In this document: positions 1-64,000 of the stretch, one piece after another
How the letters are laid out: each line of letters begins with the position of its first letter
Numbering within the stretch: position 1 is the first letter of the stretch
NCBI GenBank assembly: GCA_965261395.1
Contig: OZ253462.1
Location: forward strand, 768,001 to 832,000
Reading direction: 5' to 3'
DNA: 64,000 nucleotides
Source of the DNA: Candidatus Latescibacterota bacterium
GTDB lineage: Bacteria > Latescibacterota > UBA2968 > UBA8231
Translations under genes and position numbers: made by a program
The notes under the pieces: generated by a model
The model's input: the letters and a program-made list of their open reading frames with translations, nothing else
The model's database searches: none
What the model was told of the DNA's origin: nothing

Positions 1-1
1 G

Positions 2-1435
2 GGCCACGACTTCCGGCCCGAGTACTTGCAGATTGGTGAGCTGGTCCGCGAGCTGCCCGACTGTAGGGTTCTCGCTTGCACCGCCACGGCCACGCCGGTG
101 GTACGCGACGAAATCCTCGAGCGCCTCGGGCTACCGAGCGACACCCCACAGCTATTGCGCGGCTTTGCCCGGCCCAACCTTTCGCTGCGAGTCACCGAAA
201 TCAACAGCGCCGCCGAGCGGCGACAGCGGATTGATGCGCTGCTGGCCGAAGCCCTCGATGCGCCCGACCAAAGGCCAGGTACTGCCATAGTCTATGCCCC
301 CACCCGCAAGAGTACCGAAGAAGAAGCCGCCCGCCTCCAAGGGGATGGCTGGCGAGCGGCCGCCTATCACGCGGGCATGGAGGGGCCAGACCGAGACTCC
401 GTTCAGAGCGCCTTTATCGAAGACCGAGTCCAAATCGTCGTCGCCACCAACGCCTTTGGCATGGGCATTGACCGCGCCGATGTGCGCGCCATTGCCCACT
501 TGGCCCCGCCCAGCTCGGTCGAGGCGTACTATCAGGAGGTCGGCCGCGCCGGCCGTGATGGAGAGGATGCCTACTGCTTGCTGCTGATCTCCTCCGGCGA
601 CATGGCACTGCGCCGCCGCCTGATCGAAAGCGATGCCCTTGAGCAGACGGTGGTCCAGCACAAGTGGAATCTCTTTTTGGAACTGATGCGCTGGAGCGAA
701 GGCGGCTCCTGTCGCCACGACGCTATTCTGCGCTACTTCGGCGACGAGGAGGAAACGCTCTCGGGCTGTGGCCGCTGCGACGTCTGCTGTAACCTCTCCC
801 ATGCCGAAGCAGGCGACGCCACAGAAGCCGCCACTACTGTGCGCAAAGCCCTGTGCGCGGTCGCCCGTCTGCACGGACGCTACGGCATCCAAATGGCGGC
901 CAAGCTCCTGCGCGGCACCACGGACGCACGCCTTGCACGCGACGGCCTAGATCGGACCCCCACCTTTGGCATCCTCAAGGAGCATTCTGAGCGGTGGCTT
1001 TTGCAACTTTTGCGCCGGCTAGTAACGGCCGGTTGGGTCGATTTCTTCGGTGGAGAGCGGCCGGTCGTGGTCCTCACGGAGGAAGGACGCCAAGTCATTC
1101 ACGCCGAGCGGCCCGCGCGCCTGCTGCTGCCGCCGAAGTCGGCCTCGCTCCCGGCATCTCGCACCGCGCACGTCCGTCCTCGCATCCCCGATCCCGGCGG
1201 GGAATTCGACGAAAACGCTCAAGCCCTCTTTGAGTCACTGCGCCATTATCGCATGACACTGGCCCGCGACGAAAAGGTGCCTCCCTACGTCATCGCCAGC
1301 GACCGCACACTCCGCGATATCGTCCTGCTGCGGCCTGCCAACCTCGAAGAACTCAAGCTGGCGCACGGCATTGGTCCGGCCAAGGCCGAAAAATACGGCG
1401 ACGGCCTACTAGCTATCGTCCAACAGGCCGCCTAA
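2..1435 (+). CDS. recQ: ATP-dependent DNA helicase RecQ (5' end lies outside the window)
   Basis: Frame from base 2 reads GHDFRPEY. Contains TATAT, VATNAFGMGID, YYQEVGRAGRDG, a Cys Zn-binding/RQC region and a C-terminal HRDC (VPPYVIASDRTL...GIGPAKAEKYG). Confidence 0.95.
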   Translation, partial: GHDFRPEYLQIGELVRELPDCRVLACTATATPVVRDEILERLGLPSDTPQLLRGFARPNLSLRVTEINSAAERRQRIDALLAEALDAPDQRPGTAIVYAPTRKSTEEEAARLQGDGWRAAAYHAGMEGPDRDSVQSAFIEDRVQIVVATNAFGMGIDRADVRAIAHLAPPSSVEAYYQEVGRAGRDGEDAYCLLLISSGDMALRRRLIESDALEQTVVQHKWNLFLELMRWSEGGSCRHDAILRYFGDEEETLSGCGRCDVCCNLSHAEAGDATEAATTVRKALCAVARLHGRYGIQMAAKLLRGTTDARLARDGLDRTPTFGILKEHSERWLLQLLRRLVTAGWVDFFGGERPVVVLTEEGRQVIHAERPARLLLPPKSASLPASRTAHVRPRIPDPGGEFDENAQALFESLRHYRMTLARDEKVPPYVIASDRTLRDIVLLRPANLEELKLAHGIGPAKAEKYGDGLLAIVQQAA

Positions 1436-1441
1436 CTCGCT
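1399..1441 (+). repeat. 43-bp direct repeat, copy 1 (recQ 3' end and stop)
   Basis: cgacggcctactagctatcgtccaacaggccgcctaactcgct; 42/43 identical to 10473-10515. Confidence 0.95.
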
Positions 1442-1476
1442 GGTCTGCGCCGGGGGCCGGTGGGATAAGCCACCAC

Positions 1477-1518
1477 CCCTCGGTCGGCCACCAGCTTGCC
1501 AAACAGGTCACGCACCAA
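1477..1518 (-). pseudogene. Short IS982 transposase fragment
   Basis: Minus strand reads LVRDLFGKLVADRG, versus [14 protein letters not shown] in the intact IS982 transposase at 35583-36461. Confidence 0.7.
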
Positions 1519-1530
1519 GCCCCACCCATA

Positions 1531-1551
1531 ATTTCAAAGCAGTCCACTACC
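1531..1551 (+). repeat. 21-bp ATTTCAAA-N6-CACTACC motif (IS1-like end)
   Basis: atttcaaagcagtccactacc; same pattern as the copies at 33598, 44955, 45252, 45281 and 45409. Confidence 0.75.
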
Positions 1552-1690
1552 GTTTTTTGCTTGACGTAAACAGTTACAGGCCCTTTTTATTTTTGAATGT
1601 AAGCATTTGCATCTGGTTGGCGTCTTTTCGCCGCGCGGAATTCGTTTGTACGTCGTCTCCTTCTAAAGAGGAAAAGGAGTACCAAGATTT

Positions 1691-4600
1691 ATGCCGTTTC
1701 TCATGGTCTGTCTTGTTGGCCTGTTGGTTTCCGTTCACGCGAGTCCGGTTTCGTCGCCGGTCATTTCGGGTCAGGTGCGGCTGTCGGATGGGTTGCTGGT
1801 GGCGGGTGCGCAGGTGGTGCTGTTTGACGTAGCCGATCTGCGCCGAGGGGCGGTGGGGCAAGCCACCACCGACGAGGCGGGGCAGTTTGCACTGCCGCTG
1901 GCGGCGGGAGGGGCGTTCGTGCTGCCGCAAGAGGTTGGGTTGGGGCCAAACTATCCCAATCCGTTCAATCCCTCGACGCTGATTCCCTATCAACTTTCGG
2001 CCTCTTCGCCGGTGCGGTTGGAGGTGTTCAACATTTTGGGGCAGCGGGTGACGACGCTGGTGGATGGCGAACAAGGGGCCGGGTCGTATGTGGCGCGGTG
2101 GGATGGCACGGATGCGGCAGGTCGTGCGGCGGCCTCGGGGGTGTATTTCTACCGCTTGACCGTGGCAGGTGCGCATTGGACGGGCAAGATGGTGCTGGTG
2201 GATGGGCAGGCGGGGGTGCCGCTGGGCGGGGCGCGTGGTGCGGCGGTGCCGCTGGCGGCGGGATCAACGGCGACGTATGGGTTGGTGGTTTCAGGGGAAG
2301 GGCTGGTTACGTATGTGGACGCGGACTTTGTCGTCGCGGCGGGTCAGGGGCCGGTGGCTATTGAGATGGCGGCGGAGCCGCAGGTGCGGATGAAGGTGAC
2401 GGTGGCGACGTTGGAGGGGATGCTCGGCGATGTGAATGCCGATGGCCACGTGGACATGGACGACGGGCTGCTGGTGGCCATGTATAGTGTTCATCCCGCC
2501 CTATCGCTTCCTAACCACGGCTTGATGACGCTGGGCGATGTCAACTGCGATGGTCGCGTCGAGCTGGCCGACGCGGGGCTGCTGGCCACCTATGTAGCCC
2601 ATCCGTCCGATGCGGCGGTCGCGTCGCTGCGGATTGGTCAACGGGGTGGGTACTCGCTGAACCCGGTTACGGAGGTGGTGTGGGCCTCGATCCTCGGCAC
2701 GGACAAAAAAGACGCCACGGTGGCGCGGTTGCTCGACGGGGTGCCGGTGCTGCTGTCGGGTGTCCTGCCTGTTGACGGCGAGGATCGCCTCTATCTTGGC
2801 CTGGACCGCGCCTACTGGACCCAACAGGGCGGCAAACGGCTCTACGAAGCCTTAAAGCAGCGCTTTCCGGCCACGCCCATTCACGTGGAGCCGTCGATCG
2901 GTGTGGTTCGGCAGGATGGGAAGGGGACAAGGCGGCCAACCACGACGGCCCTCAGAACCGTGGCCCCGGTGACGCGCTTTGGTCCGCCGATCTCCTTTGC
3001 TGAATCGCCCAACGCCGGGTTGCCCGACCACAGCAAGGCACAGCAGGTGGTGGGCCGTATTGGGGTGCCGCATGACGCGACGGTCGGCTCTGTTGCCGTG
3101 GCGGTGGATATCACCCACCCATCTAGCAGTGACCTGAAGATTGAGCTCGTCGCGCCGAGTGGGGTCGCGACGACGCTCTACGACGGGGTCCGAGAGGGGA
3201 TTAACCCCGAGGCCAACCTCGTCGGCGAGTTGCCGGTTTCCACCGAACTGCAAGGACAGCGGGCCAAGGGTACTTGGCAATTGCGTGTTGGTGACTACGA
3301 ACGGGGCGATGCAGGAACCTTGAACTCCTGGACGTTGACCGTGACCCCGGCACAGGATGCTGAGGAGACCGAAGAGCCGATCAACGTCTTTCTGGACACT
3401 TTCCAGGAAGGACTCGGGGCATGGCGCACCACCGAGTGGGAAGCGGCATCGCTTGATACGGACACGAGTGTTCCTGGTGAAGGTCCGGGGAACGTGGTTG
3501 CAAAAGCAGAAGGCTGTTCGGTCTGTTTCCTGACCCTTGAGACACCGGTTGACCTCTCAGCATACGACTCTGTTACCCTGTCGTTCTACCGCTGGCTCGA
3601 CCCCGGCACCGCAGACAACGAGTTCCTCGGTATTGATATCGGTAACAACGGCTCCTACCAACGGCTGACGAACTGGAGCGGTCAAAACGCTGACGGTCAG
3701 TGGCACCTCGAGACCTTTACGCTCTCCGGTGACCAGATCAGTAATGCCTTTTCTCTGCGGTTCTTCGGTATCACCACCAATGACTTCACCACCGTTGCAA
3801 TCGACAATGTGATGATTGCTGCTGCGCCGGGGTCGGTCGTTGTCGAGCCGGTTGAGCCGGGGGAACCTGAAGAAGAGGAGGAGCCGGGGGAACCTGAGGA
3901 GGACCCAGAAGAAACGGAACAGCCAGACCTCACCGTTACGTACGCCGTTACGCCGCCACGGTCCGCGCAGTCGGGCAGCACGATTGCGCTCTACACACGA
4001 GTAACCAATACCGGCACCACCCCCTCGGCAGCAACCGTTGCACGCCTCTACCGACACACCGCGACAACCCCAACCCCAACCCTTGGCGGGACACCAGAGA
4101 CCGCAACCACCGCAATCCCGGCCTTGGAGCCCGGTTCGTCAATACTCAAAGCACTGAGAGCGACTGCACCAGCTATCCCATCAACCTACCACTATTACGT
4201 CTGTGTGGAGGGTAGCTGCAGCGAAGCCGCCGCCGTGTCCGTGCAGACAACGACAGACACGACCCCTGAACCAGAAACACCGACAACCGTCACCGGCTTC
4301 TCTGTTACCAATCCAACCGCTACCCCATCATCACTACAGTCAACTGACACTCTGACGATACAGGCAACCATTACCAATACCGGTACCGAGACAGACGATG
4401 CAGCTATCTATGTCTACCGACACACACAAGAGACAACGACACCACGAACTGGCGGTACCAGAGAATCAAACACCGCAACAACCGGCACCCTTGCACCAAA
4501 CGCATCAGTAACGGTAACAAGTACCCACAGTGCACCAACAGTATTACGTACAACACGGTACTACTACTACATCTGTGCTGACACCTTCTGTACAACTGAT

Positions 4601-5569
4601 CCTGCTACTGTCCTCGTCCGTGTCAAACCGGAAGATCCTGGTCCGCCGTACGAACACTGCTTTGCTATCCCAAAACGAAGTACCCCCATGGGTGGTGATG
4701 CTATGCTTTCCCTCTTTATTGGAGATCCAGACGGAGAGATCCCTAGAACCTGTGGCACCATCACCCTTGGCGGTGTTGAAACCACCACCGGTGTCCGCGG
4801 CTTCATTGCATCCGGCCACGTTGTTGTGAGGAGCACCTATGATGATGAAATATCACGATCCATTGGAGACTACTCCAGAACTGCCACTCTGATCGGACAC
4901 GGCAGGAGCGCTGGCTTTGCCAAAGAGCTGCAGCACTTCCTCGGCAAAGTCTTCCAAATGCCATCCTTCTCCGTGGAAGGAGACAAGCGAATCCTCTCCA
5001 CTGACGCTGCTCTCGTTGCGTACCCACATCCCAAAACAGCCGGCTGTTCTCTGACCTGGAGCGGTGACGGTGAAGACTTCTGCCTTGACCTCGGAAGCGA
5101 TGACTACATTGAACGCCTCGTCCCACTCACCATCCGCGGTGCAAATGGTGAAACCTACAAGGTTGTCGGATCACAAGAGCCGACAGAAGGATTGCCTATC
5201 CAAGTCTCTGGCGCTGTAACCGGTATTCCCATTAGCAGTGTTGCCAAGGGGGATGAGCTCTTGGTGGGTGGTGGTTATACTACTGACGGATTCTCTTATG
5301 AATATGTTAACTACTCCCGTGGCGGCAAATCCACCAGAGGAAACAGTGGTGCTCCTGTCTACACCATTCCTGATGCAGATGGCAACGTTCGCATCGTGGG
5401 GGTTCTGATAGGATCACGGCCAGACGAAGACCCAAGCGAATCTACGCTCATTTTCACCTCATGGAAAAAGGTCAAAGACGAATTCAACCTACGACCGATT
5501 GCCGCTCCCGATGGCCCCACCGAGGAAGATGAGGCGGATTTGGCGGGATTGTTTTCAGCCTTTGATTGA
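1691..5569 (+). CDS. Secreted multidomain S1 (trypsin-like) serine protease, copy 1: signal peptide, FlgD-Ig/T9SS-like domain, dockerin, proprotein-convertase P domain, CARDB-like Ig repeats, S1 domain
   Basis: Hydrophobic N-terminus; NYPNPFNPST...WDGTD...SGVYFYRL; GDVNADG and GDVNCDG dockerin repeats; VDITHP...DL...GTWQLRVGD...GTLNSWTL P domain; PDLTV...VTNTG; catalytic motifs ASGHVV, DAALV, GNSGAPV. Confidence 0.8.
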   Translation: MPFLMVCLVGLLVSVHASPVSSPVISGQVRLSDGLLVAGAQVVLFDVADLRRGAVGQATTDEAGQFALPLAAGGAFVLPQEVGLGPNYPNPFNPSTLIPYQLSASSPVRLEVFNILGQRVTTLVDGEQGAGSYVARWDGTDAAGRAAASGVYFYRLTVAGAHWTGKMVLVDGQAGVPLGGARGAAVPLAAGSTATYGLVVSGEGLVTYVDADFVVAAGQGPVAIEMAAEPQVRMKVTVATLEGMLGDVNADGHVDMDDGLLVAMYSVHPALSLPNHGLMTLGDVNCDGRVELADAGLLATYVAHPSDAAVASLRIGQRGGYSLNPVTEVVWASILGTDKKDATVARLLDGVPVLLSGVLPVDGEDRLYLGLDRAYWTQQGGKRLYEALKQRFPATPIHVEPSIGVVRQDGKGTRRPTTTALRTVAPVTRFGPPISFAESPNAGLPDHSKAQQVVGRIGVPHDATVGSVAVAVDITHPSSSDLKIELVAPSGVATTLYDGVREGINPEANLVGELPVSTELQGQRAKGTWQLRVGDYERGDAGTLNSWTLTVTPAQDAEETEEPINVFLDTFQEGLGAWRTTEWEAASLDTDTSVPGEGPGNVVAKAEGCSVCFLTLETPVDLSAYDSVTLSFYRWLDPGTADNEFLGIDIGNNGSYQRLTNWSGQNADGQWHLETFTLSGDQISNAFSLRFFGITTNDFTTVAIDNVMIAAAPGSVVVEPVEPGEPEEEEEPGEPEEDPEETEQPDLTVTYAVTPPRSAQSGSTIALYTRVTNTGTTPSAATVARLYRHTATTPTPTLGGTPETATTAIPALEPGSSILKALRATAPAIPSTYHYYVCVEGSCSEAAAVSVQTTTDTTPEPETPTTVTGFSVTNPTATPSSLQSTDTLTIQATITNTGTETDDAAIYVYRHTQETTTPRTGGTRESNTATTGTLAPNASVTVTSTHSAPTVLRTTRYYYYICADTFCTTDPATVLVRVKPEDPGPPYEHCFAIPKRSTPMGGDAMLSLFIGDPDGEIPRTCGTITLGGVETTTGVRGFIASGHVVVRSTYDDEISRSIGDYSRTATLIGHGRSAGFAKELQHFLGKVFQMPSFSVEGDKRILSTDAALVAYPHPKTAGCSLTWSGDGEDFCLDLGSDDYIERLVPLTIRGANGETYKVVGSQEPTEGLPIQVSGAVTGIPISSVAKGDELLVGGGYTTDGFSYEYVNYSRGGKSTRGNSGAPVYTIPDADGNVRIVGVLIGSRPDEDPSESTLIFTSWKKVKDEFNLRPIAAPDGPTEEDEADLAGLFSAFD

Positions 5570-5659
5570 GCAAATCCACTTCCATGCCCACCGATTCGAG
5601 GGCCGTTACCCCAGCCACGGCTCGGCGTTCGCGTCGCCGAAGATAATCGGGTCGCCGAC
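5544..5659 (-). pseudogene. C-terminal remnant of a small clan AA (retropepsin-like) aspartic protease, copy 1
   Basis: Minus strand reads VGDPIIFGDANAEPWLG, then a 1-bp frameshift, then TALESVGMEVDLLNQRLKTIP, which resembles the family's C-terminal LLGVTALE...VDP.NQRL motif. Confidence 0.65.
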
Positions 5660-5704
5660 GGTTGAGCTAAGCGGGGATGCGACGAATGTATCGAGCGCGT
5701 CGAG

Positions 5705-6067
5705 CTAATCGGTCGCAGCCGGCGGCTGGGAGATGCGAATCCGCCCGCCGCGAATCGTGATGATCGCCTGCATTTCAAGCGCCTGCCGATGCCGCTTGAG
5801 CAACTCGGCCATTAAGGCGATGCGTTGCTCGGTCGGCACGTCCGGGAGGCGTACCAACCCCGCATGTGGAACTTCCCAAACGAACACCAGCTTGCCGAAA
5901 TCGGTATCAATCGTCACGAGAATTCTTTGTTCGTTAGAGGCGATTTTGAGCAACGCCCGGTCGCCTGGGTCTGGTCCAAGCGCACGCGACTCGACGACGT
6001 CATGGCCTTGGCCACGCAACCACTCGGCTAGCAGGCGGCCGGCACACTGGTCAATGAGGAATTTCAA
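5705..6067 (-). CDS. DUF5615 / PIN-like toxin (VapC45-like)
   Basis: TTG start overlaps the antitoxin stop; MKFLIDQC...LRGQGHDV...RILVTIDTDFG. Confidence 0.85.
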   Translation of the reverse strand: MKFLIDQCAGRLLAEWLRGQGHDVVESRALGPDPGDRALLKIASNEQRILVTIDTDFGKLVFVWEVPHAGLVRLPDVPTEQRIALMAELLKRHRQALEMQAIITIRGGRIRISQPPAATD

Positions 6068-6312
6068 GGGGCTGCTATGGCTACGGCGGACAGCGTATCG
6101 TGCGAGATCACTGCGTGCGCGTAGGCAACACACGCCTGCAGGTCGGCCGGTTCGAGTTCGGGGTAATCGGCTAAAATGGCCTCTGGATCTACCCCTTGGG
6201 CCAACAAGCTCAGGATGAGTTCCACCGAGATACGCATGTCGCGAATGATGGGCTTGCCATCGAAAATATCCGGACGCACCGTGATGCGCTTGAGGAGTTC
6301 GGAATGGGTCAT
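6064..6312 (-). CDS. DUF433 antitoxin
   Basis: RITVRPDIFDGKPIIRDMRISVELILSLLAQG...ILADYPEL; coupled to the PIN gene. Confidence 0.9.
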   Translation of the reverse strand: MTHSELLKRITVRPDIFDGKPIIRDMRISVELILSLLAQGVDPEAILADYPELEPADLQACVAYAHAVISHDTLSAVAIAAP

Positions 6313-6474
6313 GTTGCACTCCGTGGTGGGTTTGATCGTAAGGCTGCGTAACGTCAATTAATATAGTATAGGGGAATTTCGTGGTTAGGAAATTCTTTGC
6401 TACTTTGAGGGGATGTTGTAGTTAGCGTTTTTTCGCCGCACGGCTATTCTGCTCGCAAAGGAGTACAAGGAGTT

Positions 6475-9400
6475 ATGCCGTTTCTCATGGTCTGTCTTGT
6501 TGGTCTGTTAGTTTCCGTTGACGCGAGTCCGGTTTCGCCGCCGGTCATTTCGGGTCAGGTGCGGCTGTCGGATGGGTTGCCGGTGGCGGGTGCTCAGGTG
6601 GTGCTGTTTGACCTAGCCGATCTGCGCCGAGGGCCAGTGGGGCAAGCCACCACCGACGAGGCGGGAACGTTTGCGCTGCCGCTGGCGGGTGGAGCTTTGG
6701 TGCTGCCGTCAGAAGTTGGGCTGGGGCAAAGCTATCCCAATCCGTTCAATCCTTCGACGCTGATTCCCTATCAACTTTCGGCCCCTTCGCCGGTGCGGTT
6801 GGAGGTGTTCAACATCTTGGGTCAGCGGGTGACGACGCTGGTGGATGGCCAGCAAGGGGCGGGGGCGTATGTGGCGCGGTGGGATGGCACGGATGCGGCG
6901 GGTGGTGCGGCCGCCTCGGGGGTGTATTTCTACCGCTTGATGGTGGATGGCGCGCATTGGACGGGGAAGATGGTGCTGTTGGATGGGCAGGCGGGGGTGC
7001 CGCTGGGCGGGGGGAGTGTGGCGAAGGTACCGCTGGCGGCGGGATCAACGGCGACGTATGGGTTGGTGGTGTCGGGGGAAGGGCTAGTTACGTATGTGGA
7101 CGCGGACTTTGTCGTCGCGGCGGGTCAGGGGCCGGTGGAGCTGGTGGTGGCGGCGGAACCGAATGTGCGGGGGAAGGTGGTGGCGACGTTGGAGGGGATG
7201 CTCGGCGATGTGAACGCCGATGGCCGAGTGGATCTGGACGACGGGCTGCTGGTGGCCATGTATAGTGTTCATCCCGCCCTATCGCTTCCTAACCACGGCT
7301 TGATGACGCTGGGCGATGTCAACTGCGATGGTCGCGTCGAGCTGGCCGACGCGGGGCTGCTGGCCACCTATGTAGCCCATCCGTCCGATGCGGCGGTCGC
7401 GTCGCTGCGGATGGGTCAACCGGGTGGGTACTCGCTGAACCCGGTTACGGAGGTGGTGTGGGCCTCGATCCTCGGCACGGAGAAAAAGGACGCCACGGTG
7501 GCGCGGCTGCTCAACGGGGTGCCGGTGCTCCTCTCGGGCGTCCTGCCTGTTGACGGCGAGGATCGCCTCTATCTTGGCCTGGACCGCGCCTACTGGACCC
7601 AACAGGGCGGCAAACGGCTCTACGAAGCCTTAAAGCAGCGCTTTCCGGCCACGCCGATTCACGTGGAGCCGTCGATCGGTGTGGTTCGGCAGTCTGGCAA
7701 GGTGACAAGGCGGTCGACCACGACCGCCCTCAGAACTGTTGCCCCGGTGACGCGCTTTGGTCCGCCGATTTCCTTTGCTGAATCGCCCAATGCCGGGTTG
7801 CGCGACCACAGCAAGGCACAGCAGGTGGTGGGTCGTATTGGGGTGCCGCATGACGTGACGGTCGGCTCTGTTGCCGTGGTGGTGGATATCACCCACCCGT
7901 CTAGCAGTGACCTGAAGGTTGAGCTCGTGGCACCGAGCGGGGTGGCTACGACACTCTACGACGGTACACGAAGTGGTATTGGCTCCGAGGCCGACATCAC
8001 CGGCACCATTGTAACGACGGACGCACTGCAGGGACAGGCTGCCAAGGGGACCTGGCAATTGCGTGTTGGTGACTACGAACGGGGCGATGCAGGAACATTG
8101 AACTCCTGGACGTTGACCGTGACCCCGGCACAGGATGCTGAGGAGACCGAAGAGCCGATCAACGTCTTTCTGGACACTTTCCAAGAAGGACTTGGCGGGT
8201 GGCGCACCACCGAGTGGGAAGCGGCATCGCTTGATACCGACAGCGGTGTTCCTGGTGAAGGTCCAGGAAACATCGTTGCAAAAGCAGAAGGCTGTTCGGT
8301 CTGTTTCCTGACCCTTGAGACACCGGTTGACCTGTCAGCCCAGGACACCGTCACCCTCTCCTTCTACCGCTGGATGGATCCCGGGATGACCGACAATGAG
8401 TTCCTCGGTGTTGATATCGGCAACAACGGCTCCTACCGTCGGCTGACGAGCTGGAACGGTCAGCATGCTGACGGCCAATGGCACTTGGAGACCTTTACGC
8501 TCTCCGGGGACCAGATCAGTAATGCCTTTTCTCTGCGGTTCTTCGGGATCACCACCAATGACTTTACCACCGTTGCAATCGACAACGTGATGATTGCTGC
8601 TGCGCCGGGATCGGTCGTTGTCGAGCCGGTTGAGCCGGGGGAACCTGAGGAGGACACAGAAGAAACGGAACAGCCAGACCTCACCGTTACGTACGCCGTT
8701 ACGCCGCCACGGTCAGTGCCGTCGGGCAACACGATTGCGCTCTACACACGAGTAACCAACACCGGCACCACCCCCTCGGCAGCAACCGTTGCACGCCTCT
8801 ACCGACACACCGCGACAACCCCAACCCCAACCCTTGGCGGGACACCAGAGACCGCAACCACCGCAATCCCGGCCTTGGAGCCCGGTTCGTCAATACTCAA
8901 AGCACTGAGAGCGACTGCACCTGCGATCCCGTCAACCTACCACTATTACGTCTGTGTGGAGGGTAGCTGCAGCGAAGCCGCCGCCGTGTCCGTGCAGACA
9001 ACGACAGACACGACCCCTGAACCAGAGACACCGGCAACAATCACCGGCTTTTCCGTTACCAATCCAACCGCTACCCCATCATCACTCCAGTCAACCGACA
9101 CCCTGACGATACAGGCAACCATTACCAACACCGGCACCGAGACAGACGATGCAGCTATCCATATCTACCGACACACCAGTGAGACAACGACACCACGGAC
9201 TAGTGGTACCAGAGAATCAAACACCGCAACAACCGGTACCCTTGCACCAAACGCAACGGTTACTGTTACCAGCACTCACAGCGCACCAACCGTGTCACGT
9301 ACAACACGGTACTACTACTACGTCTGTGCTGACACCTTCTGTGCAAATACTCCTGCTACCGTCCTCGTCCGTATCAAACCGGAAGATCCTGGTCCACCGT

Positions 9401-10386
9401 ATGCACGGTGTTGGGATGTGCCAGAGCGAAGTACCCCTATGGGTGGTGATATTATGTTTACCCTCTTTATTGGAGATCCTGGCGGAGAGATCCCTAGAAG
9501 ATGTGGCACCATCACCCTCGGCGGTGTTGAAACCACCACCGGTGTCCGCGGCTTCATTGCATCCGGCCACGTTGTTGTGAGGAGCACCTATGATGACGAA
9601 ACGGCACGATCCATTGGAGACTACTCCAGAACTGACACTATGATCGGACACGGCAGGAGCGCTGGCTTTGTCAAAGAGCTGCAGCACTTCCTCGGCAAAG
9701 TCTTCCAAATGCCATCCTTCTACACCGAAGGAGACAAGCGATTCCTTTCGGTCGCCGAGCAAGTAAACGCCGCCGGACGAGACAAATTTGTCGGGTGGGA
9801 GACAGAGGAGGACAAACGATTCCTTTCAGGCGACGCCGCCCTCGTTGCATACCCGCATCCCAAGACACCCGGCTGTTCCCTGACCTGGAGCGGTGACGGC
9901 GAAGAGTTCTGCCTTGACCAAGGAAGCGATGACTACATTGAACGTCTCGTCCCTCTCACCGTCCGCGGTGCAAACGGCAAGACCCACAAGGTTGTCGGAT
10001 CACAAGAGCCGACAGAAGGGCTGCCCATCCGGGTCTCTGGTGCCGTGACCGGCATTCCCATCAATAGTGTTGCTAGAGGGGATAAGCTCTTGGTGTTTGG
10101 GGAAGACACAAATGGCTTTTTCTATGAATACATCAATCACTCTCGTGGCGGTGGCTCCGTCAGAGGAGACAGCGGTGCTCCCGTCTACACCGTTCCTGAT
10201 GCAGCTGGCAACGTCCGCATCGTGGGGATTCTGATAGGGCTAGCAGATGTAGACAATCTTGCATTCAACTCATGGAAGACAGTTGAGGAAGAGTTCAACC
10301 TGCGACCGATTGCCGCTCCCGCTCCCGATGGCCCCACCGAGGAAGATGAGGCGGATTTGGCGGGATTGTTTTCAGCCTTTGATTGA
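6475..10386 (+). CDS. Secreted multidomain S1 serine protease, copy 2 (paralog of 1691-5569)
   Basis: Same domain order, long near-identical blocks; motifs ASGHVV, DAALV, GDSGAPV. Confidence 0.8.
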   Translation: MPFLMVCLVGLLVSVDASPVSPPVISGQVRLSDGLPVAGAQVVLFDLADLRRGPVGQATTDEAGTFALPLAGGALVLPSEVGLGQSYPNPFNPSTLIPYQLSAPSPVRLEVFNILGQRVTTLVDGQQGAGAYVARWDGTDAAGGAAASGVYFYRLMVDGAHWTGKMVLLDGQAGVPLGGGSVAKVPLAAGSTATYGLVVSGEGLVTYVDADFVVAAGQGPVELVVAAEPNVRGKVVATLEGMLGDVNADGRVDLDDGLLVAMYSVHPALSLPNHGLMTLGDVNCDGRVELADAGLLATYVAHPSDAAVASLRMGQPGGYSLNPVTEVVWASILGTEKKDATVARLLNGVPVLLSGVLPVDGEDRLYLGLDRAYWTQQGGKRLYEALKQRFPATPIHVEPSIGVVRQSGKVTRRSTTTALRTVAPVTRFGPPISFAESPNAGLRDHSKAQQVVGRIGVPHDVTVGSVAVVVDITHPSSSDLKVELVAPSGVATTLYDGTRSGIGSEADITGTIVTTDALQGQAAKGTWQLRVGDYERGDAGTLNSWTLTVTPAQDAEETEEPINVFLDTFQEGLGGWRTTEWEAASLDTDSGVPGEGPGNIVAKAEGCSVCFLTLETPVDLSAQDTVTLSFYRWMDPGMTDNEFLGVDIGNNGSYRRLTSWNGQHADGQWHLETFTLSGDQISNAFSLRFFGITTNDFTTVAIDNVMIAAAPGSVVVEPVEPGEPEEDTEETEQPDLTVTYAVTPPRSVPSGNTIALYTRVTNTGTTPSAATVARLYRHTATTPTPTLGGTPETATTAIPALEPGSSILKALRATAPAIPSTYHYYVCVEGSCSEAAAVSVQTTTDTTPEPETPATITGFSVTNPTATPSSLQSTDTLTIQATITNTGTETDDAAIHIYRHTSETTTPRTSGTRESNTATTGTLAPNATVTVTSTHSAPTVSRTTRYYYYVCADTFCANTPATVLVRIKPEDPGPPYARCWDVPERSTPMGGDIMFTLFIGDPGGEIPRRCGTITLGGVETTTGVRGFIASGHVVVRSTYDDETARSIGDYSRTDTMIGHGRSAGFVKELQHFLGKVFQMPSFYTEGDKRFLSVAEQVNAAGRDKFVGWETEEDKRFLSGDAALVAYPHPKTPGCSLTWSGDGEEFCLDQGSDDYIERLVPLTVRGANGKTHKVVGSQEPTEGLPIRVSGAVTGIPINSVARGDKLLVFGEDTNGFFYEYINHSRGGGSVRGDSGAPVYTVPDAAGNVRIVGILIGLADVDNLAFNSWKTVEEEFNLRPIAAPAPDGPTEEDEADLAGLFSAFD

Positions 10387-10476
10387 GCGAATCCACTTCC
10401 ATGCCCACCGATTCGAGGGCCGTTACCCCAGCCACGGCTCAGCGTCCTCCGCGCCGAAGATAATCGTGCCGCCGAC
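10361..10476 (-). pseudogene. C-terminal remnant of clan AA aspartic protease, copy 2
   Basis: Minus strand reads VGGTIIFGAEDAEPWLG, the same frameshift, then TALESVGMEVDSLNQRLKTIP. Confidence 0.65.
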
Positions 10477-10515
10477 GGCCTGCTAGCTATCGTCCAACAG
10501 GCCGCCTAACTCGCT
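10473..10515 (+). repeat. 43-bp direct repeat, copy 2 (orphan recQ 3' end)
   Basis: cgacggcctgctagctatcgtccaacaggccgcctaactcgct, followed by the GGAG RBS of the next gene. Confidence 0.95.
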
Positions 10516-10532
10516 CATCAGGAGAACGTTTT

Positions 10533-11504
10533 ATGGCTACAATTCGCTGGGGCATCATCGGCTGCGGCGACGTTACAGAAGTAAAGAGCGGCCCCGCCCT
10601 GTACAAAACTCGCGATTCCGAACTGGTGGCGGTCATGCGCCGCGACGCGGACAAAGCCCGCGACTATGCCGTGCGCCACGGCGTGCCCAAGTGGTACGAC
10701 CAAGCCGTCGCACTCATCGGCGACCCAGCCGTCGATGCGGTCTATATCGCGACGCCCCCCGACACCCACGCGCACTACACCGCCCAAGTCGCCCGCGCCG
10801 GCAAACCTGTTTACGTCGAAAAGCCAATGGCGCGCAACCACGGCGAGTGTGTGGCGATGATCGACGCCTGCCGCCGGGCCGGGGTACCGCTTTTCGTCGC
10901 CTACTACCGCCGCGCCTTGCCCGCCTTTCTCAAGGTCAAGTCGCTGGTCGAGGAAGGGGCCATCGGCGCGGTGCGCTTCGCCTCCATCGCACTCTGCCAA
11001 CCCGCGTCAGAGGATCCCGACGACCTGCCTTGGCGCGTCGTCCCAGAGGTCTCGGGCGGCGGCCACTTCTTCGACTTAGCCTCACACCAGTTCGACTTCC
11101 TCGACTTTCTGCTCGGCCCCATTGCCCACGCCTCGGGCCACGCGACCAACCAAGCCAAGCTCTACCAAGCCGAAGATGCCGTTACCGCCAGCTTCGCATT
11201 CGAGTCCGGCGCACTCGGCGCAGGAGTCTGGAACTTCGCCGCCGACCAGCGCTGCGACCGAATCGAAATCGGCGGCGACAAGGGCCGGATCGCCTTTTCC
11301 ACGTTCGCCTTCACCCCGGTCGAATTGACTACCAACGCCGGAACCCAAACCTTCGCCATTGACCCGCCCCAACACGTCCAGCAACCCCTGATTCAGACGG
11401 TAGTCAATGCCCTGTTGGGCCGAGGCGAATGCCCCAGCACCGGCGCAAGCGCCGCCCGCACTAGCCGGGTCATGGACCAAATCGTCCACGGCCATGCCGC
11501 CTAA
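10533..11504 (+). CDS. Gfo/Idh/MocA family oxidoreductase
   Basis: WGIIGCG, VDAVYIATPP, VYVEKPMA, SGGGHFFDLASH. Confidence 0.92.
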   Translation: MATIRWGIIGCGDVTEVKSGPALYKTRDSELVAVMRRDADKARDYAVRHGVPKWYDQAVALIGDPAVDAVYIATPPDTHAHYTAQVARAGKPVYVEKPMARNHGECVAMIDACRRAGVPLFVAYYRRALPAFLKVKSLVEEGAIGAVRFASIALCQPASEDPDDLPWRVVPEVSGGGHFFDLASHQFDFLDFLLGPIAHASGHATNQAKLYQAEDAVTASFAFESGALGAGVWNFAADQRCDRIEIGGDKGRIAFSTFAFTPVELTTNAGTQTFAIDPPQHVQQPLIQTVVNALLGRGECPSTGASAARTSRVMDQIVHGHAA

Positions 11505-11610
11505 ACCCCACGTCCTCGGAGCAGCGATGTCTCTGCTCTTAGTCAAACTCCAGCTCAAACGCATTTTTGCCTATCGGCAGCAGGCGATTCGCGAACTATT
11601 GCTCCACTAA
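11505..11610 (+). pseudogene. Orphan 3' gene end, possibly SRPBCC/cyclase family
   Basis: Reads PHVLGAAMSLLLVKLQLKRIFAYRQQAIRELLLH* with no N-terminal part. Confidence 0.4.
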
Positions 11611-11778
11611 CGCCGGACCTTTCGCTGCAAAATTCACACCCCTTCCGCGCCATTTTTGTCGTTTCAACCTAACAACTTTGCCGCAAACGCTTGGGCAAAG
11701 ACCAGAATTTTCGTATTTATAAAGCCTTACTCTCGTACGCATTCCACTTGGTTCGCACTTAAATAAAGGGGGTTCGAC

Positions 11779-13071
11779 ATGCTGGTTCGCAGAAAGTGGG
11801 GCCTCCTCGCCCTGTTAGCTCTTATTTCTTTCGCAGTTCCCAATGCTAGCTTCGCCCAAGACGCGCTCGACACCGGCGACACGGCTTGGATCCTGATTTC
11901 CACCGGCTTAGTTCTCTTTATGATGATCCCCGGCTTGGCCATGTTTTACGCCGGTCTGGTCCGCACCCGCAACGTGCTCTCGGTCTTTATGCACTGCTTT
12001 GGGATTGCGGCCCTGATCACTATCCTATGGACCATTTTCGGCTACAGCTTGGCCTTTACGGCCAACAACCCCTTTATCGGCGGCCTGTCCAAGTCCTTTC
12101 TCAGCGGCGTCACCGTAGATAGCCTCTCGGGCACCATCCCGGAATCGCTGTTCTTCGTCTTTCAGATGACGTTTGCCATCATCACCCCCGGGCTTTTCGT
12201 CGGTGCCTTTGCCGAGCGCATGAAATTTTCGGCCGTGTTGTGGTTCAGTGGGCTGTGGTGCGTTTTGGTTTATCTGCCCATCACGCACATGGTCTGGGGA
12301 GAAGGCGGCTACTTGGGCGCCATGGGCGTCTTTGACTTTGCCGGCGGCATCGTCGTCCACATCACCGCCGGGTCGGCCGCATTGGTAGCCGCGATCGTCG
12401 TCGGCAAGCGCGCTGGCTATCCCGAGCATCCCATGCCCCCGCACAACATGACCATGAACCTCGTCGGCACGGCCATGCTCTGGGTTGGGTGGTTCGGCTT
12501 CAACGGCGGCAGTGCCTTGGCGGCGAATGGGCAGGCGGCTATGGCGGTCGTGGTCACCCAAATCTCGCCCAGCGTCGCGGCACTGACGTGGATTTTTATC
12601 GAATGGATCAGAAACGGCAAACCCAGTGCCCTCGGTTTTGCCACCGGCGCCATCGCCGGTCTAGCGGCCATTACTCCGGCCTCGGGCACGGTGGGGCCGC
12701 TCGGTGCGTTTGCCATCGGCCTGTGCTCCAGCCTCGTCGCCTATTGGGCCGCCACTTGGCTCAAGCGCACCTGCGGGTACGACGACGCGCTCGACGTAGT
12801 GGGGGTTCACGGCTTCGGCGGCTTGGTCGGAGTTCTGCTGGTGTCCTTCTTCGCCTCGACCGCCTTGGGCGGCACCGTCGAGGGCTTAAACATGGGCAAA
12901 CAGTTCGGCATCCAAGCCTTCGCCGCGGTCGGCGCAGCCGTTTACACCCTAATCGTCTCGTTTATCATTCTCAAGGTCATCGACAAAGTCAGCGGCCTAC
13001 GCGTAGATGAGGATACCGAGACCGATGGACTCGACTTGAGCGAGCACGGCGAAGTCGGCTACGACCTGTAG
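11779..13071 (+). CDS. amtB: Ammonium transporter
   Basis: GDTAWILIST, FQMTFAIITP, DFAGGIVVH, WVGWFGFNGGS, DDALDVVGVHG, GLDLSEHGE. Confidence 0.97.
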   Translation: MLVRRKWGLLALLALISFAVPNASFAQDALDTGDTAWILISTGLVLFMMIPGLAMFYAGLVRTRNVLSVFMHCFGIAALITILWTIFGYSLAFTANNPFIGGLSKSFLSGVTVDSLSGTIPESLFFVFQMTFAIITPGLFVGAFAERMKFSAVLWFSGLWCVLVYLPITHMVWGEGGYLGAMGVFDFAGGIVVHITAGSAALVAAIVVGKRAGYPEHPMPPHNMTMNLVGTAMLWVGWFGFNGGSALAANGQAAMAVVVTQISPSVAALTWIFIEWIRNGKPSALGFATGAIAGLAAITPASGTVGPLGAFAIGLCSSLVAYWAATWLKRTCGYDDALDVVGVHGFGGLVGVLLVSFFASTALGGTVEGLNMGKQFGIQAFAAVGAAVYTLIVSFIILKVIDKVSGLRVDEDTETDGLDLSEHGEVGYDL

Positions 13072-13110
13072 TTCGCGGCCCAATGGCTCGCCGTTTAGAT
13101 GAGGGCTTCC

Positions 13111-13950
13111 ATGGATTCTTCTTGCTTGCAGTACGCGTTGACCGAGGCTGAACATCTAGAGTTTGCCCAGCGCGGCTACCTCGTCTTCGACGAGATGCTG
13201 CCTCCCGACGTGGTTGACGCACTCGTGGAAGTCTCCGACCGGATTGACGCTGAGGAGCGCCAAAAGCGCGGCGTCGGTCCCTACGCCCGGCTGACCGTCC
13301 GCGACATGGTTTGGCGCCACGAGCATTACCTAAACTTGGTCGATTGGCCCCGTGCGCTGCCCAAAGTCTGGGGAACACTCGGCTGGAATATCCAAATTTA
13401 CCACACCGTCCTCGCCTACAGCCCGCCCGCTGAGCCTAACAATTGCCAAGTCAAGATGCAGGGCTGGCACCAAGACTCGGACCGCGTCAACCACGAGATC
13501 GAGTCCAGCCCCCGACCGCGGATTTCGGTCAAGATGGCCTATTTTCTCAGCGACTGTTCAGAAGCAGGCCGCGCCAATTTCTGGGTCGTGCCCGGCAGCC
13601 ATTTGCTGGATACGTATGAGATCCCCGACGACTCTTTGCCCCACAACGCCGTCCCTGTGCTGGTGCCGCAGGGCGGTGCGGTGCTCTTCGACCGCCGGAT
13701 CTGGCACTCGGCCAGTTCCAACGCCTCCGCTATCGCCCGCAAGGCGCTCTTCTACGGCTACTCTTATCGCTGGCTCCGCCCCCGCGACGACCAGACCGTC
13801 GAACACCTTTTTGAGCGCTCTGATCCGATCCGCCGCCAGCTACTAGGATACGCGCCTAGCGGTGGCTACGGTTACACCTCGCCCACCGATGAGGATGTTC
13901 CACTGCGCGTCTTTCTGCGCCAACATCTCGGTGCCGAAGCCGCCACCTGA
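13111..13950 (+). CDS. Phytanoyl-CoA dioxygenase (PhyH) family Fe/2OG dioxygenase
   Basis: GYLV, WHQD, VVPGSH, FDRRIWHS; start may be 13099. Confidence 0.88.
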   Translation: MDSSCLQYALTEAEHLEFAQRGYLVFDEMLPPDVVDALVEVSDRIDAEERQKRGVGPYARLTVRDMVWRHEHYLNLVDWPRALPKVWGTLGWNIQIYHTVLAYSPPAEPNNCQVKMQGWHQDSDRVNHEIESSPRPRISVKMAYFLSDCSEAGRANFWVVPGSHLLDTYEIPDDSLPHNAVPVLVPQGGAVLFDRRIWHSASSNASAIARKALFYGYSYRWLRPRDDQTVEHLFERSDPIRRQLLGYAPSGGYGYTSPTDEDVPLRVFLRQHLGAEAAT

Positions 13951-14948
13951 TGCGGGCGTTGGTAACCGGCGGCACCGGCTTTGTCGGCGGGGCTTTGGTC
14001 CGCGCCCTCGTCGCTAGCGGCGCGCAAGTCCGGGTGCTGGCGCGGCCCACTAGTCAGACCGAGGCGCTGGAGGACCTAGGCGTCGAAATCGTCCGCGGCG
14101 ACATCCTCGTTCGTGCGAGCATCGAAGCCGCGCTCGAAGGTTGCGATACCCTCTTCCACGCCGCAGCTCTTTACGATTTGTGGAGATTGGACGAGGCCGA
14201 GCTCTTGGCTACTGAAACCGAGGGGACCCGCAACGCTATGGCGGCGGCGTTGGCAGTCGGCGTCGCCAAGGTCGTCTATACCAGTACCGCCGTCTGTATT
14301 GGCGAGGCCAAAGGCCAAGTCGCCACCGAGACAACGGCCCATCGCGGCTACTTCCTCTCACGTTATGAAAAGGCCAAACGCGCAGCCGAGCAGGTGGCGT
14401 TCGCGTATATGGACAAAGGAGTGCCACTCATCTGCGTCCAGCCCGCTGCCATCTACGGCCCGGGCGACCGCAAGCCCACCGGGCGCTTTATCACTAGCCT
14501 GCTCAACGGTCGGGTCCCCGCGCTCTTTTCCGGCTGGGTGAGTTTGGTGTACATTGACGACGCGGCTCGGGGGCACGTGCTGGCGGCTGAAAATGGCCGG
14601 GTCGGCGAACGCTATATTCTCGCGGGCACGGTCGGCAAATTGACCGAACTCGGCCGACTGGTCTGTCGGTTGGCCGGGTGCTGGTCGCCGCCGACCATTC
14701 CCGCTCCACTGGCCGCACCCTACGCGCTCGGCGGCGAAGCCCTTTCGCGCCTGACCCGCAGACCGCCGGTCCTGTCGTGGGAAACCTACCGCCTCGCTGC
14801 ACACGGCTTCCGCGCCGATGGAAGCCGTGCCACTGATGAGTTGGGCCTAACCTACACGAATCAAGAGGAAGGATTTACGCGGACGATTAACTGGTACTGG
14901 GCGCAAGGCTTGCTCAGACGCCGACCAGCCTGTTTCCGCGATCCGTAA
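13950..14948 (+). CDS. NAD-dependent epimerase/dehydratase (HpnA/dihydroflavonol-reductase-like)
   Basis: LVTGGTGFVG, FHAAA, YEKAK, IYGPGD. Confidence 0.88.
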   Translation: MRALVTGGTGFVGGALVRALVASGAQVRVLARPTSQTEALEDLGVEIVRGDILVRASIEAALEGCDTLFHAAALYDLWRLDEAELLATETEGTRNAMAAALAVGVAKVVYTSTAVCIGEAKGQVATETTAHRGYFLSRYEKAKRAAEQVAFAYMDKGVPLICVQPAAIYGPGDRKPTGRFITSLLNGRVPALFSGWVSLVYIDDAARGHVLAAENGRVGERYILAGTVGKLTELGRLVCRLAGCWSPPTIPAPLAAPYALGGEALSRLTRRPPVLSWETYRLAAHGFRADGSRATDELGLTYTNQEEGFTRTINWYWAQGLLRRRPACFRDP

Positions 14949-15051
14949 TTTGCCTATATGAAAGCCGAACTGCCCATACCCCCTCCTCGGATCACTTGGC
15001 GAGGCGTCGACTCTGAATCATGGAGGAGAACACCGGGATCCTGGCACGGAG

Positions 15052-16038
15052 ATGTTCAACTGGAATCCGTTCTTTCTCTCGGTGTCGGTGGACGATGGAC
15101 GGAGCTGGACCGGGGAATGGCCGATGAATCTGCTGGGCGGGCCGTACCATGACGCGATGATCCAGATGCCGAACGGGCGCATGGTCATGCCGAGCCGGAT
15201 CTGCCACAGCAACAACCATCATCTGGGGATGGAGTACAAGCGGGTGAGCAGTTACGGCTATTGGAAGGGATTGCGCCTCCAAGTCAGCGGGCACTATCAC
15301 TATCCGGAGGTGGATATTGCGGCGGCGAGTTACTCGGATGACGAGGGGCGGACCTGGCGGATGTGCAGGGGGCAGTTGATGGGCTGGTTCGATGCGGACG
15401 GCATTCCCAACGGGCGGGGCGGGATTACGGCAGTGGACGAACCGAGTGTTGCAGTGTGTTCGGATGGGCGCTTGATGATGATGGCGAGGTCCACCGTGGG
15501 GCGCCTAGTGCAGACGTATAGCGAAGATGGCGGGGAAACCTGGACGCCGGTGCTGCCAAGCGATCTTGCGGCTTCGTATTCTCCACCGCGGCTGCGGCGG
15601 ATCCCCAGTACCGGAGACCTGTTGTGCGTGTGGAACCAGACGTCGCGGGAGGAGATCTTGAGGGGGTATCGACGGGGCCGCTTGTCTGCGGCGATTTCAA
15701 CGGACTGCGGGGCGAGCTGGTCGCATTTCAAGACGATCGAGGTCAGCGGGGGAATGGAGGATGTGGATCGGGTCCCGTCGCAGTATCCCGTCAGTCCCGT
15801 GATCGCGCTGCCGGAATTGGGAAGTTTGCCCGAGGACTTCGCCACGTTTGACTATGCAAATGCGTGGTTCCACGGAGATCGCGTTCTGCTGATGTATCAT
15901 CGAAGCTGGGTTGAGGCCGATGAACATTCCGCAGAGGCGGTTACGTTGGGGGAGCGGAAGAGTATAGCCCGCAAACCGGGGGAACTGGTGCTGCGCGTCT
16001 ATCCGCTGGGATGGTTTTACGACAGCGACGGGCCCTGA
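15052..16038 (+). CDS. Sialidase-like BNR/Asp-box protein, probably N-terminally truncated
   Basis: Four Asp boxes (SVDDGRSW, SDDEGRTW, SEDGGETW, STDCGASW) and DEPSV; the frame is open back to 14962 without a start codon. Confidence 0.75.
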   Translation: MFNWNPFFLSVSVDDGRSWTGEWPMNLLGGPYHDAMIQMPNGRMVMPSRICHSNNHHLGMEYKRVSSYGYWKGLRLQVSGHYHYPEVDIAAASYSDDEGRTWRMCRGQLMGWFDADGIPNGRGGITAVDEPSVAVCSDGRLMMMARSTVGRLVQTYSEDGGETWTPVLPSDLAASYSPPRLRRIPSTGDLLCVWNQTSREEILRGYRRGRLSAAISTDCGASWSHFKTIEVSGGMEDVDRVPSQYPVSPVIALPELGSLPEDFATFDYANAWFHGDRVLLMYHRSWVEADEHSAEAVTLGERKSIARKPGELVLRVYPLGWFYDSDGP

Positions 16039-16170
16039 GACCCGTCCGGCGCGTGTGAGGAAACTGCCGTCCGGGCAACACCTGCCCGGCGCGGCTTCCC
16101 CTTGAGATGGACGGCTAGGGTCAGGCACAAGCTGACGCCCTATAGCCGCAACGACATGGAGCAATGACAA

Positions 16171-17058
16171 ATGGAAACTCGGACCCTCGGCAACACCGAC
16201 CTGACCGTCTCTCGCCTCGGTTTCGGCGGTGCCCGGATCGGCTATGAAGATATGACGCCAGACCAGGCCGATCAGTTGCTCAATGGCCTCATCGATGTCG
16301 GCGTGACCCTGATCGACACGGCGGCCTGCTATGACGACAGCGAGGAACAGATAGGCAAGTGGATCGGCAGCCGGCGGGATGAATATGTCCTCGCCTCGAA
16401 GTGTGGGCACGTGACCGGCGGCGCAACCGGCCTGCCGTGGTCTGCCGACACGATCGCTCACAGCATAGATCGCTCCCTTCAGCGTCTGAAGACGGATCGA
16501 ATCGACCTGATTCAGCTTCATAGCTGCTCGGCAGAGGTGCTAGCTGGAGGAGAAGCGGTCGAGGCCATCCTGAAGGCAAAGGAGGCGGGCAAGGTCCGGT
16601 ACATCGGCTACAGCGGCGATGGGGACGACGCACTGTACGCCATAGGAATGGGCGTTTTTAGCACCCTTCAGACCTCGTACAACGTCGTCGACCAGGACGC
16701 GCGCCGCAAAGTCCTCCCGGCGGCCCAAGCAGCTGGCATGGGGGTCATCGCCAAGCGTCCCCTGGCAAACGCATCTTTCAAGACCGTCGCATCACGGTAC
16801 GACTACGCGGACGTCTACTGGGAGCGTTCGCAGAGCATGGTGTTTCCGGAAGACGCGCCAACCCACGGCGTCGAGCTCGCGCTCCGGTTCAATCTTTCGC
16901 ACGAGTTGATCGACTCCGCCATCGTGGGCACCACCAGGATCGAAAACGCCAGGAAGAACATCGAGACAATCGGAAAGGGCAATCTTCCCGCAGAGGTCAT
17001 TGCGTCGCTGTTCGAGCAGTTCGACCGGGTGGGTGGAAGCTGGGAGCCGCGAGGCTAG
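16171..17058 (+). CDS. Aldo/keto reductase
   Basis: RTLGNTDLTVSRLGFG, IDTAACY, SLQRLKTDRIDLIQLH, GKVRYIGYS. Confidence 0.93.
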   Translation: METRTLGNTDLTVSRLGFGGARIGYEDMTPDQADQLLNGLIDVGVTLIDTAACYDDSEEQIGKWIGSRRDEYVLASKCGHVTGGATGLPWSADTIAHSIDRSLQRLKTDRIDLIQLHSCSAEVLAGGEAVEAILKAKEAGKVRYIGYSGDGDDALYAIGMGVFSTLQTSYNVVDQDARRKVLPAAQAAGMGVIAKRPLANASFKTVASRYDYADVYWERSQSMVFPEDAPTHGVELALRFNLSHELIDSAIVGTTRIENARKNIETIGKGNLPAEVIASLFEQFDRVGGSWEPRG

Positions 17059-17168
17059 CAAGTCACCGATGCAGATCCTGCCCGACATTTATCTTCTCGT
17101 CGGCTTCGCAGTTGGCGAGGCAACGCGACAATCCGTTCTGGGGTTGGATCCGGAGGCAAAAGGAATAG

Positions 17169-19181
17169 TCAGTTCAAATACACCACGCTCAGCCCATAGA
17201 CGATCAAACTCGGCACCTTGAAATCCACTCGTCCGGCGCGCCTGTGGTGCGGCAAAACCACGGCCTCCTCTCGCTCCGGATAGAGCCATTCAACCCGCTC
17301 CACCCCTTGCCCCTCCGGCACCGCCAAGCTCACCTGCAGCGGCCCGACCGGCTGCGGCACCTCGATATCGCTGCTCTCATCCTGGCGATAGTTGACCCAG
17401 TGCAAGACCAGTGCCTCGATTCCGTCCGGTTGCCAGGCCCGCACCCGCACGAACCACGGCGCGTCCGTCTCCAGCCACGCCGCCCCGAGCAAGTCATTCA
17501 AGCCCTTGAGGAATTGCCGTCCCAACGCGTCCCGCTGGGCCACCGGATAGACCAGCACCTCCTGCTCGGGGCGCAGCGCCACTTTTTCCGGCCCCCAGGT
17601 CCGTTTGCCCAGGTACTGCACCCCTGCCGGCACCCCACTCCGCCAGTCGGCCAACAAGCCCGCGGCATGCGGCGTTCCGTCCACATCCAAATCCCCGGTC
17701 GCACCGGCGAATACCACCTTGCCGCCGCCGGCCACATAGCGCCGCAAAAAAGCACCCTCGGCCGCTGTCAGGCGCTCTATTCCGGGCAGCACCAGCGCGG
17801 CGTACCCATCGCCCTTGGCCACCAATTGGGCCTCCAAGATCATGTCGAACAACACGTGGCCATCCTCCATATAGCGCCCCAATTGCTTGAGCGGCTCCAC
17901 GCAGTCCGCCTCCTGCTCCAGCTCGGCCCGGCGCGGGTACACCAAGCCCACCTGCGACCAGGGACGGGCCGGATGGATCAATTCCTGGTGGCCGGCCAAA
18001 AAACTCTGATAGCGGCACACCGGCCCCATGTAATCGTCCAGGGCGTAATCGCTATTGGCGTCCTCGCCCCAGTGAAAGGCCAGTGCCGCGCTGTGGTTGG
18101 CTCCCGCCTCGGCGATGGACAGGCGCAAACGGCGGCCGTCGTACTTGTTGAGAACCATGGGCTTGCCCCCGCTCATGGCGTACGCATAGCGCGCTGACAA
18201 GCCCGTATCGGCCAAGTGCCCTTGGGCCACATTGCTGAAGTTCTTGTTGGCACCCTGGCTGTACCAGATATAATCCTCGCCCCGGGCCCAATCCTCATCC
18301 GGCACCAGGCAGCGCTCGTCCCAGGCCGACAGATCGTATTTGTGGTACCACTGGGCCAGTAGCAAATCCGGCTTGAGGGCGCGACCGTAGTCCACGAACA
18401 ACTCGTCGAAGAATTCCTTGCGCCGCCGGTACACCAACCGAGCCAGCAAGCGCTCGATCCGCTGGCGCAAATCCCGCGGTGCCGCAGCGCGCATGGCTAT
18501 GGGGGCGCTGTATTCGGCCGTAGCCGGCGGCCCGGCTGGATCGAGCCCGCGCTGCAGTTCGTCGTCGCTGAATTCCCGGGCCAAATGCTCCATCAAATAG
18601 TGGCGGCAATGGGCGCACTGGCAGAATTGCTCGAAATTGTGGTGCGCGTTAAAGCCGTCCATGCCCAGTTCAATGGCCTTCTTGACCATGGGCTTCAACA
18701 GAGCCAGCCAATGGGGATTGCACATACACCCGCTATAAGTCCGGTACGGCCTACCCTCTATGGGCCAGCAGCGCAGTTCCCCGCCGACTGTGTGCTGCAG
18801 GGCCACGGCCACCTCATTGCAGGGGGGCGGTCCCAATAAATTCTCTGTCCAGATCCGCGCCCAATTGCCAAACAGCCCCTTGCCCGTCTCGTGATCGCCA
18901 TAGATCCAACCCATGCTCAACTGCCCCACCACCTTGGCTCCAGCCTCCTGGACGCGCGGGATGAGATCGCCGGCCAAGGCCAGATTCTCCTCGATGCCAA
19001 TGCGGGGCATGCCCGCCCAACCGCGCTCGACCTCCGCATCGTCGGCCAGGCCGTAGAACATGGGGCCGTACGTCCCCATCTGCACCAGCTGCACCCGACC
19101 CCGCCGCACGTGCTCGACCAGATCTAGCCGCTGCGGCACCATCCAGTGCTCGGCCATCCTGTTAAACCAGAATTCCGCCAT
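17169..19181 (-). CDS. Hypothetical glycoside-hydrolase-like protein (putative TIM barrel plus class I glutamine-amidotransferase-like/trimerisation domain)
   Basis: CMCNPHW, FCQCAHC, and the YAALVLPG...RRYVAGGGKVVFAG pattern typical of GH42-like trimerisation domains. Confidence 0.55.
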   Translation of the reverse strand: MAEFWFNRMAEHWMVPQRLDLVEHVRRGRVQLVQMGTYGPMFYGLADDAEVERGWAGMPRIGIEENLALAGDLIPRVQEAGAKVVGQLSMGWIYGDHETGKGLFGNWARIWTENLLGPPPCNEVAVALQHTVGGELRCWPIEGRPYRTYSGCMCNPHWLALLKPMVKKAIELGMDGFNAHHNFEQFCQCAHCRHYLMEHLAREFSDDELQRGLDPAGPPATAEYSAPIAMRAAAPRDLRQRIERLLARLVYRRRKEFFDELFVDYGRALKPDLLLAQWYHKYDLSAWDERCLVPDEDWARGEDYIWYSQGANKNFSNVAQGHLADTGLSARYAYAMSGGKPMVLNKYDGRRLRLSIAEAGANHSAALAFHWGEDANSDYALDDYMGPVCRYQSFLAGHQELIHPARPWSQVGLVYPRRAELEQEADCVEPLKQLGRYMEDGHVLFDMILEAQLVAKGDGYAALVLPGIERLTAAEGAFLRRYVAGGGKVVFAGATGDLDVDGTPHAAGLLADWRSGVPAGVQYLGKRTWGPEKVALRPEQEVLVYPVAQRDALGRQFLKGLNDLLGAAWLETDAPWFVRVRAWQPDGIEALVLHWVNYRQDESSDIEVPQPVGPLQVSLAVPEGQGVERVEWLYPEREEAVVLPHHRRAGRVDFKVPSLIVYGLSVVYLN

Positions 19182-19182
19182 T

Positions 19183-19977
19183 TTATTTCCCCTTTGCCGC
19201 GCCCGGCTCCGGCAGCTCAGCGGTAACCGGCTCGAACTGGCGCGCCACCACCCAATCGGGACGAGGATTCTCAACGTCGCCCGGCACGTTGTCGATGGCG
19301 GCGAAGGCGTAGATCAGACTGTAGCGCTGCGCGGGTGAGAAGTTGTGGTTCGAGCCGTGCACGATCCGGCAGTCGAAGAAACAGACGTCGCCAGCGTCGC
19401 CCTCAATCGGAATGATCATCGACTCATCGGTGATGTGCTCGCGCAGCGCCTCCGGCGTGATGCACCACTGCTTGTAGCTGGTGGTGATCTCGTCGCTGTA
19501 GTGGTCCAGCACGCCCCAGTGATGTGAACCCTTCACCAGCGCGATGCAGCCATTGTTGCGCGTGTTCGGACCCAACATGACCAGCGCGGAGGCCAACCGA
19601 TCGTCGACGCCGTCATAGCACCAGTAGCCGTAGTCCTGGTGCCAGAGCCACACGGTGCCCTCGAATGACTCCTTGTAGTTCATCTTGCTGTGGAAGATGT
19701 AGGCGTCGCGCCCGAAGATCTGCTTGATCGGCCCGGCGATCGGCACCGAGCGGCACAGCTCTCGGAACGGCTGCACATTGCGGTGCATGCAGAACACCGA
19801 GCGCACCGGACCGCTCTGCTCGCGCACCACGTGCACCTCCGGCGGGTTGTCGGCCTGCTCAGACATCATCTCGTCGGCCGCCGAGCGCAATCGCTCGATC
19901 TGATCCGGCGGGATCAGTCCGCGCTGTATCAGAAACCCCTGCTCGCGATAGGTCGCCAATTGTCTTTCGCTCCACAT
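19183..19977 (-). CDS. PhyH family dioxygenase (EctD/proline-hydroxylase-like)
   Basis: YIFHSKMNYK...WLWHQDYGYW, GDVCFFDCRIVHGS. Confidence 0.88.
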   Translation of the reverse strand: MWSERQLATYREQGFLIQRGLIPPDQIERLRSAADEMMSEQADNPPEVHVVREQSGPVRSVFCMHRNVQPFRELCRSVPIAGPIKQIFGRDAYIFHSKMNYKESFEGTVWLWHQDYGYWCYDGVDDRLASALVMLGPNTRNNGCIALVKGSHHWGVLDHYSDEITTSYKQWCITPEALREHITDESMIIPIEGDAGDVCFFDCRIVHGSNHNFSPAQRYSLIYAFAAIDNVPGDVENPRPDWVVARQFEPVTAELPEPGAAKGK

Positions 19978-20031
19978 GGTCGTTCATCCTCCCTGTGGCT
20001 TAAAGTCAAATCAAGCGTTCAAAAGCTGGCC

Positions 20032-20289
20032 CTAACGGCTCCCGTCGGCACCGCGCAGCGCCTCGACGCGCCATGCGAACTCTTCCTCCAGATGCGAGTC
20101 GCTCCCCTCGCTCCCCCGTTCGACAAACTGAATGTAGCCATCGCCATCGACAAACCAAGTCGTGGGCCAGCCATTGATGCCGGCCTTTTGCACGTACCCG
20201 TCGTCCGTTAAGACGGTAAAATCATATTCATTCTCCGCCATGAAGCTGTCAAGCACATCGCGCGACTTGTCGTTGCTGATGGAGATCAC
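20032..20289 (-). pseudogene. C-terminal half of a TlpA/redoxin domain lacking CxxC
   Basis: ISISND...YDFTVLTD...GINGWPTTWFVDGDGYIQF; no WCxxC; start overlaps the TPR gene stop. Confidence 0.6.
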
Positions 20290-21878
20290 TTTCGCCCTTG
20301 AAGAGCTGCCTCGGCCTCGGTCGCCATGTGCTCGAACACTTGGCCTAAGTGATAGTGAGCACGGGTGTTTCTCTGCGAAAACTCCAGTGCCCGCTCAAGC
20401 TCTTTGCGGCCTTCCTCGATACTACCTGCTTTGTAGCTAGCCCACCCGATGGCGTCGTGGACGAGGCCCAAGTAGTAATTCAGACGACCCTCTTCCCACT
20501 CTTCCTCTTCGGCTCTATCCATTATGGCTTGTATGCCGCCCCGAGCGAGTTCGGCCGCCTCCTCAGCGTATGGCGTGTGGTCGGCCATCGAGATAGGAGC
20601 TATGGAGTACACTATGTGTGGGTTTAGCTGCTCGTACCGGACATATCCGCGAATCGCATCGGCGAGTTCCTCGGCCGGAATCGGGTTCATGGCTTCAAGG
20701 GATGTGAAGAGCGTTCGGTACGCCCACCCGCGGTAGCTATCGCCGATGCTATCGTCGTAGAGGGGCTTCTCCAATAACCGATAGGCTGCGTCGCAAACGA
20801 GGCGAAGCTGGTCTTGGTACTCCTGCGAGTCCTCGCCATGCTCGCGCTCGATGCGGTCGAGCTCGGGCTGTAATCGTTGGTACTCCCGTTGGAACTTCTC
20901 TTGGTGGATCCACGACGCATGTCGACTCTCGGGAGCCAGTGCCATCAACTTCGCCTCAAACTCCGCCGCCTTCTCTTCGTCCTCTAGTACGCTCCTGTAG
21001 GTTGTGGTGAGTAGAGCGAGGCCGCGTACGGTCTCCGGGGCCGCCTTTCGGTACTCGGCGATGCTGGCCTCAATAGCAGGGCGTCTCTCCTCGGCGGGGA
21101 GCAGATCCGTCTCGTTGAGGATCTTCCAATGCCAGTAGCGCACATCGGCGGAGCCCGGCGCGAGGCGAACCGCCTCTTCGATCATAGAGAGCGCCTCCTG
21201 TGGCTTGTTGGACTGGTATAGATACTCCGCAGCGCGACGGTAGCCGCTGACGTGGTCGGGCCAACGCTCTCGCAGCGTGGCCAAGGTAGCGAGGCTTGTG
21301 TCCACATAGGCGGGATCCTCCAGCGCGTACTGTGCCCAGTACTCGAGTTCCGCGCGGGCATGGAGGACTTCGGGATGCTGGAGTGTCGCCGCATCCAGGG
21401 AGTCCAGAAACGCCAGACCCTCTTCTACGCTTTTGGAGCGAAGCGCCTGAAGGTGTGTCGCGGCAAACTCCGGCCGAGGCAGCAGCCTCCAAGCGCGCGA
21501 GCTAGACTCGGCCGCCTCAGAGTGCTTCCGATCCGCCAGAAACGCAAGTGCTTGGGCGTAGAGTCCCCACGGGTTATCCGGCTCCCGTTCCAAGATCGCG
21601 TCGGCGTGCTCTTGGATCTCTCTGAGCCCGTACAACTGTCCGTGCAACTGACGCGCGTAGAGCGCTCGCAACTCGGCGTCCTCAGGTGCGCGGCTCATCC
21701 ATTCCTGGCCGAATATGGCTCCTGCTTGGAACGTCCACAGTCGATTGTGCTCACGCAGCCTCGCTTTCGCCGCTTCCAGCTCTTGGGGCGAGTAGCGCTG
21801 CTCGGTCCCGCAGCTAGCACAGACGGCGAGAACGGCTAGAGAACCGGAGATCAAACGAATTGGAAATCGATACGACAT
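20286..21878 (-). CDS. TPR-repeat lipoprotein (probably the N-terminal part of a TPR-TlpA protein)
   Basis: Lipobox-like VCASC; TPR motifs (EEAVRLAPGS, DAIGWASYKAG...AHYHLGQVFE). Confidence 0.7.
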   Translation of the reverse strand: MSYRFPIRLISGSLAVLAVCASCGTEQRYSPQELEAAKARLREHNRLWTFQAGAIFGQEWMSRAPEDAELRALYARQLHGQLYGLREIQEHADAILEREPDNPWGLYAQALAFLADRKHSEAAESSSRAWRLLPRPEFAATHLQALRSKSVEEGLAFLDSLDAATLQHPEVLHARAELEYWAQYALEDPAYVDTSLATLATLRERWPDHVSGYRRAAEYLYQSNKPQEALSMIEEAVRLAPGSADVRYWHWKILNETDLLPAEERRPAIEASIAEYRKAAPETVRGLALLTTTYRSVLEDEEKAAEFEAKLMALAPESRHASWIHQEKFQREYQRLQPELDRIEREHGEDSQEYQDQLRLVCDAAYRLLEKPLYDDSIGDSYRGWAYRTLFTSLEAMNPIPAEELADAIRGYVRYEQLNPHIVYSIAPISMADHTPYAEEAAELARGGIQAIMDRAEEEEWEEGRLNYYLGLVHDAIGWASYKAGSIEEGRKELERALEFSQRNTRAHYHLGQVFEHMATEAEAALQGRK

Positions 21879-21928
21879 AGAGTACCTCCGTGTGCGAAAT
21901 TACCGACCCTCCCCTTTACAGACCATTT

Positions 21929-23023
21929 TCACGGTGCAGAACCCGTTTGCAAAAACGCATTTAAGGTGTCCAAGTCCATGCCCTCAATGCCCAGTTCGCT
22001 CACACTCCGCCCCGTGGCCCACCCATCAGCCCCCATCACCACGGACCCGATATCCACCAACCCGCGCATCAAAGGCGCGTCCACGCCGTATTGCGCGCCC
22101 ACATCGTGCCAAGTTGAAAGACCGTATGGAAGATCCTCGCTGAGCCAACGGCTCTCGAGCGACCCGGGAGCTTTGAGTTGCGTGAGCATTAGGCTGCCAT
22201 TAATCGTTGCCCACAAATCCCCCCGAGGGCCAAAACCCGCGCGGTAAAACGCTTCATCGGCCGCTACGAGATCGTAACCCAAAGCTGTTGCGATGGCCCT
22301 CCGCTCTGCATCCACGGCCATGATCGTCTCTGCCACCGATGGGGATACCCCTTCTTCGTAGAAATAGAACTCACCGTGCGAATATTCGATTCGTCCTGCG
22401 TTCATCAACACACCCGCAGGATGCACGACCGGATTCATCGCGGACAAACCACAGGCCATCACGGTGGGATAGGTCTGAATGCCCGGGAACAGCGACGACA
22501 GACGAGCGCGCACGCGATCTGTTTCTGTCGCTGGCAACCCCCCCAAGCCCAAGCCCGTCACGGCACCCCAAATCGTCGCGGTATCCGGTGCTGTTTTCCG
22601 ACACACATAAGGCGCGGTATCTACCTCCGCAAGCACGATGTCTGCTACTCCTTGGTCGCGCAATAGTGTCGCCCATTCCAATGTGCCCAATGTGCCCGGC
22701 ATCAGCACGACCATGTGTCCAGGTCTGAGATGGGGGGCGCAGGCAATGGCAAATGGTTTGTGGGCATACGCCGGCACGATTAACAGGATCAAGTCAGACG
22801 CATTCAGAGCCGCTTCAATATCCGTGGTCGTGCAGTGAATTTTTGCGGCCCCCACCTCTTCGACCCCCACCAAATGAATCACGCCTTGGTCGCGCACCGG
22901 ATCGAGCGTGTGCCCAAATTCTGGCAATTCGCAAAGCGTAATATCAAAACCTTTCAGGGTCAGATTTGCAGCCGTGGCAAATGCCGTATTGCCGCCGCCG
23001 AGAATGGTAATGTGTTCGGACAT
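21929..23023 (-). CDS. NAD/NADP octopine/nopaline (opine) dehydrogenase family
   Basis: ILGGGNTA, VPAYAH, NPVVHP, GRIE...FYFYEEG, RWLSEDLPYGL. Confidence 0.88.
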   Translation of the reverse strand: MSEHITILGGGNTAFATAANLTLKGFDITLCELPEFGHTLDPVRDQGVIHLVGVEEVGAAKIHCTTTDIEAALNASDLILLIVPAYAHKPFAIACAPHLRPGHMVVLMPGTLGTLEWATLLRDQGVADIVLAEVDTAPYVCRKTAPDTATIWGAVTGLGLGGLPATETDRVRARLSSLFPGIQTYPTVMACGLSAMNPVVHPAGVLMNAGRIEYSHGEFYFYEEGVSPSVAETIMAVDAERRAIATALGYDLVAADEAFYRAGFGPRGDLWATINGSLMLTQLKAPGSLESRWLSEDLPYGLSTWHDVGAQYGVDAPLMRGLVDIGSVVMGADGWATGRSVSELGIEGMDLDTLNAFLQTGSAP

Positions 23024-23138
23024 GGAAGTATCCTTTTTTCCTTTGCCTTAGACGACGTTCTCTGGCGACCGCCAGCGGGTTCCTGAGTCCATCGCCCTAC
23101 GCATTATTTCGCACAGCTTTTGGCTTGTGATCGGGTGC

Positions 23139-24581
23139 TCAATAGAGGTCGTCTTTTGTCGTAATGGAGCACCAGCGCGAGTTGAACAGTGCGCGGAGCA
23201 AAATATCCCGTGCGTCGGGCGTGTCCACTTGTTTTAACCCATAAGCGGCGTAAAATCGGTTGTAGCGATTCTCGTCCTCGAGCATCTCGCGCAATGCCTC
23301 AAGCGCAATACAACCCGCTTCGCCGGACTTGGCCAAGGTTAGCGCGGCGTTGCGGCGCACGCGGTAGTCCTCATCGCCGAGTGCTGCTGTCAAGTCAGCA
23401 ATCAGCTCATCAGAAAAAACGCCGATGGCGCTCAAAGCCTCAATCGCATTGCGGCGCACCCACCAGTGGCGATCACTCATCGCCTTTCTCAGGGCGGGTT
23501 CTGCCTCCATTGCGCTCGCGCCCAAGCGTCCCAACACATGGGCGGCGACCGCCCGCACCCACCAGTGCTCATCGGACAACATCTCCGCCAAAGCCCCTGC
23601 GGCCGGTCCGCCTATCGACGCCAATGCCAGCGCCGCACAACCGCTCGTGGGATTGGTTCCGTGGGCATTATCCGGTGTCTTGGCCTCGGTCTCTTCGATC
23701 GTGGCCAGTGCTTCCTCCCGCATGGCGGCGACGAGTTCAGGCACGGCCGGCGCGCCAAACTCGGCCAGCCCATACGCCGCATCCAACCGCTCGCCCTCCG
23801 ATCCGCGCTTCAAGACCGAGAGCAAGTCTTTCGTATTGCCATTTGGAGGCCGCTGTTTTTTTGCGGGTTTCCCGCACAACCAGTGCCAGACATCTCGTGA
23901 TAGGGCCGGATGCCGATCCTCCATGCCGGGCGACCACGCACGACTTTGATGATCCCAAGTCGGTTTCTCTGGCTCCCGTGTACGCGCAAACTGAAATTTC
24001 AGCATATACCGATCTTTGCTACTGACATTCTCTGTTGCGCGATGCCAAGAATCAAAGTGAATGAGCGCCACCGTCCCCGCAGGACCGCAAAATGCCCGCG
24101 CTTCTTCCTGCGTTTTTTCGGGATCCACATCGCTAATGGTTTTGTACATCTGCATCCCGGGCAACACCCCCGACGGCCCCATATCCTCTGTCGTGTCTTG
24201 CGGAAAGTAAAAAGCGAGCACCCAATAAAATCTCGGATGCCGCAAATTGTGATCGTACACATAACAATCCTTGTGCCATTGCTGTCCTTGTCGCCCGGGC
24301 GGATTCAAGTGGCAATGTCGATGGGGGTTCAAAATGTAATCTGGCCCCAATAAACTGGTCAGGGCGCCCTGCACATTGGGGTGCTCAAACACGCGCCCGA
24401 TCTGCGGAACCCGAGGCAAAATGTTATTTCCGGGATTGCCTTCTTCCGCAAAAACCGCCTCAATCTGATCGCGAATACCGGCGTGAAATGAGGGTGGATA
24501 ATCCGCCTGCACAGTCAGACATCCATCCACGATAAATCGCTGCACCTCTTCGTCGCTCAACAACTGAATTGAATCCGCCAT
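23139..24581 (-). CDS. PhyH dioxygenase fused to HEAT/PBS-lyase repeats
   Basis: PHRHCH, WHKD, WHRA, then repeats such as LSDEHWWVRAVAAHVLG, SDRHWWVRRNAIEAL, DEDYRVRRNAALTL. Confidence 0.85.
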   Translation of the reverse strand: MADSIQLLSDEEVQRFIVDGCLTVQADYPPSFHAGIRDQIEAVFAEEGNPGNNILPRVPQIGRVFEHPNVQGALTSLLGPDYILNPHRHCHLNPPGRQGQQWHKDCYVYDHNLRHPRFYWVLAFYFPQDTTEDMGPSGVLPGMQMYKTISDVDPEKTQEEARAFCGPAGTVALIHFDSWHRATENVSSKDRYMLKFQFARTREPEKPTWDHQSRAWSPGMEDRHPALSRDVWHWLCGKPAKKQRPPNGNTKDLLSVLKRGSEGERLDAAYGLAEFGAPAVPELVAAMREEALATIEETEAKTPDNAHGTNPTSGCAALALASIGGPAAGALAEMLSDEHWWVRAVAAHVLGRLGASAMEAEPALRKAMSDRHWWVRRNAIEALSAIGVFSDELIADLTAALGDEDYRVRRNAALTLAKSGEAGCIALEALREMLEDENRYNRFYAAYGLKQVDTPDARDILLRALFNSRWCSITTKDDLY

Positions 24582-24614
24582 AGGAAACTCCTCCGCTAAA
24601 AATTTCTACGATCA

Positions 24615-25391
24615 TCAATCGACCAGACCCCAGAGACGCTGCCGCGCCTCGGGCCAGTCCGGCCAGCCAGGGTGTAGGTGCTTCAGCGCCGCCAAGTCGC
24701 GCTTGCGCCCGCCCGGTGGGAAGTAGTTCCAGCCCATGGCGCGTCGCGGGCCAGCGGCCGTCTTCACTCCGGTGGCGTGCCAGCAAGAGGGCGTCCACAC
24801 CAGGGTCCATCTCGGATCGAGGACGACCTCGACTTCGCTATGATGATGGGCGAAGCAGTGCGCTGGCACCTCGTCGTGGGTGCCGGAGACCAGTTCAAGC
24901 TGCAGCAGTTCGGCCGCCACCTCCTCGCGGGGACGGTGCTGGCTGCCGGGTAGCACTCGCAGCGGTGCGTTGCTGGCGTCGTGGCGATCGAGGGCGGTGC
25001 GGAAGGAGACCTGCTTCACCTCCGGCCCTCCATCCACGTGCCAGTGGACCTGCCGCTGCGGTCGGCCGTCGGCGCTGACTATCTTCGAAGCGTCGCCGAG
25101 GCCGCAGGCACCCACGTGTACCTCTTCGGCGTCTAGTATCCGCCGCGCCGCCGCGACCAACTCGGGGTGCTCCACCATCTGCAGCAGCGACTCGCCAATC
25201 ATCAGGAACTGGCAGGCCAGCCGGTTGCAGCCTTCGGGGAACTCGGTGCGCTCCCACTCCGGCTCCACCTCTTGCTGCCGGATGTCGATTTGGCGTACCC
25301 CCTCTACACCGACGGGGTTGGGGATCAAGAAGAACCCATTGCGCTCGAAGTGAGCGAGCTGTTCGTCGGTGATGTGGAAGGAGCCGCCCAT
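24615..25391 (-). CDS. PhyH family dioxygenase
   Basis: FERNGF, WHVD, LRVLPGSQ, CWHAT. Confidence 0.8.
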   Translation of the reverse strand: MGGSFHITDEQLAHFERNGFFLIPNPVGVEGVRQIDIRQQEVEPEWERTEFPEGCNRLACQFLMIGESLLQMVEHPELVAAARRILDAEEVHVGACGLGDASKIVSADGRPQRQVHWHVDGGPEVKQVSFRTALDRHDASNAPLRVLPGSQHRPREEVAAELLQLELVSGTHDEVPAHCFAHHHSEVEVVLDPRWTLVWTPSCWHATGVKTAAGPRRAMGWNYFPPGGRKRDLAALKHLHPGWPDWPEARQRLWGLVD

Positions 25392-26245
25392 CAGGCACTC
25401 CCCACGGCACTTTCTTGTTGGACGATGCTTTTGATTTTTTGGAAGGGTGCCACTTCGACCAGCTCAAGAGCCTCGGGCGAGAGGCGCGCCTTCACGCCCT
25501 CGGGCAAGGGGTTGGAAGCGGGAATGTGCTGGCTGCAATAGCGCAGGGTCAAAAAGCGGCGCTGGCGGTCTTTGGGCTGCCAAGAAAGGGCACCGTGGAC
25601 GACCAGCTCGGAAATGACGACCACATCCCCGGCCTTGGGGTTGAAATTGGCCACACCCTCGGGGACTTCGGTGGAGTTGTAGTCGTCGTTATACGTGCCA
25701 TCCTTGTAACTGCCCGGGTAGAACATTTCCGGCGGGCGAGGGAAATTGACCTTGTGCGAGCCAGGTAGGACGATGAGGCCGCCGTCGCCCGGGTGTACAT
25801 CCGTGAGGTAAAAGAAAAAGACCAAGTCATTGCAGGAAATGCGGCCGTTGTGGATTTGGTAGCGACGCCAGCCCGGCACTTCCGCCCGCAGCGAGCCCTC
25901 GTGGCCCGAGTGCAGAGGGTGGAAGGGTTTGCCGTGGAAATCGACCATCATATTGCCGCCGCCGAGCCGCGGCCGCTCGTCGAGCAATTCTTTGACGATC
26001 GGCCAAGTCTCCGGGTGCATGGTCAGGGCTTCGAGGGCCTTGTCAAAGGCAAAGGCGTGCAAATACCAATTGAAGTGCTCGCGCTCCAGATTGATCTCAA
26101 AGCCGTCGGGCACCTGATCGGGCGGGGTGTCGATATAGCGCTGAGCCGCCTCCTGGGCCTTTTGCAAGGCTGCGCCCTGGAGTACGCCTTCAAGGTGCAG
26201 ATAGCCGGTCAAATCGAAGAAGTAGCGCTGTTCGGGGGTCATCAT
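25391..26245 (-). CDS. PhyH family Fe/2OG enzyme with HxG motif
   Basis: RYFFDLTGYL, LHSG, PGDGGLIVLPGSHK, AGDVVVISELVVHG. Confidence 0.85.
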   Translation of the reverse strand: MMTPEQRYFFDLTGYLHLEGVLQGAALQKAQEAAQRYIDTPPDQVPDGFEINLEREHFNWYLHAFAFDKALEALTMHPETWPIVKELLDERPRLGGGNMMVDFHGKPFHPLHSGHEGSLRAEVPGWRRYQIHNGRISCNDLVFFFYLTDVHPGDGGLIVLPGSHKVNFPRPPEMFYPGSYKDGTYNDDYNSTEVPEGVANFNPKAGDVVVISELVVHGALSWQPKDRQRRFLTLRYCSQHIPASNPLPEGVKARLSPEALELVEVAPFQKIKSIVQQESAVGSA

Positions 26246-26331
26246 CGGCGGGCCTTTGCTAAGCGTATGGCGGGCATTAGATTGTGCCGCGCAAGGTAGT
26301 GAATCTGCTCTTGCCTTTCAAGGAGGAAAAC

Positions 26332-26985
26332 ATGGGATTTGAGGTTTACGATTGTCGCCGAGATATCCGCAATATTCTGGTGAGGCCGCAGATCCGCGCC
26401 CGCTTCTGCCGCTTAGAGCCAGGCTCGGGTTCGCTCGACGCTTGGCACACGCACGATCTGGGCGACGAGATCTTCATCATTTTGGCGGGTCGAGTGGAGT
26501 TCAAAATCAACGGCGAGGTGAAAGAAGTTGGACCGGGGCAAATGTGCTACGCCCGAACCGACGAGCCGCACTCGGTGCGAGTCATCGGCGACGAGCCGGT
26601 CTATATGTACCTCTCGGTGACGCCGCACATCCAGCCGACGCATACGTTTTACGACGAAAAGGGCGAGCGTCAGCGGCCCCACTTCAGGCCGTCGAGCGAT
26701 TACGATACCGCGACAGATTCGACCACGCCGGTGGCCGAGTTGATCGACAGCCACATCGATGCAGCGCGCGCCTTAGCGGCTCAAGCACAGGAGAGCATGC
26801 AAATCCAAGAGGAACGAGGCCGGGAACTCAAGCAGGCCCTAATGGCCGGCGATATGGAAGCGGCCAGCCGCGTGCGCGAGGCCATGTGGGCACCGCTTTT
26901 GCAACTCTTCAAGCAGACGAGCGAAGTAGCAGACGGCTGGAACGGACTAGCACCCCGGGCAGGGTCTGTCGATGCGGTGTACTGA
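26332..26985 (+). CDS. Cupin domain protein with helical C-terminal extension
   Basis: WHTHDLGDEIFIILAGRVEF...GPGQM...PHSV; AGGAGG RBS. Confidence 0.8.
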   Translation: MGFEVYDCRRDIRNILVRPQIRARFCRLEPGSGSLDAWHTHDLGDEIFIILAGRVEFKINGEVKEVGPGQMCYARTDEPHSVRVIGDEPVYMYLSVTPHIQPTHTFYDEKGERQRPHFRPSSDYDTATDSTTPVAELIDSHIDAARALAAQAQESMQIQEERGRELKQALMAGDMEAASRVREAMWAPLLQLFKQTSEVADGWNGLAPRAGSVDAVY

Positions 26986-27004
26986 GCCGCCTCAAAACCA
27001 CCGC

Positions 27005-27730
27005 ATGAGCGAACGTGCCAATAGCCTTGGGCAACCGATCAGCTTCGCACTGCTAGGTTGGACGCCACCACCCACTCCGCCGAGAGAATGCATGGAAGGT
27101 CGCTTCTGTCGGTTGGAACCTCTTCAAGCTGATAGCCATCTTGACGACCTGTATCAGGCCAATGCCTTTGATGCGGAAGGCAAGAATTGGACCTACTTGG
27201 CATACGGCCCGTTCTCCGACAAAGACAGCTATCGGGCCTGGATGAACAAGACGTGCCTAGGCGACGATCCACTGTTCTTTGCTATCGTAGACAAGAGTGT
27301 TGAGTCAGCAGGTGGTGTCGCGAGCTATCTCAACATCGCACCTGCAAGCGGTGCTATTGAGGTGGGGCACATCCACTATTCCCCGCAGCTACAGCGAACG
27401 CCTTTGGCCACCGAGGCCATGTACCTCATGATGAAGCAGGCATTCGAATTGGGCTATCGACGCTATTCGTGGAAGTGCGACAGCCTAAACCAAGCATCGC
27501 GGGCGGCCGCCCAACGCCTGGGATTTTCGTTCGAGGGAATTTTTCGCCAAGCAACGGTCTATAACGGGCGCAATCGAGACACCGCCTGGTACGCAGCCAT
27601 TGATGCGGAGTGGCCGGAGCTGGAGCAAGCCTTCCTGACTTGGTTAGCCCCAGACAATTTTGACGACCAAGGCGAGCAGCGATTACGCCTCTCAGACCTC
27701 ACCCGGCCTATTCTTAAAAAGACACATTAA
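27005..27730 (+). CDS. GNAT acetyltransferase (RimJ/RimL-like)
   Basis: GRFCRLEPL, WTYLAYGP, IEVGHI, GYRRYSWKCDSLN...AAQRLGFSFEGIFRQ, RNRDTAW. Confidence 0.9.
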   Translation: MSERANSLGQPISFALLGWTPPPTPPRECMEGRFCRLEPLQADSHLDDLYQANAFDAEGKNWTYLAYGPFSDKDSYRAWMNKTCLGDDPLFFAIVDKSVESAGGVASYLNIAPASGAIEVGHIHYSPQLQRTPLATEAMYLMMKQAFELGYRRYSWKCDSLNQASRAAAQRLGFSFEGIFRQATVYNGRNRDTAWYAAIDAEWPELEQAFLTWLAPDNFDDQGEQRLRLSDLTRPILKKTH

Positions 27731-27889
27731 TCTAACGTCGCCCAGCCTTGCGACGAGAGCCCGGACGGCTGGGGCGAATGCTGGAGGACAGCTTTAACTA
27801 AGCGGGCATCGGCTGGCTGTGGCAGCGGCGTCCGCGTCGCCGAAGAGCGTCCCCGCGGCCATGGCGTCGGCATGGAAGCGACGGTGGAC

Positions 27890-28057
27890 CGCTTCTTGGC
27901 CGGGCTAGCCCAATGGGGCAAAAGTTCGACCGGTTGGTTTTGCGGGTTCAAGCTGCATATAGTCTTCAATCTCATCGGGGGATTAATTGCCTATTGCCAC
28001 CAACCCTAAAAACCGAGGACCCACGCCAAGTAGAGGCCCCTTAACCCGAACTCATGT
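27890..28057 (+). mobile_element. Internally deleted IS982 remnant with right end
   Basis: [24 protein letters not shown] is joined to [14 protein letters not shown]; ends cccttaacccgaactcatgt versus cccttaaaccgaactcacgt in the intact element. Confidence 0.85.
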
Positions 28058-28064
28058 TTTTTTA

Positions 28065-28110
28065 TAGTGAAATGGGACCCCAATTTGAGGTTTGAGGTCC
28101 CATTTCACTA
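28065..28110. terminator. 15-bp perfect inverted repeat just downstream of the large surface-protein gene
   Basis: tagtgaaatgggacc ... ggtcccatttcacta; no U-tract on the minus strand, so a terminator role is uncertain. Confidence 0.5.
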
Positions 28111-31100
28111 ACTCGCTGTGCAGTAGATGGTTTACTTGAGCAACAGCATCTTCTTGACTTCGTGGAACTCACCGCCTGCCTCCAAGCGGTAGAAGTACAT
28201 CCCCGACGCCAAGCTATGTCCGCTGCCGTTGGTCGCGTCCCACTCCACGACGTAGCGACCGGCGCTCTGATGCTCCGCAACCAGCGTCCGCACCGGCTGA
28301 CCCACTACATTGTAAACGGTCAGTTCCACGTCCGCCGCCTGCGGCAACGCATACTTGATCGTCGTCGCCGGGTTGAACGGGTTCGGATAGTTGTTGGCCA
28401 ACGCGAACGCTTCCGGCCGCGTCTGCAACTGCACCGGAGCCGGCAACACCAGACGGTTGAAGCCAAACTCGCTGTCATACGTCTGGCTGTCGGTGATCTC
28501 GATGACCGTGTTCTCGATCTCCGTCGTCGCGCGGAAGACCAAGCTCAGCGGCACTTCGCCTTCGGAGACCACGTCCCCGTGGGCGATCACCGTCAAGACA
28601 CCGGCTTCGTCAGAAAGCACCTGCGGCGTAGCGAACACGCTTCCACCTAGCGGCTGATCGGTCAGCACCTCGACGAACTCCAGCTTGTCAGTCTCATACT
28701 GCACCTGCAAGCCGTAGCCCTTCACCGCGACAAAGTCCGCCAAACGCACGTCGAGGACAAAGTCCTCACCCACGATGGGCATGGCTGTCCGCGCGTTCAG
28801 ATACATCCGCGCATCCGCATTCAGGCCAGCGAGCATGGGCACGCGCTTGCCAGCACCATTGAACGCGCCAAACAACGCGCCCAAGTCGCCGAAGTCCAGC
28901 ATCGGGTTGACCGTGATGGAGAAGGTCAATTCGGTGGTGGCACCTTCGCTGTCGGTCGCCGTGTAGGTGACCTCGACGGCTCCATCGGTGGCCGCTTCGG
29001 GCGTGCCCGAAAGCGTCCGCGTGGCCGGGTCAAACGACAGGCCCGCAGGCAACTCGGAGACGCTGTAGGCGACGTCGCCCGAACCACCCTCAGCTGCCGG
29101 CAGTTCAGCACTCATCTCCGCACCAGCGGTGCCTGCGAGGTCGTCGATCATGGTGCCCTCGGCAAACATAAGGGCCATCATCATGTCGTCTTCTTCCATC
29201 ATCTCGTAGTCGGCGATCGTGACGGTTCCCGTGCCGTCCGCCAAATCCTCGATCACACCATTCAGCGTGATCGTCTCGTTGCCCTCGTCCGCGCTGTCGG
29301 TGGTGGGATCGATGAGCAGAGCGATCGAACCCGAGACCTCGCCAGCCGGAATCGTGAGCAGCGGATTGAACAGCGCCGAGTAGTCCACATCGCGCGTGGC
29401 TTCCGAACCCGGATCAACCGACAGGGTGACCGTCGCGTCGGCGTCCAGCACCTTGCCGTCCAACGTCGCGGTGACCGTCACCGAGGTAACACCGGCGTTC
29501 TCGCTTACCGTGTGCGGGTCGGCCGACAGCGAGATGGACGTGCTAGCGGTTTCGTCGTCGGCGATCGTGATATCCGCCGAGTCCGAACCACCGGAGGCCG
29601 TGGCATGAACACCAAGGACCCTATTGCCGTCCGTATTCTCATTGTTGATGGGCGTGAGGGTCAGCGACGTGGTCGCTTCAGTCGCGCCAGCCGCAATGGC
29701 GACATTGCCATGTAGCTGCGCGGTAAAATCTACGTCGCGGACGGCTTGTATGCCTTCGCTGGGAGCACCAAGCGTGAACCGGATCGTCTCGGCCTCCGGA
29801 GCGGGTCCCGACAAGGTAGCCTTGACCGAGATGGACGCGGTCTCACCGCTTTCGCGGATCGACGTACGGCTCACACTCACGCTTTCGACCGAAACCGTAG
29901 GCGGCGCAGCAGCAACGATGTCGATGGTGAACTTCGTGGCCGCGCCACCTTCGCTGTCCAGTACCGTGTAAACGACTTCGGTCTCTCCGACCCCCGTCGG
30001 CGTACCCGAAATCGTTAGCTCGTCGGCGTCAAACTCCAAACCCGCCGGCAAGTTGTTCGAAACGCTATAGGTGCGGTCGCCTTCACCACCTTCAGCTTCC
30101 GGCAACTCTATGACCTCAATCGCCGTGCCAACCATGCCGTCATAGACCGTAGAAGCCAAGTCAACGTCGAATTTAAGCGCGCCCGGATCTTCCGCTTCCT
30201 CAGCCGCGTCCGCATCTTTCAGCACGATAGCGACGGCACGGACATAAACGGGATCAGCATCGATATTGGTCGTGAACGGATCATTTTTCACCGAACCGAT
30301 CCAGACCTTCTTATCTCCGCCAGCCTTTGCGGTGATGGTAACCGGAATCGAGCCACTGGTCTCACCGGCCAGAATCGTCAGCGAACGAAGGACGGCGGTG
30401 TATTCGGTATCGCGCGTCGCTGGCACATCGTAAGCGGCGTGACCTTCAGGGGGAGTAGCTCCTGCGACGACAACCAAGGTCACTTTCGTGTCCTCTTCAA
30501 AGACGTCGCCGTTTAGGGTTCCGGTTATCGTAACCTCCTGATCACCGGTCTCCGCCTTTATCTCTTTAAGATCGGCATCCAGGTCTATAGTGGTAGTAGC
30601 CGTCTCGTCGTCCGCGATCTTGATACCCGCGAACTTAGAAATCGTTCCTACCTTGGCCTCTACCCGGATAATCTTCGCAAGATCCTTCCCGCTGTTATCG
30701 AAGACGGTCAGATTGAGCGTCGTCGTCTCCTTTGTTGAGCCAGCCGGAATGACGAGATCGTCCACGGTCGCCGTGTAATCGGTTCCACGCGTCGCTTTCT
30801 GCGCATCGGCGGTGAAGGCATCAGGCAGGGAGGTGAGTTCGTCCCGAATAAAGAATCGCACCCGTGCGTCATCCGGTAGAGCGTTCTCCAACTCAATCTT
30901 CAGCTCGACCGACACCTCCCGCGACTCTGCCTCCTGCCCAACAAGGGACTCGCGGATTACGCTGGGCGTAGCCGTCAGGCCCTTAGTAGCAGCAATGGCG
31001 GTGCCCTTGATCTCGAAGTCAATGCCTTCAATCACTAGGAAGTGATGGAGCTTTTTTTCCGTCACTTCCTTTAGGAAACCATCTACCTTACTATCGCCGT

Positions 31101-31839
31101 CTAGGTCAAAACCCTCCGCCACGGAGATGGGTGAGGTTACTGAAGCTTCAGAATACGCCCAGTAACTGTCGCCATCCGGGTCCTCGAAGTCAGCATTAGC
31201 AGGCGCATCCGCACCATCGAGCGACTCTTCGAATGCCTGCTGATCGGCAAAATCATCACTGGTACCGTCGGGATCGTGGTCGGTTGGTTCTAATACTGTG
31301 ATTAGTATTGTTTCATCTGTGACGCCGCTTCCGCGCAAAGGAAAATTTAATGCTTTTACTGTAAGCCCGATTTCTACGCCTGGTGAACCAGGCGCTGCAG
31401 GTGGACCGGTAGTAGGATCACCTGTAGAGGCTGGCCATACATCCCTTGTATCGCCGTCTTGGTTTATGTCGGTACCGGAGACGGATAACGTCACCCGACT
31501 ACTTATCCCGATCCCGATATTACCAGTCCCAGCGTTCTTGGGAGTGATGTTAATCGTCGTACTCCCGTTCGGCTTTTTCCTCGGAATGGTCAGCGTGCTC
31601 AACTCTATATCGTAGTCCGCATCGCGTCCCGCCGCTGGTTTTGGATTTCCATCTTCATCCGTGCCAGGCGCGACTTGTCTCAACAGCAAAGACAGGGTCT
31701 GATCGTTTACCGGCGCTCCATCCAAACGTCCCGTCACCGTGACAGAGGTCTCCTCCGCCTCCTTGCTTATCTCGGCCGGATCAAGCCCGAGCTTGATCTT
31801 ATAGCTCGGCTTGTCGGTGTCGAGCATCGTAATATCAAT

Positions 31840-32945
31840 CTTGAATTCAACTTGTAAGTGCAATCGCTTGGGTAGCTGGCATAGAAAAGGCCAACTGGTA
31901 TATTTTCCCTGGCCATTTCAAACGCAGCTCCCGACGGAGGCGCTTATGGGAACGTATCACCAGTTGACCGAGCATCAAAGATACCAAATTTACGCCCTGA
32001 AGAAAGCCGGGCATGATCAGCAGTCCATCGCGGCGACGGTGGCGGTATCGCCCTCGACGATTTGTCGGGAGTTGCGGCGCAATCAAGGGCAACGCGGCTA
32101 TCGTCCCGGCCAAGCCCATCACAAAGCGTTGGCGCGTCGTCGCCACAAGGCGAAGGCGACCAAGATGACGGCGGCGGTCATCGAGCGCATCGAAGCGGGC
32201 CTGGGTCAGCAGTGGAGTCCAGAGCAGATTGCGGGTCGGCTGGCGACGACCGACGGGTTTCGATTGAGTCCGCAGCGTATCTACCAGCACATCCAGGCGG
32301 ATCGCCAGGCGGGCGGGATGTTGTATCGCCATCTGCGCCACAGTCAGAAGAAACGCAAGAAACGTTATGGAAAAGCCGATGCCCGAGGGCAGATTAAAGG
32401 CCGCATCAGCATGGACCAGCGACCGGCCATCGTGGAGGAAAAAAGTCGCATCGGCGATTGGGAAATCGACTTGGTGATGGGACGTGCACGCACCGGGGCG
32501 CTCGTCTCGGTGGTGGAACGTCGCTCGCGCTATACCGTGCTGGGCAAAGTCCCCTCCAAACAGGCCGAGCACGTAGCGGCGGCCACCATTGCGTTGCTCG
32601 CTGCCCATAAGGGGCATACCCAGACGATTACGGCCGATAACGGCAAGGAGTTTGCCCACCATGCCACGATCAGCCAAGCGTTGGACGCGGCTGTGTATTT
32701 TGCCCATCCCTACCATGCCTGGGAGCGCGGACTCAACGAGAACACCAACGGGCTGATTCGCCAGTATGTGCCCAAAGGGACGGCCTTGGATACGCTGTCC
32801 CAGGCGCAGGTACACCACATCATGGAGCGGCTCAATCATCGACCGCGAAAGGGCTTGGCATTTCAAACGCCGCATGAAATCTTATGCAAGGAAACAGAAG
32901 TTCAACCCAAACATGGCGAAATTGCGCTTACGAGTTGAATCCGCG
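31840..32945 (+). mobile_element. IS30 family insertion sequence
   Basis: Imperfect inverted ends (cttgaattcaacttgtaagtgcaat / attgcgcttacgagttgaatccgcg); 3-bp aat target duplication at 31837-31839 and 32946-32948. Confidence 0.92.
31946..32938 (+). CDS. IS30 family transposase
   Basis: STICRELRRN, WSPEQIAG, GDWEIDLV, TADNGKEFA, WERGLNENTNGLIRQY, LNHRPRK. Confidence 0.96.
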   Translation: MGTYHQLTEHQRYQIYALKKAGHDQQSIAATVAVSPSTICRELRRNQGQRGYRPGQAHHKALARRRHKAKATKMTAAVIERIEAGLGQQWSPEQIAGRLATTDGFRLSPQRIYQHIQADRQAGGMLYRHLRHSQKKRKKRYGKADARGQIKGRISMDQRPAIVEEKSRIGDWEIDLVMGRARTGALVSVVERRSRYTVLGKVPSKQAEHVAAATIALLAAHKGHTQTITADNGKEFAHHATISQALDAAVYFAHPYHAWERGLNENTNGLIRQYVPKGTALDTLSQAQVHHIMERLNHRPRKGLAFQTPHEILCKETEVQPKHGEIALTS

Positions 32946-33597
32946 AATCGTATTAGAAAGATCTCTATCGACCTTTGTCGGGCCAGCATTGCCCCAGAGG
33001 GTGATTATAAGATCGTCGTTGGGGAACCGATCATTTGCCTTGTATGGGTTTTCCCCCGTCGTCACAGTCTCATCATTTTCGTGATTTGTCGGGATGGGGG
33101 TAAAAATGACATCCACCGATTCCTCTTTGGAATCCTTTGGAATCACGATACTGGATAGCACCACAGTGAAGCGACGACCTCGCGCCTCCACCGCATCACG
33201 TCCCCCAATATTGAATACCTGAAGATCACCAGACGGGTTTTGTACATAGATCAAACCCTCTGCACGCAAGAGCACCACCCGCTCCCCATCACCGAACGCC
33301 TCATGTTCTCCACCTACATAAGTCTTGGCTGTCACCTTGATCGTGACCGCACCGCCATCCTCGCGGAACTCTGTCTTGTCCACCGACAGCCGAATTCCAT
33401 CAGCCAACTGCGCCTGCGTTTCCCCGGCCCATCCCAGCACCAAACCAAACGCCAGCAACCAAGGCACATAAGCCAAGCGCCTGATTAACGACTTCGTGTG
33501 TATCATTACTCAACCCTCCCAGGGAAAGCGTCCCTGATTAAAAGTGAGATAAGAAGATGAATCTGCTTTAAGATATTGCGTTCGTGCGTGTTTCATC

Positions 33598-33618
33598 GGT
33601 AGTGCATTCGTTTGAAAT
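33598..33618 (-). repeat. 21-bp ATTTCAAA-N6-CACTACC motif
   Basis: Plus strand ggtagtgcattcgtttgaaat, i.e. atttcaaacgaatgcactacc on the minus strand. Confidence 0.75.
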
Positions 33619-33865
33619 TAAGGTGCGCCACTCCGCTTTACGATGAGTCCTAAGAAACTGTTGAGTTATTAGATGCCTTTAGCGACGGTACCCCTTACTT
33701 AATAATGGCGATACAAATCATGTTCTCCGCGGAACCACCTGGTTCCGTTGGAGTTGACCTGACTTGTGGATTGCCTCGGTTAGAGGCACGGCTCCACCTG
33801 CCTCCGATAAATATACGTTCCAAGCGGTCAGGGAATGTCCGTTGGTCAAAAAAATTCAAATATTA

Positions 33866-33923
33866 ACGTGAGTTCGGGATAAGGTGAGGGACTCCTTTTT
33901 GGCTAAACTTAGGTATGCCCACC
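33866..33923 (+). mobile_element. Orphan IS982 left end
   Basis: acgtgagttcgggataag..gagggactcctttttggctaaactt matches the first ~55 bp of the intact IS982 starting at 35494. Confidence 0.88.
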
Positions 33924-34008
33924 ATACAGCCTAGCCATCAGCGAGATGTTGAACTGCGCGGGAGCCGCTGGTAAGCAGGCCCCCGCAGCTTGGCGTGAGT
34001 CATATTAT

Positions 34009-35187
34009 TCATTGGCAGACAGACAATCCCAGTTGATCGAGGTCATTGTTCAATATCGTGTCCAGACTGGGCGGGATACACCCACTTAACTGATTGCCGG
34101 ACAGAAGCAGGAGGTAAAGGTTGGTCAGTTGGCCTAACGCAGAGGGTATCGAGCCGGTTAAATTGTTGCCGTGCAGGTCCAGACCAATAACGCGTCCCCC
34201 GGCATTGGTGGTTACGCCCTCCCATGTGCCGATAGGTTCATCGCTTCCCCAATTGTGGCCCGTCCAATTACTACCTCCGCCCGTAGCTGCATAGAAGGCC
34301 ATCAGTGCAGGACGATCAGTTTGTTGGGGCTGCTCAGGTTGTTGGGACTGCTCAGGTTGTTGGGACTGCTCAGGTTGTTGGGAAATACCCACCGACCCGG
34401 ATTGAGGTTGAGGTGTAGAATCTCGAACATCACCTGAACAAATGGAATCATCCAAAATGGAATCATCCAAATAAGGCCGGTCGTCCTCGGGCAGGGCGGT
34501 AAGCGTATCGAGCGCCGCAGCACTAAAATTAACCGGCAGGTAGTAGGCGCTTGCATAATACGTGCTGCTTATTTCTACAAGATCGGCCGGTCGCGGCTCA
34601 TTGCGATTGTGCACACTAAGAAAATTGCGGTGGCGCACCGACCCTTCTGCTGCCACAGAGGCGATGGGATACTGCATATCGCCTTCTAACAGAGTATATC
34701 TGGCATTCGGCGTATCTCTATACAAGTAGTTTACATCCCCCCGATAAATACGCACCACCGAGGAATCATGGTCGATAGCCTCGCTCCAGATGCCACACGC
34801 TCCGTCACCCGGGCGGAAACCCGACCGGACTCTCCCAAGATGGGTCGAGGTTTCTGATGCCCAGTATTGCGTCTTACTATTGCTATCTAGATAATGCGAA
34901 AACAGGACGCTGTCGCCGTGGGCTTGGAACCGATAGTCTGATCCGTAGAATACAGTCCACACGGAATCTACTTCCGTATCGCAAGGCCAAGATATGGCAA
35001 GGCATTCGCCAGAGTCCGAACCCACCTGAGCCTTTCCGGCGGGCGGGCTAATGAGCGCTAGCGGATTTTCATAATCTGTACAAGAAAATCCCATGAATGC
35101 TACTAAAAGCAGTAAAATTTTTGTCTTGAAATCGCCTCGGTTTAGAGATTCAGGCAGGATACTTACGGTAAAGACAGTCTTTTTCAA
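34009..35187 (-). CDS. Putative lipoprotein with C-terminal plant-type leucine-rich repeats
   Basis: LLLLVAFMGFSC lipobox-like signal; DRPALMAFYAATGG..W...WEGV...RVIGLDLHGNNLTGSIPSALGQLTNL...GNQLSGCIP. Start uncertain. Confidence 0.8.
   Translation of the reverse strand: MKKTVFTVSILPESLNRGDFKTKILLLLVAFMGFSCTDYENPLALISPPAGKAQVGSDSGECLAISWPCDTEVDSVWTVFYGSDYRFQAHGDSVLFSHYLDSNSKTQYWASETSTHLGRVRSGFRPGDGACGIWSEAIDHDSSVVRIYRGDVNYLYRDTPNARYTLLEGDMQYPIASVAAEGSVRHRNFLSVHNRNEPRPADLVEISSTYYASAYYLPVNFSAAALDTLTALPEDDRPYLDDSILDDSICSGDVRDSTPQPQSGSVGISQQPEQSQQPEQSQQPEQPQQTDRPALMAFYAATGGGSNWTGHNWGSDEPIGTWEGVTTNAGGRVIGLDLHGNNLTGSIPSALGQLTNLYLLLLSGNQLSGCIPPSLDTILNNDLDQLGLSVCQ
34321..34382. repeat. 18-bp tandem repeat (~3.4 copies) encoding the QQPEQS linker
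   Basis: gttgttgggactgctcag repeated. Confidence 0.9.
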
Positions 35188-35493
35188 TTTACTTACCCTT
35201 TAGTTCTAGCTTCGTCGCAAAAAATCGCGAGTAGCCGTTTCATGGTTCGCTCCCGTAGACGGTTGGGAAAAAGGATGTACTGGACTGGAGACCTACTCGA
35301 TAACGTATGTTGATTGAGTGTGTTGAAAAAAATATAACACATTGGGTAAATGTGCAATCTCGTTTTACGTTCGAGTGAATCAAGCATACTAGAGGATTTT
35401 GAACTGTTTTTATCAAGTACCATATATGGTTCCAAGGAACTATATATGGTCCCCTTGCATATTACCATTTTGCCAATTTATATTTGTTAATCA

Positions 35494-36474
35494 ACGTGAG
35501 TTCGGGATAAGCAGAGGGACTCCTTTTTGGCTAAACTTTGGTTTGCCGACCAATGCTCATTCAGCCATCGAGGAGCCCCGCGATGAATTTAGTCGAATTG
35601 TTCTGCCACGTCGATGATTTTTGCCAAGCGTTTGAAGGATCATGGATCCGCCACCAATTAACGACCGGGCACCGGCGTCGGCGTCGTGCTGGTCAACTAT
35701 GTTTGAGCGAGATCATGACGCTATTGATTTGGTTTCATCCGTCCCACTACCGGGATTTCAAAGCCTTCTACCAACACCATGTCTGTAAACACCTACGCGA
35801 CGCATTTCCCGGGTTGGTCCGCTATGGACGCTTTGTCGAGCTGATGCCTTCGACGCTGATTCCGTTATGTAGCTACCTCCGCCAATGCCAAGGAGCCTGC
35901 ACGGGGATCTCGTTTATCGACTCGACGCCGTTGGCCGTATGTAATCCCCATCGGATTCATCAGCATCGGCTTTTCGCTGGCCTGGCGCAGCGGGGCAAAA
36001 GCTCGACGGGTTGGTTTTTCGGGTTCAAACTGCACGTGGTCTTCAATGACCGGGGACAACTGCTCAATCTGGCGCTGACGCCGGGCAATGTCGATGACCG
36101 AAAACCCGTACCCGCTTTGGTTCAAGAGCTGTTTGGCAAGTTATTTGCCGATCGAGGCTACCTATCCAAAGCGCTCTGCCAAAAATTGAGCGCACTCTTT
36201 GATCTCCAGTTGATCACCAAGCTGCGATCCAACATGAAAAATCAACTCCTGCCGATGGCCGATAAACTCCTACTACGCAAACGGGCAATTATCGAAACCA
36301 TCATCGATCAACTCAAAAATATCTCTCAGATCGAACACACAAGACATCGAAGCCCGGTCAACTTTATGGTCAATCTCCTAGGTGGATTGATTGCCTATTG
36401 TCATCAGCCTAAAAAACCGGCCCTAAGAATACAAAAGCTACCCGTATTGAAGACCCCTTAAACCGAACTCACGT
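35494..36474 (+). mobile_element. IS982 family insertion sequence
   Basis: Inverted ends acgtgagttcgg / ccgaactcacgt around the transposase; no direct repeat on its own immediate flanks. Confidence 0.92.
35583..36461 (+). CDS. IS982 family transposase
   Basis: [54 protein letters not shown]. Confidence 0.96.
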
Positions 36475-36530
36475 AACATTAGCTTTTTTTACCTTTTCCG
36501 TAGAGTATTCTGAATAACCCAACGGATTCT

Positions 36531-36590
36531 AAGAGACAGACAAAGAGACAGACAAAGAGACAGACAAAGAGACAGACAAAGAGACAGACA
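36531..36590 (+). repeat. Perfect 12-bp tandem repeat, five copies
   Basis: aagagacagaca at 36531, 36543, 36555, 36567 and 36579. Confidence 0.95.
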
Positions 36591-36962
36591 CAAAATCTCA
36601 CGATTTTTAAAAATAGGGATATATGAGTGATGTGTATACGACGCTTGAGGCTTCTTCGATTCGGCGTCCTTGACGGCCATAGAAGATGGCTTACTATACT
36701 ACATGGCTCCCTAGTCCCTTTCCCTAACCCCTTTCCTAAAGGTGTTGGTAGGGGGTCGCTGGCCTCGTCGATACTTCGCGGCATCGTCGAGGCCTTTTTT
36801 GTGCGCCGGCGGGTCCGGCTATCACTTCGAATATCGTTCTCAGCAGTACAAATGGGCCGCTCCCTCGTCCTGTTCCTTTAGGGCCGCGTGGGACGGCTCG
36901 GCGTGCGATGATGGGTGTGGATCCGCGTTAATCTAGAAGATCGAAGAGTGTGCAGTCCCTTG

Positions 36963-36991
36963 TTATCCCTCGTCCGCGTCCTCTCGGTGCA
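36963..36991 (-). repeat. Diverged duplicate of the symporter gene 3' end and stop
   Basis: 24/29 identical to 38222-38250; reads HREDADEG* versus RRVGADEE*. Confidence 0.7.
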
Positions 36992-36997
36992 GTAAGG

Positions 36998-37420
36998 TCA
37001 GTCGTGAGTTATGATCCTCCACTTCTTCCCCTGCATTGGGATCACATATCCAGATCCTTCAGGCGCTTCCCTGTGCTCCCGAGCCTCGCGCGTAATCTCC
37101 GGCCACCAATGCAGGAAGTGCATAACTTGGGTCCAAATCTTCTTTTCTGGATATTGGCTAGCGAAAAAAAAGGCCGTCAAGCCCGACTCACGCCAAGCAG
37201 CCTTTTCGGCCCGATTTCGAGAAATCCGCATATCACCCGAGATCACGATCCACTCCCCCTCACGGCTTAATGCTTCAAGCCAAGTGACATCCTCTGTCTG
37301 CGGCGCAAAGCGGTCTTTAAGGTGTACTATCGTCCAGTTGTCTCGTTCTGCCTAGTGATCTAGGACGAGCAACGCCGCAGCTAGACGGTGAGAGATGTTG
37401 TTGTCGAGGAAAAACCTCAC
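36998..37420 (-). pseudogene. VapC45-like PIN toxin with an in-frame TAG at codon 23
   Basis: GTG start overlaps the antitoxin stop; MRFFLDNNISHRLA...DH*AERD...EDVTWL...WIVISGD.RI; TAG at 37352-37354. Confidence 0.8.
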
Positions 37421-38094
37421 GCCGCTAATTGTGCCTCGTATGCGATAGCATCGCACACTTCCCTAGTAGTGGCATCGTACCACCAAGCGACCCGGTCCAT
37501 GTCTTGCTCAGCTCGATAGGTGCGGCTCAGTAGACGGGTGCGGACACCGCTGGGATTGCATATCGGTGCTCCGAAACTACGAGTAGGTTCGATGATGACT
37601 GTGCTCTCCCGGCCCATAGGATGCCAACGCACCGGGGCACCTGTTTCCGAAAAATCTAGCTCGTTGTCGGGCAGAACAGTCCTGACGAAGTCCTTAAAGT
37701 ACTGCTCGTCGGTGACGATGTCATGCAGTGCTGCTTCTTCCACTTGTTGGAGGATACGGCGGCCATCTGTACGAAAGCTGCGCTGCGAAAATGGATGCGA
37801 ATGGCCCGTGATCTGAGCTGCTTTGTGCGAGGCAATGCGCAAGGTCGGCCACGGTACCCCCTTCTCGCGAAAACTCCGCAAGGCTCGGACTTCGATAAGA
37901 TCGACAAAGCGCAAGATAGGGCTTTCCCCCGCCTCCGTTGAATCGAACACGGGCGGCAACTTGTGGCGAAATCCATTCCGGGTGTAGCTATAACCTCGCG
38001 TCCAACGCCGAATGGTGCTGGCGGGAACACCCGTCAGCCGGGCCGCTTCCGCCACGCTATAGACGCCATGTCCGATATATAGGTAATCTGCCAT
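37417..38094 (-). CDS. HTH plus DUF433 antitoxin (VapB45-like)
   Basis: YSVAEAARLTGVPASTIRRW; IIEPTRSFGAPI...GVRT. Confidence 0.85.
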   Translation of the reverse strand: MADYLYIGHGVYSVAEAARLTGVPASTIRRWTRGYSYTRNGFRHKLPPVFDSTEAGESPILRFVDLIEVRALRSFREKGVPWPTLRIASHKAAQITGHSHPFSQRSFRTDGRRILQQVEEAALHDIVTDEQYFKDFVRTVLPDNELDFSETGAPVRWHPMGRESTVIIEPTRSFGAPICNPSGVRTRLLSRTYRAEQDMDRVAWWYDATTREVCDAIAYEAQLAA

Positions 38095-38221
38095 TTTGTG
38101 TTCCTTTATAGAGCGAGCTCTGTCGCCTCGAATCTACTTAACCGATTTTTGCAGGTCTGTTACCTTAAGATAAGTAGAGCTACCACGTCAATGCCACGCT
38201 GGCTTACACCTGCCTATCTCT

Positions 38222-39982
38222 TTACTCCTCGTCCGCGCCCACTCGGCGCATATATCTCGTGTACGCCCCTCGCAACGCTGCCCCCAGCACCAGCGCTAAT
38301 AATCCCCCGACCAGCGCCACGGTCCAGCGCCCCACGTAAAACCCCGAAAAGCCGATAACGCCCCCTCCCACGGCCACCGCACCGAGCAAGGCAAGACCCA
38401 AGCCGTGCGCGATAGGTGCGCCGCCACCGGTCTCAACACCCGCCTTGTGTGCGATCGGCCCCCACCATCCCATTGGCCGAGCCTCTTTGTAGAAGGCCAA
38501 GAGCTTTCCCTCTGGCTCTGGCTTGGTGCAAAGTGCCACCACAATCCAGAGCAAGCACGTCGCGGCAATCGACGAGAGTACCACCACATACGCCGCATCC
38601 TGCCCCGCGTCGATTAAATGGACGAAAACCACGTACTTATTCAATAGAAAGACTATCGGTCCGCCGAAAGAGGCGGCCAGTCGCGCCTTGCCGTTAAAGC
38701 GCCACCACCACCACTGGCCCCAATTAGCCGTCAGTTCGGCCGAGGAAAGACCGAGCATGAAGACCGCGATATCGATGACGTTCTCGGCCTGTAGCGCGAC
38801 CGCCAGCGAGAGGCCCATGATCGCCAGCATCACCACCCGACCGACACTCATGTAGTGCGCCATCTCAGCGCCGTGCTTGATAAAGCGCCGATACACGTCG
38901 TTGATAAAGACTTGAGCCCCGAAGTTCATGTTGGAGTCCACCGTGGACATGATCGAGGCGAACATCGCCACCAGCGCCAGCCCCAGAAGACCCGAGGGCA
39001 GGTAGTGGCCCAACAAGAGACCGTAGGCCAGCTCCTTGTCCATGCTGCCGTCGTACAGGCCCGGCCACTTGACCATCGCCCCCAGAGCGGGCAGAGTCAG
39101 CACCGCCAGCATTAGGAAGAGCGTGATCTCGGTCCAGATGTACATCCGCGTCGCCTCGCGGCTGTTGCGACACGACAGCAGCCGTTGGCCCTCCATCGCC
39201 CCAGCCATCGGGGCCACGTCGCCGCCATAGCCGATCGCGGTCCCCATCGTCCAAGCGATGATCCCCACCACCCCCAAAAGTTCGTGGCTCATCGGCGGAT
39301 GCCAGCTAACGACCCCTTCCCCAAACTGAGTTACCAGTGCCTGATAAAGCCCTGTCGGCCCGCCGAAGTCGGCCCAAACCAAGCCCATCAGCACCAGCGA
39401 GGACGCGATCATGATCGCGGTCTGGATCAAATCCGACATCACCACGCCCATATAGCCGGAGAGCACCACATAGACCAAGATGATCGGAATGACCAGCAAA
39501 AAGGTCTCAACGCGCGACCAGCCCAAGAGCGCCTCGGACACTTTCGTCAGCCCCAAAAGCCCTGCTCCGGTCCAAGCTACCACTGCGATAAAGGCACTGC
39601 GCAGCGAGACCCAAGCGCGCAGCTTCGGCGCAGCCGCACCGCCAAAGCGGAGCTCGTAAAATTCCGGCGAGGTAAAAATTTTCAACCGCCGCCAGCACGC
39701 GGCGAAGAGCAACCTACCGATCATCAGCGCCAGCCCGAAGCGGCTCAAATACCACCAGCAGATAAAGGTCTCGGTGATAACCGTCATGCCGCAGTACGCC
39801 GGTGCTACGTCGGCATTCATGCAGGTGACCGCATAGCTAGTGCCGCTCATCCACCCCTTCATCTTGCGCCCACCCAGGAAGTAATTTTCCATGCTCTCCT
39901 GGGCGAATCTCCTATAGTACAGTCCCATCCCCACCAAGAAGAGCATATAGAGCGCCATCAGCGCGTAATCTAGACCCGACAC
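38222..39982 (-). CDS. Sodium:solute symporter family protein
   Basis: ENYFLGGRKM, EFYELRFG, GVVMSDLIQ, ASIMSTVDS; many transmembrane segments. Confidence 0.92.
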   Translation of the reverse strand: MSGLDYALMALYMLFLVGMGLYYRRFAQESMENYFLGGRKMKGWMSGTSYAVTCMNADVAPAYCGMTVITETFICWWYLSRFGLALMIGRLLFAACWRRLKIFTSPEFYELRFGGAAAPKLRAWVSLRSAFIAVVAWTGAGLLGLTKVSEALLGWSRVETFLLVIPIILVYVVLSGYMGVVMSDLIQTAIMIASSLVLMGLVWADFGGPTGLYQALVTQFGEGVVSWHPPMSHELLGVVGIIAWTMGTAIGYGGDVAPMAGAMEGQRLLSCRNSREATRMYIWTEITLFLMLAVLTLPALGAMVKWPGLYDGSMDKELAYGLLLGHYLPSGLLGLALVAMFASIMSTVDSNMNFGAQVFINDVYRRFIKHGAEMAHYMSVGRVVMLAIMGLSLAVALQAENVIDIAVFMLGLSSAELTANWGQWWWWRFNGKARLAASFGGPIVFLLNKYVVFVHLIDAGQDAAYVVVLSSIAATCLLWIVVALCTKPEPEGKLLAFYKEARPMGWWGPIAHKAGVETGGGAPIAHGLGLALLGAVAVGGGVIGFSGFYVGRWTVALVGGLLALVLGAALRGAYTRYMRRVGADEE

Positions 39983-40162
39983 AATCCCTCCTTTGTACGG
40001 GAAGCAGCTAGTTTTTATGCCGCTCTCTATGCAGAATTAAAACGCCGCGTCAAGTTATGGTGCTAGCCTGAGTTGGGACAGCGTCGCTTGCAATCTGCAT
40101 GGCCAATTATCGTTATTCGTTACCAGCATATTGATCCTCTCTACAGCAAAAAGGCCCGCCTC

Positions 40163-41503
40163 ATGTCCGCACCTATCCTCCTGACCGACGCCCAAGTCCA
40201 AGCCTACCTGACCAATGGCTATATCACCGTGCAAACCGCTCACTCGCCTGCGGTCCACCAAAATATCCACCGCCAAATCGAAACCCTCTTCGCCACCGAG
40301 GGCAATCCCGGCAACGATATCCTCCCCAAAGTCCCGGACCTCTACCAAATCCTCCAAGATCCCGCCGTTGACGGTGCCCTCCAGAGCCTCCTCGGCCCCT
40401 CCTACCTCATCCACCCGCACCGCCACTGCCACCACAACCTCAGCGGGTCTGAGGGCCAAGGCATGCACCAAGACAGCTATGAAAACGACCAGAACGTCCG
40501 CCACCACCGCACCCGCTGGACCATGGCCTTCTACTATCCCCAGGACGTTAGCTTGGACATGGGACCGACCGCGATTTTGCCGGCCACTCAGTACTATAAT
40601 TCGTCTGAACAAGCCTACGAGCGGGAAGAATTACCCCTCTGCGGCCGGGCTGGAACGGTGACCATCGTCCACTACGACCTCTGGCACCGCGCCATGCCCA
40701 ACGCCAGCGACCGCGACCGCTTTATGGTCAAGTTTCTCTTCACCCGCATGGGTGAGCCGCGGGCACCTTCGTGGGACCATCGCGACGGCACTTGGCAAGC
40801 CGAAGGCACCGACCCGCCCACTGAGCTATGCCGCCGCGCTTGGGACTGGATGCGCGGTACCGATGGCACCATAGCCCCGACGGCAGTTTCGCTCGACGAG
40901 TTGCGTCGGGCACTAGACGCCGAAGCCGAAACCGAGCGGCTGCGCACCGTATATGCCTTGGCCGCTCGCGGCGAGGAAGCAATGCCCGTCCTCCTAAACG
41001 CGCTGCGCAGCGAGGCCGCTGTGCGTCTCGAAGCCAATCTAGCGAACGCACACACCAACCCCAGCCAACTCGACGCGGTTTTCGCCCTTTCCGCCGCTGG
41101 CCTCCCCGCTGTGCCCCACATGGTGGAATTGCTCGGCGAAAATGACTGGTGGCTGCGCGCCGCGGCCGCCGATGTACTCGGCGACTTGGGCACCACAGCG
41201 TCCGACACCGTGCCCCACCTCACCCGAGTCCTCGACGACGAGGCCGAGTGGGTGCGGCGCAACGCAGTCGAAGCACTGGGCAATATCGGTCCGGCCGCCG
41301 CCGAAGCCGTGCCCGCACTGAGCCGTCGCCTGCGAGATTCCGAGAGCTGGATCCGCCACAACACCGCACTCGCGCTAGCTAAGATCGGTCCGACCGCCAC
41401 CGAAGCTGTGCCCGCCCTGCGCAAAAACACAGACGACGAGGACCGCTACGCCCGTGCCAACGCGGCCGTGGCTTTGGAGCGCATCGGCTCGGCCAGCGTT
41501 TGA
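40163..41503 (+). CDS. PhyH dioxygenase fused to HEAT repeats (paralog of 23139-24581)
   Basis: EGNPGNDILPKVP, PHRHCH, MHQD, LWHRA; HEAT repeats such as DEAEWVRRNAVEALG. Confidence 0.85.
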   Translation: MSAPILLTDAQVQAYLTNGYITVQTAHSPAVHQNIHRQIETLFATEGNPGNDILPKVPDLYQILQDPAVDGALQSLLGPSYLIHPHRHCHHNLSGSEGQGMHQDSYENDQNVRHHRTRWTMAFYYPQDVSLDMGPTAILPATQYYNSSEQAYEREELPLCGRAGTVTIVHYDLWHRAMPNASDRDRFMVKFLFTRMGEPRAPSWDHRDGTWQAEGTDPPTELCRRAWDWMRGTDGTIAPTAVSLDELRRALDAEAETERLRTVYALAARGEEAMPVLLNALRSEAAVRLEANLANAHTNPSQLDAVFALSAAGLPAVPHMVELLGENDWWLRAAAADVLGDLGTTASDTVPHLTRVLDDEAEWVRRNAVEALGNIGPAAAEAVPALSRRLRDSESWIRHNTALALAKIGPTATEAVPALRKNTDDEDRYARANAAVALERIGSASV

Positions 41504-41658
41504 CGACGCCCTCCGGCACTACGCCGCAACGCTCGGCTTCCCGTCCCTTTCGAGCTATATCATCTTGCGCCTGTGGATGGAGCGCGAGGACCTGCAGCAC
41601 GACTAGCGAGGCGGTATGAAGGCCGAAGGCGATTGTAGAAACGGGGAGGAAGAGTAGG

Positions 41659-42003
41659 CTACAAGGATCCTTTGAACAGGATCGCGCTCATGGTGGACAA
41701 CCAGCTAGCTAGGACGATGCCGATGGTCCAGCGGAAATAGGTGTCGATCTTCTCGTGGAGCGTTTGAGCCGACGTGTCGATCTTCTCGTGGAGCGTCTGA
41801 AACGACACCTCCCGCTTCCCATCCGACGTGTCAATCTTCTCATTCAGCGTCTGAAACGACACCTCCCGCTTCTCATCCAGCGTCTGAGCCGACACATCCA
41901 ACTTCTCACTGACGGCTCGCACATCGCTTTCAATCAGCTCCAAGCGGCGGTTGATCTGCTGCAGCACGTCGCGGGTGGTTATCTCAGAGGTTTCAGGGGC
42001 CAT
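41659..42003 (-). CDS. Small coiled-coil protein with 11-aa repeats and C-terminal membrane anchor (DUF1640/Bdr-like architecture)
   Basis: SxQTLxEKxxx repeats, then FRWTIGIVLASWLSTMSAILFK. Confidence 0.7.
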   Translation of the reverse strand: MAPETSEITTRDVLQQINRRLELIESDVRAVSEKLDVSAQTLDEKREVSFQTLNEKIDTSDGKREVSFQTLHEKIDTSAQTLHEKIDTYFRWTIGIVLASWLSTMSAILFKGSL

Positions 42004-42201
42004 CCCAGTATTGCTCCTTGATTGGGGTTAAAAGTAGGCAACAGGAACAGACAAGCAAAACGCGAACCACCTTTTTTGTCTGACGAGCTCGCTGTTGTGT
42101 AGCCGCTTTCTGTATCTAATGGCAGACAATGTGATCCCTGCTCTATACAGCCGACCCTCCCCCTTGATAGCTGCCTGTCAGGCCCTATCTTGTTTGTCGC
42201 C

Positions 42202-43245
42202 ATGACTACAACCTTTCGCATCGGCGTCACCCGCGACTTTCTCAAGGCCGACGACACCCTCGGCTTCGGCGACATTGGTCTCGACTTGCTCGACGAATCC
42301 CCCAAGGTCGAGTGGGAGTTTTTAGCGGAAAATACCACCGAGCTGCGCCCCGACCAGATTCGCGGCTACGACGGCTTGCTGGTTCTCGCCTCGACAGTCA
42401 GCGCCGAGACCTTGCAGGGAGCAGACAAGCTGGCGATCATCGCCCGCTTTGGCGTCGGCTACGACAGCGTTGACGTCGCAGCTTGCAATGAGCAGGGCGT
42501 GCTCTTGACGATCACTCCCGACGGCGTGCGCCGGCCAGTGGCGGTCATGGCCCTGACGTATCTATTGGCCCTCAGCCACAAGATGCTGGCCAAGGATCGC
42601 TTGGTGCGCGAGGGCCGCTGGCACGAGCGCCTTGATTATATAGGCATGGGCGTCACGGACCGCACGCTGGGGCTGATCGGTCTGGGCAATATCGGCCGCG
42701 AGATCTGCACCTTAGCCACGCCCTTCGGCATTCGCTGCATTGCCGCCGACCCTTTCGTCGATACTGAACAGGCGCACGCCGCTGGTGCCGAGCTGGTCGG
42801 GCTCGACCAGTTGCTGCAACGCGCAGATTATGTCTGCATCTGCTGCGCCCTCACCGACCAGACCCATCACCTCATCGGCGAGCGCGAGCTCTCACTGATG
42901 AAGGAAAGCGCCTACCTCATCAACACGGCTCGCGGCCCCATCGTCGATCAGCAGGCCCTTACCCGCGCCCTCCAACGGGGGCAGATCGCCGGTGCCGGCC
43001 TCGACGTCTTTGAAACAGAGCCTGTATCCCAGGACGAGCCGGTGCTGGCACTCACCGACCAAACCATCGTCGCCCCGCACGGGCTTTGCTGGACCGACGA
43101 GTGCTTCCGCCTCATCGGCCGCAGCGCCTGCCGCAGCCTCGTCGAAGTGGCATCCGGTCACCTGCCCCTGTACCTCGTCAACCCCCAGACTGCAGAGCAT
43201 CCCCGTTTCCAAGAAAAACTGAACCGCTATCGAGCTATCGGATGA
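42202..43245 (+). CDS. D-isomer-specific 2-hydroxyacid dehydrogenase (SerA-like)
   Basis: ARFGVGYD, GLIGLGNIG, LINTARGPIVD, AGAGLDVFETEP, APH. Confidence 0.92.
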   Translation: MTTTFRIGVTRDFLKADDTLGFGDIGLDLLDESPKVEWEFLAENTTELRPDQIRGYDGLLVLASTVSAETLQGADKLAIIARFGVGYDSVDVAACNEQGVLLTITPDGVRRPVAVMALTYLLALSHKMLAKDRLVREGRWHERLDYIGMGVTDRTLGLIGLGNIGREICTLATPFGIRCIAADPFVDTEQAHAAGAELVGLDQLLQRADYVCICCALTDQTHHLIGERELSLMKESAYLINTARGPIVDQQALTRALQRGQIAGAGLDVFETEPVSQDEPVLALTDQTIVAPHGLCWTDECFRLIGRSACRSLVEVASGHLPLYLVNPQTAEHPRFQEKLNRYRAIG

Positions 43246-44024
43246 AACCCAATAAAGTCAAACGCACCCTCAAAGAGGGCGGCACGGTCATCGGCACCAT
43301 GACCTTTGAATTTTGCACTCCGGGCATTGCCCGTCTCTCTGCCGAGGCTGGCGCTGAATTCATTATGTACGACATGGAGCACACCGGCTGGAGCGTCGAG
43401 ACAGTGCGCGACCTGATCGCCACCACCAATGCCGATCACATTGAGCCTTTGGTGCGGGTGCCGGCGACCCAATACCACTTCATCGCCCGCGTCCTCGACG
43501 TCGGGGCCCGGGGCGTCATGGTGCCGATGATTAGCGACGCGCAGCAGACCGAGGTCATCGTGCAGTCGGGCAAGTACCCGCCCATTGGCCAGCGCGGCGC
43601 AGCCTTCCAAATCGCCCACGACCACTTCGCCGAAGGCTCCATCATCGGCAAGATCGACCACGCCAATACCGAGGGCCTGCTGATCGCTCAGATCGAAAAC
43701 CGCCCCGGGCTCGAAAACGTCGATCGCATCGCCGCGGTGGAGGGGATTGATGTGCTGTGGATTGGGGGTTTTGACTTGAGCAACTTCTTGGGGATTCCCG
43801 GGCAGTTTGACCACCCCGAATTCACCGCCGCCCTCGACCGCGTTGTCGATTCCTGCGAGCGCCACGGCAAGGCTGCTGGCTACTTGGTCAATACTATCGA
43901 GGAAGGAACGGAGATGCTGCGCCGAGGCTTTCGCTGCATAGCGTATGGCGGTGATTTATGGCTCTATCGCCGCGCCTTGGCCGAAGGCATCGAAGGGCTG
44001 CGGACGAGCGTCTGGCGGCGGTGA
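43242..44024 (+). CDS. HpcH/HpaI aldolase family
   Basis: DMEH, LDVGARGVMVP, KYPPIGQRG, QIE, GIDVLWIG..DLS. Confidence 0.92.
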   Translation: MKPNKVKRTLKEGGTVIGTMTFEFCTPGIARLSAEAGAEFIMYDMEHTGWSVETVRDLIATTNADHIEPLVRVPATQYHFIARVLDVGARGVMVPMISDAQQTEVIVQSGKYPPIGQRGAAFQIAHDHFAEGSIIGKIDHANTEGLLIAQIENRPGLENVDRIAAVEGIDVLWIGGFDLSNFLGIPGQFDHPEFTAALDRVVDSCERHGKAAGYLVNTIEEGTEMLRRGFRCIAYGGDLWLYRRALAEGIEGLRTSVWRR

Positions 44025-44083
44025 TCGCAGAGACGCTATCCGTTTGGGTTAAGGCCACTCAACACAAATCAGGAGGTGAGAGT

Positions 44084-44320
44084 ATGGACAATCGAATTAC
44101 TATTGATCCTCAAGTGTATCACGGCCAAGCCTGCATTAAGGGGACTCGCCTTCCCGTGCATCAAATCCTCCGGATGCTCGCCAACGGGGATACCATCGAA
44201 GACCTACTTCAAGAATATCCTTCTCTAACATGGGAAGATATCCTCGCTTGCTTCGACTATGCAGCCTCACTGGCTGAAGAGCAAATGGCCCCTCTTGAAG
44301 TTCTCTCGGGCGAGGTATGA
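44084..44320 (+). CDS. DUF433 antitoxin
   Basis: RITIDPQVYHGQACIKGTRLPV...EDLLQEYPSL; AGGAGG RBS. Confidence 0.9.
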   Translation: MDNRITIDPQVYHGQACIKGTRLPVHQILRMLANGDTIEDLLQEYPSLTWEDILACFDYAASLAEEQMAPLEVLSGEV

Positions 44321-44427
44321 AGATCTTGGTCGATGAGCACATCCCCCTCATGACGGTCCAAGCCTTGCCTATGATGGGGCATGACGTCCGCGAAAAAGAC
44401 GCAGAGAAAAGACGCAGGAACGACTAG
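44317..44427 (+). pseudogene. Truncated DUF5615 PIN toxin
   Basis: ATGA overlap; MKILVDEHIP...GHDVR, then unrelated sequence and a stop after 36 aa. Confidence 0.8.
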
Positions 44428-44436
44428 GGATCAGAC

Positions 44437-44589
44437 CTATACGCATAGCCGAGCTCGCCGCGATGTGGTCTTTGCTCTGTTGGTTGGGTGTTTTTCCAAC
44501 CGCTGTTCCACTCGGTCAATCACCTCGTGAATAACCGTGTGAGCCAGTTGGTTTGTGTCGCGTGATCTTTTGGGCTTATTCTTGGACAT
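44437..44589 (-). CDS. Small basic protein (50 aa, below the ORF-track cutoff)
   Basis: MSKNKPKRSRDTNQLAHTVIHEVIDR...; N-terminus resembles the small KRPRDxNQLA proteins I associate with IS1-like elements. Confidence 0.45.
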   Translation of the reverse strand: MSKNKPKRSRDTNQLAHTVIHEVIDRVEQRLEKHPTNRAKTTSRRARLCV

Positions 44590-44648
44590 GCTATAAATAT
44601 GGGTAGTGTCCCAACACCAAGTAAGCAGATTTCACAGGGAAGACTTAA

Positions 44649-44912
44649 ATGTATCTAAGCGACCTATTGGATGCTCTCGATAATGGTAAGCCTATTGAAC
44701 TGTCAAGACGTGAACTCATCGAGATTTTTCAAAAGCAGAAGCCCTTAAATGACAGCCAACGTCTCGCCTTGTTCCATAGATTGGAACTCCGCGACCGAGA
44801 CCGAGAGTGGCCCTTTGAGAAAGAACGCCTGACACAAAAAGAGGTAGCAGAGAAAACAGGTGTATCTCTTGAACTTGTGAAACAGTATGACGCTGGAAAT
44901 CTGTCCGTCTAA
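44649..44912 (+). CDS. Hypothetical protein with C-terminal XRE-type HTH
   Basis: LTQKEVAEKTGVSLELVKQYDAG. Confidence 0.6.
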   Translation: MYLSDLLDALDNGKPIELSRRELIEIFQKQKPLNDSQRLALFHRLELRDRDREWPFEKERLTQKEVAEKTGVSLELVKQYDAGNLSV

Positions 44913-45010
44913 AAGGTTGGCAACCCGTTTAATGGCATCAAGTATATAATTCCCATTTCAAAATAGGCGACTACCAGGAAATCTTAAAGCCCATAGAGAG
45001 GAAGAACCAC

Positions 45011-45229
45011 ATGAACAGAAAAGATTTTGATGCTTGTGCCTGTGAATTGTCTGATAGGGTTGGGGAGATTCGAATGGAGGTAAGTAAACTTGCCAAGAAG
45101 GCGCGTAATACCTCCTTAGAGGGAGCAGTGGGTTTAGATCCGGCTGCCGCCCTAGACGAACTGGATGAATTACTAGAGGAGGTCGCTAACTCCTTGTACG
45201 TGACCTTCAAAACCGAAGACGAAATGTAA
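45011..45229 (+). CDS. Hypothetical small acidic helical protein
   Basis: 72-aa ORF with GAGG RBS lying between two motif copies. Confidence 0.55.
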   Translation: MNRKDFDACACELSDRVGEIRMEVSKLAKKARNTSLEGAVGLDPAAALDELDELLEEVANSLYVTFKTEDEM

Positions 45230-45280
45230 AACCCATAACTTATCATTCCGGATTTCAAAATAGACCACTACCTCAAAATA

Positions 45281-45429
45281 GGTAGTGGTCTATTTTGAAA
45301 TTGGGCATAGTCGCTGGCCACGTCTTTATTGAGCCGCGCCGGGGCCGGTGGCCTCCCCTGAGCCTTGCTCGGCTGCTGGCTGCCGGTCGCCGCGATCGCG
45401 GCCGCTGAAAGTCAAAGAGAGACACTACC
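45281..45429. mobile_element. 149-bp MITE-like unit
   Basis: Starts ggtagtggtctattttgaaat, ends aagtcaaagagagacactacc; GC-rich non-coding core. Confidence 0.6.
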
Positions 45430-45525
45430 AAAAAAGGAGACCGCAACGCAATTAGCCGATCCTCGAACGAATTTCAAAAAGGATTAGACCTGTGGCTATA
45501 CTTCAGGCACACAAGGAGAGTTCAA

Positions 45526-45900
45526 ATGAACTACGAAGATATTATCCAAGACTTGAGCGAGTATGTCGAGCGATTTGATTGCAAGAAGCAATACAAGCGG
45601 AGGAAAACAATACTTCAAATATATCGACTATTAGACAATAGACCTTCGGGCGGCGATTTCCGAAGGCAGTGGGGTTGGGAAGTAGTAGGGGAAATTCGCC
45701 AAGCTGGTAAAGGTCCGGCAACGATTGTGAACGTAACCCCTGACGCACCGCACTACATAAAGTCGCTGGAAGGCGATACCCAAGAAAACTTCCCCATACT
45801 CCAGAACAAAATCCGTTGTAAAGCGTTTCGGCACGAAGCCAAAAAAGTGTTCAGAAACTATTTGTCAGCCGAGATAAAACAGCTTGAAGATGACGGCTAA
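45526..45900 (+). CDS. Hypothetical protein
   Basis: 124-aa ORF with AAGGAG RBS; no recognised domain. Confidence 0.6.
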   Translation: MNYEDIIQDLSEYVERFDCKKQYKRRKTILQIYRLLDNRPSGGDFRRQWGWEVVGEIRQAGKGPATIVNVTPDAPHYIKSLEGDTQENFPILQNKIRCKAFRHEAKKVFRNYLSAEIKQLEDDG

Positions 45901-45968
45901 TCAGGCAGGCAGATTTCAAATAGACCACCCATAACTTGACGCGTCATCTCACAACCGGAGGCAATGCT

Positions 45969-46517
45969 ATGAAGATCGCCAGTTACGTCCTGTTGGGCCT
46001 TTTATCTTGCGTCGAGGTCTTGGCCGGAGAGACCGCCTTTGATAGAGCCGTTGAAGCCTATCGGACCTACAAGAAAGCCCAGCACGCCTATTTTGAAGCC
46101 ATCGACGCCCACGAAGAAACTAGGCTGGCTTGGGATGCTTATTGGGCCACAGACCGAGCCGATGACGAAGCCCATAAGAAAGCCGAGGCCGCTTGGGAGG
46201 AAGCCAGAGACACAAATAAAGAAGTCAAAGGCGCCTATGCGATTTTTAGTATAACCGGAAAAGCTGCTTTTGAAGCCGTAGACGCGATTGAAGAAGTCAA
46301 GCTAGCCCTTGCCGCTTTTGATGAAGCCGAACGCGCCGTTGAAGACGCTCAAGATGCTTGGTTTAACGCCAAAGGCCCCCGTGAAGCCTATTATTTGACC
46401 GCCCTCAATGAAGCCCATGCCGCCCTTGATGAAGCCAGCGACACCTACCTTGCAGTCAGGGAAGTCTTTGATGAAGCCATCAAAAAAGCCTACGAGAGGG
46501 GCGAAAAAAACCATTGA
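45969..46517 (+). CDS. Secreted Ala/Glu-rich all-helical hypothetical protein
   Basis: GGAGG RBS; signal peptide MKIASYVLLGLLSCVEVLA; heptad-like aromatic/Ala periodicity. Confidence 0.65.
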   Translation: MKIASYVLLGLLSCVEVLAGETAFDRAVEAYRTYKKAQHAYFEAIDAHEETRLAWDAYWATDRADDEAHKKAEAAWEEARDTNKEVKGAYAIFSITGKAAFEAVDAIEEVKLALAAFDEAERAVEDAQDAWFNAKGPREAYYLTALNEAHAALDEASDTYLAVREVFDEAIKKAYERGEKNH

Positions 46518-46669
46518 TAAGGCTTGCTGACCCAGTTCCGATCCCCCTTGGCAAGAACCGTGCCAAGGGGGCTGATTTTCGCAGCTTATTTCAAACTGAC
46601 CCAGTTCCGAATGAAAAATAAAAAGGCCGCCGTGTAAGGGCGGGTCCCATCGTTAGTCCACTAGCTGGC

Positions 46670-47458
46670 CTATTCGCCCTCCAGCGCCCGCCGCATCGCA
46701 TCGCCTTGATCGCGCCAATACCCGTACAGCACGGCTATATCCGTGCCAACGCAGAAGTGCCGCACCCCCATGTCGAGAAAGCGCTTGGCATCGTCGGCTG
46801 TGTTGATCTCGGCGCGCGGGTGGACGCCCATCTCCAAGGCCGTCTTAAAGACCTTCTCTTCGGCTGCGGCAATTTCCGGTGCGCCGCGCTGGCCGGCCTT
46901 GCCGACGCTCATGGAGTAATCGGCCCCTCCCCACTGGACCATCTCGACTCCTTCTACCGAGAGCATGGCTTCTAGGTCGGCGACGGCAGTTTTCTTTTCA
47001 ATCATCAAAACCACGACCACGTCGCGCAGGGCTTGGACGTACTCCGGGGTACCGCCATAGCTCATATAGGCGAAGCGCCGCATGGCTACCCCATAGGTGC
47101 CTTCGTCCCCGGGCGCGTCGGCGCGCACGCAGCGCACACAGGCCCGCGCGTCGTCTGGGTCGCGCACATCGGCAAACAGTACGCTGCCGAAGCCCGACCC
47201 TATGGCCCGTTGGGCCACATAAGCGCGGTTCTCGGCATCGACCTTGATCATCGTTCCCAAATCCCATAGCTCGGCGGCTCGGGCGAGGTTGTCCAAGTCG
47301 TGCAGGTCGAAGGGGGCGTACTCGGCGACAAATTCCACATAGTCGTACGCGCCGGTATGCCCTAGTGCTTCGACGACCGAAGGCCAAGTGGTGTGGATGT
47401 GGGTAGCGAGTGTCGGCTCGCCGGCATTGAGCTTTTCGCGCAGCTTGTTGGGTCTCAT
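46670..47458 (-). CDS. HpcH/HpaI aldolase family
   Basis: MRPNKLREKLNAGE, YDYVEFVAEY, LMIEK, WGGADYSMS. Confidence 0.88.
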   Translation of the reverse strand: MRPNKLREKLNAGEPTLATHIHTTWPSVVEALGHTGAYDYVEFVAEYAPFDLHDLDNLARAAELWDLGTMIKVDAENRAYVAQRAIGSGFGSVLFADVRDPDDARACVRCVRADAPGDEGTYGVAMRRFAYMSYGGTPEYVQALRDVVVVLMIEKKTAVADLEAMLSVEGVEMVQWGGADYSMSVGKAGQRGAPEIAAAEEKVFKTALEMGVHPRAEINTADDAKRFLDMGVRHFCVGTDIAVLYGYWRDQGDAMRRALEGE

Positions 47459-47471
47459 AGTTCCTTTCCTT

Positions 47472-48443
47472 TTATGTCTGAACCTCGTCGCGGTCGGTGG
47501 CTGGTGGCGGCGCGATTGAAAGCGCCGATATCTCGGCGTACATCTCGGCCGACATGGCAAAGTCGAGTGCGGCAAGCGACGGCTTGAGCTGGTCTAGGTC
47601 GCGCCCGCCGACGATCGGCGCGGTCACGTCTTGATGCCCCATGACCCAGGCGACGGCCAAGGTCGCCGGATGCACGCCCTGGTCGCCGGCATAGCGCACG
47701 AAGCGCTCGGCGACTTCGTAGAACACGGGATTGGCGTAGCGCTTGATGTAGTTGTCTTGCTGCAAGAGCCGACCCCGCTCGGGCCGCTTGTCGATCCCGT
47801 ACTTGCCGGTCAGCAAGCCGCCTCCCAAGGGGCTGTAGGTAATCACGCCCAAGCTTTCTGAGCGGGCCAGCGGCAGGATTTCTACCTCCACTTGCCGCTT
47901 GGCCAAGCTGTACATGGGTTGAATGCAGGCAAAGGATGCCAGCCCCTCGCGGGCGCAGTGGCCGAGGGCTTTGGCAATTTGCCAAGCGGCCCAGTTGCTC
48001 ACGGCCGGATAGAGGATTTTGCCGCCGCGCACCAAGTCGTCGAGCGCGGCGAGGGTCTCTTCCATCGGCGTATCTTCGTCGAAGTTGTGGACGAAGTAGA
48101 AGTCGAGGCGATCCGTCTGCAAGCGCCTGAGACTGGCCTCTACGGCCTGCACAATATGCCGCCGCGACAGGCCCCGGTCGTTGGGGCCGTCGCCCATCGA
48201 GCCGCAGACTTTCGAGGTGATTACCAACTCGTCGCGCTCGCCTTGGATCAACCGGCCCAAGATCTCCTCGGAACGCCCGTTGGAATAGACATTGGCCGTG
48301 TCGAAGAAATTGATCCCCAACTCGCGGCAGTAGCGATACATCTGCCCAGAGGTCGCCTCGTCCGTATCGCCGCCAAAGGCCATAGTACCATAGCACAGGG
48401 CAGACACTTTGACGCCTGTGCGGCCTAGGGTATTGTACTGCAT
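47472..48443 (-). CDS. Aldo/keto reductase
   Basis: LGRTGVKVSALCYGTM, FFDTANVY, SLRRLQTDRLD, YSPLGGGLLTGKY. Confidence 0.94.
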   Translation of the reverse strand: MQYNTLGRTGVKVSALCYGTMAFGGDTDEATSGQMYRYCRELGINFFDTANVYSNGRSEEILGRLIQGERDELVITSKVCGSMGDGPNDRGLSRRHIVQAVEASLRRLQTDRLDFYFVHNFDEDTPMEETLAALDDLVRGGKILYPAVSNWAAWQIAKALGHCAREGLASFACIQPMYSLAKRQVEVEILPLARSESLGVITYSPLGGGLLTGKYGIDKRPERGRLLQQDNYIKRYANPVFYEVAERFVRYAGDQGVHPATLAVAWVMGHQDVTAPIVGGRDLDQLKPSLAALDFAMSAEMYAEISALSIAPPPATDRDEVQT

Positions 48444-48598
48444 CTTCTATTTTCTCCTTTAGTAGAATTCCGTGCGGCAGGGCAAGCTAAGGAAGAGGGT
48501 AGCTGTTATCAAGTGGCGTCATTGGCCGCGCCGCACCGCCTTTCTATATTAAGCGCTGCGCTGTACACACCCCGCATCACAGGAGTGGCTCAACCCCA

Positions 48599-48883
48599 AT
48601 GGACGCACCCCGCCAACGCCTGCTCTACTTGCAGGCGCGCACCCCTAGCGTCATGTCCAATATCATCGGTCTAACGCTCATCGAGCCGGTCGCGGGCTTT
48701 GCGCCCGAAATCCACGCCGAAACAGCACCCGATTGGCCCTACGAAACCGTACACGACGCCGTAGTTGACGGCTGGCAAATCGTCCAATTTCCTCACCTCC
48801 AGGCCCCGTTCGACGACAGGGAATTGGACGTGATAGGCTATGAATTTATCCTACAGAAAATGGAGGTTATTGCCGATGGATAA
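48599..48883 (+). CDS. Hypothetical protein overlapping the downstream PhyH gene
   Basis: 94-aa ORF with host-like codon usage; its 3' end carries the RBS of the next gene. Confidence 0.7.
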   Translation: MDAPRQRLLYLQARTPSVMSNIIGLTLIEPVAGFAPEIHAETAPDWPYETVHDAVVDGWQIVQFPHLQAPFDDRELDVIGYEFILQKMEVIADG

Positions 48884-49655
48884 GCATCTGCTCAGCGACG
48901 CCGAAGTGGCCCGTTTTCTCGTCTCCGGCTACCACCTCATCGAGCCGGAATTACCCACCGGGCTCAACGAGTCCATCGCCGACCAGCTCGACGCTTTGGA
49001 CCACAATCCCGGCGACGCCATCACCGAAGCGGTGCCCGGGCTCTGGCAAGTGCTTGACCACCCGGCCGTCACCAGCGCGCTTGTCAGCCTGCTCGGCCCG
49101 GACTACGAGGTGCAGTCGCATCGCCATTGGCACTGCAAGCAGCCGGACTCCCCGCACATGAACTGGCACCAAGACGGCCTCAACAACCGCGATGTATTGC
49201 TCAACCGCTTCCTAGGGCTGTACTACCCGACCGACGTCACGCCCGATATGGGGCCGACGATCATCGTCCCCGGCACCCAATTCCGCAACGCGCCGACGGA
49301 TCGCATGGCCACGTACTCCAACATTCGCGGCCAAGTGCCGCTCGTGGTCAAGGCTGGTACCGTGGCCTTCACGCACTACGACCTCTGGCACGGCACAGCC
49401 GCCAACCGCTCGCCGCACAAGCGCCACATGATCAAGTTCCTCTTCCGCCGCACTCGGGATAACACAGCACCCACTTGGAATCACGACCCAGAGGCGGCCG
49501 ACAAGCCCGCCGACTGGAATGAGCGCGACCGGGCCGAGGACGTCACCAACATCTTCAACTTCACCAATCCGCTAGGCGTCTCCCAGAGCGACCACTACAA
49601 GGAGCGCGCCATCCGCCGCCAGAACTGGAACTACCTCATGGGTCTGTCAGCCTAA
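48876..49655 (+). CDS. PhyH family dioxygenase (HRHxH subfamily, no HEAT repeats)
   Basis: SHRHWH, WHQD, MGPTIIVPG, HYDLWHG. Confidence 0.85.
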   Translation: MDKHLLSDAEVARFLVSGYHLIEPELPTGLNESIADQLDALDHNPGDAITEAVPGLWQVLDHPAVTSALVSLLGPDYEVQSHRHWHCKQPDSPHMNWHQDGLNNRDVLLNRFLGLYYPTDVTPDMGPTIIVPGTQFRNAPTDRMATYSNIRGQVPLVVKAGTVAFTHYDLWHGTAANRSPHKRHMIKFLFRRTRDNTAPTWNHDPEAADKPADWNERDRAEDVTNIFNFTNPLGVSQSDHYKERAIRRQNWNYLMGLSA

Positions 49656-49683
49656 TCCCAACCCCTAGCAGAGAAAGCATTTT

Positions 49684-50361
49684 ATGACCGTCCAGATTGC
49701 CCGCGTTGAAGAGCGTTTCAAATGCCCCGGACCTCAGCCCAACGGCCTGCAAGCCGCGCCCGACGGCCTCTGGTGTATCGACCAAGTGGACCTCAAGGTC
49801 TATAAATTCGACTACGAGAGCGGCGAGATCCTCTTTGAAGCCCAGACCGACACCGCACACTCCAGCGGCATTACCCTCGGCGACGGCTCTATGTGGATCG
49901 CCTCGACCTTTGAGCTTAAGATCGCCCGCCTCGACCCGGCTACGGGCCAGACCATCGCCAAGCTGGATTCGCCCGGCAATGGCGTCGTCGCTTGGGTCGC
50001 CGACCAGCAAAATGGCCGCGTCACCGGGGCCCACGGCCTCGAGTGGAAGGACGGCAAGGTGTACGTGGCCTCGCCGCCTTCGCAGTTCGTTCACGTGATG
50101 GATGCCAGCACTTGGGAAGAAGTCCATTCCTTCCGCGTCCCCGGCCTTCGGGTTCACGGCCTAGCTTGGGCTGACGACGGCACCCTCTGGGTCGCCGACA
50201 CCTCAGCCGGCACCATCAACCGCCTCGATCCCGAAGACGGGCGCATCTGGGAGGTCATCCGCGTCGAAGCTCCCACCGAAGTCCACGGACTGACCATCCA
50301 CGAGGGCGTGCTCTGGTACTGCGACGCCGCCACGCGCGCAATCGGCCAACTACATCTATAA
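49684..50361 (+). CDS. Beta-propeller protein (Vgb/SMP-30/glutamine-cyclotransferase-like)
   Basis: Repeated blades PNGL, SSGI, AHGLEW, VHGLAW, VHGLT. Confidence 0.65.
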   Translation: MTVQIARVEERFKCPGPQPNGLQAAPDGLWCIDQVDLKVYKFDYESGEILFEAQTDTAHSSGITLGDGSMWIASTFELKIARLDPATGQTIAKLDSPGNGVVAWVADQQNGRVTGAHGLEWKDGKVYVASPPSQFVHVMDASTWEEVHSFRVPGLRVHGLAWADDGTLWVADTSAGTINRLDPEDGRIWEVIRVEAPTEVHGLTIHEGVLWYCDAATRAIGQLHL

Positions 50362-50376
50362 AAGAAAGGGGCTCCA

Positions 50377-51510
50377 TTGAAGATCACCGGTGTCAAGACC
50401 GCCGAAGTGCGCATAAAAGCCAACGGCCAACCCCGCTATCTCTACTATTACGTCCGCATCCATACCGACGAGGGCATCTACGGCACTGGCGAGGCCAGCC
50501 ACGTCAATGGCGGCTGGCGCGGCTCCACCCAGTCCATGGCCGCCCAGCTCATCGGCAAGGACCCACGCGATGTCGATGCGCTCTTTGAAGGCATTCGCCG
50601 CAGCTACATCTTCCGCGGCGGTATGTCGGGCTTGGCGATTTCGGCGCTGACCGGCATTGAGGTCGCGCTTTGGGATTTGGCTGGCAAGGCCCAAGGCGTA
50701 CCCGTTTACCGGCTCTTGGGCGGCAAGTTCCGCGACCGGGTGCGCCTCTACGTCGATAGTGCCCATTCGGACTACAAACAGCGCGCCGAGGATGCGCGCG
50801 CCAAAGGCTTCACCGCGATAAAGTTCGATCTCGACGACGCGGGCCATCCCGAAAAGCTCGATCCTTGGAATTGGTCGGTGACTCCTGCCGAGTTGGAGGA
50901 TCTAGTCGCCCAAGCGCACCAGATCCGCGAGGCCGTCGGCCCCCACATGGACCTAGCCATTGACTTGCACGGTCGCTACGACGCCACCGCCGGGATGAAG
51001 TTCGCCCACGCGCTCGAGGGCCTGAATCTGCTGTGGCTCGAAGAGCCGGTACCGCCCGAGAATATCGACGCCCTCAAGCGCATCACCGACTCGACCCGCA
51101 CCCCGATCTGCGCCGGCGAGAACGCCTATCTGCGCTACGGCTTCCGCGACATGCTCGAACAGCAGGCGGTCGATATCATCATGCCCGACATTTCCAAGTG
51201 CGGCGGCCTATCCGAGTGTCGCAAGATCGCCAACATGGCCGAGACCTACTACATCCCCTTTGCTCCGCACAACAACTCCAGCGCCTTGAGCACTGTGGGC
51301 GACGCCCACGTCTGCGCCAGTGTGCCCAATTTTCTCGCCTTGGAGTTCCATCGCTACGACGACCCGACCTGGAACGACGTGGTGCTATCCGATGAGCCGG
51401 TGATTCAGGAAGGACACGTGGCCCTGAGCGAGAAGCCAGGGCTAGGGGTAGAACTGAACGAGGCGTTTCTACAGAGTATGCTGGAGGACGGGGAGCCGCT
51501 CTGGCAGTAG
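50377..51510 (+). CDS. Mandelate racemase/muconate lactonizing enzyme family (sugar-acid dehydratase-like)
   Basis: ALWDLAGK, IKFD, DLHG, WLEEP, AGEN, APHN, PGLGVELNE. Confidence 0.92.
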   Translation: MKITGVKTAEVRIKANGQPRYLYYYVRIHTDEGIYGTGEASHVNGGWRGSTQSMAAQLIGKDPRDVDALFEGIRRSYIFRGGMSGLAISALTGIEVALWDLAGKAQGVPVYRLLGGKFRDRVRLYVDSAHSDYKQRAEDARAKGFTAIKFDLDDAGHPEKLDPWNWSVTPAELEDLVAQAHQIREAVGPHMDLAIDLHGRYDATAGMKFAHALEGLNLLWLEEPVPPENIDALKRITDSTRTPICAGENAYLRYGFRDMLEQQAVDIIMPDISKCGGLSECRKIANMAETYYIPFAPHNNSSALSTVGDAHVCASVPNFLALEFHRYDDPTWNDVVLSDEPVIQEGHVALSEKPGLGVELNEAFLQSMLEDGEPLWQ

Positions 51511-51640
51511 CACCAGCGCAGGAATAAATCTGAGATAGGTTCTATAGCAGAGTTGAACGATTCGAGATGCGGATCATCTTGTGCATGCTATTCTGCGTCC
51601 ATCTGCGTCCATCTGCGGATCATCAATTAGGAAACCCACC

Positions 51641-52039
51641 ATGACCCAACGCAAAGCATACAACCCCGCCTGGCCTTGGACCGAGAATTTCCGCATCTCA
51701 CAGGCTGTGCAGGTGGGCGATACGATCTATGTCTCCGGCCAAGGGCCGCTCGACCCGGAGGGGCAACTCGTCGGCGACGGCGACATGACCGCGCAGTCGC
51801 GCCAAGTCTTTGCCAATATCCGCGCCGTGCTCGCCGAAGCCGGTGCGACCATGGACGACGTGGTCAAGATCACCTCGTTTATCACCGACACGGGCCGCTA
51901 CGCCGAATATGCGGCCGCCCGCGCCGAAGCCTTTCCCAACCATGTCCCCGCCAGCTCTACCGTGACGGTCGCCGATCTAGTCCTGCCCGGAATGCTCGTC
52001 GAGGTCGAGGCTATAGCCGTGCCCGGCAGCGGTAGCTAG
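51641..52039 (+). CDS. RidA/YjgF family protein
   Basis: SQAVQVGDTIYVSGQ, VLAEAGATMDDVVKI, PASS, LVEVEA. Confidence 0.92.
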   Translation: MTQRKAYNPAWPWTENFRISQAVQVGDTIYVSGQGPLDPEGQLVGDGDMTAQSRQVFANIRAVLAEAGATMDDVVKITSFITDTGRYAEYAAARAEAFPNHVPASSTVTVADLVLPGMLVEVEAIAVPGSGS

Positions 52040-53764
52040 CTACCTCGGCTCCCGATAGACATCCGGCCCGGAGCCGCCGACCAAGATGTCCAAGTCAACG
52101 CCCTTGTCGGCTTGGAGCACGTGCCGGACGTAGAGACCGGCATAACCCCGCGTGACGATCGGCGCGGGCGGCGTCCACGCTTGCCGCCTTCTTTGTAACT
52201 CCTCATCGGGCACGGCCATATTCAACGACCGCTTCTCCACGTCTAGCTCAATCAGGTCGCCTTCCTGCACCAAGGCCAGCGGACCGCCCACGGCGGCTTC
52301 GGGCGCGATGTGCAGAATCACCGTCCCGTAGGCCGTGCCGCTCATCCGCCCGTCCGAGATGCAAACCATATCGCGCACGCCCTGCTGCAACAGCTTCTTG
52401 GGCAATCCTAACTTCCCGGCCTCGGGCATACCGGGGAAACCTTTGGGGCCGATGCCCTTTAAGACCAGCACGCTGTCTTTATCGACGTCGAGATTGGGGT
52501 CGTCAATCCGCTCCCTATAGTCTTCTATACTCTCAAACACTACGGCTCTTCCTCGGTGCTGCATCAGTTCGGGTGAGGCGGCCGACGGCTTGATAATCGC
52601 CCCATCCGGGCAGAGGTTACCCCGGAGCACGGCGATCCCGGCCGCCTCCTTGAGCGGCTTGTCAATCGCGGCGATGACCTCTCGGTTGTAGCATTGGGCA
52701 CCCGAGGTGTTTTCGCCGAGCGATTTGCCCGTCACCGTCAAGGTATCCATGTGCAGATGTTCCTTCATCTCTTGAATTACGACGGGCAAGCCCCCGGCGT
52801 AGAAGAAATCCTCCATCAGGTATTCGCCCGAGGGCATTAGATTGACCAAGTGCGGCATGCGGCTGCCCAAGCGGTCGAAGTCGTCCAAATCCAATTCGAC
52901 GCCGAGCCGTCCGGCAATGGCCAACAGATGCACCACGAAGTTGGTCGAGCCGCCCAGTGCGGCGTTGACCTTGATGGCGTTTTCTATGGCTAGCCGCGTC
53001 ACAATGCGCGACATGCGCAAGTCTTCGCGCACCATCTCGACGATGCGATTGCCCGCCAGATGCCCCAAGCGCTTGCGCCGCGCATCTGGTGCCGGAATCG
53101 CCGCGCCGCTCGGCAGCGTCAGCCCGAGGGTCTCGACCATGCAGGCCATCGTCGAGGCCGTGCCCATGGTCATGCAGTGGCCGTCTGAGCGCGAAATCCC
53201 GGCCTCGGCCTCCAGATAATCCAAGCGCGAGATACTCCCGGCCCGCAGCTCGGTCGTAAAGCGATAGACATCCGTGCCGGAGCCGATATTCTGATTGCGG
53301 AACTTGCCGTTGAGCATCGGCCCGCCCGTCACCGCGATGGTCGGCAAGTCCACGCTCGCCGCTCCCATCAGACAGGCTGGCGTCGTCTTATCGCAGCCGG
53401 TCAACAGCACCACCCCGTCGAGCGGGTTGGCGCGGATACTTTCCTCCACGTCCATGCTCGCCAAGTTGCGGTAGAGCATGGTCGTCGGCTTCATCAGCGT
53501 CTCGCCGAGCGAGGTAACCGGAAATTCGAGCGGAAAGCCTCCAGCTTCGTACACTCCGCGCTTGACTTGCTCGGCCAAGATCCGCAGATGCGCGTTGCAA
53601 GGATTCAAATCCGACCACGTGTTGCAGATCCCGATCACGGGCCGGCCATCGAACATCTGCTCGGGATGGCCTTGGTTTTTGGTCCAGCCTCGGGACACAA
53701 ATCCTTGATGCCACTCGTCGCCAAACCAAGCGGCGCTGCGCAGCGTCTTTTCGTCGCCTGTCAT
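52040..53764 (-). CDS. IlvD/Edd family dehydratase (sugar-acid/arabinonate dehydratase-like)
   Basis: PVIGICNTWSDLNPCN, MLYRNL, GCDKTTPA, CMTMGTASTM, SDGRMSGT. Confidence 0.93.
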   Translation of the reverse strand: MTGDEKTLRSAAWFGDEWHQGFVSRGWTKNQGHPEQMFDGRPVIGICNTWSDLNPCNAHLRILAEQVKRGVYEAGGFPLEFPVTSLGETLMKPTTMLYRNLASMDVEESIRANPLDGVVLLTGCDKTTPACLMGAASVDLPTIAVTGGPMLNGKFRNQNIGSGTDVYRFTTELRAGSISRLDYLEAEAGISRSDGHCMTMGTASTMACMVETLGLTLPSGAAIPAPDARRKRLGHLAGNRIVEMVREDLRMSRIVTRLAIENAIKVNAALGGSTNFVVHLLAIAGRLGVELDLDDFDRLGSRMPHLVNLMPSGEYLMEDFFYAGGLPVVIQEMKEHLHMDTLTVTGKSLGENTSGAQCYNREVIAAIDKPLKEAAGIAVLRGNLCPDGAIIKPSAASPELMQHRGRAVVFESIEDYRERIDDPNLDVDKDSVLVLKGIGPKGFPGMPEAGKLGLPKKLLQQGVRDMVCISDGRMSGTAYGTVILHIAPEAAVGGPLALVQEGDLIELDVEKRSLNMAVPDEELQRRRQAWTPPAPIVTRGYAGLYVRHVLQADKGVDLDILVGGSGPDVYREPR

Positions 53765-53765
53765 G

Positions 53766-54647
53766 CTACGCCGGCATCTCTCGCTGCGTGTGCGCTCGCC
53801 CCGCCCGGGCCGTTTCCTCATTCCCCCCAGAGAACACTCGTCCCCCAGCGTCAATTTTCGCTGCGACCGTTTCGGGTGCGGCCCCGTCCAAAAAGGCCAC
53901 GCCGTTTTGCCGACACGCCGCCTTGACCCGCTCGTGCGTCTCCTGCATCTGCTCGGGCCACGGCTGCGGCATCGTCCGATACCCCAGCGAAAGGCTCAAG
54001 TCGCCCGGGCCCATCTCGGCAAAGCCGATCCCCGGTACGGACAGGATTTCCTCAATGTGGGGCAGGGCCGCCACCGACTCGATCTTCAGCCCTAACAGCA
54101 ACTCGCCTTGCGGGTTGAGCGGCCAAGGATCGGCCTTGGTTAGATACTCGTCGCGGTTCACTCCCCACACGCCCCCACACACCCCCTCTGAGCCAACGCC
54201 GCGCGTGCCCCGGCCCAAGTCGGCACCGACGCCGATGGTGTTGATTGGATAGCGGCACGACTCGACAAAGGCCCGGACGGCCGCGGCCGATTCGGCTTGG
54301 CAAAGCAGAATTCCGTGCGCGCCCCGGCCCAATATCTGCCGAAACTGCCAAGCGTTGTAGCGCACGATCTCCTCCGACCTTCCTTCGACCGGGGTCTCGA
54401 CGATCACCGTCGGCGTCCGATGCCCGCTGCGCGTCGGTCCGCCGGCGATCAGGCCGCGCAAGTACTCGTCCAGCCCGGCCATATCGAACGAACCGTGTTC
54501 CATGCCGACATTGATGTAGTCGGCCCAAGTTCCGGCGTCCTCTTTGCCCTGCTCGTAGGTCAGCACGTGTCCGGCGTGGGCACCTGTGTAGTAGATTGGC
54601 TGACCCTCGGCGAGGAGTTCGACAGCGCGGTTGATTTTCTTACTCAT
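53766..54647 (-). CDS. HpcH/HpaI aldolase-like protein
   Basis: MEHG, GAHGILL, CRYP...GTRG, KIES, GPGDLSLS. Confidence 0.82.
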   Translation of the reverse strand: MSKKINRAVELLAEGQPIYYTGAHAGHVLTYEQGKEDAGTWADYINVGMEHGSFDMAGLDEYLRGLIAGGPTRSGHRTPTVIVETPVEGRSEEIVRYNAWQFRQILGRGAHGILLCQAESAAAVRAFVESCRYPINTIGVGADLGRGTRGVGSEGVCGGVWGVNRDEYLTKADPWPLNPQGELLLGLKIESVAALPHIEEILSVPGIGFAEMGPGDLSLSLGYRTMPQPWPEQMQETHERVKAACRQNGVAFLDGAAPETVAAKIDAGGRVFSGGNEETARAGRAHTQREMPA

Positions 54648-54672
54648 CCAATTGCTCCTTAAGTGATCTGTG

Positions 54673-55533
54673 TTAATTCCACGAGTCCGCCCCCAAGAGC
54701 TTCCGCCCTAGGGAGGTCAACTCGGCAGGCTGCTGATGCTGGTGTTCCCAATCCCGCTCATCGCCGGGCCAGCCAGACGTCGGCCGCCGCTCCTGCCAAG
54801 CAGCAACCCGCTCCTGGCATGCGGCCTCTCCGTTGGCGGGTGCTGGCGACATGGTGATGTACTGCGCCAATCGCGGCCGATCGGCCCGATTGTGACCGTT
54901 GCCGTGGGCCAACAACCGATGCCAGATCAGCAGGTCTCCAGCTTGGCCCGCAATCGACTTGACCGTTAGCCCTGTCAGATCGGGCCGGCGCGTGTCGCGA
55001 TCTGCTGGCTGAGTTTTGACCCATTCGTCGAATATCCGGTGAAAGCCGGGGACGCACTGGAAACCGCCTTGGTCCTCCGTCGTATCCGTCAAATACAGCA
55101 CCCCTTGCACCCCAAAGGACACCGGCTGCTGTGTCGTATCGACATCCCAGTGAATCATCCCCTTGTTGCACCACTCGGGCCGATCTTCGCGCGCCGGCGG
55201 TTTCATATTGGCCCGGTCCAGCGAGACCCACAATTTTTCGTCGCCCCAGATCTCGGCAAAAGCCTGATGCACCTTGGGGTACTGCCGATTGTCCCACAAA
55301 GCTTGGTGCTGGTAGATTTCGACCATCCCCGCCGCTGAAATCGGCGAACACAGATTGTCGCGGGTATAGGGCTGGTACTTGTACCATTCCTCTGCGCGTT
55401 CTGGATCCATCTCCAGAAATTCCCAGACGGTCGTCACCATCGCGTCCAAATTTTCCTCGGGCACGGCGTTGTGGACGACCACATAGCCATTTTCCTCCCA
55501 GAAGGCCCGATCTTCTTTGCTCAATACTGGCAT
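54673..55533 (-). CDS. PhyH family dioxygenase
   Basis: FWEENGYVV, IHWD, GGFQCVPGFH, AGDLLIWH..LAHG. Confidence 0.88.
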   Translation of the reverse strand: MPVLSKEDRAFWEENGYVVVHNAVPEENLDAMVTTVWEFLEMDPERAEEWYKYQPYTRDNLCSPISAAGMVEIYQHQALWDNRQYPKVHQAFAEIWGDEKLWVSLDRANMKPPAREDRPEWCNKGMIHWDVDTTQQPVSFGVQGVLYLTDTTEDQGGFQCVPGFHRIFDEWVKTQPADRDTRRPDLTGLTVKSIAGQAGDLLIWHRLLAHGNGHNRADRPRLAQYITMSPAPANGEAACQERVAAWQERRPTSGWPGDERDWEHQHQQPAELTSLGRKLLGADSWN

Positions 55534-55570
55534 ATTCTCTCCTCTAAGTCGCCCTGCGTTTATGCCTAGC

Positions 55571-56584
55571 TTATCCATACACCATCTGTATCAATGCCCG
55601 AATATACCCAATGGCATACGCCTTCCCGTACAACGACCCGTACCCATGTGGAAAAGACGGCGTGTGGTCCATCATATACGGCCCATTAAACCCATTATCG
55701 CGATATACTTCCATCGCGCGCCGCATATCCACTTCCCCCTCATCCAAGAACACCTCGGTAAATCGCGGCAACTGCCCGCGTACATTGCGGAAATGCACCC
55801 ATGCGATTTTGTCCTTTGCAGCCATCTCGGCGATTGCGTCGTAGATCTTTTCCGGCCCTAGCAACTCGGTCATGCACCCCTGGCAAAAGAGCATGCAATT
55901 GCTGTCGCTTGGCGCGATCTTGAAGAAGATCCTGCGGAACTGCTCCATGGTCGAACAAATCTGCGCCACGCCCCCTAGCGGCTCGGGAATCGGCGGGTCG
56001 TCCGGGTGCAGGGCCATCCGCACCCCCGCCTTTTCGGCCGCGGGGATCGCCGCCGCTAGAAATCGCTCCATCCGCGCCCACATCTGCGCTTCGTCCACTG
56101 GAGGCTCGTGTGGTTCGGGCCGGTTTTTAGCAAAAACTGCGTAGTCGAACGTACTGTATTTCACGCCGCCTCTACCCGTATCCGCAGGGGTGCGAAAATT
56201 GCCCATGGGTTTGAAATTCCAGCCCACGCAGGGAATACCGGCTTGGCCCACGCTCTCCAGCATCTTGCACCAGTGGCCGATCTTCTCGTCCATGTCCTCC
56301 TCGGCCAAGGTGATCTCCTCCCAAGCAGGCATGAAGATATTGTTCAGCTTCATGCCGTGCGCCTCAATCTTTTCCCGCGCCTGCGCCAACGTGTCGGTGC
56401 AGTCCTTGCCGGCCTTTAAATCCTGTGCCAGCGACGTATTCGCCGAGCCGGTACCGCTCCGACGCCCGGCGACGGGCGCTCCTCCACGCAACTCCAGATG
56501 GACTGAGTCCACCCCGATCGCGCGAAAAAAGCTCAGATGCTCGTCGTCGAGTTCGCCGATGGAAATTTGGTCTTGGATATACAT
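55571..56584 (-). CDS. uxuA: Mannonate dehydratase (UxuA) family
   Basis: MALHPDDPP, FCQG, VHFRNV, FTEVFLDEG, DHTP, YAIGYIRAL. Confidence 0.85.
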   Translation of the reverse strand: MYIQDQISIGELDDEHLSFFRAIGVDSVHLELRGGAPVAGRRSGTGSANTSLAQDLKAGKDCTDTLAQAREKIEAHGMKLNNIFMPAWEEITLAEEDMDEKIGHWCKMLESVGQAGIPCVGWNFKPMGNFRTPADTGRGGVKYSTFDYAVFAKNRPEPHEPPVDEAQMWARMERFLAAAIPAAEKAGVRMALHPDDPPIPEPLGGVAQICSTMEQFRRIFFKIAPSDSNCMLFCQGCMTELLGPEKIYDAIAEMAAKDKIAWVHFRNVRGQLPRFTEVFLDEGEVDMRRAMEVYRDNGFNGPYMMDHTPSFPHGYGSLYGKAYAIGYIRALIQMVYG

Positions 56585-56632
56585 CCGCCGCTTTCTTTGT
56601 TGACCGCAACCCTCCGCGTCAATACCTGTTTA

Positions 56633-57550
56633 TCATCCGGCGACCGGCCGATCCCGCTGATTTTGTCCGCCGTAGCGGAAGCCCGGCACGTTGTCGGCGC
56701 AGTAGGTTCCGCGGAAGAGGGTCTGCCGCATCGGTGGCATCTGCTCGACGAGTTCGGCCGGTGGCGACCACGAGCTCCAGCGCGAGCCAACGCTATTGTA
56801 GAGGTTGAAGATGCCCACCCGCTCGTTGTCGGCATTGGTCCACGGAGAGGTGCTGTGCGCCAGGGCCTCGGTAAAAAACAATACCGACCCAGCCGGGCAC
56901 TCGTATGTTTCCCACACCGCCGAATGCGGGTCCTGAATGGCGGCGGGCGAGGGGTATGCGGCCTTATGGCTCCCCGTGGCTAAGAGCGTGCCGCCCTGTC
57001 TCATTTTGACCGGTGCTAGCTCCCACACCACCCGCGTCAACCCGCTAAAGGACTTGCCGGGAATACTCTGGTAGTGATGCGAATCTACAGCAAAGCGAAA
57101 GAAGCCGCTGCCGTTGTGCGGTTTGAAAACGCCCTCCCGCTCGGGGGTCGCCGCTGGGTTGCGCAAGCCACTGCCCTCCATGCGAAACCCGTAGCACTCG
57201 GCGCTCGATAGCCCAGGAAACGCCAGAAACTCGTTGAGGAAGCCCACTACCACCGGATGATCGGTCAGCTTCTCCAGCGGCCCGGCCACAAAGGAACGCT
57301 CGTGTTCCGGCAGCGACTCCGGGTGCTGCTGCACGCGCAATGCGTACTCGCGCATGGCTTCAATCTCGTCGTCGGCCAATACCCCGGGCACCAAGAGCCA
57401 CCCGCGGACATCGAAGAGGTATTTCTGCTCGTCGGTCAGCTCGGCGACCGGTTCGCCATCGGCGTTTTTTTGCGGTAGGTCGCCTTCCTCCAACAGCAAC
57501 GGCTGCCCTAGATTCTTATCTACTACGTATGCTTCGCTCATCTTGTGCAT
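56633..57550 (-). CDS. PhyH family Fe/2OG enzyme with HxG motif
   Basis: QKYLFDVRGW, PHNG, GSHKA, AGSVLFFTEALAHS. Confidence 0.82.
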   Translation of the reverse strand: MHKMSEAYVVDKNLGQPLLLEEGDLPQKNADGEPVAELTDEQKYLFDVRGWLLVPGVLADDEIEAMREYALRVQQHPESLPEHERSFVAGPLEKLTDHPVVVGFLNEFLAFPGLSSAECYGFRMEGSGLRNPAATPEREGVFKPHNGSGFFRFAVDSHHYQSIPGKSFSGLTRVVWELAPVKMRQGGTLLATGSHKAAYPSPAAIQDPHSAVWETYECPAGSVLFFTEALAHSTSPWTNADNERVGIFNLYNSVGSRWSSWSPPAELVEQMPPMRQTLFRGTYCADNVPGFRYGGQNQRDRPVAG

Positions 57551-57576
57551 CCTCCTTTTCGCGGTGCATCTAGGAC

Positions 57577-57882
57577 CTACTCGGCCTTGGGGAATGGGCC
57601 GGGCGGCGTCTTATTGGTTCCATCCACCTCGTATTCGTCCGCCGGAAACGCCGTGCATAAGAACTTGCGAAAGCGCTGTGCTCGCGCCTCGGGCGTATCG
57701 CCCATCGGATCCATGGGGTCGGCGTCCGTGCGTACGTTCTCTGGCTCGGGCGTGTACAGGATGTTCTTGATCACCCCGCGCATCTCTGCCGCTTGGTCGG
57801 CCGTCGCGACCCCAGGCACTGTGAAATAGCCCTTCTCTTCCCACGTTTGGACTTGGGCTTGGGTGGGTTGCCAGCTTTTCAT
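57577..57882 (-). pseudogene. PhyH-family gene lacking the catalytic core (probable internal deletion)
   Basis: N-terminus TWEEKGYFTVPGV is PhyH-like, but the ORF is 101 aa with no HxD...H. Confidence 0.6.
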
Positions 57883-57894
57883 GCGTCCTCCATC

Positions 57895-59034
57895 TCAGTG
57901 CTCTTCAACTACCAGCGAGCTGAATTTATCCTCGTCCCACTCCGCGCCCCAACCCGGCCCATCCGGGGGCGCGATGTGCCCTTCTTCAATCAAGGGCGCG
58001 TTGAGCAAACCCCACCGCGCCCCGGTCTGCCGCAAGCTGTCGGCCGTTGCCCCGAAAAACTCGTAGAAATCCGTGTTGTCGATACAGCAGCCCAAGTGCG
58101 CGTGGACCAGCCCATCCAACGCCCCGCCGCCATTCAGTTCGATATTCGCGCCGTGCAGCTCGGCCAGATGCGCCAGCTTCAGCACCTGCGTCGTCCCGTG
58201 CCGGGCATTGCCCCGCAGGCGATCGGTCGCCCCTTGGATCAGCCATTGCGCCGTCAAGTCGATGTCGTGCATCAGCATCTCGGTGCCCATCACCGGAATG
58301 GTCAACGCTCGGCACAACTCCTGATATTGATTCATCTTCTGCTCGTGCATCGGCTCTTCCAACCACACAAAATCCAGTTCCTCCAGCACCCTCCCCACTT
58401 CAAGGGCCTCGCGCAAGTCATAGGAACACACTGGATCGGTGATCAACTCGTAATCCGGCCCCACGGCGTCCCGCACGGCCCTGTAAATGGGGATATCGGC
58501 CTTGCCTCCTTTATAGGTGTGAAACTTGTACGCCCCAATACCCATCCCCTTGCCGGTCTCTATGGCCCTGAGATAGCCCTCTATGTCCGTATCTCCGCCG
58601 GTCAGATACGCGGGTAGCCGCGGCCGCACGCGCCCCACCAACGCATAGACCGGTAGCCCCGCAGTCTTGCCCAAAATGTCCCACAGACAGTTGTCAAACG
58701 CCCCAAACCAACCCGGGGGCTGGTACACCCACCGAGTTCCCTTCCAAAACTGCTGAAACAACTCCTCGCGCTCCCAAGGGCTCCGCCCCACCGAGTGATA
58801 CCGCACGATGTCGGCCTGATAGGGAGTCATCGACGTATCGCTGCGGCCCACGATCCCCTCGTCCGTATGCACCTCCAAAAAGCTCTGCCGCACCGGGCGC
58901 AATTCCTGATCGGGTCTGCCCCTATGCGTGTACTGTGTCCTCCTCAGCCCCTCTACCCGCGCGATACTATGGCCGACGCTCCCCTTGCGGCTTGGGTCTT
59001 CCAACACCAGCAATTTCACCGCAGTGATTTTCAT
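57895..59034 (-). CDS. Mandelate racemase/enolase superfamily protein
   Basis: LWDILGKTAGLPVY, YKFH, WLEEP, PDGPGWG. Confidence 0.9.
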   Translation of the reverse strand: MKITAVKLLVLEDPSRKGSVGHSIARVEGLRRTQYTHRGRPDQELRPVRQSFLEVHTDEGIVGRSDTSMTPYQADIVRYHSVGRSPWEREELFQQFWKGTRWVYQPPGWFGAFDNCLWDILGKTAGLPVYALVGRVRPRLPAYLTGGDTDIEGYLRAIETGKGMGIGAYKFHTYKGGKADIPIYRAVRDAVGPDYELITDPVCSYDLREALEVGRVLEELDFVWLEEPMHEQKMNQYQELCRALTIPVMGTEMLMHDIDLTAQWLIQGATDRLRGNARHGTTQVLKLAHLAELHGANIELNGGGALDGLVHAHLGCCIDNTDFYEFFGATADSLRQTGARWGLLNAPLIEEGHIAPPDGPGWGAEWDEDKFSSLVVEEH

Positions 59035-59112
59035 GTTCGTCTCCTTTATCGGCGAATTTGAGTACCCTATATTTCATTTCCTCCCGACGACTGTCAACCT
59101 CAGAGACCTATT

Positions 59113-60249
59113 ATGAAAATCGCCGCTATTGAAACCTTCGACCTCACCTGCCCCCTTGAACGCCCCTTTGGCTGGTCCCAAGGCTGGATCGACCAGCGCA
59201 GCACCACGCTCGTCAAAGTCTCCACGGACGACGGCCTCGTCGGCTGGGGCGAAGGCGCGGCCGCCGGTCTCATCGACGGCTTGCTCGCCCCGCTGCTCAT
59301 CGGCCAAGACCCCATGGACCGCGCGGGGCTGTGGGAGCGCATGTTCCACGCCCTCTACAACGGCAATAACGCGGTCGGCCTAGCCGGCAGCGCCCTTTCC
59401 GCGCTCGACATTGCCCTTTGGGATCTCGCGGGCAAAGCCACCGGCCTCCCGGTCTGCGCCCTCCTCGGCGGCAAGGTCCGCGATAAAGTGGCCGTCTATG
59501 CCACCGGCCTCTACTATACCGAAGGCGAGTTTCCCGACCGCCTGCTCGACGAGGCGCGGGGCTATGTGGCCGCAGGCTTCAAGGGGATGAAGACCAAGGT
59601 CGGGGGGCTATCCATCGCCGAGGATGTTGCGCGCGTCAGGGCGCTACGCGAGGCCATCGGCCCGGACATTCATCTCATGGTCGATGCCAACGAAGCCTAC
59701 AACGCCACCACGGCGATTCGCCTTGGCCAGAAGCTGGCCGAGCTGGATCTGGTGTGGTTTGAAGAGCCGGTCAACGCCCAAGACTTGGACGCCTATTTGG
59801 AAATCAAAGCGGCGCTACCCATGGCCATTGCCGGCGGCGAAAACCTGCGCACTCGCTACGAATTCAAGCCCTATCTGACGCGCCGCGCCTACGACATTGT
59901 CCAGCCCGACATCATGCACTGCGGCGGCATCACCGAAATGCAGCGCATCTGCGCCATGGCCAATGCCTGCGGCATTCAGGTCAACCCCCACGTCTGGGGA
60001 TCGCCCGTTATGATCGCCGCCACTTTGCATCTAGCCGCCACCTTGCCGCCCTGCCCGCCAGCACGCAACGCCCAACCCTATATGCAGGAGCCGGTGATGG
60101 AATTCGACCGCACGCCGAGTGCCATCCGTCAAGAACTATGCGCGGTGCCGTTTGACCAAGAGGACAGCTTTGTGCTCGTGCCGACCGGGCCGGGATTGGG
60201 GATTGAGGTGGATGAAGAGGTGGTCGGGAATTTGCGGGCCTCTCGGTGA
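59113..60249 (+). CDS. Mandelate racemase/MLE family protein
   Basis: DIALWDLAGK, KTKVG, MVDAN, WFEEP, AGGE, PHVWG, PGLGIEVDE. Confidence 0.93.
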   Translation: MKIAAIETFDLTCPLERPFGWSQGWIDQRSTTLVKVSTDDGLVGWGEGAAAGLIDGLLAPLLIGQDPMDRAGLWERMFHALYNGNNAVGLAGSALSALDIALWDLAGKATGLPVCALLGGKVRDKVAVYATGLYYTEGEFPDRLLDEARGYVAAGFKGMKTKVGGLSIAEDVARVRALREAIGPDIHLMVDANEAYNATTAIRLGQKLAELDLVWFEEPVNAQDLDAYLEIKAALPMAIAGGENLRTRYEFKPYLTRRAYDIVQPDIMHCGGITEMQRICAMANACGIQVNPHVWGSPVMIAATLHLAATLPPCPPARNAQPYMQEPVMEFDRTPSAIRQELCAVPFDQEDSFVLVPTGPGLGIEVDEEVVGNLRASR

Positions 60250-61172
60250 CGGCGAGCGACCGGACGGAGCGTCGATCACTAGGCCTGACCCTTGCCTTTA
60301 CCACTCTGCTGTTGTGGGGTGCCCTGCCCGTGGTGCTCAAGCTGCTGTTGCAATCGCTGGACCCCTTTACCGTTACTTGGTACCGTTTCCTGCTCGCGGG
60401 TGCTATGCTAGTCCCCGTCGTCCACTTTCGCTACGGCCTCGCGTCCCCCTTTCGGATCCGCGGCGCGGCCTTGGCTCTGGCGGTGGTTTGCGTCCTCGGC
60501 CTCGGCGGCAACTACCTGACGTATTTGATGGGCCTGAGCCGCATCTCGCCTGGCTCGGCTCAGATTGTGATGCAGTTTTCGCCAATAATTGTACTCTTGG
60601 GCGGGCTGATCCTCTTCAAAGAATCCTTTAGCCGTTTGCAGTGGATCGGCCTCGGCGTGCTAATCGTGGGGATGGGGCTCTTTTTTAATCAGCGCTTCGC
60701 CGAACTGCTCTCCTTGGTGGAAAACTACGGCATCGGCGTTTGGCTCGTCTTTACCTCGGCCATCCTCTGGGGAGCTTTCATGCTGGCGCAAAAACCCCTG
60801 CTGCGGCACTTGCCCTCGACCTCGATCATGGCCTTGGTCTATTGGTTTGGCATGATGCTGTTCCTGCCCTTGGCCCAGCCGAGCCGCATACTCGACCTGC
60901 CGGCCATCCCCTGCTTGCTCTTGGCCTGCTCGGTCGTCTTCACCCTCGTCTCCTATCTCAGCTTCGCCGAATCGCTCAAGCGGATGGAAGCTTCGCGCAT
61001 AGGTGCGCTGGTCTCGCTGACGCCCCTGATCACTATAGCCATGATGGGCCTACTCGCTCTCTTCGACCCCAACCTAGTCCCTATGGAACCCCTCAACAAA
61101 CTCGCCGTCGGCGGTACCATACTAGTCGTCATCGGATCTATGTGCGGCACCTTGGGGAGGAGCGCCTCCTAA
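60246..61172 (+). CDS. DMT/EamA family transporter
   Basis: Two EamA repeats, ~10 transmembrane segments (LLWGALP, WYRF, LFKESFS). Confidence 0.92.
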   Translation: MTASDRTERRSLGLTLAFTTLLLWGALPVVLKLLLQSLDPFTVTWYRFLLAGAMLVPVVHFRYGLASPFRIRGAALALAVVCVLGLGGNYLTYLMGLSRISPGSAQIVMQFSPIIVLLGGLILFKESFSRLQWIGLGVLIVGMGLFFNQRFAELLSLVENYGIGVWLVFTSAILWGAFMLAQKPLLRHLPSTSIMALVYWFGMMLFLPLAQPSRILDLPAIPCLLLACSVVFTLVSYLSFAESLKRMEASRIGALVSLTPLITIAMMGLLALFDPNLVPMEPLNKLAVGGTILVVIGSMCGTLGRSAS

Positions 61173-61214
61173 CGGCCTAAAGCAAAGCGAGAAAACATCC
61201 CGAGAAACTCATTA

Positions 61215-61262
61215 GCCGGGATTGAGGGTTGAAGTGGATGAAGAGGTCGTCGCGAGATTGCG
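61215..61262 (+). repeat. Diverged duplicate of the 3' end of the enolase-family gene
   Basis: 41/48 identical to 60189-60236; PGLRVEVDEEVVARLR versus PGLGIEVDEEVVGNLR. Confidence 0.85.
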
Positions 61263-61289
61263 ACGAGAACCCTACAAGGAGCCAATTCT

Positions 61290-62471
61290 ATGGTATTCTC
61301 AAGAGTATTCAGTGCGGCTTTGGCTGTGGTCCTTCTATTCGCGCAGGGCGAACCTGTCGAAGCAATTTCTGAAAGGATCTCTCCGTCGGTGCGCGTCAAC
61401 GGGATGGGTCAGGCGGGCGTCGCTCTCCCGGACGAGCCGGCCGGTTACTACAACCCTGGTGCGACAGCCCTGTCATCTCCTGCACATACGCTGCAGAGCC
61501 GTTTCTACCTGAGCGAGATGCCGTGGCTTCCAGCGTTGGCAGATGATTTGAGCTACAACTACTTTGCTGCTCAGGCCGCAGCCGAGCGTGTTCTCGACGG
61601 CTTCTTGGGGTTGGATAGGCCAACAAGGCTTAGAGCAGCATTCTACGGGTACCGTACGAAGCTGGATCTCGGAGAACAGTTGCGCACAAATGAAAGGGGC
61701 GAGGTAACAGGTACTTTCACCGATGTAGATGCCTCCAACAATATCGGCGTCAGCTTGGCATTGAGGTCCGTCGTGGAGATAGGCGTCGGTGCGACCTCCA
61801 AGCGGATTTCATCTAGTCTTGGCGGGAGAAAAGGCTCAGCCGAGGCATACGACTTCGGTCTCATGGCGGTAGTACCGATGGTCGGAGTTTTGGAGCGCCT
61901 CACCGGAAGGGAGCTTACCCGGAATCAACACCTTCGGCCGCAGCTCAATGTCGGATTTGGTATCACATGGCAGAACCGTGGGGGTGAAACCATTAGCTAC
62001 CCCGACGTATTGTTTGCCGATCCTCTACCAGCGAACAGGCGGCACGGATGGTCGGGCACCTTGGGAATGGACTGGCGCTCAGACTCCCTCAGTCTCGCTA
62101 TCGGCAGAGTGACATTTTCCAAGGAGACCTACCGCCCCCAAGTAGATGGTGCCCATATCACTAGCCTTGCTGAGGACGACAAGAGCGGATTTGAGGTTTC
62201 GATTCTGGAGACGGTCTCGATTCGGCGGGGGACGTATGACGACTTTGATGGCGAGATTCATTTGGAGACCTCGGGGTGGACCGTTAAATCCGATGGTCTC
62301 TTCAAGTTTTTTGCACACCAATTGGACAGTACTCCGTCCAATTCCGAAGGCGGCGCACTCCAGTTCCTTGCCAGACACTTGTCAATCAGTTGGTCTCGGT
62401 TCGAATACCGCGACAGAAGTCCGTCACCGTTCCGCGGTGTCGGCCACTCCTTCATCGGCTTGTCGTTCTGA
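61290..62471 (+). CDS. PorV/PorQ-like outer-membrane beta-barrel protein
   Basis: Signal peptide; SVRVNGMGQAGVAL...YYNPG; PWLPALADDL; RTNERGEVTGTF; C-terminal Phe. Confidence 0.72.
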   Translation: MVFSRVFSAALAVVLLFAQGEPVEAISERISPSVRVNGMGQAGVALPDEPAGYYNPGATALSSPAHTLQSRFYLSEMPWLPALADDLSYNYFAAQAAAERVLDGFLGLDRPTRLRAAFYGYRTKLDLGEQLRTNERGEVTGTFTDVDASNNIGVSLALRSVVEIGVGATSKRISSSLGGRKGSAEAYDFGLMAVVPMVGVLERLTGRELTRNQHLRPQLNVGFGITWQNRGGETISYPDVLFADPLPANRRHGWSGTLGMDWRSDSLSLAIGRVTFSKETYRPQVDGAHITSLAEDDKSGFEVSILETVSIRRGTYDDFDGEIHLETSGWTVKSDGLFKFFAHQLDSTPSNSEGGALQFLARHLSISWSRFEYRDRSPSPFRGVGHSFIGLSF

Positions 62472-62564
62472 GTAGCGGATTCTCCGATCGGACCAATCTA
62501 TTCGCTTCTGCCCAAGGCATCGCAAAGAGATCGCTTCACCGAGCCTTCAGGATCGACAACACCA

Positions 62565-63140
62565 ATGGATTTTCGCATCGAAGAAGAACGCCTCGACGTC
62601 CTGCCCGAATACGGCCAAGTGCCTATCGTCTTTGAAGTAAAAAGCCGCTTTCGCGTCGAACTCATCGGCAATGGCTTGGGGGGAATCCAACTGGTCGAAG
62701 AATCCGTCGATCCGTCCTACATCAAAGACTACGACCACTCCGGCGGCCCCGAGCGCTGGACCCGGAGAACGTGGGACCTCTCGCGGTGGATTATCGTCGC
62801 CGCATACAGGGAACAAGAGCGCATCGGCGGAGCCCTTGTCGCCTTTCACGGCGAAGGCTTAGACTACTGCGAAGGGCGCGAAGACCTAGCCGGCCTCTGG
62901 GACATCCGCGTGCGCTCCGAATATCAAGGACGAGGCGTGGGCAAGGCGCTCTTCCAACGCGCCGAGACCTGCGCCAAGAAGCAGGGCTGCACCCAGTTGA
63001 AAATAGAAACCCAAAACATCAACGTGCCCGCCTGCCGCTTCTACGCCCGCATGGGTGCCAAGCTCGGTCAAGTCCACCTCTACGCCTACCATACCGAGGG
63101 CCTAGACGAGGTGCAACTGACTTGGTACAAGGATCTGTAG
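62565..63140 (+). CDS. GNAT acetyltransferase (streptothricin-acetyltransferase-like)
   Basis: WDIRVRSEYQGRGVG, LKIETQNINVPACRFY. Confidence 0.88.
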   Translation: MDFRIEEERLDVLPEYGQVPIVFEVKSRFRVELIGNGLGGIQLVEESVDPSYIKDYDHSGGPERWTRRTWDLSRWIIVAAYREQERIGGALVAFHGEGLDYCEGREDLAGLWDIRVRSEYQGRGVGKALFQRAETCAKKQGCTQLKIETQNINVPACRFYARMGAKLGQVHLYAYHTEGLDEVQLTWYKDL

Positions 63141-63210
63141 CCGCCGCAGACGCTGGCGGTCAAAAACAACATTTGAGCATAATTCAGGTTTAAACCGAGG
63201 AGAGCCGGGT

Positions 63211-64000
63211 ATGACAGATCTTTTCGAGAGAGTGCGCGAAGACTTCCCGCGAGCACGGACCATGGCGTACTTCGACAACGCCTCGTCGCATCCGATCAGT
63301 GTGCACTCGGCCGCGGCCCTGCACCGGTACGTCGATTGGGTCGCGCACGAGGTGGGGGAGCCGTGGTGGCCGGCCTGGGCGCCGCCGCGAGACCAAGCCA
63401 AGGCCCTATTTGCCCAGCTCATCAACGCCGACCCCGGAGAAATCGCCTTTGCGCGCAGCACGGTGGAATCGGAGAGCAATATCCTCAACGGCTTGCGGGA
63501 TCATCTGGCGGGCGGCAATGTGGTGACATCGGATCTGAGCTTCAATCCCTGCATCTACAACTACAAGTTTCGCGAGCAGCAAGGTCTCGATGTGCGGATC
63601 GTCAAGAATCGCAACTGGCAAATCGACATGGCCGCCATGGAAGATGCGGTCGACGGCAATACCCGGCTGATTTCAGTGGCATTGGTGTCAAACGTCAATG
63701 GGTATGTCGCAGATGTCGCGGCGCTGAGCAAGCTAGCTCACGACAACGGCGCGTACCTGTATGTCGATATCATGCAGGCCGCGGGCGGCGTTCCGATCGA
63801 CGTCAAGGCGATGGGCATCGACTTTGCGGCTTGTTCGACGTTCAAGTGGCTGATGGGCGTCAAGGGGTTCGGGTTTCTGTACGTTCGCTCTGATCTGCAG
63901 CTCGACGTGCTCAAACCGTCTCAACCCACAGGTGGTGTGGCACTCAACTATCCCCCCTGGGTGGAAGATCCCGATTCGGCTGGTAAGGAGATATCGTTTT
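63211..64000 (+). CDS. Aminotransferase class V PLP enzyme (runs off the window end; absent from the ORF track)
   Basis: MTDLFERVREDFP...YFDNAS; YVDIMQAAG; ACSTFKWLMG with the PLP lysine. Confidence 0.88.
   Translation, partial: MTDLFERVREDFPRARTMAYFDNASSHPISVHSAAALHRYVDWVAHEVGEPWWPAWAPPRDQAKALFAQLINADPGEIAFARSTVESESNILNGLRDHLAGGNVVTSDLSFNPCIYNYKFREQQGLDVRIVKNRNWQIDMAAMEDAVDGNTRLISVALVSNVNGYVADVAALSKLAHDNGAYLYVDIMQAAGGVPIDVKAMGIDFAACSTFKWLMGVKGFGFLYVRSDLQLDVLKPSQPTGGVALNYPPWVEDPDSAGKEISF

Follow-up and report, generated by a model that had tools for sequence, protein, structure and literature searches.

Replicative template switching and duplication-loss produce insertions flanked by a short duplication of the target; the joints show microhomology, and the inserted DNA is a copy of sequence from close by. 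Most descriptions of these processes concern structural variants in eukaryotes and the gene order of organelles. Bacteria have other routes by which a segment comes to lie beside a conserved gene. In natural transformation of Acinetobacter, Streptococcus pneumoniae and Pseudomonas stutzeri, homology-facilitated illegitimate recombination (HFIR) combines a homologous anchor on one side with an illegitimate joint on the other, using no recombinase, and the portions of the literature cited here propose it as a source of strain-specific segments (PMC2884548, PMC5361080). In rhs, CDI and T6SS effector-immunity loci, a new 3' part and a downstream gene enter via the conserved gene body, and HFIR has been put forward as the mechanism (PMC5361080). 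Integrase-borne islands such as tycheposons use an attachment site of about 40 nt, of which host and element each contribute a copy (bioRxiv 10.1101/2020.12.28.424599).

Gene-end repeats and the search for a recombinase

We analysed a stretch of 64,000 nucleotides (the window) from a Candidatus Latescibacterota bacterium, in which an earlier, sequence-only reading had reported three genes whose 3' ends recur farther downstream. Direct comparison of the window sequence reproduced the coordinates and identities of all three pairs exactly: recQ (1399-1441 / 10473-10515, 42/43 identical), a symporter gene (38222-38250 / 36963-36991, 24/29) and an enolase-family gene (60189-60236 / 61215-61262, 41/48). 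None of the three becomes longer when flanks are added to the alignments, and each contains an exact run of 10-32 nt.

That reading had proposed a genome-wide scan of gene ends against a shuffled control; the scan run here covered the window and 80 recQ loci from other genomes. In the window, the last 60 nt of each gene plus 10 nt were compared with the next 15 kb of the same strand (ungapped, +1/-2). Across 54 hand-picked gene ends in the window, background best scores were 8-12, compared with 40 for recQ, 26 for the enolase-family gene and 15 for the symporter; the sole other high value, 67, came from a tandem pair of paralogues (big1 and big2, below). Scores of at least 15 were reached by 5 of 600 random 70-mers, two of which (35 and 42) are real repeats, and by 1 of 1000 shuffles of the symporter end. 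The recQ and enolase-family repeats are thus far beyond chance. The symporter repeat, which comprises just 29 nt, is only marginal, with a per-gene p of about 0.001-0.005, so that 0.05-0.25 chance matches are expected over the roughly 54 gene ends.

We note that the window was chosen for its repeats, which biases any estimate of enrichment; the only case free of this bias is a fourth one, found in L001, the Latescibacterota metagenome-assembled genome that served as closest relative for the recQ-locus comparison. There, a 49-nt repeat (42/49) surrounds a 520-bp aspartyl-protease cassette between convergent genes. Over the 80 recQ loci, 7 of 1036 gene ends scored at least 19, two of them belonging to this L001 event, which leaves 5 of 1018 at the other 79 loci. 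When three of these five matches and three lower-scoring ones were inspected, a single locus (L055) resembled such a scar.

Integrase-borne islands inserted at the 3' end of a tRNA, tmRNA or protein gene offer a comparison: in them, too, a cargo lies between direct repeats, about 40 nt long, and one copy completes the target gene. Repeats of 29-49 nt of which one copy restores the gene are classic for such islands, and with an exact run of 10-32 nt in each pair they could be read as attL and attR of small elements that carry the target gene's end, their integrase residing elsewhere or having been lost. The evidence makes this highly improbable. Pfam searches of 84 open reading frames (61 + 23) covering the cargoes on both strands found no tyrosine or serine recombinase, integrase, transposase or resolvase, and by this criterion an integrase-mediated island was rejected. 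The four repeats are of unrelated sequence, with no common motif by eye, so one integrase acting in trans cannot serve all of them. The absence of an integrase and of a shared att core, as the sequence-only reading had described it, stands. No site is reused, no defined ends are seen, and the cargoes are very small, being elsewhere than at recQ single genes of 0.5-1.2 kb.

A transposon or insertion sequence was likewise rejected. The cargoes have neither terminal inverted repeats nor a transposase, and the duplications measure 29, 43, 48 and 49 nt, with no fixed length. Transposase genes in the window are limited to IS30-like and DDE_Tnp_1_3 types located at 31.8 and 35.5 kb, and searches for tRNA and Rfam elements gave no match.

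The recQ locus and its empty site in a relative

The features at recQ are as follows.

2..1435, + strand: C-terminal 477 codons of recQ (Helicase_C, RecQ_Zn_bind, RQC and HRDC; Pfam), crossing the window's left edge
1399..1441, + strand: resident copy of repeat 1, running from the final 34 nt of recQ through the stop codon to 6 nt past it (42/43; score 40)
1442..10472, + strand: cargo 1, 9.0 kb, missing in L001 (empty site)
1443..1477, + strand: fragment like the big-gene interior (1836-1870, 6620-6654), about 30/35 identical by sequence comparison
1691..5569, + strand: big1, 1292 aa (FlgD_ig, P_proprotein, CARDB; Pfam)
5541..5663, - strand: retropepsin-like aspartyl-protease gene, remnant 1, antisense (blastn to L001 4724-4847, 83%)
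5705..6067, - strand: DUF5615 / Mut7-C-like toxin gene (Pfam)
6064..6312, - strand: DUF433 antitoxin gene, its stop overlapping the toxin gene's start (Pfam, translation)
6475..10386, + strand: big2, 1303 aa, paralogue of big1 (Pfam, sequence comparison)
10358..10477, - strand: aspartyl-protease gene, remnant 2 (blastn to L001 4724-4844, 88%)
10473..10515, + strand: stub copy of repeat 1, 17 nt upstream of the oxidoreductase ATG (stop-RBS-ATG layout as in L001)
10533..11504, + strand: GFO/IDH/MocA oxidoreductase gene, the original downstream neighbour of recQ (Pfam; L001 synteny)

In L001, whose RecQ protein is 88% identical, only 23 nt separate the recQ stop codon from the start codon (ATG) of the same oxidoreductase gene, and the two genomes remain syntenic over 10 kb. 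Cargo 1 is missing there, so the insertion that the sequence-only reading had placed behind recQ is borne out by an empty site, the one case in which insertion is observed. In the window, the recQ stub precedes the same ribosome-binding site and ATG as in the cargo-free relative. The expectation that the downstream scar should match a cargo-free relative's own gene end also held, since at the sole differing site of the recQ pair the stub has the L001 base. The same reading expected a donor allele in the upstream gene, and of this we found no trace: the last 200 nt of recQ are 95-96% identical to L001, and its divergence at 4-fold sites (8/43) is like that of the flanking downstream genes (34/235 and 27/172). 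HFIR would predict such a donor tract, and none is visible in recQ, but a conspecific donor would leave none, so its absence is compatible with HFIR.

Cargo 1 consists of a short fragment, two paralogous surface-protein genes (big1 and big2, 85% identical in amino acids), two aspartyl-protease remnants and one toxin-antitoxin pair. The last codons and stop of big1 come from remnant 1. Both ends of the cargo are truncated gene fragments, about 35 nt resembling the big genes on the left and the antisense aspartyl-protease remnant on the right; they are not element ends, which is a further point against site-specific integration. At the right joint, remnant 2 terminates in CGACGG, which is also the start of the recQ stub, so that the cargo flank and the repeat share these six bases. 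They could be the microhomology joint suggested earlier, but their value as evidence is weakened: both remnants lose their L001 homology within 3 nt of each other, and CGACGG thus also marks where both copies of a duplicated unit stop.

A nearby source may be indicated by the right end of cargo 1. In L001, the aspartyl-protease gene is part of an OadA / aspartyl-protease / BPL arrangement, at a distance of 4.3 kb upstream from recQ; gene order and orientation agree with those at the right end of cargo 1, and window positions 10358-10515 are collinear with L001 minus a 6.6-kb stretch (4848-11436). On this comparison, cargo 1 looks locally derived rather than foreign, which fits tandem duplication and deletion or within-genome template switching. 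The sequence-only reading had inferred a donor, and duplication with later deletion is a scenario that it had itself named as contrary to its proposal.

One account of such a pattern is a local tandem duplication that ends slightly beyond the gene, followed by a microhomology deletion of most of the second copy, with the last 29-58 bp surviving as the stub; the apparent cargo would then be the left part of that second copy, originally upstream DNA of the same genome. We regard this as possible, although unlikely. Consistent with it, the 88% identity between the right end of cargo 1 and an internal part of the upstream L001 gene falls within the range of orthologous blocks (87-96%); CGACGG or CGACGA occurs at both deletion ends; recQ is without a foreign tract; and the GC content of the cargo 1 genes, as of the EamA gene described below, falls inside the window range. 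A single deletion in the second copy, however, leaves the common end of the two remnants unexplained, and the predicted first array copy would lie beyond the left edge of the window, which begins inside recQ. The aspartyl-protease gene is itself bracketed in L001 as an apparently movable cassette, so its occurrence beside the big genes is no proof of a local source.

The sequence-only reading took the three insertions as a general acquisition route. A 2.2-kb indel between the window and L001 (BNR and aldo-keto reductase genes) carries no stub, so this route does not cover every gain.

The symporter and enolase-family loci

The features at the symporter are as follows.

38222..39982, - strand: sodium:solute symporter (SSF) gene (Pfam; homologues)
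38222..38250, - strand: resident copy of repeat 2, the final 26 nt of the symporter gene and its stop (sequence comparison)
36992..38221, - strand: cargo 2, 1.2 kb (GC 0.54 vs 0.59 for the window)
37417-38094, - strand: HTH_66 gene, part of a toxin-antitoxin module (Pfam)
36998-37420, - strand: PIN_10 gene, part of the same module, with an in-frame stop at 37352-37354 (Pfam, translation)
36963..36991, - strand: stub copy of repeat 2, stop codon in register (24/29; score 15)

The following features belong to the enolase-family locus.

59113..60249, + strand: MR_MLE (mandelate racemase / muconate lactonizing) enolase-superfamily gene, 378 aa (Pfam)
60189..60236, + strand: resident copy of repeat 3 (41/48; score 26)
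60246..61172, + strand: EamA/DMT transporter gene, its GTG start overlapping the MR_MLE stop (GTGA) (Pfam, sequence)
61215..61262, + strand: stub copy of repeat 3 (41/48), 28 nt before the next gene's ATG
61290..62471, + strand: downstream gene, 393 aa, without Pfam match, AAGGAG in front (ORF, sequence)

At both loci the resident tails, not the stubs, are the unusual ones, and here as at recQ each stub adjoins the native upstream region of the next gene. The symporter ends in ..ADEE, whereas both the stub and the major allele (cluster P0177, 408 members) end in ..ADEG. This agreement in the last residue, the stop codon in register and the position of the stub, which begins 6 nt past the last open reading frame of cargo 2 and so adjoins it, help the symporter case, and the toxin-antitoxin module may be an insertion behind the symporter gene.

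The MR_MLE protein ends in ..GNLRASR, whereas ..ERLR.. is found in 116 of the 120 listed homologues; the stub also encodes RLR and reads PGLRVEVDEEVVARLRRE.., without a stop. The 378-aa tail occurs on at least two protein backbones: the protein P0009 is nearest to P0014, of the 377-aa type (6 differences), and differs from others of the 378-aa type at 12-13 positions. Such a distribution is expected if the tail moves together with downstream DNA by crossovers inside the gene. As far as these protein sequences can indicate, it shows recombination and not the origin of the enolase-DMT arrangement. The DMT gene may have been inserted behind the enolase-family gene, but it is not obviously an acquired cargo: at an identity threshold of 90%, the two genes have similar numbers of orthologues, and the GC3 of the DMT gene (0.78) is that of a native gene. 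Given these features and a start that overlaps the upstream stop as in a settled operon, this case may not be a recent gain.

A heterogeneous origin could also be proposed, in which recQ alone is an insertion scar, the symporter match is due to chance and the DMT stub, lying in an enolase-DMT operon that is conserved, is either an old remnant, such as that of a lost paralogue, or sequence kept as the 5' region of the next gene. We consider this rather improbable. A symporter score of 15, where 0.05-0.25 chance matches are expected per window, would agree with it, as would the similar frequencies of EamA and MR_MLE in the clade; in addition, an MR_MLE homologue (P0104, 83%) and an EamA homologue (P0135, 69%) both have a longest contig of 2367 nt, a hint of adjacency from lengths only. 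However, the enolase-family stub and the resident end have a DNA identity of 85%, while the window's two further MR_MLE paralogues have ends that score 10 and 12 (noise), and a stub as old as the 83%-identical lineage should have decayed. The in-register stop, cargo-adjoining position and major-allele residue of the symporter stub likewise argue against a chance match.

These two loci also bear on duplication and deletion as the source of all the repeats. No EamA or toxin-antitoxin paralogue lies upstream of the enolase-family or symporter gene within the window, and the exact GTGA overlap of start and stop would have to arise at a random duplication joint.

Formation of the repeats

Each stub is a genuine leftover of the 3' end of the upstream gene and adjoins that gene's original downstream neighbour. 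We conclude that the repeats are probably junction scars of illegitimate, recombinase-independent rearrangement, and they represent a type of scar already known, not a new mobile system. HFIR fits them but is not singled out, as same-genome template switching or tandem duplication and deletion fit equally well.

The joining mechanism and the cargo source, which we infer, can be outlined for such a rearrangement. A DNA segment would be joined just after, or a few bases before, the stop codon of a gene, and a second joint 29-58 bp upstream in the target would duplicate the gene's last codons. The copy beside the gene would complete the reading frame, while the copy past the cargo would become a dead stub before the original neighbour and its ribosome-binding site. 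Because this genome is packed, with stop-to-start gaps of about 20-40 nt, only end-duplicating joints would spare both neighbours, which could account for scars at 3' ends. The likeliest concrete route would be a one-sided homology-anchored event with a microhomology joint (HFIR) or the closely related replicative template switch; later, ordinary crossovers within the gene could carry the arrangement from strain to strain.

HFIR agrees with the CGACGG joint and with an anchor gene left intact, and the product here would include 29-58 bp of duplicated recipient sequence. By analogy, the short target duplication, the microhomology at the joint and a cargo from nearby DNA may equally resemble replicative template switching. 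As in rhs, CDI and T6SS loci, the old 3' end is pushed downstream of the incoming module. In those arrays, however, displacement affects toxin tips that differ from one another and come with immunity genes, together forming a reservoir. The stubs described here are instead non-coding tails of 29-58 bp from housekeeping genes, nearly identical to the resident ends, and the cargoes have no relation to the target. A C-terminal displacement array was rejected on these grounds, the targets being RecQ, an SSF symporter and an MR_MLE enzyme rather than a polymorphic toxin with its immunity gene.

New in this analysis are the fourth case in L001, the stub-free 2.2-kb indel and the ending of cargo 1 in truncated gene fragments. 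A more far-reaching interpretation, which we consider very unlikely, is that this lineage systematically captures single-gene cassettes at gene ends independently of recombinases, duplicating about 30-60 bp, more by far than any transposase footprint known, through an unrecognised staggered-cut or template-switching activity. If this were true, the captured cassettes would comprise a toxin-antitoxin pair, a transporter gene, a retropepsin-like gene and surface-protein genes, and the aspartyl-protease cassette, which is bracketed in L001 and has remnants at the ends of cargo 1, would repeatedly travel with the process or mark it.

Gene-end duplications at three sites

Three genes in the window are followed, beyond a stretch of cargo, by a diverged second copy of their own 3' end. 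The sequence-only reading had described these as insertions, and all three repeat pairs were recovered at the positions and identities it gave; adding flanking sequence extended none of them. Below, the resident copy is the one that completes the gene and the stub is the one beyond the cargo. Gene identities are from Pfam.

Repeat pairs and order of features at the three sites
1399-1441 / 10473-10515: repeat 1, 42/43 identical; RecQ gene (C-terminal 477 codons), 9.0 kb of cargo, stub, GFO/IDH/MocA oxidoreductase gene
38222-38250 / 36963-36991: repeat 2, 24/29 identical; on the minus strand, SSF symporter gene, HTH_66 gene, PIN_10 gene, stub
60189-60236 / 61215-61262: repeat 3, 41/48 identical; MR_MLE enolase-superfamily gene, EamA/DMT gene, 42 nt, stub, 28 nt with AAGGAG, next gene
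36998-37420 (-): PIN_10 toxin gene of the HTH_66/PIN_10 pair, with an in-frame stop after codon 22

The recQ cargo contains two paralogous surface-protein genes, big1 and big2, encoding proteins of 1292 and 1303 aa (FlgD_ig, P_proprotein, CARDB) with 85% amino acid identity, and a DUF433/DUF5615 toxin-antitoxin pair lies between them on the opposite strand. Past its in-frame stop, the remainder of the PIN_10 gene still fits the Pfam profile (positions 23-84 of 84).

For 54 gene ends in the window, we took the final 60 nt with a further 10 nt and scored the best ungapped match (+1/-2) within 15 kb downstream on the same strand. The recQ, enolase-family and symporter genes scored 40, 26 and 15, respectively, against a background of 8-12, and the sole other outlier (67) was the tandem big1/big2 pair within the recQ cargo. 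Among 600 random 70-mers, 5 scored at least 15 (two being real repeats), as did 1 shuffled version of the symporter end in 1000. Given these scores relative to background, random 70-mers and shuffles, the recQ and enolase-family duplications are securely above chance, while the symporter repeat, judged by sequence alone, is marginal. The symporter case is helped by an in-register stop codon, a position 6 nt past the last cargo ORF, and a final residue that matches the major allele. Comparing 50-nt tiles across the whole window with the next 12 kb revealed no further short repeats bracketing DNA beyond the recQ and enolase-family pairs, and otherwise recovered only the big1/big2 paralogy, insertion sequence (IS) copies and paralogue similarities.

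IS debris lies between the He_PIG/Por_Secre_tail gene and the symporter gene (27896-27970, 33862-33924, 35490-36461 and 31811-32938). It includes a DDE_Tnp_1_3 transposase gene (35538-36461) with an 81%-identical fragment at 27.9 kb and a left-end copy (90%) at 33.86 kb, as well as an IS30-like gene (HTH_38 + rve). Adjoining the symporter stub, four to five tandem copies of the 12-nt unit AAGAGACAGACA occupy 36531-36602, within an ORF of 101 codons and low GC (0.44). Imperfect 54-nt (33 + 21) repeats also occur at 41736-41909, in a 114-codon minus-strand ORF with no Pfam match. The wider gene content includes at least 10 genes with a PhyH (phytanoyl-CoA dioxygenase) domain in the 64 kb (13099-57550), two of them fused to HEAT repeats, alongside several MR_MLE, HpcH/HpaI aldolase and dehydratase genes, a dense sugar-acid or similar catabolic neighbourhood.

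The recQ site in a related genome

A genome scan with RecQ returned at least 600 matching stretches, from which 80 loci were kept. Among the matches listed, the only close locus was on a complete Latescibacterota MAG chromosome, L001 (OZ220721.1), with 88% amino acid identity to RecQ; the next RecQ locus was at 60%. Only 23 nt separate the recQ stop of L001 from the ATG of the same oxidoreductase gene, with synteny maintained for 10 kb. Given this empty site and synteny, the recQ cargo is an insertion relative to L001, the nearest genome among the matches listed, in line with the insertion proposed earlier for this site. The alternative is that the cargo was instead lost from L001, precisely between the repeats. 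At the sole differing position of repeat 1, the stub carries the L001 base and the resident copy has a synonymous change. The predicted discordance of the upstream gene did not appear, as recQ has no discordant tract relative to L001. Over the final 200 nt of recQ, identity to L001 is 95-96%, and divergence at 4-fold sites was 8/43, compared with 34/235 in the ammonium transporter gene and 27/172 in the oxidoreductase gene.

The two genomes also differ at a TPR protein gene, which in the window (20286-21878, minus strand, 530 aa) is without the C-terminal AhpC/thioredoxin-like domain of its L001 orthologue (18820-21120, minus strand, 766 aa); L001 is ~470 nt longer there.

The 120 nt after each big gene is an antisense remnant of a retropepsin-like aspartyl-protease gene, and the last ~10 codons and stop of both big1 and big2 come from the antisense strand of this remnant.

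Aspartyl-protease remnants in the recQ cargo
5541-5663, antisense: remnant after big1
10358-10477, antisense: remnant after big2

L001 carries an intact homologue 4.3 kb upstream of recQ, at 4688-5071 on the minus strand. The big2 remnant is 88% identical to this homologue, and since orientation and order relative to recQ agree as well, window positions 10358-10515 read like L001 minus 6.6 kb. This remnant terminates in CGACGG, the first six bases of the recQ repeat, an arrangement that looks like a microhomology joint. In the big1 remnant, homology to L001 stops within 3 nt of the same CGACGG and gives way to unrelated sequence, which makes this site the shared end of the duplicated unit as well. 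For the recQ site, collinearity with L001 speaks for a segment, ending at the gene, that was duplicated in tandem and then cut back by a microhomology deletion. Deleted tandem copies were what the sequence-only reading had set against its own account; they would leave the same picture as homology-facilitated illegitimate recombination, and so would a template switch during replication, out of the gene end and back into it, with DNA from elsewhere in that cell as the template.

At the left edge of the cargo, 1443-1477 is similar (about 30/35) to an internal part of the big genes. With this fragment at one end and a protease remnant after each big gene, the recQ cargo is a patchwork of truncated pieces and not an element with defined ends. 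We also considered similarity of the cargo leader (1442-1690), the flank of the big1 remnant (5664-5710) and the big2 tail (10200-10360) to the OadA/aspartyl-protease/BPL region of L001, but none of these three segments scored above shuffles, of which 51-138 in 200 attained the score. No homologues of the big proteins were found in 21 kb of L001.

Homologues, a fourth case and an indel without a stub

We compared the enolase-family protein with 120 listed homologues (82-99% identical). The 378-aa tail of the window protein, ..[GE]NLRASR, was common to 4 of the 120, and the other homologues above 90%, including P0029, end in ..ERLR(AS/QG/RG) at 377 aa. The stub encodes ..VVARLRRE.., that is, the common RLR. 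It also has a G to R change in the motif PGLG that is never seen in functional copies and has no stop, indicating that it has decayed. The 378-aa tail is found on different backbones: P0009, which carries it, has 6 differences to the 377-aa-type P0014 and 12-13 to other 378-aa-type proteins, and the best match of P0039 to the window protein is confined to the C-terminal half. This pattern fits a tail that, with whatever follows it, may have spread by crossovers within the enolase-family gene. Three points argue against the EamA gene as a rare acquisition: its orthologues with at least 90% identity roughly match those of the enolase-family gene in number, its GC3 is native (0.78), and its GTG start overlaps the upstream TGA, as in a settled operon. 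Equal longest-contig values for EamA and MR_MLE proteins (1,018,066 nt for P0017 and P0123; 2367 nt for P0104 and P0135) show co-occurrence, not adjacency. For the symporter, termini were inspected in 70 of 120 listed homologues; P0177, a 408-member cluster, ends in ..GADEG, the stub in ..DADEG and the resident gene in ..GADEE.

Extending the gene-end scan to all 80 recQ loci (1036 gene ends) flagged the L001 aspartyl-protease gene (127 aa, retropepsin-like), which lies between convergent OadA and BPL genes. A 49-nt direct repeat (4601-4649 / 5171-5219, 42/49), which includes both gene ends, flanks it. This fourth gene-end duplication came to light independently of the selection behind the first three and is the only unbiased observation, since the window was picked for its repeats. 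Scores of at least 19 occurred at 7 of the 1036 gene ends, two of them from the L001 event and five among the 1018 in the other 79 loci. Among three of those five and three lower-scoring hits that we inspected, only one was comparable, in an unrelated Oscillospiraceae MAG (L055, about 3560-3770, minus strand), where a gene end and hairpin of 64 nt recurs 206 nt downstream at 88% identity; the rest were paralogues, AT-rich matches or short 22-23-nt matches.

At 14958-17162, the window has a 2.2-kb block (BNR-repeat and aldo-keto reductase genes between convergent genes) that L001 lacks and whose borders show no stub or repeat. The epimerase gene upstream of it ends 4 codons sooner than in L001. 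Gene-end stubs thus recur in this lineage, yet do not mark every indel, and the proposal of a general acquisition route was not established.

Mechanism and significance

As the sequence-only reading had held, no integrase and no shared att core are evident. Pfam identified no recombinase in 84 ORFs, including antisense ORFs of the cargoes, where hidden recombinases were considered, and the four repeats (29-49 nt) are mutually unrelated. No terminal inverted repeats were found at the ends of the symporter or enolase-family cargoes or of the L001 cassette, and no tRNA, tmRNA or Rfam elements were found as integration targets. Membership among integrase-borne elements, transposons or toxin arrays fails in each case on a defining feature.

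With four unrelated repeats, no recombinase or element ends, and cargo termini that are truncated, the evidence points to illegitimate recombination. This part of the proposed mechanism holds, but nothing singles out its homology-facilitated form (HFIR). With an illegitimate joint upstream of the anchor's end, HFIR would produce the observed structure, but no donor tract was found, and a donor would already need the cargo behind recQ. In two papers, HFIR is put forward as a source of strain-specific segments and of the 3' ends displaced in T6SS and rhs loci (PMC2884548, PMC5361080). The observed structure works like HFIR or like the C-terminal displacement of polymorphic toxin loci, and it mimics the attL/attR pattern of integrase-borne islands, as described in part of one preprint (bioRxiv 10.1101/2020.12.28.424599). 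Whichever route applies, selection accounts for the location at gene ends. With genes only 20-40 nt apart, a joint spares the upstream ORF and the start region of the downstream gene only if it duplicates the gene end.

Overall, the scars are real and tidy, one insertion (recQ) is proven relative to the nearest genome listed, and the structure recurs in L001. The evidence in the window supports the reading of scars, but a general route does not yet follow from it.

Gene gain in uncultured phyla is mostly ascribed to mobile elements. In this case, gains or relocations spanning 0.5-9 kb contain no mobility gene and have left a readable scar. If gene-end stubs are common, they would offer a simple sequence signature for insertions by illegitimate recombination, could be used to orient insertions (by identifying the old side) and to date them, and may help explain how toxin-antitoxin modules and single genes move without transposases.

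Follow-up and report, generated by a model that had tools for sequence, protein, structure and literature searches.

A decayed array of IS1-family mobile insertion cassettes between two aldolase-like genes in a Latescibacterota genome

Introduction

Why should four small genes in a Latescibacterota genome each be followed by a copy of the same 21-bp motif? The genes lie between two convergent aldolase-like genes in the window, by which we mean the whole 64,000-nucleotide stretch of DNA that was analysed. The original prediction saw here a candidate for an undescribed system: a transposase-free array of IS1-like ends that stacks one cargo gene per end, in the manner of an integron. Our analysis agrees that the motif is an IS1-family end and that the array carries no transposase gene. 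The array is, however, a decayed set of elements that are already known, mobile insertion cassettes (MICs), and reveals no new kind of gene-capture machinery.

Results

The motif is an IS1-family terminal inverted repeat

Of the seven motif copies that had been claimed, six are genuine. All six are IS1-family terminal inverted repeats (TIRs), laid out as GGTAGTG, a variable 6–7 bases and TTTGAAAT. A near-exact search with ATTTCAAAATAGACCACTACC recovered 44955–44975 with two mismatches, and both 45252–45272 and the reversed copy at 45281–45301 with none; 100 shuffles, used to set the chance level, gave an expectation of 0 matches. We also scored sites with a weight matrix of 22 positions, derived from 25 ends in the window's own genome (G000). 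Inclusion of the window's ends makes this matrix circular, which is offset by the presence of the same ends at every one of 80 transposase loci in other phyla. Genome-wide, 38 sites score at least 16 bits compared with 1 in a shuffled genome, and the five sites within 1.7 kb are therefore far beyond chance. The ends and associated features are listed below.

44501–44634, no strand: block common to the interiors of other MICs, 88% identical to 3001045–3001178 in the 2,189-bp element E1; holds GGTAGTG at 44602
44954–44975, plus strand: IS1-family terminal repeat, tip at 44975; 28.8 bits
45251–45272, plus strand: terminal repeat, perfect consensus; 34.2 bits, 0 mismatches
45273–45280, no strand: 8-bp spacer TCAAAATA between abutting ends, in the order right-type end, 8 bp, left-type end; read from the sequence
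45281–45429, no strand: 149-bp non-coding unit with a perfect left-type end at 45281–45302 (minus strand, 36.4 bits) and an end of another subtype at 45408–45429 (17.7 bits)
45913–45930, plus strand: decayed terminal repeat, below 8 bits; aligns with the true TIR that ends an element in the related genome G006
46527–46541, plus strand: partial end tip CTGACCCAGTTCCGA, repeated at 46596–46610; read from the sequence
46543–46571, plus strand: terminator hairpin typical of the family's transposase-proximal end, with an 11-pair stem and then a T run
46587–46608, plus strand: terminal repeat bordering the accessory DNA on its right side; 18.9 bits, 2 changes in the tip

The end at 45408–45429 (AAAGTCAAAG..ACACTACC) is a genuine TIR subtype, found at both ends of two elements with 8-bp duplications (L045 and L047). 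The copy at 45913–45930, described in the original prediction as degenerate, is indeed a decayed end by homology despite its low score: window 45429–45928 matches the last 500 bp of a 5.8-kb G006 element at 90% identity, and this element stops there in a true TIR, and a contig from run X6 has an intact end after 45920, followed by a different flank. At the right edge, 46544–46598 shares 78% identity with the autonomous element described below, at its 3' end. The hairpin at 46543–46571 also occurs within a 93-bp mini-element of G021; this hairpin excepted, a promoter and terminator scan yielded no excess over shuffles.

We rejected the supposed reversed copy at 44602 as an end, given that it has only the heptamer GGTAGTG in common with the TIRs and scores below 8 bits. 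Its equivalent in E1 reads GGGAGTG, and other copies in metagenome contigs likewise have G at 44604. The window consequently holds one left-type end (45281) instead of two, and the proposed arrangement of two nested units with one left end each does not hold.

An autonomous element with ends of this kind belongs to the IS1 family

A transposase gene ending in the motif, which the original prediction suggested seeking elsewhere in the genome, was found. G000 carries one copy of an autonomous element (C1:3615699–3620155, 4,457 bp) with the TIR ATTTCAAACTGCGACACTACC at both ends and an 8-bp duplication, TACCATTC. Its 260-aa transposase matches PF03400 (DDE_Tnp_IS1) with 43 bits (cut-off 24.1), and the gene stops 50 bp before the right TIR. 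In NCBIfam the best match is NF033558 at 88 bits, below the equivalog cut-off of 100. Protein length is kept in about 5–6 relatives or clusters (P0002, P0003, P0004, P0005, P0006 and P0007; 259–261 aa, 72–92% identity), and relatives carry the NCBI/JGI name 'IS1 family transposase'. By eye and by analogy with IS1, we take DEVWSF, ADG..Y and ERQN to be the D, D and E motifs.

According to ISfinder's family features, IS1-family TIRs start GG...TG and target duplications measure 8–9 bp. The ends in the window are IS1-family TIRs: the autonomous partner has a DDE transposase of IS1 type, every end has GGTAGTG and complete elements have 8-bp duplications. The duplication is perfect around four complete elements in G000. 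Among 80 loci of relatives, ends are paired at 70, with a perfect 8-bp duplication at 57 of these, and extra ends occur at only 2. The 70 paired elements measure 2.1–4.8 kb each, indicating that all carry cargo. No transposase of the window's TIR subtype was found in G000, whose sole autonomous copy differs centrally in its TIR (5 of 21 positions); in the congener G005, a 2,686-bp element that includes a 281-aa transposase ORF has exactly this subtype at its ends.

Transposase-less relatives are common in the genus

Three elements of G000 have the window's TIR subtype, no transposase and perfect 8-bp duplications: E1 (2,189 bp, GCTGTTTG), E2 (1,231 bp, CCGAGACA) and a 17.2-kb element (CAATTTCA). 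The cargo of E1 and E2 comprises homologues of the window's signal-peptide and 124-aa genes together with a remnant of the transposase C-terminus. A 974-bp element in G012 is flanked by the duplication CCCATCCT. In E1, E2, the G012 element and a G022 element, two IS inverted repeats surround coding sequence in the absence of a transposase, the arrangement that defines a MIC. Three relatives, G009, G013 and G020, lack E2: the matches to its two flanks are separated by 291 bp there and by 1,294 bp in G000. The empty site is not clean, with 236 bp unaccounted for. Miniature elements of 39–400 bp also occur in the genus, and true ones of 79–333 bp were seen in relatives. With 25–35 ends in several genomes, one IS1 clade is common across the genus in the form of solo ends, miniature elements and MICs.

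Some units have three ends, with an 8-bp duplication on the outer pair. One in G022 measures 1,030 bp (CCTCTTTG); another, in G021 and orthologous in G001, measures 902 bp (AAAAATTG) and carries RelE and helix-turn-helix cargo. These outer-end duplications indicate that stacks can move, and have moved, as a whole. Same-polarity stacks within 1 kb were seen in 7 places (five genomes examined, eight regions in detail), and at 5681479/5681632 in G000 ends are stacked with no gene between them.

The array occupies accessory DNA at a general hotspot

Four relatives (G002, G018, G009 and G005) have an empty site at this locus in which 44020 and 46615 are contiguous, so that 44021–46614 is accessory DNA. 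Empty-site joints are also present in X6 and X7 contigs. The right boundary lies at most 6 bp from the 46608 tip, in keeping with the predicted placement of the motif at the edges of accessory DNA. The genes of the segment are as follows.

44084–44320, plus strand: antitoxin-like DUF433 gene (PF04255, 84 bits), in the left part of the accessory segment
44317–44394, plus strand: truncated DUF5615 gene (PF18480, E 0.003; positions 1–26 of 110 only)
44395–44511, plus strand: 3'-terminal part of a cargo gene for a small membrane protein (..KDAEKRRRND*) and downstream sequence; MIC fragment with its left end lost
44437–44589, minus strand: 50-aa ORF, an element-associated small gene with homologues in E1, the G012 MIC and the G006 element
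44649–44912, plus strand: 87-aa cargo ORF with a weak helix-turn-helix signal (Sigma70_r4 E 2e-4, HTH_24 E 2e-3, both below cut-off)
45011–45229, plus strand: 72-aa cargo ORF of no known family
45526–45900, plus strand: 124-aa cargo gene of an orphan family, 5 copies in 31 genus genomes
45969–46517, plus strand: 182-aa cargo gene for an Ala/Glu-rich helical protein with a signal peptide

Other DNA occupies the same spot in G003, G006, G013, G014, G015 and G016 (L021–L026), with no IS1-type ends of at least 11 bits; the intergenic spot is a general hotspot and not element-specific. The DUF433 gene is missing from the empty site in all four relatives. Among the assembled contigs, parts of the array lack cover in X13 and X14, and there are differences in depth.

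We also considered a large element running from a solo left-type end at 33598 to the ends at 44975–46608. It was rejected on account of its unlike flanks and the contiguity of 44020 and 46615 in relatives.

Cargo genes recur in shuffled modules

All four ORFs match the original account (87, 72, 124 and 182 aa), and so does the 149-bp unit; GC content is low (48% in the island vs 59% in the genome). All four genes are co-oriented, each reading toward its end, and two begin 35 and 38 bp past the preceding tip. Pfam and NCBIfam returned nothing for the 50-aa ORF or for the 72-, 124- and 182-aa proteins. In the autonomous G005 element, a homologue of the 50-aa ORF (60% over 30 aa) lies immediately upstream of the transposase gene. 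The 87-aa ORF has a 75% DNA match in G004 with no ends nearby, and the 72-aa ORF occurs in 1 of 31 genus genomes (G000 only) and in contigs of runs X6, X7 and X14.

The 124-aa family comprises 17 clusters in 5.8 billion proteins, with dN/dS of 0.46–0.77; in the 31 genus genomes an end follows four of the five copies. Its confidently predicted fold (model pLDDT 84) had no Foldseek match in the PDB at E <= 0.001, the best being 0.58. The 182-aa family has 29 clusters, none named or with a Pfam domain, and dN/dS is 0.39–0.63 across four full-length copies; homologues are found in E1, E2, the G012 MIC and G006, where the gene is frameshifted.

Gene and end units recur at other loci and in other orders (E1, E2, G006, G008 and G012), and the four ORFs are not a fixed block, as the original prediction had anticipated for mobile units. 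None of the three outcomes named in that prediction as refuting it was obtained. The 124-aa gene follows the signal-peptide gene in E2 and precedes it in the window. In G008, the counterpart of the 44954–44975 end (90% identity) is joined directly to the 124-aa gene, and homology to that gene's unit after the end tip begins at 45496, compared with 45430 in the window. That left limits of such units vary between copies fits end-anchored deletions and not a site-specific cassette. The limit of 45430 is nonetheless the same in the window, after an IS1-type end, and in G006, after an unrelated IS, whose partner end was sought beside the G006 unit and not found.

At 44395 the DUF5615 remnant is fused to the 3' end of another gene and homology switches to a MIC cargo gene, marking a deletion or rearrangement joint. 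The stretch 44395–44511 is 91% identical in G008 at the same locus, and the gene end with its downstream sequence also lies inside a 404-bp G022 MIC (L149). Abutting ends like those at 45251–45302 exist elsewhere, in G009 with an 8-bp spacer (L148, 16044–16095) and at L115 (10 bp) and L101 (20 bp). The 149-bp unit is a hybrid whose ends belong to two subtypes (AAATAGACC vs AAGTCAAAGAGAGAC), and its segment 45370–45429 is 93% identical to a relic inside the 17-kb element. No target duplication surrounds this unit, the flanks TCAAAATA and AAAAAAGG being unlike; on the subtype mismatch and these flanks we rejected it as a MITE. Pairing the left-type end at 45281 with 45429, 45930 or 46608 likewise gave no matching duplication. 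We accordingly rejected the array as an intact MIC, which has two flanking inverted repeats: 44602 is no end, and every pairing of 45281 lacks a duplication.

A proposed pile-up of fragments trimmed by adjacent deletions

We propose that 44395–46608 is a pile-up of fragments of transposase-less IS1-family derivatives shaped by adjacent deletions, to which we assign a probability of roughly 0.75. Adjacent deletion by IS1-family elements is familiar from classical work on IS1. Section 5.2.1 of PMC9330008 sets out the idea of adjacent deletions with one endpoint exactly at a terminus. Elements would have inserted next to or into each other at a permissive intergenic spot. Intramolecular transposition from an exact tip could then have deleted a neighbour's facing end and the DNA upstream, leaving a residue of gene-end, gene-end, gene-end in a single polarity. 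On the left, a further deletion whose joint lies at 44395 in DUF5615 may have taken the left ends away, and unused inner ends (45913–45930, 46587–46608) would have decayed.

The order of events, the part played by adjacent deletions and mobilisation in trans are what we infer from these comparisons; given that inner units have no target duplication and left partners are all missing, the nested or adjacent history is not reconstructable step by step. With only one good left-type end (45281), the array is probably immobile or almost so at present. Two observations run against a pile-up: co-orientation and the 35/38-bp spacing amount to more order than random deletions need, and the left limit shared by the window and G006 is what a discrete-cassette model predicts.

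Alternative explanations

Short-homology recombination between the 21-bp ends or their relics could instead have stacked the modules by host recombination or replication slippage, with no transposase step. End relics do offer portable homology, for example a shared ..GCAGATTTCAAA.. upstream of the signal-peptide gene, and a 15-nt end-tip repeat is present at 46527 and 46596. Moreover, the 1,284-bp stretch 44635–45918 is flanked by two copies of GCAGATTTCA (44625–34 and 45909–18), its removal would restore the order of small-ORF block and signal-peptide gene seen in E1, the G012 MIC and the X6 contig, and homology with E1 breaks at 44634 inside an end-like motif and not at a tip. However, these repeats measure just 10–21 bp, most junctions fall exactly at tips (44975, 45272 and 45429), which points to transposase chemistry, and complete copies have 8-bp duplications. 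We consider recombination unlikely as the whole explanation; it is compatible with a pile-up and can act alongside it.

A bolder reading, which we regard as a long shot, is that IS1-family ends serve as reusable capture joints, with multi-end units able to move by any outer pair that is still intact. Such a system would be a counterpart of the integron array that is driven by a transposase and needs no recombinase. Ordered gene-end modules would accrete in transposase-less derivatives, which would pass them on, since every inverted pair of ends can act as a substrate and deletions anchored on an end trim the DNA in between. If true, small secreted, regulatory and toxin-antitoxin genes would be assembled by preference in this clade.

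The original prediction, a dedicated integron-like platform in which an IS1-family transposase captures gene-end cassettes singly at a resident end and arrays are a selected feature, is in our judgement very unlikely. It would account for an end after each of four co-oriented genes, for the tip-to-start-codon spacing of 35 and 38 bp in two of them, for the 124-aa unit with an equal left limit in two contexts, and for gene-end units that recur elsewhere and stacked units able to transpose whole. Against it, no site-specific recombinase was found (the best TIGR02249 match reaches 82 bits, below the cut-off of 265), units in G008 and E2 have other left limits, and ends stack without an intervening gene. 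Plain two-ended elements also predominate in the genus and beyond (70/80 paired, 57 with a perfect duplication, 2/80 with extra ends). We know of no one-ended or circle-integration activity among IS1-family transposases.

Finally, that the motif is a host regulatory or structural repeat (promoter, terminator or REP-like) which happens to trail small genes is refuted by inverted pairs with 8-bp target duplications, by the transposase gene adjoining the motif at 80/80 loci in several phyla and by the empty site, even though TTTCAAA in the ends resembles a -35 box and, at 45473, one such motif is overlapped by a promoter-like site.

Discussion

Reading the array as a pile-up of fragments accounts for otherwise puzzling orphan genes: non-autonomous IS1-family elements carry them as cargo, and their trailing repeat is a transposon tip. 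For annotation of the genus, solo ends, miniature elements and MICs mark insertion-polymorphic accessory DNA. The IS1 clade itself spans several phyla with its ends almost unchanged and always with cargo, often toxin-antitoxin-like or defence-like, and may merit separate study.

Integron arrays and CALINs, which are attC clusters without an integrase, are alike in having co-oriented, promoter-poor small genes of unknown function, a repeated site after each and content that varies among relatives. Beyond this, the integron analogy is only loosely apt. In attC sites, imperfect palindromes of 55–140 bp, R''/L'' and L'/R' boxes are paired; here it is a single transposon tip of 21 bp that is repeated, and the sole palindrome is the abutting pair of ends at 45251–45302. 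An Rfam scan of 43500–47200 gave two chance-level matches and nothing attC-like, with a library whose inclusion of an attC model is not certain. There is no IntI: in the genome search, apart from the TIGR02249 match, there were five generic tyrosine-recombinase matches, none near the window. Cassette limits are inconstant, and the elements make 8-bp target duplications.

Transporter IS (tIS) of the IS1/IS1595 group likewise have an IS1-family DDE transposase and passenger genes within inverted repeats, whereas the window holds transposase-less derivatives only. Siguier et al. 2009 is a related reference, and ISfinder reportedly has an IS1 subgroup of 0.9–4.6 kb with passengers. The clade studied here usually takes the form of tIS and has spawned, in this genus, transposase-less MICs with one or more genes as well as miniature elements. 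The tIS concept appears in passages of PMC7986276 and PMC9330008.

The three-ended units of G022 and G021/G001 resemble the mosaics built by TIMEs of the Tn3 family, miniature inverted-repeat elements described in PMC4133298 as mobilising adjacent DNA; bigger non-autonomous elements arise in this way that have several ends and a diverse cargo, toxin-antitoxin modules among it. The transposon family differs, as does the duplication (5–6 bp there, 8 bp here), and TIME-built elements were caught in trap plasmids, whereas our case is comparative only.

A close match is the MIC, a mobile insertion cassette mobilised in trans by a cognate transposase (PMC6199540, section 36). For MICs, whose type case is MIC231 of the IS231 group (IS4 family), PMC6199540 and PMC3129680 describe modular, exchangeable modules and a conserved IS-derived region beside one end. 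Two IS inverted repeats, passenger genes, no transposase and target duplications are all present in E1, E2 and the G012 element, in an IS1 setting here as opposed to IS4 there. The window differs from such MICs in consisting of stacked MIC fragments with several same-polarity ends and one left-type end, and mobilisation in trans is putative for it. The array is a decayed array of MICs and not a new integron-like system.

Array content and terminal repeats

The region at 44021-46614 lies between two convergent aldolase-like genes and has a GC content of 48%, compared with 59% for the 6.55-Mb source genome (G000).

Features of the array region (window positions)
44021-46614, first in order: DUF433 gene
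44021-46614, second in order: DUF5615 gene, first 26 codons only
44021-46614, after the DUF5615 piece: four small co-oriented ORFs of 87, 72, 124 (45526-45897) and 182 aa (45969-46517, +; the signal-peptide gene)
44021-46614: 149-bp non-coding unit
44955-44975: motif copy
45252-45272: motif copy
45281-45301: motif copy, reversed
45409-45429: motif copy
46588-46608: motif copy

The five copies of the 21-bp terminal repeat were located by exact search, for which the shuffled-sequence expectation was 0 matches, and with a weight matrix. This matrix, derived from 25 ends in G000, scored the five at 17.7–36.4 bits and returned 38 sites of at least 16 bits in G000 versus 1 in the shuffled genome. 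A degenerate copy at 45913-45930 is also counted as an end because 45429-45928 is 90% identical to the final 500 bp of a 5.8-kb element in the related genome G006, which terminates there in an intact repeat. The original prediction had included all of these copies and a further reversed end at 44602. The latter was rejected: only the heptamer GGTAGTG is present, scoring below 8 bits, and the surrounding block is 88% identical to another element's interior, which reads GGGAGTG. With left-type ends opening an element and right-type ends closing it, the polarity of the series is right, right, left, right, right, right.

One copy (46596-46610) of a 15-nt direct repeat, CTGACCCAGTTCCGA, consists of the last end's tip and two flanking bases. 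The other copy (46527-46541) lies 69 bp upstream, just 3' of the signal-peptide gene stop. Both show the same two departures from the consensus tip; an end-associated duplication or recombination event could account for the repeat. Two further solo ends, also of this IS1-family type, occur at 1530-1551 (+, 33.1 bits) and 33598-33619 (-, 32.3 bits); no partner with a matching duplication was found for either. The second sits in a low-GC stretch (31–37 kb) with transposase ORFs at 31811-32938 (IS30-like) and 35538-36461 (IS982/IS5-like), named by eye from their translations.

Identity of the ends

Scanning G000 revealed four elements bounded by inverted copies of the motif and flanked by perfect 8-bp target duplications.

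Elements of G000 bounded by the motif
C1:3615699-3620155: autonomous element, 4,457 bp, duplication TACCATTC
C1:2999609-3001797: E1, 2,189 bp, duplication GCTGTTTG
C1:4579586-4580816: E2, 1,231 bp, duplication CCGAGACA
C1:6399066-6416306: 17.2-kb element, duplication CAATTTCA

The sole IS1-family transposase gene of G000 lies inside the autonomous element, with its stop codon 50 bp before the right repeat. Its 260-aa product matches PF03400 at 43 bits (cut-off 24.1), and its top NCBIfam match is the IS1 model (88 bits, under the strict cut-off of 100). Among its best 120 database relatives, those with names are called IS1 family transposase, IS1 transposase or transposase. A length of 259–261 aa recurs in six relative clusters (72–92% identity), indicating that this is no one-off truncation. 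An identical (100%) insertion of 1,186 bp, with an IS5-like transposase ORF of 336 aa, lies in both the autonomous and the 17.2-kb elements; the autonomous element also has an internal direct repeat of ~220 bp carrying 73-aa ORFs (element positions 610-831 and 3155-3376).

Outside the genus, the same repeat was present at all 80 of the best transposase loci (L038-L117, public genomes), whose hosts include Alpha- and Gammaproteobacteria, Terriglobia, NC10, Nitrospirae, Binatia and others. Together with the PF03400 gene and the duplicated inverted pairs, this bears out the guess that the ends are of the IS1 family. Both ends fell inside the fetched stretch at 70 loci; the duplication was perfect in 57 of these paired elements and matched at 7 of 8 positions in 4. 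Paired elements span 2,140–4,790 bp, lengths that imply passenger DNA in every one. Given the repeat at every locus, the paired ends and the passenger DNA, the window's ends are those of a widespread clade of IS1-family "transporter IS" (tIS), a concept treated in parts of PMC7986276 and PMC9330008.

The 21-bp ends are nearly unchanged across several phyla (for example, at loci L040, L065 and L087). In the few elements scanned, passengers were toxin-antitoxin-like or defence-like: SocA_Panacea, an nSTAND1/AAA NTPase, HTH_3 with Peptidase_M78, and RelE with an HTH antitoxin (locus L150 of G021). Four genomes (G009, G021, G001, G044) contain a second multi-copy element (~10–25 matches per genome) with a 376–391-aa open frame only ~30% identical to the 260-aa transposase. 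One in-frame TAA is common in its C-terminal matches, and it may be a further IS1-like family whose copies are decayed or contain a recoding site.

In the congener G005, the window's repeat subtype (..AAATAGACCACTACC) flanks an element of 2,686 bp that contains a transposase ORF of 281 aa; G000 has no transposase of this subtype. Since all subtypes share the outer block GGTAGTG and the inner block TTTGAAAT, action of the 260-aa G000 transposase on window-subtype ends is plausible.

Transposase-less relatives and cargo

E1 and E2 lack a transposase gene; what remains of it is ~105 bp from the C-terminal end of the coding sequence, next to one repeat. Both carry homologues of the signal-peptide gene, and E2 also has one of the 124-aa gene; the G006 5.8-kb element contains both genes. 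A 974-bp element in G012 (duplication CCCATCCT) combines a small minus-strand ORF block with the signal-peptide gene. In G022, a 404-bp element encodes an 84-aa membrane protein, and the final part of this gene exactly equals window 44395-44490, here fused to the broken DUF5615 gene. In the autonomous G005 element, a homologue of the 50-aa ORF at 44437-44589 (-) lies immediately upstream of the transposase. The entire 44395-46608 segment is therefore built of parts known from elements of its own repeat subtype.

The 50-aa ORF has no family match in Pfam or NCBIfam. Versions of 50–63 aa (..KRPRD.N.LAH.I..E.I.R.EQ..) occur in the autonomous G005 element (locus L155, 5490-5681, +) and in several transposase-less derivatives, and may represent an accessory or regulatory gene. 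The smallest derivative is a 39-bp unit (locus L148, G009:C1, 12166-12204) whose left-type and right-type ends overlap at their inner bases, and units of ~79 bp occur repeatedly in six genomes (G002, G009, G013, G020, G022, G024).

Open frames are kept in 5/5 copies of the 124-aa gene and 4/5 of the signal-peptide gene, with dN/dS of 0.39–0.77; these genes are real and fast-evolving. Both belong to unnamed orphan families (17 and 29 clusters, respectively, from 5.8 billion proteins searched). The 124-aa protein is modelled with confidence (pLDDT 84, pTM 0.72) as a helix at the N terminus, a sheet of four strands and a C-terminal helix of 34 residues. A Foldseek search of the PDB yielded nothing at E <= 0.001.

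Variation at the locus

The proposed enrichment of the motif at accessory-DNA edges holds here: the flanking genes are adjacent in four related genomes (G002, G018, G009, G005), homology ends at 44020 and restarts at 46615, and the shared terminator sequence begins at most 6 bp from the tip of the 46608 end. Three genomes (G012, G010, G001) have part of the DUF433 gene only, and six (G003, G006, G013, G014, G015, G016; L021-L026) have 4–6.5 kb of unrelated DNA in which no IS1-type ends were found. Across the genus this gap acts as a general hotspot for insertions: it is empty in 4 genomes and holds DUF433/DUF5615 remnants in others.

At this position G008 has a related array without the 72-aa unit, the 149-bp unit or an end after the 124-aa gene; its equivalent of the 44975 end is joined straight to that gene at the 45496 position. 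ORF-plus-motif units recur at other loci and in other orders (E1, E2, G012, G006, G008) and are not one fixed block. Metagenome contigs from four runs in four studies, assembled from mixed populations and so showing the presence of forms, not their frequency, include empty-site joints (runs X6, X7), a variant without 44512-44844 (X6, X7, X14), one with 93 other bases in place of the signal-peptide gene (X14), and an intact end after the 124-aa gene with a different flank (X6).

Origin of the stack

In any single element a left-type end always precedes a right-type end. Nested insertions would give left, left, right, right and adjacent insertions left, right, left, right; the window order would be the residue of either after loss of left partners. 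IS1 itself makes deletions beginning exactly at its terminus, and its circles have a 6–9-bp spacer between the ends. Deletions that start exactly at a transposon's terminus are a described result of intramolecular transposition (PMC9330008, within section 5.2.1).

Variable DNA after tips, three-ended units and gene-less end stacks lead us to favor deletion anchored at ends rather than a site-specific cassette mechanism. Homology of the 124-aa gene begins at position 45430 in the window but at 45496 in G008, and in E2 it follows the signal-peptide gene. If an element tip deleted into its neighbour and the composite then transposed, three-ended units would be expected, and two such units were found. 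That in G022 (1,030 bp, outer-end duplication CCTCTTTG) carries an additional, internal left-type end 626 bp into its length; that in G021 (902 bp, duplication AAAAATTG, orthologous to one in G001) contains RelE and HTH-antitoxin cargo and an inner 93-bp mini-element. Same-polarity ends with no gene between them lie 153 bp apart at genome positions 5681479/5681632, and the 5 genomes surveyed contain 7 places where same-polarity ends are stacked within 1 kb. The pre-deletion stage, a right-type end, 8 bp and a left-type end, may be preserved at 45252-45301; abutting ends of this kind also occur in G009 (8-bp spacer) and at loci L115 (10 bp) and L101 (20 bp).

Several observations count against a pile-up by end-anchored deletion. 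No target duplication was found at any inner window unit, the left limit of the 124-aa unit is the same in the window and G006 beside two different insertions, all four genes read toward their own end (two starting 35 and 38 bp past the preceding tip), and G000 lacks a transposase of the window's subtype. Modules may also have been shuffled by short-homology recombination within end relics, since two copies of GCAGATTTCA flank the 1,284 bp of 44635-45918, whose excision would restore the arrangement that E1 and the G012 element show.

Comparison with known systems

The original observation is largely right, and the three tests proposed with it all came out for a mobile-element origin, but an undescribed, integron-like capture system is not supported. 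The array shares with integrons only that its small orphan genes are co-oriented, that a repeat follows each of them, and that content differs between relatives. No integron integrase was found (best TIGR02249 match 82 bits, cut-off 265), the repeat is a transposon tip whereas integron attC is a palindrome, left limits vary, and an Rfam scan of the array region gave two chance-level matches only. The resemblance is superficial. Mobile insertion cassettes (MICs), as defined in parts of PMC6199540 (section 36) and PMC3129680, have two IS repeats, at least one gene and no transposase, are modular and are moved in trans. The transposase-less relatives of the window subtype fit this definition and would presumably also move in trans. 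The 44395-46608 segment is a decayed pile-up of IS1-family MICs and miniature elements, and belongs to a known class of element rather than to an undescribed capture system.
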